DNA of 60,000 bases from Botryllus schlosseri (GCA_051294905.1 CM119371.1:35838001-35898000); one strand, 5' to 3'; shown: positions 1 through 60,000, counted from the stretch's first letter. Program-made: numbers and translations. Notes: a model not told the origin generated them from the sequence alone.

Positions 1-200
1 AGGTATAGACGGGCAGTTGTCGATAGCGAGCTGTAAATTGTCGATGCTGCGTTTCGCAATCTCGCGCCTCAGGTGCACGTCGCAATCTGCCATCATTAGC
101 AGCGTGTCCAGGTCCTTGGTCAATTCGATTTCTTCGATTTGCTCCAACCGCGCCCTGGCAACTTCGTACATTCTGCCTTGCATGTGCGAACAGGCGAGAC
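1..200 (-). CDS. Internal exon of an uncharacterised multi-exon gene (gene 1); continues beyond window start
   Basis: Acceptor ctctttag (AG at 202-201), phase 1, open to window edge: (G)LACSHMQGRMYEVARARLEQIEEIELTKDLDTLLMMADCDVHLRREIAKRSIDNLQLAIDNCPSIP; GC-richer than flanks; phase matches exon 1037-1099. Confidence 0.8.
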
Positions 201-1036
201 CTAAAGAGAGAAAACATTTTATAATTTACTTCCAATGAAAGGAATTGCATAGTTCGGTAACTCAATGCATGCACTGTTCATTTCTCGAGTACAATATAAT
301 AAACAAGTTGGGACTCAGCAAAACGATTCCAGTTCTGGAATCCGAGGCGAGCAATGTAAACAAAAGCCTTTCCCAACTGCGGTGGTAACACACCGTTGAA
401 ACCACTTTGCAAAAGCCTGATATTCACGGAAATTATAGTTAGAGCAGTAACAGACCCGCTACATTGTCAAACGCGATGAACTAGTCAGAATGGTCAAAAA
501 ATACAAAATTATTTTTCAAATCGTGTTAGGAGAGTCGGAAAATAGGTACTATATGTACTAATAAATATGTACCTCAATACTTTTTTTAACAATTTTTAAT
601 ACGTCACCCCATCATTATCACGTTACAGTGAAACAAACAACGTGGTATGCATCACATCTGTTCGATTTTCCACACATTTCAAATAGCCGTGGTTGAAGGA
701 GTGAAAGCAGATACTCAGGTGATGGTAGTCCCTATACTTCCTAAATTGCGACTCGATTACCAATGAACTTATGGATTTCCAAGTGAAGTAACATGTAGGC
801 CCATGTATTATAATTGACTAAAAACTGTTTGAGTACCCCGAAAAAGTAAAAACAATTCTTCTAACTACTGTCAATTTTCAATATTGCATAACCCTAGGAT
901 AATTTACGTCAAGCCACGGTCTGCGTTAGAACGGTGATGCCGATGTCCCGGTTTAGGTACCGATTTTTATTTAGTATATTCATGTCAATGACACGAGTCA
1001 TCCCCCTCCCTCCCCAGGTATATAGCTTGTACTCAC

Positions 1037-1099
1037 CTCTCAGGAACGACACAAACGCAAGCTTATCTCTGCCCAGCTCTCGGTAATGATCAAGCGTAT
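1037..1099 (-). CDS. 63-nt internal exon of gene 1
   Basis: tttcag acceptor and gtgagt donor, phase 1-1, (D)TLDHYRELGRDKLAFVSFLR(G). Confidence 0.8.
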
Positions 1100-1907
1100 C
1101 TGAAATGGAGCCAACAATATTCTCAATTGTAGCAAAATATGTTCGTTACTGCTATATGGAGGTAGTCAAAAAGTCTCAAGAGCATAGCCAGCATTGGTAA
1201 GCCCAGTAGAAGTTCAAATTCAAGTGGAAGCAGCGTTGTAATAACTCTAGTCACGACTGGGGCTGGGAAAAATCGAGCACCTGAGTGATTCGATTCTGAT
1301 CACGTATTACGCTTCGATTCGAGTATTTGAGGATCACTCGTTATGACGTCATAACGGACTCTAGTCGCCATGTTCTGGTGACTCGACTTGATTCTAGTCA
1401 TTTTCTGAAAAAGGGAAAATAACTCGACTCGACTCGAGTCAATTTGTGTATTGACTCGACTTGTGCTCGAGTCATTGCGCATGACTCGGACCAAGTCATA
1501 TGACTCGAGACTGGGTCTATCAAGACGGGCATTTCATTGTAATTTCGAAGAATAGTAAAGTTGTTTCACTAATATTATTTCATCTATCAGTACTGCCACC
1601 TGAAAATGTTACCAGAAACTGCTAAATCTGAGGAAAACTAGTATATATTGAATGCGAAGCATTCAATATCACCAAGCTGAGCTGAAAAAAGTGGGTATCA
1701 CATGACATCAACTCGGAACTGAGCAGTGAACACAATGACTTGGACTCGGACTCGAGTCAAACACGATGACTCGGACTCGACACTCTATTCCGTGACTTAG
1801 ACTCGGACTTGACTCGCAGGTGAATTGAAAATGACGCGACTTGACTCGGTCAAAACGATAAAATTGAGATTGACTTGTGACTCGAAACCTTACGACTTGG
1901 TTACAAC

Positions 1908-3265
1908 CAGGGTTGCCATACCGTCCTCATTTCTAAGATTTGTCCTTATTTTGAAGGGTCACGTCTTAGAAAACTCAACTGTCCTTATTTCTAAGAAATG
2001 TCCTTATTTTCGACTTGCGTCCTTATTTTTAACCGCTACAGAACTTCGATCGTTTTCCTTTGGTATCTGTGTTGCATAATATTCTCAAATTATGCTCTCG
2101 CGTTGAGATTTTATGACATCATACACGAAAGGAACTCTTGTGACGTACACACCACAAGAGATAGCTATAGGGCAGTGAGTGGTGGTATAGCAGTTTCGTC
2201 TGTACCAAACTATACCGCAGTGGACATCATTTTAGCAGTAAACGGCAGTACCAGGCTCCTGCTGTTTGGTCTACAGCAGAATAAACTCAAACTGTGTGGA
2301 AGGCAGCATTTATTGCGTAGTGGAAAAAGGCGCAGTGCAGTCGACACATTGAATAAAAAGTAGTAAAGCAATAAATCATTGATAAATTTTTCTAAATTAT
2401 GTTGCACTTGCGCATGTAGTTTTAGCTACAAATAAGAATAACTCTGATTAGTTCAAATGAACAGGCGTAAAAATGTTTTTCGTGACGATTATGAGAGAGA
2501 ATTCAAAGGTATCTAACGAAGCTGGAAGGGCGAGTGTTTCGCACATAGCAATATCTGCAATTGTGACCTTAACCTGGAGGCCATAGGAAAGAACGCTGTT
2601 TCAACTCGCATTGCTACCCCAAAACACAAGAAGTGTGTCATGATGATTCATTTGAGCCAGTCGATGAATAATTTTTCCACAAGTCGATCAGCACCAACGA
2701 CCACAGACTACAAGGCAGCTGCTGCAGAGGGTACCTGGGCATTCCATACTGTCAAACACCAGCAATCATTCCTCACCAACGATTGCACATCGCAATTTTT
2801 CAAACCAATATTACCCGATTCCACAAAGTTTTCTTAGGCCAGGACCAAGACTATAAGTATTGTTACTGGAGTTTTTGCTCCATACGCTCAAATATGATTT
2901 TGTTTAAACTTGGTGTACGGCCTTTAACCATCTTGGTTGACGCCTCTAACGAGCTGAAGAAGTTTCGTATCTCACCCGGGGGGGGGGGGGGGGGTCAAGA
3001 CATACAGTTTTTTGGGCGGGCCGACGAAGTGCTGTTTCGGCCCTGAGTAAAGGTAAACCTAGACCTGAGCTGTCGTGAGGTCGGAAGCACTTCCTAAAAA
3101 CAAGTTGCTGGAGTAGATTGTTTCTCGTGACAAGTATGGAATGTGATATGCACCGGCTCGTATAAATACAAAGTATGTACAAAAACGCTTTTTCATGCTA
3201 ATCTAATTTTTCGACTGTCCTTATTTTTGGGTCATGTATTTTGGGCCATGTCGATGGCAACCCTG
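1908..3265 (+). mobile_element. Internally deleted hAT transposon (1358 bp)
   Basis: TIRs CAGGGTTGCCAT...ATGGCAACCCTG; exact 8-bp TSD GTTACAAC (1900-1907 and 3266-3273); gtccttattt subterminal repeats. Confidence 0.9.
2457..2960 (+). pseudogene. Degenerate hAT transposase N-terminus (BED-like zinc finger to first catalytic Asp)
   Basis: MNRRKNVFRDDYEREFKGI*RSWKGECFAHSNICNCDLN...KHKKC...AAEGTWAFHTVKHQQSFLTNDCTSQFFKPILPDSTKFS*ARTKT...VFAPY[fs]...TILVDASN; two stops, one frameshift, truncated. Confidence 0.75.
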
Positions 3266-3551
3266 GTTACAACCCTGCTGACTTGCACTCGTACTTGACT
3301 CGGTGAATTGAAAATGACTCGACTTGACTTGACTATACTCGAGTCAAAACTATAAATGTGGGATTGACTTGCAACTAGGAACCTTGCGACTTGGTTACAA
3401 CCCTGAGTGTAAGTATGGATTAAACGGTCTTAGAAAGTTGCTGAGGAAAGCAGTTTCCAAATATACATTTCGTCGTATGTCGCATACCTTTAACAGGTAA
3501 TCGGAGGCGTCTACTTTCTAAATTCCAAGATCTACCATAGCGACAAACGCA

Positions 3552-3907
3552 CAGTGGTTCCCAACCTTTTTCGACTGATCGACCCGTTTTCAAACTCCAC
3601 AGTCCACACCGATCACCACCACCCCCTATATTGGGACGGAAAATGGGCATAGAAACCGTAATCACCGGCGAGCTGACTAAAAAAGGTCAACTTTTCGGCT
3701 CGACCCCGAAATTGCACTTTTACAGCTAAATTTTCGCGAGTTGACTAAGAAAAAGGTCACTTCTCCGACTTGACTCCAATATATCCGTTCAACGTGCCAT
3801 CGCCCCCTTCGTCCATTTCCGCCCCCTATCGTCCCCTTTGTTATTTTCACCTCCTAGACCGCTAAATCGACACCTGGGGGCGATATCACCCACGTTGGGA
3901 GCCACTG
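3552..3907. mobile_element. hAT (Charlie-like) MITE
   Basis: TIRs CAGTGGTTCCCAAC...GTTGGGAGCCACTG; similar flanks gacaaacgca / gactaacgca. Confidence 0.75.
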
Positions 3908-4796
3908 GACTAACGCAAACTGGCTAATGACTCTACAAACAGGCGAAAGCGTCGAAATTATGTTCATTCACATCGATAAAGGCGTTGTTCCACGCGGTTC
4001 CTGCGACGAATTAACCCGAAAAAGCTACGCAAACTTATCTCAAGACTATCTTCTGCTTGGCAAAATGAAAATTGAAAAAATGGGAAGTTTTGCCACAGTA
4101 CTGTTAAAGTAGATGAGAACTTGGTAGGGGTTTGGTAGGCCATGGTGGGGCATGGCACAATGATTCAAGTGGTCGAATCTGAATCGACTAATAATTCCAA
4201 TGATTCCAGTCCGGTGATGACAGTGGATTTTTTCTAGCACTGAAATTATTGGCCCCTTGCCACTAAGATATAATTTGACCTCTAAAATCATAGCGTCTAC
4301 TTCGGCTGGCGGAAGGCTCAAACCGCGATTGGTCGTATCGCAACACACGAAACCTAGTACAAAATGGCAATGACATTTATGTGAAGTCGTGATTGACCCA
4401 GAGCGTTATCACAATGTGCAATGAAGGACGTGTGGTCGAAAACATACCTAACGATCTTCAATGTGACGCAGAACTTGCATTAGAATTCTTTGTGGTCATA
4501 TAAAAGGTACATGTTTGAACTCAACATACCATCCATGCTACCGTGAGGTAATCATGAAATATACTCCAATACTCCATGCTTAATCTCCAATTGAGAATCG
4601 AACTACTCCAGCACTCGATTTCGCCCGGCTGCAGGACCTTGTTCAAAAGCCACTGAAGTGAAAGCAAAACCTACTTAGACTTCGCCGGGAAAGTATAGGT
4701 AATCAACTGACCCCTCTGTTGGGGTATCAATTCGAACGGGATACTACCGTGAAATCTGGCGTTAAAAGTCTACACGAGAAGCAGATATGATTTTAC

Positions 4797-5134
4797 CTGA
4801 CGAACTATATAGTTCTGCCTCCTTATTACGTCTAACGACCGACGGCGAACGGTCCGACGAGATATCTCTGTAGCTATCTCCCGATGAGCTATCCATCGTA
4901 GAACTTTTGCTGCGATGCAATCCAGCGGGTGGCGTTAGACGCTTGTACGGCGTAGTCACCGGGCTCTCTGGCGTCGGCGTAGTGCTGGAGTTCGACAGAT
5001 CCTCTGGAGTGGTGAGGCTGCCTCGAGATGCCGAGCGATCTCCGGACTTGCGCCTCAGGCGTCCTTTAGCGATATCCTCTATCAGGGATGTCGATGATAA
5101 CGCACCTCCGTCGCTACCAGAGGCTCTCGAACTA
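4797..5134 (-). CDS. Ser/Thr/Pro-rich exon of gene 1
   Basis: ttttag(tag) NAGNAG acceptor, phase 2 to 1, gtaaaa donor; SSRASGSDGG...KGRLRRKSGDRS...ELYSSS; GC-rich core of ORF 4762-5253. Confidence 0.8.
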
Positions 5135-5606
5135 CTAAAAGTGAAAAACACATACTGAGGAGATTCTTGGAGGCACATAACTTCGATATGCAATTCAGCA
5201 ATATATTCGAAAACGTTATGAACAGATATGAAGGCATCAGCATCAAATTTCAAATAATCAAGGCGAAGAGATCGCTTAAACTCTATGTACTATTTTTAAT
5301 GGTACACGAACTCCTTCTGATGGCACAAACGGAGTTGGTATATTTTGATAAAAAGTCACATCCAAGGCACCCATACGGAAGTGTGAACGGCATCTCCTGA
5401 CGACGCTAAATCTCGACAATTTTACACGCGAACAGAACTATCCAATGAAATGTTTGCCGATGGAAGAATTCACGGTCTTTGCTGTTCTTATTCCAGCTTC
5501 AGGAGATGAGTCAAGGATGACCATTTTCCGAGCGCGATACACGTGTTCTAATAAATCTAAGGACACGCTATTTGATGCGGTCCTGCAAACGCTGTGTCGT
5601 TCCTAC

Positions 5607-5650
5607 CATGTAGCTACAGTATCAGTGGCACTTGCACTCGTTGACGACAT
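5607..5650 (-). CDS. Candidate alternative first coding exon of gene 1 (MSSTSASATDTVAT)
   Basis: ATG 2 nt after an aag acceptor; ends in phase 2 at a gtagga donor, matching exon 4797-5134. Confidence 0.45.
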
Positions 5651-5808
5651 TGCTTTGTTGAAATATAAGAAAAACTACAATATTAATTAGTGCGCTCTAT
5701 ATACAGTCAATTTCGGAAACTGTCTGTAGAAGCCTGTTTCAATACTCCAACCAAAACTGACTTTTTGCAGACCGCTCTCAAAGGTAACCACACACAGCGT
5801 GTTGATTA

Positions 5809-7657
5809 CAGGGTTGTAACCAAGTCACATGTTTCCGAGTCACGAGTCAATCTTACTTTTGTGGTTTTGACTCGAGTCAAGTCGAGTCATTTTCAATTCA
5901 CCACCGAGTCGAGTCCGAGTCCAAGTCACTGTTTAAAGGGTCAAGTCCGAGTCATAGTGTTATGACTCGAGTCCGAGTCCAAGTCACAGTATTGAAGTCA
6001 TGTTCATCTCATGTTTTCAATCCTGCTTGGGTGATATCGAATTCCTTGCTTGCCAAACATGCTTATTTTGTCCCTACCAGAGTCTTGGAACATGTTTATT
6101 TAGGTAGATTACGGACAGTTACTGGCCTCATTTACCAATGCTACAGATAGACGAGACAGGCTGCCAATATGATGACTTTAGTAATCTTAAAACTTATAAT
6201 CAAATATCTGTCTTATCAGTCCGATACATTCCAAATACAAGCATTCAGTTTTTATTACGAACACATCGACGACAGCTCACAAATAGCTGATTGAGAACCA
6301 ACGAATTCAAGTCTACAAATAAGGTGGTAGAGAATCAACAGATGCATGTTTATGTAGAGGTATTTTCACCAGGCCAGCATGCTGTAAAAGCGTGCATGCA
6401 GCTATGTGCGTGCAGTCACAAAAAAAAAACAGATTTATATCTATTGTTATTACTATAGTTTGTCCCGATTGCATGACAGACTACATCGCAGTTACAGCAT
6501 TGGAGAAATAATTGGGGCTGTTAAAAAACAATTTTTCCAATGTTCCGGCTACTTCTTAAAATTGTTAGATTGCCTAAAAAAAAATCAAATTTGGCTCAAT
6601 TCCAAACGGTAGAAAGTAATGCTATAAGAGAAAATTTCGGATTAATTACGAATATAGATTTTCGAATTTTACTGGCTACCTCATGATATTGTTAGATTGT
6701 GTAAAATATGATTCATAGCAAATTTGGCTCAATTCCAATTAGAAGAAGCGAAGTGATTAGAGTAGGATATTTTGGATATGAAAAAATAGTCGGCTTACCT
6801 CTAGTATGTAATTTTATTATATGAAAGAATTTCTCACTAAAAATACTCCATTAATTTTCAAATCCAAAATTTTCTCTTCTCATATCATTGCTTCTACTTT
6901 TTAAAATTTAACCAGATTCAGTGTTCGTTTAATGCAATATAAAAATTTCATCAAGTAGCCATCAAGTAAAATAAAAACGAAGTTATTTTGAACAGCCCTA
7001 TTGCACAAACATCACACAACATTTACCATTCATTATTACTCACGTGCACAATGCACAATTGCACAATGTGCAATGCACATAGCTAACAAAACGTCAATTG
7101 GACGGCGGGTATTTTTAACAGACGAAAGATCAAATCAATGATGAGTTACACTTCAAAAATACCAAAGTGGAAAGGAGATCCTCAGATATATTAAAGCGGC
7201 ATGGCCTTGGAATAAATATACATCTGCTGAATACACCTTCCGCTGGTGCACTAGATGCAGGGATTGACAATCATTTGTCTTGAGTACTTTGATTGCGGAG
7301 GATTTATTACCTCTTCATCACTGGATGATTTTGTACAACGCATTGCTACGATGTATCATTGTCTGCTGTTTTAACGGCGGCCTATCTGATATCAGACGAG
7401 TGCAACGAAAACAGTGGTGATAAATAGCGATGTCGGCAGAATTCGTCAGATGCGTTCATCTAGCCATTACGATTCATAACTTTCTTCGTCTTCGCGTCAT
7501 ATAAAATAAGCCAAGTAAATGACTTGGGTCGAGTCATGCGTAATGACTCGAGTACAAGTCGAGTCAATCCAAATATTGACTCGAGTCGAGTCATTTTCCC
7601 ATTTCAAGAAAATGACTCGAGTCAAGTCGAGTCATGACTCGAGTCATTACAACCCTG
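5809..7657. mobile_element. Non-autonomous hAT element (GACTCG family, 1849 bp) with nested TAGGGCTGTTC-type MITE (about 6513-7000)
   Basis: TIRs CAGGGTTGTAA...TTACAACCCTG; exact TSD GTTGATTA (5801-5808 and 7658-7665). Confidence 0.9.
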
Positions 7658-7986
7658 GTTGATTAGTGTCATGTTTTAGACGTTATCATATAGAGTAGAG
7701 GCCAAGTTATAAGTGATACAGAGGTCATGTAAATACTGCGCTGTCCACGGAAATCGTAATAGCCTGTAGCAAAGTGCTACTACTTTTTTCGAATACCTAA
7801 TTTGGTTTTGTCCACGTTCGATATTTACTCGAGAAGCTATGATTTGAAACCATTTCCACGTTTAGTTCACTTGTCAGCTTTTAGGGAATATTTACTTTTC
7901 AAATCAAGGATTCTACCTTAGTTCTACTCCAGTACGAACGACGACTACTCTGGCCATCTCTTGCTAAACGATATTTTCAGAGGTCC

Positions 7987-8245
7987 ACAGACATATGAAC
8001 ATGCGACAATTGTGCACGCGACACAGGAGCTTGCTGGTTAAATGTACGGGAAGAATTGGATTAGGACTGAATTTACGGTTAGGTTAAGGTGGGGTTGAGA
8101 TGAATATTATGGAAAATTTCAATATTGAGAGTTATGGTTGGGGTTAGTGTTAGTATTGTGTTATGAAGTCACATGCTGAAGTGGCGCATGTTAATTGTCC
8201 ATGCTCAACTGTAGTCTTTCATTGTGTCGCATGCTCATCTGTTGG
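7987..8245. repeat. Short inverted-repeat element with internal ttagg/ggtta simple repeats
   Basis: atgaacatgcgaca ... tgtcgcatgctcat inverted pair flanking a G/T-biased ttagg-like tract. Confidence 0.4.
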
Positions 8246-8592
8246 GAAATAACTTCCAAGTACCAAACATCGCTTTGACGAATCACTTTCACCAATCTCT
8301 AGATTTAAATAAAGGGGTAGAGTGGATTATACTTCGTGTATCTCCTCAAGTGGGATCACAGAGGTGTTGACGGAACCCACTTATACACCCCTGGGATACA
8401 GCTCCGCATATCTGACTTGTTTTCACCTATCATAATGGGTAGGTATAACAACACAATTTTAACCAGATAATGTCGATGGCTTGATTAACACCCCGCTTTA
8501 TGATGGTAAGATTCTAAATACGCCCGTTTTCCACCACTGAATTCAGAGTATCGGGCGAATAACGGCGTAACAAGAAATACTTGAGATCTTAC

Positions 8593-8660
8593 AACTCCTC
8601 TTCTTCCTCGATTGTAGAAAGGCTCCACATGCTCCTAGACTTTATCAATCGACCCGCCAT
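8593..8660 (-). CDS. Candidate first coding exon of gene 1 (MAGRLIKSRSMWSLSTIEEEEE)
   Basis: ctgcag acceptor about 30 nt before ATG; gtaaga donor in phase 2, compatible with exon 4797-5134. Confidence 0.55.
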
Positions 8661-10653
8661 CGTTTGTTAGCTTTGTTCCGTTCGTATGTCCCTGCAGTCA
8701 AACCAAAATACCAAAAACTATATATCTTTACAACCACCTGAAAGACGCATTAATGTAGAAGCCTTGGATCCAACGACTATGTGGATAGGCCTTCGTAAAT
8801 CATCGTAAAAAGCGATCTATTCGGAGATATACTACAACTGTCACGACATTTGCTGACGCACATCCATCTCGAAGCTATTCGCTACCGTCACAGTTTGCAA
8901 TTTGTCATTTGGATAGCCAAGAAAAGGAATTAGGATTTAAACCTCCCGAAATTCTAATGATTGGTAATTCCTGCTGCGGACATTTACCTAGCACCCAAAC
9001 ATCGTATACCGTTTACAGCTGATATCATTCATCTCGGAAAGGGCCCGTCAGTATTTGCAAGAGCTGATTCCATTATAAAACGAGCCATTACTTGAAATAA
9101 AGAAGCTTTAAATATTGACGAAAACTATATGGTGTATCTCTGCTGCACGACGGTAACTACACTACACCACACCGTTTCTAATTAAAATACCGTATATTCA
9201 GCTGATAAAAATGTGTTTTAGAGTGAATTCTCTTGATATACCGTACCACGACATGACATAGGCCTTTCTGTTCCGCCTACTGATATATACCGTTTCTTTT
9301 TAATAGCTTGTTCGGTTTATGTTTCCTTGCTGCTACTTGTGTTTCAATGAACGTAGCCTACACGTGTTTCGTATTTGCGTATAAGGCCAAGGTGGATGTT
9401 CGATTAAAAGACTATAAAGACTATACTTCAATTATTTACATCTTACGGCAATCGTGTAGTGCTTTGAAATGATGTAATTCTAAATACAGTGAACTCAATC
9501 AGAAGCAGACATGGGGTGATTACTTCATGATTGTAATCGATTGCGATTACGATTACTTCTGAATGACGCGATTACGATTACGATTACAGCAAATTCAAGA
9601 AGAAGTCGATTACGATTACGATTACATTGGAAAAGTAATCACGATTACTCACGATTACATTTATTTTGCATCTTGGAAGCTATGTCAGAAGCCAATATAT
9701 GGATTGCGCTGAAGAGGCCTAATGAGATAACAAACTCCCTTTAAAAGAGATGCGTCATTTGCTTGTTACGTCATAATGTACCCATTGCCCATTTCTATGG
9801 AGTTCAATTTATCGCACCCAATGATTTGCATTCTTGCCAGGGCCATAATTGCCGCACCCTAAATTTCCCAATAGGGTGGGGAGCGAGCTCGAAAAAGGGG
9901 ACTGAAAAAGTATTTCGTAAACCAACATAAGTTATAGAGTATTTTCGAGTGATCTAATTAACTTGAAAATCCTCTCTAAATCAGTGATTCCCAACCGCGG
10001 CTCCGAGCTAGCCTACTTGCGGCTCCCATTGACGTTGGAAAATCCAACAAAAATATTATAAAATCAAGTTAGAACAAACAAAAAAAATGATATTCAAAAA
10101 TTACACTTGCTTGGATTGGAATATGGAGTTTATAATTAAGGGTGGAGACCAATTCCTTTGCTGTCGAGTAGCGATTCTCTACTCAGCAACGATTTCGTTA
10201 CTCAACTCACGTCAAAAAGTATGCTCACACTCAAATGCGTTTGGATCGTTACTCAAATTTAAGTATGCTCATCATCAGACTAAATTAAGTGCAGGTGCAC
10301 TGTAAACCTAAACGCGTGCATTTATGCACCAAAATAACACACAATATTCGAATTTTTTTTAGATGCCACATTGCGTGGTAGCGATGTATGTCATAATATT
10401 GTGTGGTCTGAAGTGGCGTGTCCGTACCTATCACTGCAGAGCTCGAAATTATGTACCTGAAATGCCTCCACAGGCTCTGGAAAAATATTTTATTTTAAAA
10501 GAATCGGTTGTAAAATGTACGTTAAAAGTGCAAATTGCCGTTATAAATATGACAAGAAAAATTGAAAACAACAATTTTTTGACACTGTAAGACAGGATTT
10601 TATACAATAATAACAGAGCTTCTTGGAGGTAAAGAACTTCAATATACAATTGA

Positions 10654-11247
10654 ATAGTATGTTCATATTGAAATGAGCCCGAATATTTTCGGCTGACACT
10701 CGTCAGGGGTAATCGTCAGTAACTAGGAAAGAATTGGAAAGAACATTGTTTATCAACAAAATCGTATCACAAAATATGATGTCACCAGCATGAAATTTCG
10801 AGAGAGCGTTCAGTGCACTATTCCGATGCAGCTGGTACAGGACCTCCTTCTGTTGACAAAGTTCCGGCTGGTGTATTTTGATAAGTGAACCACAGTATGC
10901 TAATCAAAGTACTAGAAAAACTCCAAGTCACTCGCGAAACGTTCAACGCCAACATAGAGATATACAACAACCCAATCGCAATAGTGGAAGTAAAAGGACT
11001 AATAGCAGCGGAAATCACATGTATAAAATACACCAGCCTAAACTCTGTAAACAGGTTTTCGTGTTCCAGCTGGAAATAGTGCACTGAACGCACTCTCTCT
11101 CGAAATTTCATGCTGATGACGTCATATTTTGTGATACGATTGTTGATATACAATGTCCTTTCCAAATCTCTACTAGATTTGCTGACGATTACCACTGACA
11201 AGTGTCGACCGAAAATATTCGGGTTCATTTCAATATGAATATACTAT
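10654..11247. mobile_element. Fold-back MITE with about 170-bp TIRs
   Basis: atagtatgttcatattgaaatgagcccgaatattttcgg...cagtgcactatt inverted at ...ccgaaaatattcgggttcatttcaatatgaatatactat; fragment also at about 26903. Confidence 0.85.
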
Positions 11248-12040
11248 GTAACAGTAATAACAGTATAAAAGAACTGGATTCGGAACTAAAGCAAAGTGTA
11301 TGAACAGTAATGTTGCCAATAAACATTGTTTCTCACGAATTGACTAGTTACATGATCAAATGATTGAATTGCCAAAAAAACATAGTAAACCAATTTTGGT
11401 TTAACAGTATGTTATTTTGGAAAAGCCTTAATGTACAGTGCCACTAAAAACGAAAAGTTTACAAATTGAATGCATAGCAAAAAGTCTAGCCACAAAAAAG
11501 ACAAATTATTTTGCAAATGCAAAAAATAACAAAATCCACAATGTGCAGGTACCAAAAGAAAGCAGTACTCACAGCACAAGTACTTGGAGCAAGGGAGATT
11601 AATTAGCCTACATTTTTTCAATCGATTGCTGGGCATTTTGATATCTTTTCCAAGAATTGACGGACTTGTTCAACTGAAATCCCGATTTTTATCACCAACA
11701 AGGACACATTGAATGAATGGCATTATTTGAAAGACCTTGGGATAACTAAGATCTCAGTAGTAGCATGCTACGAGATCAATTATCATCTCAAGCGGTCTTC
11801 TTTGGTTTTCGGATCTGTGCTTGATGGTGATGCCATTTGGCCGCCATCCACGATTGTTCATCTCCATTCTCATGACGTGCAATCAAAAGATGAGGAGTCA
11901 GCTTTGAAGTCGGTAAATCGACTGTATGTGCCTGGAATTAAAACAATACGTTGGCTTTAAATTATTTTGCTAAATATTCACGTGCAAATCCAGAGCACAT
12001 GACCAACTTCAGCTAGAAATGCTTACAGGAGACTTCTCAT

Positions 12041-12533
12041 CAGGGATGTAATGACTCGAGTAATGACTTTCTCATGACTCGGGTCATTTTCTCAGAACAC
12101 AAAAATGACTCGATTCGACACAATCTGTGTATTGACTCGACTCGAGTCATTACGCATGACTCGAACCAAGTCATATGACTCGAGACTCAGATGACCAAGA
12201 TCGACATTTCATTGTAATTTCAAAGAATAGTAAAGTGACCACACTATTGAGATTTCGTCTATTGGTACTGGTACTTAAAATGAGATCAGAAACTGCTACA
12301 AATGAGGAAAATGAATATATTAACATGTGAACCATTCGATATCAACAACTGGGTTACCAAGACTTTAACTGGAAGCTGAGCCGTCGACACAATGACTTGG
12401 ATTCGAGTCATAACACCATGAATCGGACTCGAACCTCTACTTGTTGATTTTGACTCGGACTTGACTCGAGTCAATCCTACAAAACGCGAGATCGAGTTGT
12501 GACTCGGAGCCTTGTGACTTGGTTACGACACTG
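12041..12533. mobile_element. GACTCG-family hAT MITE (493 bp)
   Basis: TIRs CAGGGATGTAA...TTACGACACTG; exact TSD CTTCTCAT. Confidence 0.9.
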
Positions 12534-12585
12534 CTTCTCATATTAAAGATTCAAGTGTAGTTGAATCGGCGAATAGTTTGAAGGG

Positions 12586-13042
12586 GCACTGCACTCTAAA
12601 AATCATGTCGTCTCAAATTGACGGGCGAAACGAGAAATTTTTTTAGGCCGCAGCCATTTTCTTCAGAACGCCACCGTAAAGAAGCTGCAATTTATTGAAT
12701 TTTCCACATCGGAATCATGCTCCAGCAGTCACGCAGAAATCGAACTTTATATCGTTGTCAGCCGATGTTATTATGAAGGAAATATGTCGTACACGCGAAG
12801 GTGATTTAGATACCGCGTTCAACGGAAGATGTTCAGTCAGGAGATTCATGTCAAAATCAGGCCTAGTGTATTCTATTTTTTTGTCGATTTCTGCCTGACT
12901 GCTAGAGTATGATTCCCCTGTGGAAAATTCAATAAATTGCAGCTCCATTACGGTGGCGTTCTGAAGAAAATGGCTGCGGCCTGAAAAATTTTCCCGTTTC
13001 GCCCTTTAAGTTGAGATCACAATAGTTTTTAGAGTGCAGTGC
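12586..13042. mobile_element. Fold-back MITE with about 160-bp TIRs (possibly Kolobok-like); a further left arm at about 13220-13325
   Basis: gcactgcactctaaaaa...cagccattttcttcagaacgccaccgtaa inverted at ttacggtggcgttctgaagaaaatggctg...tttagagtgcagtgc; TTAA-like flanks. Confidence 0.8.
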
Positions 13043-16000
13043 ACAGTTAACAAGCTTAGCTCCAAAGGGCAAATTGATTAAAAGTTGATATATTATTTGA
13101 TTATAAAGCATTAATTGTGTTCAGATGCATAAATTTCTCTACATCATCAGAATTTTAAGGGGTAACAATGAACCTCGGACTTCGTTCGATCATAACTTGT
13201 TAGTTGCTCAATCTTAACCGCACTGCGCTATAAAAATGTTGTGGTCTCAAATCAACTCCCAGGTCGAAAAAAATTTGTCGCAGATATTGTCTTCAGAAAG
13301 CCACCGTAATGGTGCTGCAATTAAATTAGGGTTAACATACGATCTCCTTTAGGAGGATTTGTCCTCCTTTTTCAGGTTTTTGAAATTGTCGTCCTAGGAC
13401 GCCCAAATGTCTTCCTTTTTGGTAACTCCAATACTGTTAGTGTAAAAATCCTCCTTCAAAATATGATAAACATAAATTAAATGAATTTTGCATAAGACCC
13501 GTTACGCTCGAGCTTCCGCGTTTCTAGTGCGTTAACTTCGCCATCGCATATTTTCGCAACGGGTTAAGAATCGATGACGCGCAGCCACGTCAGTTGGTCT
13601 TAATACAAAATTTTGCAGCCCCATTACGTCGAGCGCAGTGTTTAGCATTGCATAATTTACCTTCGTTTTGGGACGGCTCAAGAATTTCGATCATATCTAA
13701 GGATTCTATTTTCTAGAAATTCTATGTATATCTAAACTGAAGCAGATCCATACTAGACTGGTAGCAAATCTTACCTGACAAAGACACATCGCACTCAAAC
13801 CATGGTTCGACTTTATTTTCTTGTCTATTCGAGAGCTTTCTGCAGTTCGAGCAGGATATGAATTTCATCGTCTTCTGTTCCCTGCGAACAATTAGAATCA
13901 TAATAGACAGGTGAAGGACTAATAAGAACCATATTAGATAGGCGAGGAGCATTCCTGCAAAGTTTCCGTTCCAGCCATCACATTCCATTTCAGATAAAGG
14001 CAAGTTTGGGCATTAGCGCTGTACGCAAGTTGTGGAGTTACTGATTAGATGCGCGCTATCTAGTTTGCTATCATCTGAAGGCTACAGATTCTTGTCTGCT
14101 TTAGACACTCGTATTCCCTCGGCGTCACTTGTCAGTGTTTTATTTGTTATTAATACTGCGCATTGTGCAGTACACGGGGTTGAATTACGTTGTCAAAAAT
14201 TGATGCAACACGAGATTCTCGATGGCGCAAATTCTCAATTTATTCGTTAGTAATACAAACCTCTTGATCAGTCTGCTCTCCAAAAACTTTATCAAGAGTG
14301 AGAAGCATTTCCATGTACTTCTTGTGCATTTCTTCAACACATCTAGCAACCAGCAGTTGAAACTCATGTCTGATCTATTGGGAATAACAACGCATTAATC
14401 AGAGCTGTTAGTCATGAATATGCACATCACTTGAACAGGTTAGTTAGAGTGAGTAAATTCATCCATATTATTAATTTTAAAATACATAGTTATGCACTAA
14501 CTTATCTTGATACGAACATAATTAGATTTTCTTAATTTAATCATCACAATAATTGAATTATTTTTAGCATGTGGTATCACGGAATCTCATTAATCAAATT
14601 CTCTCCCAATTAGTTGAATGTTTCCATATTCTTTCAATTCTGATCATATTCATAATTCTTCTGAAAATGCCTAATTGACTATGGTATTTGGTAGTGAGCT
14701 AACAAAATTATCCGTCTCGTGCAACATTACGTACAACTTTTCAGCTATGGTGCACATACGTTAACCAATCTCATGCTCGTTCCTATGAACTAAGCTTTAA
14801 TTTGGCTAGATTCCCTTGTCATTCATAATTTCTGTCAATTTTCAAGTTTTTGCGAATTGAATAATTCTAATTGTAATCTAATTTGGAAAAAACTGCACTT
14901 TAATTCTAATCTAATTCAATTTGGAAGAGCTGAAAATCTACTAGTTGTCCAAGGCTGGTGCAGTGTACACTGTACACATGTTGTGTAATAGGAAAGTAGT
15001 GTATATTAATGCAATAGGAAGATACATGGGCAATATAATTGGTTAATTTGCCGAAGCACACAAACAATTTTATTCCACTGATTTTTGAAGTTATGACTGC
15101 AAATTGAAGTCATCTGTAAGGAATGAAAGAACTTACCAGCCTAATATCTTGCAACATTGGAAAGCTCTTCAAAATTTCAGCAACGCCACCAAATTCTGGC
15201 ACCTTCAACTGATTACGTCTGTCGTGATGAGTGTACTTCATGAGAGTGATGACATTCAGCCAATTGGCGCCAGGTCTATTGTACTCTGTTTCCAACTGCA
15301 TCTTCAATTGTTATATTAGGGTGACCTTTCGAATAACATGAAACTTATAAATGATAAAAAAATAACAATAACAATCATCCCAATCACCTGACGAGCCTGG
15401 ACACAAAGCATGCGCTCTCCATGAAAATGTACCAGATGCCTTTGTCTTTTGTCTGAGATTCTTCAACTTTTGCGACAGCTTTTTTGAGAAGTAATACTGA
15501 AAAGCATTTGATCATGAATGCACTTTAATACAAAATATATTGAATTCGGAGAGGATTCGGGCAGTAGGTCATAGTCGAGAGAGGACGGTGCTTCATACAG
15601 CAAAACAAGTACAGTGCCTTCATATTTTTGTGTCTCCTTTTACAATGGCTATGCAGAGATCTTCATATTTTGAATACACTATGCCACAGATCCTGCATGA
15701 CATGATAACACTCGGATGTTGTCTGTGACAATAAATGTGTAGACAGTAAATCGATAGTTCCGATAAAAGGGCACAAACCAAACTTTCCATCAGACATTCT
15801 ACCAAACCATATCAAGTAATTGAAACAGGTCAAGTGCAAAGAAAGATGTACATAACTTCATCTGCAAATGAGGTTTCATCACTAGATGTCTAGATCTATT
15901 ATGATATCTTCAGATGAAATTATTAAACAGCATTAGCTCTCATTTTCATGGTCTGCTCTTATGGCGCATCAAGCTGCTAGATCGAAAATAGGTAATCTAT

Positions 16001-16654
16001 ATCTACTCATACCGCTGGGCGCTGGTGCTGTATGTGAAACTCGATAACATGAACATAACATTATTTACAGATGATGTTGAAAATTTACATAAACGAATTA
16101 CCTTGCAGTAAATCAATGTGCTCCCTCCTCATTCCGTTTTGAACTAAAAACATCTCCATTTCTTCGCTATATGCTATTTAGATTCACGTAACAAAGACCG
16201 ACAGATTCACGGTATATCTCACTCACACTGGTCCTGCGTGGTAACGATCGATTGTCTCAGGATTGCGTCATACAATCACGTGACTCAGTAAGTCATGCGT
16301 AAAGAGACAGAGTGAATTTTTTATTTCATCAATGATAAAATACAAAGGGTACTACTAATAACTGAATCATTAATATACTGTTGCTCGATGGCAATGAAAG
16401 CGGTACCGGATACAAGTAAAATGTCCAACGTCGGGGTGTTTCATACATATTTGTATTATAAATTTCTTCAGTAAGTTCGGTAGGGAAATAATATGATCAC
16501 CTTATTATTTTATCGCAATCTCTTGGTATGTTGATCTGATATTTTGTTTGTAATAAACTGAAATGAGAAACAAGCGATTAACTATAAGGATTAACGTGAC
16601 TATCGTAGGTATGTAAAGTCAGATCAGAGCAAACCTCAAGACAGCGAGTCGTCA

Positions 16655-16950
16655 GAGCGAGATAGTGTAATGGTTATGCGTCCGGCTTCTCGAGCGGCAG
16701 GTCGTGGGTTCGATCCCCGGCCGGGTCATACTAAAGACTCGAAAATTGGTATCCGCAGCTATCCTGCTAGGTGCTCAGCAACCACGGCTAGCATGGAGGA
16801 GAAAAAAAACGGGGGTGCTGACTAGATCACCTCATGGGGCCGTATCGCAACTCCGTCGTCAAAGCATCTCGATGGTGCAGGCGAAAAAGAAAATCATATC
16901 TCTCAGGTATATTGGTACAGCACGCGACCATAATATCTGATCACCAACTT
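16655..16950 (+). mobile_element. tRNA-derived SINE with a Meta-domain-like central region
   Basis: A box TAGTGTAATGG, B box GGTTCGATCCC, then ggtcatactaaagactcgaaaattggtatccgcagctatcctgctaggtgctcagca, resembling the MetaSINE core as I remember it; no full cloverleaf; 3' end approximate. Confidence 0.65.
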
Positions 16951-17418
16951 ATTTGCTTGAAGCCCGGTACCACCGTCGGTCACAACCTTGGTTATTTATA
17001 ACTGTAATAACATTGTTAATTAAACACTGCAGCCTTAAGAAAAATCTATAGCTAAGGACATATCGATCAAATCACATTTGGCGAGGCTTTTCGACGTGTA
17101 TCAATATTACCGCGCTTTAGGCTGCCTGGGATGATATATCACGTCAATAGTAACTTCGTGAAGTTTCAGAGTGAAGATTAGCCAGCGACCTCTCAAACTC
17201 CCTCTCAATTGATATCCGGTATGAATGTTTGACACCGCAGGAAATTCGTCCGGAATGACTATACTGATATGCATGTGAGCTTATAGACACATCATATGAG
17301 CATTAACCCACATCTTATGACATTCCCTGATGATGTGTGGACGTGCACACAACATGGCGGATTCTCGATGTCAGATCTCAGCCGATAATATGTGTCAGCC
17401 AAATATTGTATATACCTA

Positions 17419-20400
17419 CCCAGCAAACACCCGATGTCCAGTTGACTTCCTGCGGAAAAGACGCAGGACGCCCAGTGTTACTTCCCTGGAGTGGATTTGT
17501 CGACTACTAGAAGCGTCCTTAACACTACCTGAGTTGGTCTACTATGGACGTGAAGCGACTCCATATGGACTCATTGGATCTGCTGTGAACGTGACGTGAC
17601 TCCCTATGGATGCGTCAGACCTACTGTGGACGCGACGTGACTCCCTATGGATATGTCATTTACCACCTGTTCTATTCCTCAGGATTACCATATCACGACT
17701 CCCCTCCTAACCTGGTGCAATTACATGGAATTCAACATCATATAAACTAACGAACTGTTTATATTGGGTTACTGTAAAACGACAATTGCAAAATACAAGT
17801 ACAACATTAACTAATGAACTATTACTGGTAAACAAAGTTCAGGCTTACGTGAAAAATCGATCAGGAAATCACTACGAATAAATGTGTCAGTGGGATTTTG
17901 CATATAACAGCAAGTTCTAAGTCAATTTTATATTACCATTACAAACATTTCAATTGAAGTGCATCATGAAATTAGAAATAAACGTGTCACATGACTTTGA
18001 AAAAGTACAACTGCTAATACAACTAAAACAGGGAAAAGCATGGAGCAATCATAAGTAAAATTTACATTGCATATTATAAAACGATGCATCATTTGCACCG
18101 CATCATGTTAAGAGCGCGAGTGCGTATTCGCAATAAACTTGGTAGCAACAACAGTTTTCTTCTTGGTCTTTGTTTTGCCTGAAACATATACAACAATGTC
18201 AGCAAATCATTTGTAGAGCCACTCTGCTGACATAGCACATGAAATTTGCGTCAGGGCTGCTTCAATTTCTATTCCCTCATGCATTAATTGTGATCCCCTA
18301 CTTCTACTTGTGCTGAGTGATAATTTATGACGATACTACAATGTCTACTCGAGTACGGGAGCTTCTGACGTTGTGATACAGAGTATGAAACCCGTCAATC
18401 AAATTATATTGTGGAAACACCTCAAGTACATACTTCAGTACTTTCCAGAACTTCTACTTTACCTAAAATAGTTTTGATAAGCCGTGTATATCGCTGCTTG
18501 AGTGCTTGAGCCCGAGTAGAAATACATTGCGTTACTCTTACTTGTACTAGACTACTGACGCTACAAATATTTCTAATTGAGTGCTGAACATGATTGCTTT
18601 CCTTATCTCTGTTTAAAAGCATACAACTACGACATTCCTCAAGTCTCCATATTTTGACCATGTCGACACTTGGAAGTAGTTTGATGTCTTGTAAATCGCT
18701 ATTTATACTATTTAGTACGGTACTAACGATGAATAGTTTGACCACCTTTATTTGGAACTTATCATCTACTACAACTAGGGCTTGCCACGAATCTGAATAG
18801 AGCAACGATAAGTCGAAACAGATGATCTTTTAGGGTACATAAATTGTATTCAACAAGAATTAGAATTCCGATTCTATGTACCACTGCGAGGCCTAAAAAC
18901 ATAGATTCGTCATATCGCAGAACACGGCACATGTAGGACATAGCTACGCACGATCGTGTGAATGACAAATGTATTGTCTCAAAGTACAATAAAATAGGAA
19001 TTATCTTAAATCTAAAAAACATTCTTCGATATGATGTAGAGCCGGTATTCATTTTCTTCGAATTCGCATACGAGATAGATATTTCAACTTTTCCTTGTTT
19101 ATAATGTTGTCACATCATATAGAGCAGAGGCTTCAAATTCAAATGTGGTCGCAGGTCAATTTCCGGATTTTTGACGACGCAGCAAGATAGGGATATTCAA
19201 TGTATAATTTCCATGTAGGCCTTATTTGACGGGAGCTTGCAGACAGGCATTCCACAAACATCTCAAGAATATAATTTACTATTGTATTATTCACGTTTGA
19301 CACGAAAAAAATCACAGTTTTGAATATTTCAATAAAATTATTTTTGTGCTGGGCATAATTTGTTAAAATAATGAGTTATAGAGATGATGCAATAGGATGC
19401 ATCATGACATCATCAAACTCTGGGTTATACTATTTCAGTTGGTGAACCTTTGACGTGTCACAGTTGTATTTTAAAATCTACTGAAATTTGATCTGGTATC
19501 AGAGCATTTGAACGGTGTAGCCTAATCCAGGTTTTGATATAGTCGTGATAAGTAGGCTGTTGCTACTGTCATTACCAAAGTCAAATTAATTCAGAATTAG
19601 ATGTTGGCTTCGATTATTATTGGAACATATCAACAACTTTAGCCATAGTAATAGCATTGTTTCTTAGCCTTAGCGATCGCACACTTCATGCTACTCATAA
19701 GATTTCTAGCAGCCCAAAATTTATTTTCAACACAATTTCTGATGGTACCTATATTAAAATCAGATAGTCAATTCACATAAAATTGCGCATAGCACGAGAA
19801 CCACAGCATATAGGTCTAATTCCACGATGCATATCGTACCACAAAAGGGTCTAAGGGCCCTGTTCAAGAACCCCTGGGATAGAATAGAGCACAAAATCTT
19901 CTTTTAGAACTTTTTACTTCATTTTGAAGTGAATTTTACAAGCCTGGTAAATGGCTAATTGTACAGTAGAAATTCAAGGCGTTGCAACTATTTAAACTCC
20001 GGTGCAAACAATATGTACTTTGACCACCAACTATGATTAAACGCTAAGAATGCCTACGCAACACCTCGACCAAATCTACTTTTTCAAACTTATTATTTGT
20101 ATACTTTCCAGAAGTGCATTATCTACTTCCATTTCGAGTAGATCTAACGCAACTTTAAAGTTGTTACCTCTAGGTGTGTATAAATCCATAACATTACATC
20201 TATTTCAGTTCAAAAGATGATTACTTTCACAGCCTCTGGTTTCCATGAAGTGTATTCAATGTTTTATACCTTTTGACTTTTTCCTGAGGATGACGCAGCA
20301 CCGATTTTACAGCAACGCTTGTTCCACGTGGCAGTAGTTCTTCCGAACGTTTTTGGTTCCAGTCATCAAGACATACTTTGTACAGTGTTCTTGACGTTGT

Positions 20401-22887
20401 TGAACACTATCAATTGAAGACATTGCCGATCTAAATAATCAAAGATATTATAATGTTTGTAGTGAAGCCATTTGTCAAGAAGCCAAGCCAGGAATCTAGA
20501 ATATCCTGTAAAAAAAAATACAATGAAGTTCAAGCTGGACCACTCGCACATTCTACTCACTACAATGACTAATCAGTAGGGCTGAGCACATTGGTATGGT
20601 TACTCAAATCTCGAACGAGTATCAATTCTTATGATTCGAGCCAAGTATGTGACTATTTTCAAGACAGCCTACTGAAATTACACGCTCTGTGCCACTCTAA
20701 CAATGCAGTTTATAATAAAATTATAGTTCCACCCAGCACGTTTTAGCAGCCCGATTGCGAACCACCGTCAATTGTATATTTCCGCATCATCGATGGCTTT
20801 TTTTTCAGGGTAATAAATTGCTAATTAATGAAATATCATAAATCATCATATAAAGTTCGTAACTTCAACTTACATAATTTAACATCTTGATCCATGAACA
20901 ATGCACCACTGCGGCGCCTTCCTCTGAAGTTTAGAACTACATAACATTGCCTGTTCAATATCTAGTCTCCTGGTAGAAATGAAGTAACTTTGTATACACA
21001 AACACAGATATGTCCCATCCATATATAGTAAGAATCCATTGATAATAAGGTTGTGTTTTCTTATCGACGGCAAGATGACCATGAGCAATCAGCCTTCCTT
21101 AGGGCCCATCCATAGCCTACTTTTTTGATACTGCTGCAATGTAGGCAATGTTTCCGTGTATATATACTAATATCGAAAGTTATAATCAAGCAATAAAAGT
21201 ATGCACGGAGGCCGTGCCAACATTGCGGTAACATTGCCAACAACCCGTCTGCACCAGGCCATGAACATGTTAAGTTTATAGAGTTTATAATTGGTTTAGT
21301 GTTTGAGTATCCTTTGATTAGAGCGAGGTTAAAGATGGGCTAACAAACTATTATAATGTTGTTCCTAAAATACCCTAAATATAAACCAATATTGCCAAAA
21401 ATTCTTACATGTTCACTGAAAGCCTCAATTATTTTATTAACGCTATTATAGATGGTTATGGTTATATACTGTTGTGGACACAAAAATACGAAAATGGATG
21501 TTAATGTGATGCTACAATCTTCATGCATCCACAAATTCAGCAATCTCACATTCCATAAAAGAACATTCCACATTTCTGTAAGCCTATACATAACATTTCA
21601 AAATTCAGTATATACCGATATGTTATAAAATACCGGTACATTACTTTATGCGGCATCTGGTTTGCTGATTGGGTCCTGCAGTCCTAGGAAATCCTTGTAA
21701 AACTTTTCACAGGATGCACATGAAATGGCAAGTTATTGCTTGTGAGACATTATGGAACAGAGCACAATAAATCAGACTTCTATGATCAATACATTATCAT
21801 ATAGTATCAAATGTAGCCTACTACAAGAATTATCGGCTTGCATGAGTTACCGATTAGCAGCGGGTCGATCAATTCCGTATGTAGGTGATATTACAGCAGT
21901 GTCACTATAATCATATAATCGAATTCATTATATCGCATCAGCAGTTCATGATGATCGAGACTATTGCTGTTCATTAAATATAGCACTCAAATACCAAGCT
22001 CCCTGCCCTTCCGGTACTCATGATAGAGACATCTCACAGTCCACGCTGTTAACGTTTCCAATTATGAACTAAACCATTACTGTGATAATTCGTCCCTCCG
22101 CCATTGCTACATACGGTGATCAAATTGAATTACACGCGCGGCGCATGCGCGATGCTCGCCAAATAGAAGAAGGCAGGCTTCTGGTTTTATGGTTGGATGA
22201 ATCTGAAGCAACAGGCGTGTTCGACTCCATTATCGAAATAGCCGAGAGGATTGCTTACTGCGTTGTTCCGTGATTGGAATAGTCATCACAATCCCATCAT
22301 GACGATTATCAAGTTCTGATATCGGAATATTTCACATGCATTACGAGTATTTGCCCCTGATGTGGGCATTTTCGACCCAGTAATGTCACAATAAAATAAG
22401 CCACTGTGTCTCTGTATCGCACATTATATCGAGCCTCTTTAGCACTGTGCGACCGCAATGATCGACAGCCGGGCTTGTGAAGTTCCACGCGATGAGAAAG
22501 TCACACCATATCAACATTCACGGCTTCACTCCACTAGATTTCACTTGTATCATGACTGTATTCAACACAACTTATTCAGCATTGACTGCAGAATAATGCA
22601 CATTTGAGTTCATAGAAACGATTTCCCAGTAAGGACATCCAAATCAACTCCTGTGTTGGTGGCATCCAGGCATCACACTATTATGACATCCACTGGAATG
22701 GTCATTGGAGACTGGCATAGGAGCACTCTTAAAGTTACTTTCTCTGGGGGTCTCTTGGAGTTACATAATTGGACGTCAATTTGTGACCTACTGAGCAAGT
22801 CCTCAGTCACTAAAAGTGGGACGTGGGACGACTGGGCACAATTGTGGACGTACCCGTAAGTCCGTGGGAGATCGGGTGTTTGCTGGG
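17419..22887. mobile_element. CCCAG-terminated (CACTA/EnSpm-type) non-autonomous element, 5469 bp, nested in element A
   Basis: 17-bp perfect TIRs CCCAGCAAACACCCGAT...ATCGGGTGTTTGCTGGG; TA duplicated on both sides; about 41-bp subterminal repeats (gtgactccctatggat) at 17545-17655. Confidence 0.85.
18434..20505 (-). pseudogene. Possible cargo gene exons inside the CCCAG element (unknown product)
   Basis: Exon 20377-20505 (ttttacag / gtatgt, phase 1-1) is compatible with open exon 18434-18792 (ttcag / gtatgt; SWQALVVVDDKFQIK...VLESTE); splicing from upstream candidate 20874-20950 creates a stop. Confidence 0.35.
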
Positions 22888-23083
22888 TATGCACAATGTT
22901 GTGTCTCATTCAACGCTGTGAATTTACAGATGGTGTTGCAACACGTTTTACAACGCTATCTGACCATCAAACCAATGGATCATTTGACTTGATTGTTAAG
23001 TTCAACGGCCGCATTGACGGAATGAATGCTTTTTTCCCCATGATGAAAATGTTTTCATGTCCTATTGTAGTTAATGTGGCCAC

Positions 23084-25519
23084 CAGTGGCGGCTCGTCCT
23101 ATAGGGCAACTGGGGCATTGCCCCACCTAAAATTCTGTTCAATAACAATTTAACCATTTATAGACGCACAACAATCAGTATATACCGAGATCACGGCGAA
23201 ACCCGCATTATTCTTGTGCTTTCGCTAACAAATGCCCATACATAGCGAAGTCTCTGGGAAAATCGAATTCTCTTCTGTGTTTTCGCTTTGTGAATGCCTA
23301 GCCGGGGCTTGCCCCGGTAGCGCTCATAACAAGCTTTCACTATCTATTCTCTCAAAGCCGCGCACAATAAAGAAACGGTGATTTACTCTCTCCTATTCGT
23401 AAAATGGCCGAGCAAGTGGGGCAACTATGCCTGTCGCCCCTAAGGTGTGATGTAACAATCGTATCTATATCTGAACTCGGTTACCGTGATATGCGTTGAC
23501 TCGACCTTTGCTGGTATATGTCGATTTTGACGGTGTTTCGCACCATGATAATTCTTGAAACTTTGTACGATATGTCGCGAAGGTAGTATTTAGCACCGCT
23601 CCAAGTTTCAGGCTTGCTACTTAAAGATAAGGGTGGTAATTTCGTTTCCGAAGTTCAGTGTGTGCTGATCCATCATGTACATTGTACAGCAAACAGATTT
23701 TACTCAAAAGCCGGTATTGGTCTCCATTGATTTTGACGATGTTCCATACCGAGATCGGTCATGACATTTGGCACAGTAAGTCTTAATGTTAGTATCGACC
23801 GCTGTAATAAGTTTTAAGTTTGTCACTGAACTATATGGGTGGTAATTTCGTTTCCAAAGTCGAGTGAGAGCTGACTCTTCATTTATCGCTAACAGATTTA
23901 CGCAAAAGCCGTTATTGGTCTCTATTGATTTTAACGATGTTCCATACCTAGATCTGTCATGAGCGTTTGCACGGTATGTCTTGATTTTAGTATCGAACGC
24001 GGTGCCAAGTCTTAAAGTTGACGATCAATGATTGAGGCAGTTATTTCGTTTTCGAGGTCGAGTATGGTAGAGATGCGCGCTGATCTGATACTTTTAGCCT
24101 ACCTACATCATTGCGGATCTCACGCAAAAGCCGGTGTCTGTCTGTGCTAATCTAGTCTGCGTTCCATAACGAGATCGGTGATGATATTTCCAATGGTATA
24201 TCTCGATGATCGCATGAAACAGCTAACTAAGATTCTCGGTTTGCATTCAAATATTCACATAATTTTATGTTCGCCAATGTGCATTTCACTGTGAAATTGT
24301 GGCCTTCAAACCATTTGCCTACAATCCCCTGTCAAATGCGATAGCTATTTCATTTTCGATGTCGGCTAACAGCTGATCATTCGATCAGCCTATTCCTCGA
24401 TCTATTTTACTCAAAGTTCGGTGTTCGTCTGTTTGTATTGATTTTGACAGTGTACCATGCCGGAATGGGTTATGAGATTGCGAATGCTACTTCTCGATGA
24501 TTTCATGTAACAGTATGCTAAGTTTACGGCTTTCATTCATGTATTTATTGATTAATATATTTTCCAACGGCGATTTGGCAGCAGACAGTAAGCCGTATGT
24601 GTTGCGTCACAATCTCCAGTTTCAAGGCCAAAATGTACTATGTTGTTCCGAGACCGAAGTTCCGAGGCTGCTGTCCTTAGTTCTTCAAAGACCATTCAAA
24701 TTGATGTTCTGGATTCAATATGACAGGCCCAATCTATGAGATAACAATTGCGTAATGCGTATGTGTCCGAAGTCGTTGACCTTTGCAGTTAGGCTTACGC
24801 AATCTTTCGAGTTCCAGTCATTGGAATTAGTCTGGTCAAGTCAAGTGCGAACATGAATCGTATTGAATCTTTGCTCCGTACGTAGGCTAGTTTACGCAGT
24901 TGCCTTTAGAGCGAAAATTAAAGGTCTAGAAGACTACTTGTCGCTTCGACATCTTCCTGTCTTTTCATTGTATCGCATTTTTGTGGTGTATTGAACTGAT
25001 AAAATTGCTAATAAACCAATGATGATGATGATAGAAATTGTCCAGTCCATTGATCCAATCGTACGCCGGGTACCTCCGCTTTGGTTGCCTATCACCTGGT
25101 CGTAACTCGTAACCACCAGCTCAGTGGTCGTAACACATCAGGATCGTGGACGAAACACTTTCGGACGGCCTATCGATTTGCGTAATCTCTAACTCTACCA
25201 TGAAATCATAACGCATGCTACAAGGATGACCTGATAATTGATTCGTGGCATAGGGACGATTCTTAGTTCACGTACATTATGTAAAATAGTCCTTTGATTA
25301 AAAAAAAATGAATAAAACATTTGTTACCACACTTCAAGTCACGGCTCACAGGCAAACCTTTCGCGGCACCTACGTTAAAATCACTGTTGTCGGGAAATTC
25401 ATGTGACCATCATATTAAAGTTACTTTTTTACGTTGGAAAACGCCATTGTGACGTCATGTTGATAAAAGTCGCTCGCAGCCCTTGCCCCACCACCCGATA
25501 TTGTCACGAGCCGCCACTG
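23084..25519. mobile_element. Non-autonomous hAT element (2436 bp) with an internal tandem repeat of about 200 bp
   Basis: TIRs CAGTGGCGGCTCGT...ACGAGCCGCCACTG; exact TSD GTGGCCAC; about 5 degenerate units at 23520-24560. Confidence 0.9.
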
Positions 25520-26440
25520 GTGGCCACTGACCATGGTAATTTACAACTTGAGTTGCTATAGACATGCAGTCAGATATAAAGACATGACAATTTGTTTGTG
25601 CGTCTCACGAAAGTTTTTCTTCTAGTCTGCTACGCTTGAGCCACTACGATATCGTTTGATTATATAACAAACCAAGTGGGCCGTGCTACAATAAGTCGGC
25701 AGATACGGAATCAAAAATGCAGAAAATCGGCCAGGTGTAACTGACCGTTGTAGTCGACAAACACCAAGGTTACCTCAAACAAACAAACAAACTCTACAGG
25801 TAAATCTGACCATCGGGGGTTGAGAGAGGATTAAAAATTAATAGTAGTATAATGCAATTTTCGACGAAATTCAGTCTTCAACGTGCAATTACCAACCTAT
25901 GGCGGACGACTTGCTGTTTTGGTCCTGATTCCATAGCTACAACTCATGCTTACATATATAAGCCCATGACAATGGCGGCAGGTCCCAATGTTGAGTAAAG
26001 AATTGTGATATAACGACTGGCGCCCTTTCAAGTAGAGTCATATGAGAATAAGACGAAGCGAACATTAAATTCTGCCTTCAACTTAATACAGATATTGTAC
26101 TGCAAGCTGCCGTTACGAGAAACGGCAAAAACGGCTCGGTTTTGATATATATATATCACCAGCTGTTGATTTTTACTGCTTCGTTGTGGAAATCGCAATG
26201 TTTTATTTGACGGGTACAAAATTTCAAATTTTGTCCGGTGTACGTACGTACTAGATAGGCCTACTGCTCGCCAAGCAGCTACGGTCAAATTGCGTTTAAC
26301 TAAGCATAAGCATAATCAAACATCAACCATAAGTTACTATTTGAAACTAGGCAGAGCGGAGATAAATTATACTGCTCCGAAGTAGTGGCGTGTGAAACGT
26401 GTTGATAACCTGATATACAGCACGGCGGGTGTTCTTACAA

Positions 26441-38302: not shown

Positions 38303-39438
38303 TTCTAGGGTTAGGCGGCGTCTATGATTGATGACTCGCAAGGTTGTATAATCACAAAACTAATTGCCAAGTGTGGATAATCGGATATTTCAGGCGGTAA
38401 TCCGGCTAAAAAGAATAAATCACGAGGTGGTCCACGAAATCTCTAAATTTGGAAAATGGTTGGAATTCCAATTCGTATTCTTTTCATAAGAGAAATCACG
38501 AGGCAGTTTCGCTTCAAAACTGCTAAGAATGCAGGCCTCACTAAATAGAATGGCCGTCTGAGATGAAATATTGTACCGTGCAAACTCAATTTAATTGTCA
38601 AATTGCCAATAGCCTACTGGCCATGTTGCTGTTGAGATATGTTTTTACAGGGTTTCGGAAAGACTTGTTTGCAAATATCCATTTCTCCTATGACACACAT
38701 AACCGCTAACCCAGAATAACTTAGAGATGAGCGGCTAGATAGAAAGGCCGTCCATTATATGTTCATTAAAAATCCGTTTCTCAATTTTCTGGACATATAT
38801 TTTGCGATCATACCCAAGGTGCTCTCTTACCGAAAAGAGTGTCAATTCTTAACCGAAAGGCGGAAAAGGATGGCAAACAATAACATAATTTAACTCAGAA
38901 TATCGCAGTCATAAATCCTACTTGGTGCTTACGTGAGTAACTTCTGCGTTCCTACGTGCATTAATAATTTGGATTAAGATATTTTACTCGATTTATAACC
39001 GATACAAGTCTGAGGTAGTTTCATTATCCATGGGTGTGTATTCACTATTCACACCCGCGTATCAGCGGTGGTACACGGGTCGAAACTACACACTCTTTTC
39101 ACTAAGAGTGTGTCGCCGGAGGCGTTAATCGTTTTTATTACATTCGACATCCCCCTATTTTTGTGGAAATGGATTTTCGTCACTCGTTCATATCATTCAC
39201 GCTAATTATCAACCCACAATCGCGTATTTCAAGAAATGCAGCGAGAGAATTCGCTTTGACATAACATGAGCCGTTCCGATTTCTACATAAATAGTCTGAT
39301 GTTATTTTCAAGAAAATTGATTTTTTGCTGTTTACCACTAACTTGCAGTTGCTATTTGCACAAGACAGGTGGCAGCTGCACGATAGTTGAGCTATATTCG
39401 AACTAAAACTTGGTGGGCTACTGTAGCCTAGTTACCAG

Positions 39439-40960
39439 CAGACATGGGGTGATTACTTCATGCATGTAATCGATTGCGATTACGATGACTTCTGAATGAC
39501 GCGATTACGATTACGATTACAGCAAAATCAGGGAGTAGTCGATTACGATTACGATTACATTGGAAAAGTAATCACGATTACTCACCATTACATTTATTTT
39601 GCATCTTAGAAGCTATGTTGGAAGATAATATATGGATTGCGCTGAAAAGGCCTAATGTGATAACAAACCCCCTTTAAAAAAGATGCGTCATTTGTTTGTT
39701 ACGTCATAATGTACCCATTGCCCATTTTCATAGAGGTCGATTTATCGCGCCCAACTATTTGCATTCTTCCCAGGGCCATAACTGCCGCACCCCAAATTTC
39801 ACAATAGGGTGGAGAGCGACCTCGAAGGGGACTCAAGAAGTATTTCGTAAACCAACATAAGTTATGAGTATTTTCGAGAGATCTAATTAACTTGAAAATC
39901 CTCTCTAGATCAATGATTCCCAACCGCGGGTCCGAGAGCTGCATGCGGCTCTCAGCTAGCCTACTTGCGGCCCCCATTGACGTTGGAAAATCCAACAAAA
40001 ATTATAAAAAAAATCAATCTACGACTAACAAAAAAATTGATATTCAAAAAGTTCACGTGCTTATTGCATTGGAATCTGGGTGAAGACTAATTTCTTTGGT
40101 GTCGAGTAGCGATTCTCTACTCAGCAACGATTTCGTTACTCAACTCACGTCAGAAAGTATGCTCACACTCAAATGCGTTTGGACTGGCACTCAAATTTAA
40201 GTCTGCCCAAAACCAGGTGGTGTTACAACACGTTTTACAACGCTATCTGACCAGCAAAACAGTGAATTATTTGACTTGATTGTTAAGTTTAACGGCCGCA
40301 ATGACGGAATGAATGCTTTTTTACCCATGATGAAAATGTTCCTACTGTAGTTAATGTGGCCGCAGACCCGATAGTAATTTACAACTTGAGTTGCTAGACA
40401 TGCAGTCAGACATAAAAACATGACAATTTGTTTGTGCGTCTCACGAAAGTTTTTCTTTTAGTCTGCTACGTTTGAGCCACTACAATATCTTTGGATTATA
40501 TAACAAACCTGAGGTCACGAATTAAGAACATACACTTAAGTAATTATAACAAGAAACCAGAGGTCATAATCATAAACAGATGAAACTGTCGTGGCATCAA
40601 TTTAAGCTTCTACGCTTCGTTCCGAAAACTGTTTTTCGACAAATTTGACACATCGGTTTTCCATTAATATCTGAGAAAGCAACCCCAGTTTTCGCTGTAT
40701 AATTTCCCGTTCCTTGTTCTTGTTTATGTTCAAACCATTCGCGATGAGTGAAACACTCTTTAAAAATGTACTACACTACAGCGGGAATCTTTTGCAACAA
40801 GAGTCCTGATGAATACCGATTTAAAACAACAACACATCAACTCGAGCATATATCAAGAAACTGGCCAAGTGGCCGTGCTATAAGTCGGCAGTTACAGAAA
40901 ATAAGAAGAATATCAAACTGGTGTAAATGACCATAGTAGTCAACAAACACCACGAATACC
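39439..40960. mobile_element. Second copy of the CAGACATGGGG composite left arm, lacking the large nested insertions
   Basis: Collinear with 9506-10297 + 22931-23083 + 25528-25770; right TIR not found. Confidence 0.8.
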
Positions 40961-41259
40961 CAAAAAACAAACATACAATGAAACTGGAACACAACAAAGA
41001 ATGAGTAGTCAATTACAATTACAAATACAATTATTATGTAACAATACAGCAGTTCCAGTAGTAATTGCATTCATATTGAAAGACGTCGGGGGCCGCAAAA
41101 TAACCGTCTGCGGGCCGCGGGTTGAGAACCCCCGCAATAGAGGATCAGTGAAACGTACAAGCAGTGAATGACTCGTTACTCTCGCATGTGACACAGCAGG
41201 TGTATCGCACACAATACCCAACACACATGATTCACAAAATTCAGTGATTCAATCGATAC

Positions 41260-41424
41260 CGTTTACTTGATGACTCGGAATTGACTCGTAAATATTGCTC
41301 CGAGTCACGAGTCAATTCGCATTTTTGAAGCGCCGAGTCAAGTCGAGTCAAGTCATTTTTGCAAAGTGACTCGAGTCAAGTCAAGTCACATGAAAAAGTC
41401 ATGACTGGAGTGATCCCAACTCTG
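41260..41424. mobile_element. Right end of GAGTCAAGTC-family hAT MITE abutting the kelch stop codon
   Basis: Matches 30280-30464 and 48140-48330; ends ATCCCAACTCTG. Confidence 0.75.
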
Positions 41425-41428
41425 CAAT

Positions 41429-43057
41429 CTATATCTTCACAATAGCAGATTTATAAATTTTAAAACATTGATCTACTTTTGGTTGCACTTTAATCCATTT
41501 GTCATTTGATATATCATACTTTTCAAAATCATTAGAGGGTTCGAAATCTGAAACTGTAAAAATCCAGTTGTCAACGTGATAAGCAGAAACAAAATCATGA
41601 CAAGCATTCATAAATGACAACGAAGTCCACTGAGCGGAATTAACATCATAACATTCTGCAGTGTTAACTATCTTTCCATTCCTCCTCCCACCGATCACAA
41701 ATATCTTTTGGTCAACTGCAACAACACCACTTCCACACACAGGAAATCTCATTGGTTCGAGGTCAACCCACTCGGATGAGGATGGAGTAAATCTGCAGAA
41801 TGAGGAAACGGCAAAACGATTGTCTCCTACACCTCCGATACAATAGATGGAATCGTTCAATGATACGAGACTTGCATACTTGATTGCAGTAGGTTTGTCT
41901 TTCAGTTGAAGCCAATGATTTGCAGAGGAGTGAAATGTTTCCACAGTAGTCGATGTCCCCGGATAACTTCCTCCGATAACGAATATCGACCCCGACAAAG
42001 AAACTGAGCGGGGAGTTTGTCCGTGGTCACTAATCATATCTTCCATCTTTTCCCATTTTGAATTTTTCATTTGAAAGTATAGCCGGTGAACTGATTTATC
42101 CTCACATAAAACATAAATGTATGAGTCGATCGAAATCGTACTGAAACGTTTCAAATGCTTGAACTTTTCGTCATGGAACTTATCTAGTTCTTCAGTGATT
42201 GGATTGAAGGATCGAATACAATCCGTGTAATCATCAAAAAGAAGTAATAATTCATCATCGTCCTTTTCTTCTTTCGTGGTGTCCGGTCTTTTCGCAGCTT
42301 TTAGAAGATGCTGATTAATAAATTTATACAACGCCAAGTCGTTGCTGACAATTGGGTGCGTTTCCAACAGATGTTGCAAAAATGCCGAAGAGATTTTGTC
42401 GAATTTGATTACGTCAAGACATTCATGCAAATTCAATTTATTCCCCCAATTATGTTCAATCCACTTCAGAGATACGATTAGTTTTTCTTTCTCGCATAAT
42501 GTAGATTTGCTGGACTTCAAAAGAGTGAGAACTAGGTTTTTCCCAACATTTCCAAATTCAGGTTGGTTTGAGACTTCCATGATATTTTCATGAAAGAATA
42601 CTTCGCATTTCGCGGCAACAGTATTCAGCCCATACATATCCGCAACATTCCTCGTAGAGAAATAATTCGCTACAGTAATTGATTCTGCCAAAATATCAGC
42701 AACTGCATGTTTCACATCTTCCAACTGCATGAGAATTGCGACGTGAAGAAGATCGCTCGTCTTTTCATCCGAAATCTCAAAATTACCCGAATATATGAAA
42801 TCAATACAGTTTTTCACACATTCCCAATCCACATCTTTGAACACGACTCTTCCTTCGCGACTCTCTTTTGTGTCGTGCTTGAGCATGGCTCTGAAATAAC
42901 CCGAACCAGCCGACAATACGTTTTTGTGGGTGTGATAGAGATCATCTCCAACTTGAACTATGAAATCACAATGATCATTTTCCAGTTTCATTTGATATAA
43001 TTCTTGCATCATCTTCACTGCGTGTTTCTCCACATTAGGACGTATAACGTGCACCAT
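41429..43057 (-). CDS. Intronless BTB-BACK-Kelch (kelch-like) protein, 542 aa
   Basis: BTB motif DFIVQVGDDLYHTHKNVLSAGSGYFRAML; BACK-like middle; Kelch repeats IFVIGG, IYCIGG, IFVIGG...ECYD...W. Confidence 0.95.
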   Translation of the reverse strand: MVHVIRPNVEKHAVKMMQELYQMKLENDHCDFIVQVGDDLYHTHKNVLSAGSGYFRAMLKHDTKESREGRVVFKDVDWECVKNCIDFIYSGNFEISDEKTSDLLHVAILMQLEDVKHAVADILAESITVANYFSTRNVADMYGLNTVAAKCEVFFHENIMEVSNQPEFGNVGKNLVLTLLKSSKSTLCEKEKLIVSLKWIEHNWGNKLNLHECLDVIKFDKISSAFLQHLLETHPIVSNDLALYKFINQHLLKAAKRPDTTKEEKDDDELLLLFDDYTDCIRSFNPITEELDKFHDEKFKHLKRFSTISIDSYIYVLCEDKSVHRLYFQMKNSKWEKMEDMISDHGQTPRSVSLSGSIFVIGGSYPGTSTTVETFHSSANHWLQLKDKPTAIKYASLVSLNDSIYCIGGVGDNRFAVSSFCRFTPSSSEWVDLEPMRFPVCGSGVVAVDQKIFVIGGRRNGKIVNTAECYDVNSAQWTSLSFMNACHDFVSAYHVDNWIFTVSDFEPSNDFEKYDISNDKWIKVQPKVDQCFKIYKSAIVKI

Positions 43058-43174
43058 GATTAACGGTTATAATTTATATACTTGATATAAGGCTGTCATA
43101 AAAAGTATTCACACGTATTCGAAAATCTCATCCAAACATATAAGCTGAATTTCAAGAACCACGATAATCGTGAC

Positions 43175-43367
43175 CAATGTTCCCTCTAATTTTTGACGAG
43201 TCTGCGCACACTCACGAACTCACTGCGCAGACCCTTGGACAACAGTGCGTAACGACTAAAAAAAGGTCATCACTTCGGATTTTTTGTGCGCAACTTAGAT
43301 TTTCTGTGCGCAGAGACCATCTCAGCACTGCGCATTTGCGCACGTGCGCAGCTATGAGGGAACATTG
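43175..43367. mobile_element. hAT MITE (CAATGTTCCCTC family, 193 bp)
   Basis: TIRs CAATGTTCCCTC...GAGGGAACATTG; exact TSD ATCGTGAC. Confidence 0.9.
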
Positions 43368-44726
43368 ATCGTGACGATGCACTGACTTACAATATCACAT
43401 GCCTATGATTCATAATAACCATCATTCGATCAAAAGTCCCATCACTCGGTTTTCGGACTATCGTGGAATATTTGTATGGTACTATTACCAGTAACCTGCA
43501 ATAATGAATACAAAAAATTTTTGAAGGACAAAGTCACCAAGAACAGAGGTCTAGAAACTAACGTATCAACAATCAAAACCATGGAGATACTCATGACCTT
43601 GCAGAAAGTTGTGTATTTTCCTCGAAATACCTTACACTGATACATCAATATCATCGTCGTTGTCACTCTCGATTGAAATATGATACTAACGTCACATTAT
43701 CTGGGGACAGTATACCCATGAACGATGCAATGAACACTGATCACTGCTCAGCTCATCTATCTAGTTCTGCAGTACAGAGGACATGAATCATGCACTAAAT
43801 AAATAAATCACCGACTGCTATATTTGAGATCAAACAAAGATGTAACTTTTATCAATTATGAGCATGCACCCACTGTTTACATCTAGCAAACATTCAATTC
43901 GAAGAGATTAGATTGATTTTTATCATACTAAAATGCTAAAAATCATACGTTTTTATCTGATTCCAAGACCGAGTTACACTATTCATTTCCTAATGGTTTC
44001 TAGTACGTATCGATAACACATCCTGATAAAAAATCATAATTCCAAAACACATCATTAAAGTTCACATGTATGACCTAAATTGTGCCATCGAAGCAACAAA
44101 AATCCTATCTTAAAAAATAGTGAATAAATTTTAGGTCGTCGCAATGTCTGTCAAACATCAGAATATCAGTGAATAATATATTCATATTTGAAATAAACAT
44201 AAAGATTTTGGAGTTGACACTATACGAGGGCAATCGTACGTGTCTGAAAATTAAAAAATAATATGTTTTAACAGTACACATTGATTTCAAAAGCGTTCGA
44301 CAACAAAATATTACTATCGGGTATACGACCGATCAAGTTTCAATGGTTGCTAGGCGGGACTATCGAAACTATCATTTTTAAGATATATTTTATTTTTAAT
44401 ATTTGCTTTATTTCAATAAATTCTGAACGCGAAAGTATCGTCTCTCACCACGCCAGTCGTTTTATTACAATTAGGAATCGATTCAGATTCGAGTAAACTC
44501 GAATCGTGTTGCCCAGCCCGTAGCAATATGCTGTCTCGGTACCCCATATTATACCGAATTGATTTGATAACGAGTTCAGCCAGTATTTCCAAAGAGTGAC
44601 GCGGAGCAGAGGTTTATCTTTGTCAATTATAATCCGTTTAGGAGAGTAATTAGCCTTTATTACAGTTGATACACCTTCAATTCCCACTCTTGGGATGATT
44701 CTGGGCTTCGTAATTGTGGTTTACCT

Positions 44727-45140
44727 AGGGTTACCATATTTTGAGATCCACAAGGAAAGTTGTCAAAAATTCTGAAATCTCTAGTACCGAAAAGGAAAAC
44801 TGATGAATTTGAGAATTTTTCGACTAATAGTGAAAACAAAGGTCATCATTTTGACTCGACCGCCGAATTACCCGCCTTTACCCAATTTCAGAAGTGCTCA
44901 CTAAAAAAGTCATCTGTACCTTCTCTACTCTCGAAATACCCTCCGCGTCGTATTTTTCGTTATCTTGCCAACTCTGGCGTTCGCTGCGCCGAAGTCCAGT
45001 ATTTGATCGCTTTGTAACACTTTTTTCTATAATAAGAGGGCAAATTCCCGAAATGAGGACATTTAGGCGTCGTCCGCGAGCACATTCAATTTGTTTAAAA
45101 AAAAGAACAAATCCTCTTAAAAGAGGACATATGGTAAAGG
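44727..45140. mobile_element. TAGGGTTACCATA-type hAT MITE (decayed)
   Basis: tagggttaccata ... aggacatatggtaaa; related ends at about 13327, 31530-31609 and 51900-51950. Confidence 0.55.
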
Positions 45141-45263
45141 CATTGAATGTTTGTCATATTGTTTTGTAACTATTCGCTCGTACTACTGCAGGTAATACCA
45201 AAATCTGCTGGTGCATGACCAACTCTGTCGCGCTGAGATCCGTATATGTAATACAAATTCTAG

Positions 45264-45377
45264 TTTCTAGTCCTTGCCTTAAACACTCCGCCACCACAAC
45301 ACCGAGCTACCGGTGAGATTCGAACTCACGACTCCTGGGTTACGAGATCAGCGCTCTAACCACTGAGCTACGGCGGC
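45264..45377 (-). pseudogene. Decayed copy of the tRNA-Thr(CGT)/tRNA-Ser(AGA) pair
   Basis: Thr 45305-45377 with anticodon-stem and acceptor-stem mismatches; 4-nt spacer; Ser 5' half GTTGTGGTGGCGGAGTGTTTAAGGCAAGGACTAGAAA then truncated; shared flank aatctgaaccta(c/t)atgctac. Confidence 0.85.
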
Positions 45378-46374
45378 GGACGTCGAACAGAAGTGCGGAG
45401 GTGTTTGCGCTTTTATAAAGTACCAGTCGATGAGATCCCCTATAACTATATTCATTTGAAGATCATCTTTAGTAAATCTGAACCTATATGCTACATTCCC
45501 CCTACAATAATGATTTTAATATGCCTAATGGTCATTGTAATATTGTACCATTAACCACGCGGCATCTGCAATAACCATATTGTTCATTGTTTGCAAGGCG
45601 CAGCGGTGATAACATTAGCGTACACTTTTAGCGACAAGATGTGTATTACCACCTGTATTCTATCCTGAGCGGCTCTGGCGAACAAGGTCTCCTGGTGAAA
45701 TCTGACATTGTATCAAAATAAAATATATTCAAGAATATATTATAAATATGCCAGGAGATTCGATCTATGGCAACATATTCATGATTGATCTGTTTTCAAT
45801 GACACCAGGCGTGTTAAGATTAATATCACCGGTAATATATTTTCTAGACATATGCGCGCAGATAGGAAGACACCAGGTGCGAAACACCAAAGAAGGTGTA
45901 CGATATGCAGTGGGAATTTATTGGCATATTTCGGTTGGCAAAAAATTCGGTTATTGAATTTTGGGTCGGGTTCCCAGGGTATTAGACGTTAAGAAGCAAT
46001 GTTTTAGGCTGAAATGGATGCTCTCTTGAAAGACTACTTCAGGTCGTTTCGACTGCATCCAATATCTTCATTTTATGGTAATCTTTTTTGTTTTGAAATG
46101 TGATGTATATAGTTTAGAATAAACTGAGCTGGCTGACCCCAAATTCGGGATTCACATTTCACCTTAATATACCCTCATATTCCCTCATTCTACCAAAATG
46201 AAAGGTCAACACCAGCTGTGCAGACCACATATAAGTCGTTAGCAATCATATCATTTGGAAACCACGAATAAGAGCCAGATGTTGAAATAATAGGAGTATC
46301 CGGTATACCTCTGCGTTGTCGATAATAACTTCACCAATATTCTGCAGTATGGTGATGACACTCTGAATTTCAGT

Positions 46375-47342
46375 CAGTGATTCCCAACCGCGGTTCCGAG
46401 AGCCGCATGCGGCTCCCAGCTAGCCTTCTTGTGGCTTCCACTGAAGATTGAAAATGCCACAACAATATTACAAAATCAATTTGCAACAAAAAGATAAAAT
46501 TCATATTAAGAAATTACCCCTGCTTGGCTTGGAGTCTGGGGTTTATAAATAAGGATGGAGACCAATTCCTGTGCTGCCGTGTAGCGATTCTTTAATCAAA
46601 AACTCGCGCCAAAAGCATACTCTCACTCATATGCGCTTGGATCGGAATTCAAATTTGAGTCGGCTCACCACCAGATTTAAGTGCAAATGGTGTTACAAGA
46701 CATTTTCCAACGGTATCTGACCTTAAAACCAACGGATCATTTGATGCACACAACATGCTTATCAGCAACTTTATTGATGGGTTCAATCGCCGCATTGACG
46801 GAATGAATGTTTTCTACCCATAATGAAAAGGTTTTCAAATCTTATTGCAGTTAATGTGGTCACTGCCCTTGGTAATTATAAACTTGAGCTGCTAGACATG
46901 TAGTCGGATATCGAGCTCAAGGAATCATTTAAACTGAAGACTTACTTGAATACTTTAGCTAAGTTACTGAGGGAAAGTATCTTAACGTAATCAACCAATG
47001 CGCCCAGAAAAACGATTTTCTATTTTGATCAACTTTTATGTTATAGCAAAATGGTCAGAATCGAAAATCAATATGGCAATGGATTGAGCGATGACCAGTT
47101 CAGGCAGCTACTGCGTGGTGCATTCTCTGCAACTGCGCATCGATTTGGAACACATCTTGAAGTTCAAAGCCAATGCCAAGCTGGACATTAAATTGATGCG
47201 TGCGTAATTGATGCGTTGCTGCGTGCTTTCATGCTTTATAATTTGTGTTATACCTAATGAGTGTATTCGTGCGGCTGTACAGGTAGGCCCACTCTGAAAT
47301 TTGAAATGCGGCTCAGACACCAAAACAGGTTGGGAACCACCG
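46375..47342. mobile_element. hAT MITE (CAGTGATTCCCAACCGCGG family)
   Basis: TIRs CAGTGATTCCCAACC...GGTTGGGAACCACCG; left part collinear with copies at 9982 and 39911. Confidence 0.75.
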
Positions 47343-47399
47343 CTCTAAGCCTAGGCGATATGATTGGTAGCGTACATGATACCGAGATTTAGATCCTAC

Positions 47400-48330
47400 C
47401 AGTGTTGGGATCAAGTCACTACCTTCGAGTCACGAGTCATTTCGAGTCATTGCACATTTTGACTCGAGTCAAGTCAAGTCAATCGATTTTCAAAGGTGAC
47501 TCGAGTCAAGTCAAGTCACTCGATTTTCAGAGGTGACTCGAGTCAAGTCGAGTCAAGTCAAGTCAAGTCACGAGTCAAGTCACAATTCAAGTCAAATTGC
47601 CTTTTCGAAGTATGAGGCATGATAACGTCATTGCATTTTGCTAGCTGTCTAAAATACAGATTGAGTGGTGATTGATTTTGAACCGATGAACGAATATAAA
47701 GTTAAATATACATGCAAGAAGGCGCTGTATCGCTCACATATACGTAGAACTGCTAAACCTCAGTTTATAGTTATCAGCCAAGATAGAGAATAGATACGAA
47801 TTGATAAGATGCAATAAATTACGCATTTACAAATCGATATGATCCAATTCGAGCCTGCGCCAATGGTTGAGGACTATATAAACTATATTCGAATTCAGTT
47901 TCAATAAAACAAGAAGTTTAGCTAAGGTAAAACAGAACAGAAATTACTTTAATATACTAGTTTACGACAACGTAAGCTGTAAGCTTCGATCACTTCGTTT
48001 GCGGTCAATGTATTTGTGAGAGAACAATGGAGGCTCCGTAAAAGGCACGTTTATTAATTGATTGGTCGCTCTCACGGGTTACACCAGCGTTTCGCGAACA
48101 ATCCGAACATCTGCAAGATGCTTTGATTTTGATCGACACCTATTACTTGATGACTTGAAATTGACTCGTGAATTTTGCTCCGAGTCACGAGTCAATCCCC
48201 ATTTCTGATAGGCCGAGTCAAGTCAAGTCAAGTCATTTTAGCAAAGTGACTCGAGTCAAGTCAAGTCATACGAAAAAGGTGACTCGAGTCTGACCCGAGT
48301 CAAGTCATGACTCGAGTCATCCCAACACTG
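47400..48330. mobile_element. GAGTCAAGTC-family hAT MITE, 931 bp
   Basis: TIRs CAGTGTTGGGAT...ATCCCAACACTG; exact TSD GATCCTAC. Confidence 0.92.
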
Positions 48331-49093
48331 GATCCTACCCTAAATCTTTTTGTATGGCGACAACTTATTTTTATTGAATACTAAACTACATGCGACCCGC
48401 GAAATACCTATATACTCGGGTCGTTACTTAGCTGCAGAGCAAAGTCATATTGTTACTAGACCATTAGACCAGTGTTACTTTATTCTTTGGAAGGCACCGC
48501 ATAGGCCGCAATCACCATACCATCACATTCACCATTCCTCGAATCCTTTGCAGTTAGAAAATATCATTTACCTATAGCAGACTAGTCATGAACGAAATGG
48601 ATGAAATGAATCTCTATGAAAGCTAGCTGTTATACTGCTTCCAAATATGTAAATCAAGTCAGGGTGCTGGAAACCCCTTAAAGTCAGTAGTAAAGACGAA
48701 AATTGGCATGTTTTAGAACAACAGCAGCGCACTGACAGAAGCGAGGCATTACAATTGAGTTGCTATTCATCTGGACGAAGTTACGTATATACAAGTCGTT
48801 CTCAGTTGTAATCCGGTGGAACACTACACTCTAAATTAGAATGCGTGCAGAGGAACGCAAACTTACATGCCAAATCCGTTTTTTTTTTAAACTACCACAG
48901 AACGTGCTGGAGCCGATGTGTGCCTGGCTATCCTGTGTTTAGTGGTGGTGTGTTCATGTTGACTGGTGCAGAGCTCAAAATTAATACCAGCCATCCATGA
49001 ATTTTTACTCAGCTTAGGCTCAAAAAAGATTTTATTGCAACGAAAGATCAATACAGAACATTCATTTGCAGACGAAAATGCGCGAATTTCTAG

Positions 49094-50680
49094 CTTGCAC
49101 AATTGAAAAACTTAAGCTTTTCCAAATAGAAATAAGAACTACAGCTACAAAGTTACCATAAATTAGATCCATAATTAGAGCAAAGAAACGTTTCACTAAT
49201 TGGTGTAGAATTAGAATTATAGCGACACAGTTGTTTTTGCAAATTAGAATCTAATTAGAGAAAAAAAGCATTTCACAAATTGGTGTGGAAATAGAATTAT
49301 AGCGACACAGTTGCAACCACAAATTACATTTGAATCAGAGCAAAGAATCATTTCACAAATTGGGATAGAATTAGAATCATAGCGACACAGTTGTTATCAC
49401 AAATTAGATTCTAATTAAAGCAAAAAACATTTCAAAAATTGGAGTAGAATTACAATCCTAGCGACACGGTTGTTTTAACAAATTACTTTCTAATTAGAGC
49501 AAAGAAACATTTCACAAATTGGTATGGAATTAGAATTATAGCGACCAGTTGCAGCCACAATTTACATTTGAATCAAAGCAAAGAAGCATTTCAAAAATTG
49601 GAGTAGAATTACAATCATAGCAACACAGTTGTTTTCACAAATTAGATTCTAATTAGATCAAAAAAACATTTCTCAAATTGGAGTAGAATTGAATTATAGC
49701 GACACAGTTGTTATCACAAATTAGATTCTAATTACCGGAAAAATATTTCCCAAATTGGAGTAGAATTAGAATCATAGCGACACAGTTGTTATCACAAATT
49801 AGATTCTAATTAGAGCAAAAAAAACATTTCAAAAATTGGAGTAGAATTAGAATTATGGTAACACAGTTGTTTTCACAAATTAGATTCTAATTAGATCAAA
49901 AATACAGTTCCCAAATTGGAGTAGAATTAAAATCATAGCGACACAGTTGTTATCACAAATTACATTCTAATTAGATCAAAAAAACATTTCAAAAATTGGA
50001 ATAGAATTAGAGTTATGGTAACACAGTCGCTTTCACAAATTAGATTCGAATCAGAGCAAAGTAACATTTGAAAAATTTGAGTAGAATTTCCAAAATTGGA
50101 GTAGAATTAGAATTATAGCGACACAGTTGTTATCACAAATTAGATTCGAATCAGAGCAAAGTAACATTTGAAAAATTGGAGTAGAATCAGAATAATTACT
50201 GCAGTATATTTTCTGAATTAGACTAGAATCCAATTAGAGTAGAATTAGAAATATAGCTATACGGTAGTTGTTTTCTAAATTAGATTCGATTGAGAGCAAA
50301 GAAACATTTCACAAATTAGTGTAGCGTAAGAATTTATAGCTACACAGCTTTTTCCGAATTAGAGTAGAATTAGATTTGTAGCTCGTTTTTTTTCGAAATT
50401 AGAGTGGGATCAGAATTATAGTAACAGTTTTTTTCAAATTATAGAGTAGAATTAGAACTATAGCTACACTGTTTTTTTCCAAATTAGAGTGCAATTAGAA
50501 TTATAGGTTCCGTTGTTTTCACAAATTAGATTCGAATGAGAGAGACAAAGCACTTAAAGTAGAGTTATAATTATAGCTAATTTTTTTCAAAATTAGAGTA
50601 TAATCAGAATTTTAGCGACACATTTTTTTTCACTCTAATTAGACAACTAGACTAGTACTAGAATTGTATAGTTGTCCAAG
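49094..50680. repeat. TIR-bounded tandem array with a unit of about 80 bp
   Basis: Unit aattggagtagaattagaattatagcgacacagttgttatcacaaattagattctaattagagcaaaaaacatttcaa; ttgga recurs at 49755, 49836, 49916 and 49996; ends CTTGCACAATT / AGTTGTCCAAG. Confidence 0.85.
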
Positions 50681-50725
50681 TCAGCAAACGAAATCAAAAT
50701 CATTACTGGGATTTCTGGAATCTGC

Positions 50726-53513
50726 TCATAAAACAGAGAAGCTTGTTGGATTGAAACCCAAATTTTTGTCTCCCATCAGAACATACTGTAAAATTGACAG
50801 TATCTGGAAAACTTTTGGATATGCGGGGTCACAAACATAATAACACGCGAGAAGATCCAGCACCATCTCGAATGGTTTTGCTTTATTGTGAGACGATCCC
50901 TTTATGCGGATGCCATTCGCCACGATCCATGACTGCAAGTCACCATTTTCATGGTGCGCTAGTACGAGATGTCGAGGACTCAGCTTTGTGGCCGTTAATT
51001 GGACTGAATGGGCCTGGAATTGAAAGAAATATGTTAAGTAAAATTATATTGCCAATAATCCATGTGTGAATCGAAAGCACAAGATTTAGATTATGTAGAA
51101 TTGCCTTTATGGGACTTCTGCATAATGCATATTGAATAAAAATAGAGCTGAATAGGTCAATATAGGTTTTTGGTTTAACTCACGGAAACAAGTGATGGCA
51201 AATTCTGTCGTCACGACATGCTGTCTAGTCGTTGACATGTATGGGTTTTTCCACATAATCATAAGTTTACTAACCTTTAATGATCCATTCAGATTTGATC
51301 AGTATACCATCATACAGGTTCCTTTTGGAACGGCACAAGTATTATGTTCACATTCACTGATTCTATGCACTATATCCATGGTAGCCATCCTCATGGACTC
51401 GAAGTCAGGAAAACCAAAAATTACATTAGCAGCAGAAATGATTTTCCGTGGCGTGGGACGAAAACAAATTTACACCAGCTCATTCTAACTTAGATTTATA
51501 GCCTTATCAAAAATAATGATGTAATTGAAAAGCATTTAATAATCATTTATTTTTGGAGGCCTTCTTTCAGTTCGAGTGTTTATTGCACCGTCATACCGTA
51601 AACAGCGTCAATCAAAACATAGGCCTACCATATTTTCAGCACCCAAAAACAAAATGTGGCACACGTCTGAGCTCAACAGACCCCGAATTAGAACACATGT
51701 TTGTGGCGCAACTTGGAAATTAACAGACCCCCGAATTAGAACTAACTCAACATGCGCGCATGTTAAGCCATAAAATTTTCAAACAACTAGCTGTACTTTT
51801 GTGACGGTCTGTTAAGTTCAAACTTGTGCCAGATAGTGGCATGCAAAACGTCCAAGGTGTTACGGAAAACGCCGAACAATGTTTGCCGAAAAATCAGGAC
51901 AAGAGTCGAAATCAGTACAAATCTGACAAATCAGGACGTTATGGTACATCTATGTTCATTGTTCACACAGTTCCAGGTTAATCAAGCAGCAAATCCTACA
52001 TCTCACCTGATAAAGCGTTATCGCCCTCAAATCCTGTTGTGATTCTCAATTTCAGTTACTGCATTTCGTAACTCCCTCTGGAGCATAACCGCAGCGGCTT
52101 GTTTTCCCTACAAATAAATATAAAGTAGAAGATTTGGTTGAAGGACATTCCACTTATTGCATTCCCGTTGATATGAAGGCAAGAGTTCTGACACAACAAT
52201 ATTTAATATATAAAATTGCAACAAAAATAAACAGGATTATCCCAATTAATAAATTCATTCTAGAATAGTTAAATAATACTAACCTCTTCATCTGTCTCTA
52301 GCTCTACTCCAAATATTTCGTCAGGAGTAGCAAGTATTTCCTTCGACACTCCTCGGAACGAACATATGAAACCCCGCTCTGATCTATTACAAAGGCAAAG
52401 TGTTACTATAAAAGCAGCTATGTAGTGAGCTAAGCATGCACATTAGGGTTGTTCAAAAAAAACTTTTTTTTCCAAATCTCACTCGTCTAGTGACTAAATC
52501 GTCAGGTTGTCCAAGAAAACGATGCACACGAAATTTGACTCAATTCCAACCAGTAACGGCCGTGCAATCTTGAATTGAAATTTTTAAATTATTATTAAAA
52601 ATAAAAAAATAAAAATTCTCAAATTTTTCTGTCAACCCCATGAAATTGTTGAGCTGTCTTCAAAGACGATGCAAAGGAAATTTGAGTCAATTCCGACTTG
52701 TACAAGCGAAGTTATTCGAGTTTTTCGTTGATAATTCTCGGATTATCCTTGATCTGCAGATTATCAACGAAAAACTCAAATAGTTCCGCTTCTACTGGTC
52801 GGAATTGACTCAAATTTCCTTTGCATCGTCTTTGAAGACAGCTCAACAATTTCATGGGGTTGACAGAAAAATTTGAGAATTTTTATTTTTTTATTTTTGA
52901 TAATAATTTAAAAATTTCAATTCAAGATTGCACGGCCGTTACTGGCTGGAATTAAGTCAAATTTGGTGTGCATCGTTTTCTTGGACAACCTGACGATTTA
53001 GTCACTAGGCGAGTGAGATTTGGAAAAAAAAGTTTTTTTTGAACAACCCTAATGCACATTGCACACACACTTCTATGTGTTATATAGAGGGAACTTGATA
53101 TGAATATAATAAGATTCATTTCACTGGATAATATTAACAATAATTATTATAATAGGTTCATGAATGAAATATCATGTTTTCAACCAATGAAAATGTCATG
53201 TAATTGGAAAAACAAGTGAGTCAACTCCAAAGCAAGATATATATAACTTGGTCAAGAATTCTAGTTGTAAACCCATATTGCATCAAGTTAGAGGATTAAC
53301 TGACATTCTGAAACTCAGTTTCGATGTTACTGCAAGTTGATCTAAAAGGCAATCTACCAATATTTCTCACACTGCTGCTTGCTGTAAGAACCCTCTTGAC
53401 AACATACCGGTAATCATAACATATCGCATGTTGATATTCTTGAACGAATTACCTTCAATTATTAAAGCAATGTGTTCTCTCGTAATGCCGTACGCAATCA
53501 ACATTTTCTTCAT
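50726..53513 (-). pseudogene. Intron-containing SAM-domain / SAMD3-like pseudogene, copy B
   Basis: Exons 53453-53513 (MKKMLIAYGITREHIALIIE), about 53273-53341, 52284-52383 and 52007-52107 (frameshifted), and 50726-51013 (open: AHSVQLTATKLSPRHL...DLLACYYVCDPAYPKVFQILSILQYVLMGD); same splice positions as copy A. Confidence 0.75.
52444..53051. mobile_element. Near-perfect palindromic hAT MITE, 608 bp
   Basis: TAGGGTTGTTCAAAA...TTTTGAACAACCCTA; arms of about 290 bp around a loop of about 24 nt; exact TSD ATGCACAT. Confidence 0.92.
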
Positions 53514-54090
53514 TCCTTCCGCTATGATGAGATTAGCGACACGTTCATCCACATCCACAAAGTCACTGTACTGCGAGCTGCGACCTGTCGCTCCATTTAA
53601 ATTTGACCCTTTGACCGTGACTGAGTTCCCGCCGTTACCGAGAGATGTGAAGCGTGAATGAGAGAGAGAGAGAGAGAGAGGGATAGCAATAGAGAAATAC
53701 AGAGATGTTAATTCAGTCAACAGTCAAAAGCAGAATGCACTGATAATAGCCAGGTAACACCAACGATTACTAAACAAAGTACTTCAAAATTACATGGTGA
53801 TGACAATGATTGATTGATTGATTGATTTCTTCATTGCTATACTGCTGATATATCAATGATCAATAATGAGGAAACGCAATATAATGGAAGTCATAGTCAA
53901 GTCAGACAATCATGTGGTTGTAACAATGATATATATAATTGGGTTGAAATGATCAATTTCTTCTGCCAGTTTGGTAGGTAAATAAAATGAGAAGAGAAAC
54001 GTTCACAAAATCTAGTAAATGCAAGAAAGCGACACACTAAAATAATGGAGCGACATTGATGAAACAGCAGTCCACTTCATGGCTCCTGAG

Positions 54091-54286
54091 CAACGTGCCC
54101 TTTTAGGTACGCATGTGTGCAATTGATTTGAGCTGACACGGTCTCTGCTCACATAAATTATAAGTTGCGCACAAAAAATCCGAAGAGATGACCTTTTTTT
54201 TAGTGGTTACGCACTGTTGTCCATGGGACCGCGCAGTGAATAGGTGAGCGCTTGCTGCAGACTCGTCAAAATTAGAGGTAACATTG
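54091..54286. mobile_element. hAT MITE (CAATGTTCCCTC family, decayed)
   Basis: caacgtgccctttta...tagaggtaacattg; TSD ctcctgag / cttctgag. Confidence 0.75.
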
Positions 54287-55662
54287 CTTCTGAGCTATAT
54301 GTAAACGGGGCTAAAAGCACGCATTACTTACACGAGAGTCGTTATTACCGTTCAACATCTATTATAGAAATGCTGCATCATTTGAGAATCTATATCTTGC
54401 AGCTTAATTCCTCCCCTGCAAATAACCCAGCGGGAGCAAACGGACCCCAGGGTCATTGGGTTTACCGATGACGTCATGATCGGCACACGAGTGTACCGTA
54501 ACTTACCCTGGATGATCTGGTCATTTACCAGTGACATTACGATTACATTTCAGCAGCGTTTCCAGCGTCGACCTCACAATCCCTCTCAATCTTACTGATC
54601 TCACAACTCGTGCGGCGACTTACCGGACTATTAAAATGTATACGTAAACTCTTTCATAGTGATCAAAGCCGGCGGTAGATGATAAGATGAGAGCAGAAGC
54701 ACATATTTCGTAACTTTATCTGATGAAGTGTGGACTTGCACATATTATGACACCACTTCGGCGAAAGATTTGGGTCGACTTTATGTGTTTGTCCCATATT
54801 GCATCTTTGAATGCACAATTTTGTGTCGAAATCGATGCTTTCGATTTAGAGTGTAGGGTTTCTCTGAGCTAATATCAAGGGATCTCTGGAGGTAAAGAAA
54901 CATACCTCACTCGCACATATGACATGCGATGATACGGCCGTCTTGGCCATCATATTGGTTGCAGGTAAATAGGCATGACCAGTAGGCCTAGTCGATTTGT
55001 CACTTTTGTGATGGTACGCCGTGTGCAGTGGCGTATAGGCAGGAGAGGTGGGGTTTCGACATAGTAACCCAGTCCTTCTGAAAAGCCAATTCCATCTCCG
55101 AAATTTATAAGCTCACTGGTAAATAAGCAATGTGTATTCATGCTATTGCGTTTTGACCGCATTTCAAAACTGGTATCTTAACTGAACAGTAAAAGTGGCA
55201 CTGATTCGTAATAGATATTCCTTATGATGCTGTCGTTTTATGTGAAAATTAAAATTTATTGACTTTGTTCTTTTGGGAATCTGTTGATACCGTTAATTTC
55301 TCACGCCAGCATTATAAATCAACGTATTAGATGTGTATTGTGATTATGTTTGTCATTTTACCTCAACGAAAATTTGGGGTTACGCGAAGGCTTGCAGATT
55401 GATGTAGGTATATTCCCGGGGTTATCAAATGAGAACGAACACAACTTTATATATAATGTCAATACAACTTGCAAATCAAGTTTGATTTGATATTCATGTA
55501 AAGTTGGATGGTGAGACAAAATATCATTATTTGAATTAGGCGTGGTAGGGAAGTGTTTGGTAACCAATCAACTATAGTACAAGAAACGGAAAACGAATTT
55601 GTCAAAATATAGTAATGATTATGCCAACAAAAATGTACAATTTTCACCGCAAATATGACAGG

Positions 55663-55856
55663 CAATGTTCCCTCTAAGCTGCGCACGTGCGCAAATGCGC
55701 AGTGCTTTCACGGTCTCTGCGCACAGAAAATCCAAGTTGCGCGGAAAAAATCTGAAGTGATGACCTTTTTTATAGTCGTTACGCACTGATTTCCTGGGGT
55801 CTGCGCAGTGAGTTGGCGAGTTTGCGCAGACTTGTAAAAAATTAGAGGGAACATTG
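55663..55856. mobile_element. hAT MITE (CAATGTTCCCTC family)
   Basis: TIRs CAATGTTCCCTCTAA...TTAGAGGGAACATTG; TSD atgacagg / atgatagg. Confidence 0.88.
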
Positions 55857-55931
55857 ATGATAGGTACAATTCGAAGTAGCGCAGCGTGTGTGAGCGAAGG
55901 AATTTGTAATCGTATCGTAGATATGTACAAT

Positions 55932-57561
55932 CTATATCTTCACAATAGCAGATTTGTAAATTTCAAAACATTGCTCTGAATTTGGTTTCACTCTAATCCA
56001 TTTGTCATTTGATATATCGTACTTTTCAAAAACATTGGAGGTTTCGAAATCTGATACTGTAAAAATCCAGTTGTCAATGTGATAAGCAGAAACATAATCA
56101 TGTCCAGCATTCATAGAAGACAATGAAGTCCACTGAGCGGAAGGAACATCATAACATTCTACATTGTGTAATTTTTCCCCTCTCCTCTTTCCACCGATCA
56201 CAAATATCTTTGCGTTTACTGCAACAACACCACTCTTGCACAGGGGAAATCTCATTGGTTGGAGGTCAACCCACTCTGAGGAGGATGGAGTGAATCTGCA
56301 GAATGAAGAAACGGTGGTACCATCTTTTTCTCTACCTCCGATACAATAGATGGAATTGTGCAATGATACAAGACTTGCATATTTAATTGCTGTAGGTTTG
56401 TCTTTCAGTTGAACCCATCGATTTGCGGAGGAATGAAATGTCTCCACAGCCCGCGATGTATTCGGCGAACTTCCTCCGATGACGAATATAGACCCTGACA
56501 AGGAGACTGAGCGGGGATATTCACCGTGGTCGCTAATCATATCATTCATAGTTTCCCATTTTGAATTTCTGATCTGAAAGTTTAGTCGGTGGACTGATTT
56601 ATCCTGACATAGAACATAAATGTATAAGTCGTTAGCAACGGTACCGAAACGTTTCAAATGCTTGAACTTTTCATCATGGAACTTCTCTAGTTCCTCAATT
56701 ATTGTATTGAAGGATCGGATACAATCCGCGTCATCATCAAAAAGAATTATTGATTCATGTTTGTCAATTTCTTCCTCCGTTTTTTTCCGGTCTCCTCGCA
56801 GCTTTCAGAAGATGCTGATTGATGAATTTGTATAACGCCAAGTCGTTGCTGATAATTGAATCAGTTTCCAACAGATGCTGCAAAAATGCCGCGGAGATTT
56901 CATCGAATTTTATTACTTCAAGACATTCATGAAAATTCAATTTCTTATTCTGATTATACTCAATCCACTTTAGAGAAAGGATTAGCTTATTTTTGTCGCA
57001 TATTTTGGAGGTCCTGGACTTCAAAATTGCGAGAATGTGGTTTTTCCCAACATTTCCAAATTCAGGTTGGTTTGAGATTTCCATGATATTTTCATGAAAG
57101 AATACTTCGCATTTCGCGGAAACAGTGTTCAGCCCATACATATCCGCAACAGTCCTCGTAGAGAAATAATTGTCTACAGTAATTGATTCCTCTAAAATAT
57201 CAGAAACTGCATGTTTCACATCTTCCAACTGCATAAGAATTGCGACGTGAAGAAGATCGGTTATATTTTCATCATAAATCTCAAATTTACCCGAATATAT
57301 AAAATCAATACAGTTTTTGACACATTCCGAATCCACATCTTTGAAAACGACTCTTCCTTCACGACTTTCTTTCGTGTCGTGTTTCAACATGGCCTTGAAA
57401 TAATCCGAACCAGCCGACAATACATTTTTGTGGGTGCGATAGACATCATCTCCGACTTGAACTATGAAATCACAATGATTATTTTCCAGTTTCATTTGAT
57501 GCAATTCTTCCATCATCTTCACTGCATGTTTCTCTACACTAGGACATATCACGTGCACCAT
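55932..57561 (-). pseudogene. Kelch-like paralogue with a single +1 frameshift (recent pseudogene or assembly error)
   Basis: ORFs 56764-57561 and 55932-56657 are collinear with 41429-43057; span 1630 versus 1629 nt; removing one base from the T7 run at 56780-56786 restores a 542-aa ORF. Confidence 0.85.
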
Positions 57562-57649
57562 GATTAACGGTTATAAATTATATACTTGATGTAGGGCTGT
57601 CATAACAAGTTATCACAGGTAATATAAAATGACGCCCAAGCATATAAGC

Positions 57650-57720
57650 CAGGGGTGTCAAACTTAAATTGCGTCGCGGGCCGGATTCAAGCCTTGAAAT
57701 CGTTCGCTGGCCGGATCAGT
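57650..57720. mobile_element. Left end of a Charlie-like hAT MITE
   Basis: CAGGGGTGTCAAACT...gcgggccggat; begins where homology with the kelch-1 upstream region (catataagc) stops. Confidence 0.6.
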
Positions 57721-57947
57721 CAACTGATTCCAAAATAATACCTCATGTCATTGCTTCGCACTCGAATATTATAATACATCAAGTATAGGCCTATAAAGAT
57801 ACTACACGTAGGGTTACATTTAAAACAAAAATCAGTTAAAAACAAACATGTTTAAAACGTGTTTTTATTGTCATTTATTGTTTTGTTTTTAAGCCATGAC
57901 AGTAGTTAGTATGATCGCTCGTGGTATTCAATTGTTTCTTATGGGCC

Positions 57948-58230
57948 TGCTCGACCGGTGCCGCGAAACTCGTGTTGAACCGGTGACCCTTTTGACCCCC
58001 ATCCCCCCTTTCGCTCGACCGGTGCCTGGGTTAGTATAGGCATCTCTCGCACGGTAACCCTTTTCGGTATAGGGATAGCTCAACCAGTACCTCGAAACTC
58101 GTGTTGAACCAGTGACCCTTTTGACGCCGCTTTCGCTTAACCGGTGCCTGGGCTACTGTAGGCATCTCGAATTGGGATCGCTCAACCGGTGCCGCGTATT
58201 TACAGACCCCGTATCGCTCAACCGGTGCCA
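57948..58230. repeat. GC-rich array of gctc(g/a)accggtgcc motifs
   Basis: About 8 motif copies; block cgaaactcgtgttgaacc(g/a)gtgacccttttgac repeated at about 57964 and 58093. Confidence 0.65.
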
Positions 58231-59478
58231 TTGTTTCTGGCCGAGCTCGTGACCTGCCTGTCATGTATTCTTACGCGATCTCTGGTGATTCGCCATGTGT
58301 TCTTATGGTTGCGTTGGCATGTCGTACTTTCGGGTATAGGCATCTCTCCACCGGTGTTGAATATGTATCAGGTATGGTAAATAGTCACGTGATTGGTCCT
58401 TAGTTAATGTGTATATTCCAAATTATTATATATGACCGATTCCAGGTAATCCTAACGTTAACGTTGAATGCGACTTCAATATATCGTTATTCTTGTGGAC
58501 GCGGCGACATGGTAACGTAGCTGATATATACCTGGCATTATGATAGCGTTACGGTATAGGGATCGGTCACACGGTTCTACATGAATACGTCATAGTTTAA
58601 TCGTGACAAATGGCCGATCGACTCAAGTCTTTTCTCGCTGTCTATTCATTCGTATGTAACCTGAATAGTACACCGAGATTCACCCTGGATTATTCACACC
58701 TTCCATACCACTGTTCCGCACCTACAGAATAGTCTGCTGTTCACAGTCGCGAAAAGAATCACAAGTCAGACATAGCGACCGCTCGTGACTTTCTGTTACA
58801 TACACACCGATCGCTCACAATGTAATATTTTGGTAATCAGTATGTCGCAGAACTGGATTTCACTGGTAAGATTTAATAAGTAAAGAATAACAGAGCCGTC
58901 GCAGACGGTGCTTCGAATACCGACAAATTCTCACTTATTTCTGATCCAACCCTAATCCTTTGCGAAGTTGACGCTTATTCAAAAATGTGTGAAATAATCG
59001 GAGAACCCTACGTCGCTGACAGGACAATGCATCAGACAAAGCGAGCCAGTTATAGCACGTTGTTGGAATCCATTCAGTAAACCCATAAAACCGCGCATTA
59101 TACACCTACAGCTCATCTGCTGAGTTCTGCAATACGAGGGACGACATGAATCGCGCATGTAATAAGTTAATCATTGATTGATATATTTAAGATCGAACAA
59201 TGCTGTCACCTTTAGCAAACAGTCAATGTATGCTGCGTAGAAGAGTAATTTACAGAGACTAGATTGACTTTCATTGTGTTAAAACGCTAAAAATCATACA
59301 AATGTAACGTGCTTCAAAAACGAGCTGCACTTTTCATTTTTTCAATTCGCATTGTACCAATGGTAACAATAACAAACTATGATGTATACGGGCATACGGT
59401 ACTATAGTAGCTGCACAATTTGTAAATAAACAGTTACACACACGGAAAGAACACGCAGTAATGAGAATTTTGTAGGTT

Positions 59479-60000
59479 TTAAAGGAAATATTTTTCTCTA
59501 CATAAAATAGGTTTGTTCAACTGAATAATAGTAGAATCCACCACTTTTACATGAAACAAAGACCTACCACGCGCAATGACAATGAACATATTGTCATCAT
59601 AGTGCTGTGCACAGGCGAGGTTTTCACTCAAATGCTGACCAATTGACGGAGGATATGCTTGGTAATCGTCATAGCAGTCTGTTTTGGCAGCCAATTTGCA
59701 CTGACGTGCGAGCTCCGTGCGATCATTTGCGCATGTTTTTGATCGACCCAATTTTGAGATATATTGCTTAATACGCTTAATCAATATTTGAGATGTACGT
59801 CCTTCCCTCAAATTTGTACAAGTCTCCACGTCCGTCGGGATCGCAGCGGCCGCGTATGTACGGTTTACCGAAAACACATAAAGATAACGTAGTTCTTCGC
59901 CCCATATTGTCTATGTCTGGATCGGCACAACATAATTTAGCTAAATGGCTTAACACCGTCATTGAACCAGTTCGATCCTTGCATACGCACCATCATGGCC
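59479..60000 (-). mobile_element. Degenerate Penelope-like retroelement, GIY-YIG endonuclease end
   Basis: GRTSQILIKRIKQY...SIGQHLSENLACAQHYDDNMFIVIARGRS...IIQLNKPILCREKYF resembles the C-terminus of Penelope GIY-YIG domains; catalytic residues decayed. Confidence 0.7.

Follow-up and report, generated by a model that had tools for sequence, protein, structure and literature searches.

Among the closest described systems, maize En/Spm (CACTA) and its dSpm/I derivatives have CA..TG ends and subterminal repeat arrays, as do the elements that we describe here from Botryllus schlosseri, and in both cases an intron of a second gene houses the transposase ORF, within one transcription unit. The En/Spm products tnpA and tnpD arise by alternative splicing, according to an account of animal CACTA-like elements (PMC1636069). 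Non-autonomous En/Spm copies come from internal deletion and depend on autonomous copies, and we liken the two elements A and B, described below, to these. The elements differ from En/Spm in that their ends read CACTC or CACTG and not CACTA, their target duplication (TSD) is TA (2 bp) and not 3 bp, their host is an animal, and their transposase hits the Pfam family Plavaka and not Transposase_21. The second protein, made up of a SAM domain and a new module, has no apparent sequence similarity to TnpA.

SmTRC1 and other animal CACTA-like elements, as presented in PMC1636069, are alike in having an animal host and 2-bp TSDs, and SmTRC1 is further alike in its multiple spliced transcripts and in having truncated copies that are still transcribed. 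However, its TIRs start with CCC and it has a Transposase_21 domain, and a SAM-domain second gene is not among the features described for it in that paper. The Plavaka and ESTA lineages of the CMCT clade, as portrayed in PMC12730594, share with our elements a Plavaka-model transposase with C(2)C and H(3-4)H motifs, 5'-CA..TG-3' ends, and 2-bp TSDs (TA in ESTA). In the same account, these lineages are fungal, with PlavakaA ending in TGT..ACA and PlavakaB in CATCA..TGATG, unlike the elements here, and their extra genes are TET/JBP dioxygenases rather than a SAM-domain protein. In layout, with an N-terminal SAM domain and then a long uncharacterised C-terminal region, the second protein is also like vertebrate SAMD3 and "SAMD3-like" proteins.

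We analysed a 60,000-nucleotide stretch of the B. schlosseri genome (the window), in which a sequence-only reading had proposed two related transposons, A and B, sharing an intron-containing SAM/SAMD3-like gene. We conclude that A and B are very probably internally deleted copies, from two subfamilies of one animal cut-and-paste family, and that their shared exons are helper remnants derived from two-gene autonomous elements. A search for transposase-bearing relatives, which that reading had suggested, identified a 10.4-kb autonomous element on another contig of the same genome (G000:C12:25356476-25366887). It contains two genes on one strand, a transposase gene and a multi-exon gene here called the helper. 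B is colinear with this relative from left TIR to right TIR, at 74-88% identity, and lacks 3.85 kb corresponding to the relative's positions 5986-9838, which hold the transposase ORF and four helper exons. The features of B, by window position, are as follows.

48827..54853, minus strand: element B, 6027 bp, a non-autonomous member of a young multi-copy family
48825-48826 and 54854-55: TA flanks of B
48827-48836 and 54844-54853: 10-bp TIRs of B, CACTCTAAAT, perfect inverted ends
49152..50541, no strand: left subterminal tandem arrays, rich in TIR-like motifs, e.g. AAATTAGAGT(G/A)
49152-50088: 80-bp tandem unit, 11.8 copies
50307-50541: 40-42-bp tandem units
50726..51013, minus strand: last helper exon, AHSVQ...SFSVL plus stop codon, open frame
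52007..52107, minus strand: penultimate helper exon remnant, stops in all three frames
52284..52383, minus strand: "IRAGF" helper exon remnant, 20-nt deletion relative to the autonomous relative, frame shifted
52436-52444 and 53052-53060: 9-bp TSD of the foldback insertion, ATGCACATT
52445..53051, no strand: foldback insertion nested in B, arms of ~300 nt, 95% complementary
53154..53189, no strand: internal-deletion junction, transposase ORF and four helper exons removed
53453..53525, minus strand: 5' helper exon, coding part, SAM N-terminal half (...AEGMKKMLIAYGITREHIALIIE, then G), donor gtaattcg, phase-1 end

B is a real element, with perfect TIRs and a TA duplication, reading TA then CACTCTAAAT at 48827 and ATTTAGAGTG then TA at 54853. 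Fifteen further B-family copies were fetched, 11 with both ends within the stretch and four with a single end, and the same ends and TA flanks were found in all 11 copies having both. The left 274 bp of B matches the genome at 94-100% identity (40 scored of 85 candidate matches). The motif TCTAATTAGAG, with at most one mismatch, has 16 matches, all in 49249-50644, whereas 1.26 would be expected over the entire window, and the left subterminal arrays are found in the autonomous relative too. The foldback insertion is private to the window copy; other B copies lack it, and the joint 52435>53052 is seen. The B-family loci are contiguous across the deletion junction in 12 of 15 cases, and transposase similarity was found in none of the 15.

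The features of A are as follows.

10298..22932, minus strand: element A, decayed and non-autonomous, from a second family that ends in CACTGTAAACC
10298-17418 plus 22890-22932: A's own sequence
11625..11931, minus strand: last helper exon remnant, in-frame stop (ACYY-stop-DLSYPK) and frameshifts
14261..14374, minus strand: "IRHEF...DQE" helper exon, 114 nt, open, as in the autonomous relative
15452..15493, minus strand: "YFSKKLSQKLKNLR" helper exon remnant
15582..15797, minus strand: transposase remnant, zinc-finger N-terminus, residues 6-78 of the 816-aa ORF, a 73-aa stub
16102..16160, minus strand: 5' helper exon, SAM N-terminal half (MEMFLVQNGMRREHIDLLQ, then G), donor gtaattcg
17419..22887, no strand: nested unrelated element, 5469 bp, within the right subterminal region of A, TIR CCCAGCAAACACCCGAT, TSD TA

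The left end of A is placed at 10298. The right end is placed at 22932, with the sequence TTTACAGATG instead of the family's TTTACAGTG. A is also a real element. Four of four other family copies read TA, CACTGTAAACC...TTTACAGTG, TA. TA flanks were looked for at both ends of the window copy of A and are absent; an empty-site paralogue is found at 40209/40220. The similarity of A and B close to either end, and in the last exon, is real. No Pfam family was found in the ORFs of the element nested at 17419-22887. A lacks the relative's positions 6572-9620, a different deletion from that of B; it is without two helper exons, and keeps the 5' exon, the transposase stub and downstream exons. The ends of both A and B are colinear with the autonomous element and the transposase segment is missing, as in dSpm-type internal-deletion derivatives. 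The stub at 15582-15797 was recovered by the recommended search of A for transposase remnants, and an A-like copy, L041, has the same one. The proposed lack of any transposase was thus borne out for B and its family but not for A.

The segment missing from B contains an 816-aa ORF that matches Pfam Plavaka at 33.1 bits (cut-off 26.3 bits, E = 4.6e-8), in a match spanning only profile positions 198-318 of 325. The ORF has the motifs CRTC and HDAMH, then LLEG, with the catalytic residues assigned by eye; CRTC and HDAMH..E-type motifs are given as a signature of the CMCT clade in PMC12730594. Pfam found no Transposase_21 in this ORF, and DUF4218 only below threshold (E = 0.045). In intact relatives, the transposase is a single ORF of about 811 aa, of Plavaka/CACTA (CMCT) type. 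Genome-wide, 82 of 205 candidate transposase matches were scored, and several have open frames of 813-836 aa located about 5 kb upstream of a same-strand helper last exon. A DDE_Tnp_4 hit in locus L038 belongs to a separate neighbouring element.

The CMC/CMCT group is defined by 5'-CA..TG-3' termini in PMC12730594. These are present as CACTC...GAGTG in B and in all 11 of its family copies having both ends, and as CACTG...CAGTG in 4 of 4 A-family copies. The TSD falls within the 2-5 bp of the group, being TA on each side in all 12 B-type copies, a count that includes the one in the window, and in 4 of 4 other A-type copies, and a transposase of the group occurs outside the window, in the autonomous relative. 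Assignment of A and B to the CACTA-like (CMC/CMCT) group, as non-autonomous members, is supported. EnSpm/CACTA sensu stricto was rejected on the CACTC/CACTG ends, the TA duplication and the lack of Transposase_21; of the earlier CACTA/EnSpm identification, the CMC/CMCT affinity, with CA..TG ends and 2-bp TSDs, stands and the strict EnSpm identity does not. Tc1/mariner and PIF/Harbinger were also rejected, since the sole transposase-like ORF of the autonomous relative is of Plavaka type.

In the autonomous relative, the whole transposase ORF lies within the helper intron that splits the SAM domain. Two subfamilies with 51% identity have the transposase stop codon in common, and within 45 nt after it there are a polypyrimidine tract and an AG acceptor, followed by the SAM C-terminal half. 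The helper 5' exon ends in phase 1 and the next exon, after the transposase ORF, starts with 2 nt; the joined peptide of 57 aa has no stop and is 32-36% identical to the SAM regions of P0156, P0151 and P0152 in alignments that cross the junction. Pfam gave no hit for either SAM half-exon alone. The relative P0151 scores 26.3 bits with Pfam SAM_2 (cut-off 20.5) and 24.0 bits, also above cut-off, with SAM_3, and a model of the relative P0152 matches the SAM structure 5j8y_D with Z = 9.9 and an rmsd of 2.0 A over 70 residues. The helper is thus predicted to have a SAM domain, a call that for the element itself rests on the alignment of the joined peptide.

In intact relatives, the helper consists of this SAM domain and a conserved C-terminal module of ~350 aa. 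The termini are recurrently linked with the helper gene in the genome, as had been anticipated, and 150 of 364 candidate matches to the last exon, from many subfamilies, were scored. Helper relatives are annotated as "uncharacterized" or "hypothetical" proteins in molluscs, spiders and an eel, and some of those from molluscs have a Pfam SAM domain. No named SAMD3 protein was among the sequence-search matches to the helper family, all of the relatives being "uncharacterized" or "hypothetical". The Atlas placed the SAM-less C-terminal parts of two relatives with a chordate "SAMD3-like isoform X1" cluster (score 0.85), with 195 and 202 of 256 features in common. We regard the link to SAMD3, which comes from this Atlas feature score, as a lead. 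The SAM half of the original "SAM/SAMD3-like" label is upheld by Pfam and fold in relatives and by alignment in the element, and the SAMD3 half is this lead.

B keeps the 5' exon, homologous to the autonomous relative's exon 10176-10107, and the last three helper exons. The intron-containing gene that had been described is backed by GT..AG joints at three minus-strand introns, 53453>52383, 52284>52107 and 52007>51013. The last of these was seen in two RNA reads of X23, the sole true RNA run, and in contigs of X1 and X3; the remaining joints were seen in contigs whose RNA nature is guessed, and reads were mapped onto B only. On thin RNA support, low-level transcription of the remnants continues and the old splice sites are still used. 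The joint 53453>52383 joins a phase-1 exon to a phase-0 exon, and the splice is therefore out of frame. Measured against the autonomous relative, whose exons are open, 20 nt are missing in 13 of 13 B-family copies covering exon 2 and 5 nt in 14 of 14 covering exon 3. The penultimate exon has a length of 105 nt in the autonomous relative, 101 nt in the window B and, in most family copies, 100 nt. The peptides quoted in the sequence-only reading were located where it had put them, and the common minus-strand exons are real. However, "IRAGF...DEE" in B is not one open frame, because of the 20-nt deletion, and "ACYY-DLSYPK" in A hides an in-frame stop in a last exon that is also frameshifted. The remnants in A and B no longer encode the helper.

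The last exon has evolved under constraint between lineages, with pN of 0.23-0.40 against pS of 0.68-0.83, and dN/dS is 0.16 between the autonomous relative and L042; between subfamilies the ratio is well below 1. The simplest explanation is that this selection acts in the autonomous two-gene elements, which have the transposase. The sequence-only reading had instead proposed that a non-autonomous family, lacking its own transposase, long preserved a spliced accessory gene in working order through selection. We find this very unlikely, although 10 of 14 full-length B-family copies have an open last exon, splicing of the transcripts uses canonical sites, the "IRHEF" exon of A is open, and the pooled pN/pS within the B family is 0.61 and not 1 (14 distinct gap-free copies, small counts). 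B's deleted lineage is also fairly old, because L039, which is ~25% diverged, has the same deletion. Against such maintenance, four helper exons are missing in B and two in A, the B splice breaks the reading frame, every family copy that covers the 20-nt and 5-nt deletions has them, A has its stop and frameshifts, and the last exon of L039 is frameshifted as well. Open frames at 94-97% identity are expected from the youth of the copies alone.

Two further origins of the shared exons are less probable still. Capture of host SAMD3-like gene fragments in the manner of Pack-MULE or Pack-CACTA elements would fit the annotation of the "uncharacterized protein" relatives as ordinary genes in molluscs, spiders and an eel. 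We consider it highly improbable, given that the SAM-splitting intron is where the transposase ORF lies in each of two subfamilies with only 51% transposase identity, that the 364 candidate last-exon matches span many subfamilies, and that introns and splice sites are retained; Pack-type capture was rejected on the finding that the exons belong to autonomous elements in two deep subfamilies. Least probable of all is that the common exons are C-terminal exons of the transposase, in a single gene. The exons do share the strand of the transposase ORF and lie downstream of it, and the first Pfam hit came from the same locus, but a conserved stop ends that ORF in both subfamilies, and the exon upstream of the ORF has its reading frame and SAM domain carried on in the next exon after it. 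In addition, annotated full-length relatives of 434-614 aa hold the helper parts without a transposase.

Under the preferred reading, a family with CA..TG ends, TA target duplications and subterminal repeat arrays has intact two-gene members in the same genome, and deletion of such a two-gene element left the helper exons first seen as an "intron-containing gene". Because the transposase ORF lies inside a helper intron, one transcription unit can give either protein by alternative splicing, and autonomous copies may do so by analogy with En/Spm tnpA and tnpD. The A and B families would be moved in trans by autonomous copies; as a point against this, beyond the identical 10-bp TIR the subterminal regions of B and the relative are only 74-88% alike. 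The helper may bind the subterminal repeats and bridge both ends through SAM oligomerisation, a TnpA-like role.

The ~350-aa module, joined to an interchangeable N-terminal domain (SAM, CIDE-N or RING/B-box), occurs in hundreds of "uncharacterized" proteins of molluscs, arthropods and chordates. As a tentative suggestion, to which we give rather less than even weight, the module could be the TnpA-equivalent helper of a widespread, undescribed animal branch of CMC type, with its C-terminal module binding the subterminal arrays, SAM polymerisation joining the ends, and vertebrate SAMD3 a domesticated copy. The window copies themselves are ordinary non-autonomous derivatives; the point of interest is the two-gene layout, which resembles that of maize En/Spm.

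Element B (window 48827-54853, minus strand) lies in a repeat-rich eukaryotic genome of 495 Mb and has perfect 10-bp inverted ends, CACTCTAAAT and ATTTAGAGTG, with TA on both flanks. Searched against the genome, its left 274 bp gave 85 candidates, of which 40 were scored, with 94-100% identity. We fetched 15 B-family copies in 10-kb stretches, which held both ends in 11 cases and one end only in 4. All 11 two-ended copies, which range from 5000 to 8567 bp, begin with CACTCTAAATT and finish with TTAGAGTG, with TA on either side. The left subterminal region of B contains tandem arrays of an 80-bp unit (11.8 copies) and of 40-42-bp units. TIR-like words crowd these subterminal arrays, and a TIR-like 11-mer motif has 16 matches, all 16 within the arrays, with 1.26 expected in the window.

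Element A (window 10298-22932, minus strand) has its left end at 10298, starting CACTGTAAACC, and belongs to a family with at least 40 scored copies in the genome. Every match that the right subterminal region of A has in the genome breaks off at 17418. This position was ruled out as the right end of A, since four other A-family copies run on beyond it as TGCACAATG...GAATTTACAGTG followed by TA; a nested insertion starts there. Because the final stretch of the A family is found at window 22890-22932, the sequence from 17419 to 22887 is a nested element, and 22932, where the sequence-only reading had ended A, is the correct right end, with an imperfect terminus (TTTACAGATG) and without TA flanks. 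A paralogous site at window 40209/40220 is empty, and A is therefore an insertion. Both A and B carry a further inserted element:

17419-22887, in A: nested element of 5469 bp, 17-bp TIR CCCAGCAAACACCCGAT, TSD TA
52445-53051, in B: MITE-like foldback of 607 bp, 9-bp TSD ATGCACATT, private to this B copy

None of the ORFs of at least 55 aa in the nested element matched Pfam at the curated cut-off. The CCC start of its TIR recalls animal TRC/CACTA TIRs quoted in PMC1636069. The foldback family is highly repeated, and its RNA-read and contig coverage is far deeper than that of the surrounding B sequence. A short interspersed repeat of about 160-200 bp occurs at 54088-54248 (inside B), at 55662-55856 and, inverted, at 43175-43370; contig depth over it is 1350-4700, far above its neighbours. 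The window also holds dispersed repeats of 0.8-1.3 kb with 84-93% identity (9504-10278 and 39437-40216, the pair that supplies the empty-site paralogue of A; 29155-30465 and 47290-48331; 41425-42581 and 55928-57085), and clusters of GAGTCAAGTC/GAGTCGAGTC-type short repeats lie within larger repeated blocks at 5865-5915, 29518-29669 and 47425-47581.

The peptides quoted earlier for A and B are all where they had been placed, and the similarity between the two elements covers both ends and the last exon (AHTVD in A, AHSVQ in B) of a multi-exon gene, here called the helper. Splicing was mapped on B with X23, the one true RNA-seq run, and with three contig sets of guessed RNA origin (among them X1 and X3), which gave three joints:

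53453 to 52383, minus strand: canonical GT..AG joint, X1
52284 to 52107, minus strand: canonical GT..AG joint, X1
52007 to 51013, minus strand: canonical GT..AG joint, X23 (2 reads), X1 and X3

RNA depth over B is low. Given these canonical joints, the exon boundaries proposed for B are real, on thin RNA. The 115 stop-to-stop ORFs of A and B gave no Pfam match at the curated cut-off, nor did helper exons searched one at a time, the two SAM-domain halves among them, match Pfam, and a word-indexed search with the last exon of B matched none of the longer proteins.

The transposase was found in related copies. One distant subfamily copy, L042, has a 533-aa ORF on the same strand, upstream of its last-exon homologue, which matches the Pfam Plavaka transposase. 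A genome search with this ORF gave 82 scored matches among 205 candidates, and several of these keep a frame of 813-836 aa open and have a last-exon homologue about 5 kb downstream. One such 10.4-kb element (G000:C12:25356476-25366887), the autonomous relative, has the same ends as B, CACTCTAAATTCG...TTAGAGTG between TA dinucleotides, and is colinear with B throughout save for relative positions 5986-9838 (counted along the autonomous relative), which are missing from B. Within that interval lies an 816-aa stop-to-stop ORF whose methionine is residue 6. It matches Pfam Plavaka at 33.1 bits (cut-off 26.3) and DUF4218 below threshold, and has a C2H2-like zinc-finger region at the N-terminus and the motifs CRTC and HDAMH..E. 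The transposases of this element and L042 are 51% identical (pN 0.32, pS 0.73-0.86). The autonomous relative has a near-identical copy near C1:17164936-17172421, and a candidate autonomous copy of the A type lies near G000:C4:2713529-2723400. A strict CACTA/EnSpm assignment was dropped on the TSD and ends, and Tc1/mariner and PIF/Harbinger/ISL2EU were dropped as well, the transposase being of the Plavaka type despite the TA duplication.

The stop codon closing the transposase ORF is conserved between the autonomous relative and L042. No more than 45 nt past it are a polypyrimidine tract and a CAG acceptor, followed by (E)NEIDESVFGTLTEGDFQKLFKVGTARRLLNLQK. The exon upstream of the ORF reads MAEGMERFLIANGIKREHIDLIE and then G, ending in phase 1 at the donor gtaattcg, and the exon downstream opens with the two bases that complete this phase-1 codon. 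Joined by script, the two flanking exons encode 57 aa with no stop, and over about 50 aa, across the junction, this peptide shares 32-36% identity with the SAM regions found in annotated relatives (E-values 1e-6 to 2e-3, relative to a 7-protein database). Further conserved helper exons follow:

MPLPSF...YPCIK exon, after the SAM C-terminal half
YFSKKLSQKLRNLR exon, after the MPLPSF exon
EILKSFPMLKDIRLV exon, after the YFSKKLSQKLRNLR exon
IRAEF...DEE exon, 114 nt, after the EILKSFPMLKDIRLV exon
105-nt exon, between the IRAEF...DEE exon and the last exon

Since the flanking exons share a frame and a SAM alignment, and more helper exons lie downstream, the transposase ORF sits in an intron of the helper, the one interrupting the SAM domain. 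The reading as one fused transposase gene was dropped, given the conserved transposase stop and the continuation of the SAM domain across the flanking exons. In maize En/Spm, one unit yields tnpA and tnpD through alternative splicing, according to PMC1636069. The relatives resemble it in having the transposase in an intron of the second gene, and by analogy alternative splicing may operate here. They differ from maize En/Spm in their animal host and in the second gene, which is of another kind, a SAM-domain protein.

Measured against this two-gene element, B is the same structure minus 3.85 kb, with the transposase and four helper exons gone. Transposase similarity was found in none of the 15 B-family loci, and the deletion junction is spanned unbroken in 12 of them. 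The observed splice of B joins a phase-1 5' exon to the IRAGF exon; since the latter is a phase-0 exon in the intact relative, the message is out of frame. The IRAGF exon lacks 20 nt in all 13 B-family copies that cover it, nucleotides which the autonomous relative and L039 both retain in an open exon, and read in the IRAGF frame it meets a TAG stop; the next exon lacks 5 nt in all 14 copies covering it. L039 (G000:C11:12910000-12919999), a copy about 20-30% diverged from B, shares the internal deletion of B and keeps the 20 nt and 5 nt lost by the B family. The deleted lineage thus predates the young B burst. A is the product of a different deletion, of relative positions 6572-9620. A remnant of transposase residues 6-78 persists at 15582-15797 in A, and likewise in the A-like copy L041. 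The IRHEF...DQE exon is open in A. A is without the SAM C-terminal half and the MPLPSF exon, and its last exon is disrupted by a stop in frame and by frameshifts.

The sequence-only reading was largely correct in what it observed, and it rightly called A and B non-autonomous and CACTA-like, the transposase having been deleted from elements colinear with an autonomous relative. Its statement that no transposase was visible holds for B but not for A, which retains the stub. It had also proposed a cargo gene maintained for a long time in a functional state; with exons lost and frames broken, this is unsupported for A and B. An ordinary single-copy host gene, which it had named as the contrary outcome, does not fit the last-exon peptide, for which the genome holds 364 candidates, 150 of them scored, with identities between 42% and 100%. 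Host-gene capture was also considered and dropped. A and B are ordinary decayed deletion derivatives carrying spliced remains of a helper gene that belongs to the element itself.

Comparison of subfamilies gives pN 0.23-0.40 for the last exon, with pS near saturation at 0.68-0.83. The dN/dS of this exon is 0.16 for the autonomous relative and L042, 0.43 for B and the autonomous relative, and 0.33 for B and A (80 codons), the last being unreliable given the frameshifts of A. The pooled pairwise pN/pS of the B family is 0.61, with small counts, from 14 distinct sequences free of gaps, after removal of gapped hits and duplicates and with stop codons skipped. Because the frames of A and B are broken, we argue that constraint acted in the autonomous elements rather than in A or B.

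Other loci contain further arrangements. L040 (G000:C13:14016500-14026499) is a perfect palindrome: its arms, at 279-5117 and 5162-10000, each span at least 4839 nt, are 100% complementary and enclose a 44-nt spacer, and in either arm the helper last exon is partly present (residues 1-89). Inverted pairs of last-exon fragments about 8.4 kb apart occur at at least 10 loci (C7, C22, C4, C6, C12, C3, C5 and others). These structures represent a giant foldback element or else an assembly artefact that recurs. Two of the fetched transposon copies have fragments of other elements as neighbours: at L042:3-1711 (minus strand) a pol fragment of the Ty3/gypsy type, with RVT_1, RNase H, integrase zinc finger and rve, and at L038:6376-6880 (plus strand) a PIF/Harbinger DDE_Tnp_4 fragment.

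A profile of seven last exons, searched against 1.84 billion proteins, yielded 202 cluster representatives with E <= 1e-3, of which 36 reach E <= 1e-10. Most matches are exon-sized fragments. The long ones are "uncharacterized" or "hypothetical" proteins with the last-exon domain at the C-terminus, from Saccostrea, Mytilus, Pinctada, Haliotis and Solemya, plus one eel protein, and later from Crassostrea and spiders. Their N-terminal domain varies: Pfam SAM in P0151 and, as a precomputed match, in P0156; CIDE-N in P0153 and P0141; and RING/B-box in the eel protein. In the model of P0152 (pLDDT 75.9) the N-terminus adopts a SAM fold (5j8y_D, Z = 9.9, rmsd 2.0 A, 70 residues), and SAM or PNT domains fill nearly all of the best 50 whole-protein structure matches of this model. 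The model of the last-exon domain is confident (pLDDT 83.8, pTM 0.73) and shows three strands and then three helices; Foldseek found no PDB match to it at E <= 0.001, and the VIA wide search no chain with Z >= 5 (best 3jtz_A, Z 4.9, rmsd 3.5 A, 55 residues), so that this domain is given no fold assignment. For P0151 and for P0059, the C-terminal part without SAM led to a chordate "SAMD3-like isoform X1" cluster (feature score 0.85 in both cases), which makes a link between the helper and SAMD3 a lead. A sequence search with P0059 returned spider "hypothetical" proteins alone and no SAMD3-named protein, and the literature searched, Repbase Reports lying outside it, held nothing tying SAM or SAMD3 to CMC transposons.

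The copies in the window are ordinary, yet they led to intact relatives with an En/Spm-like layout. If the helper family truly includes vertebrate SAMD3, it would provide an origin for an uncharacterised human gene, and a testable biochemical hypothesis for SAMD3 would be binding of repeated DNA with SAM-mediated bridging; in that case many invertebrate "uncharacterized protein" annotations would turn out to be transposon genes.
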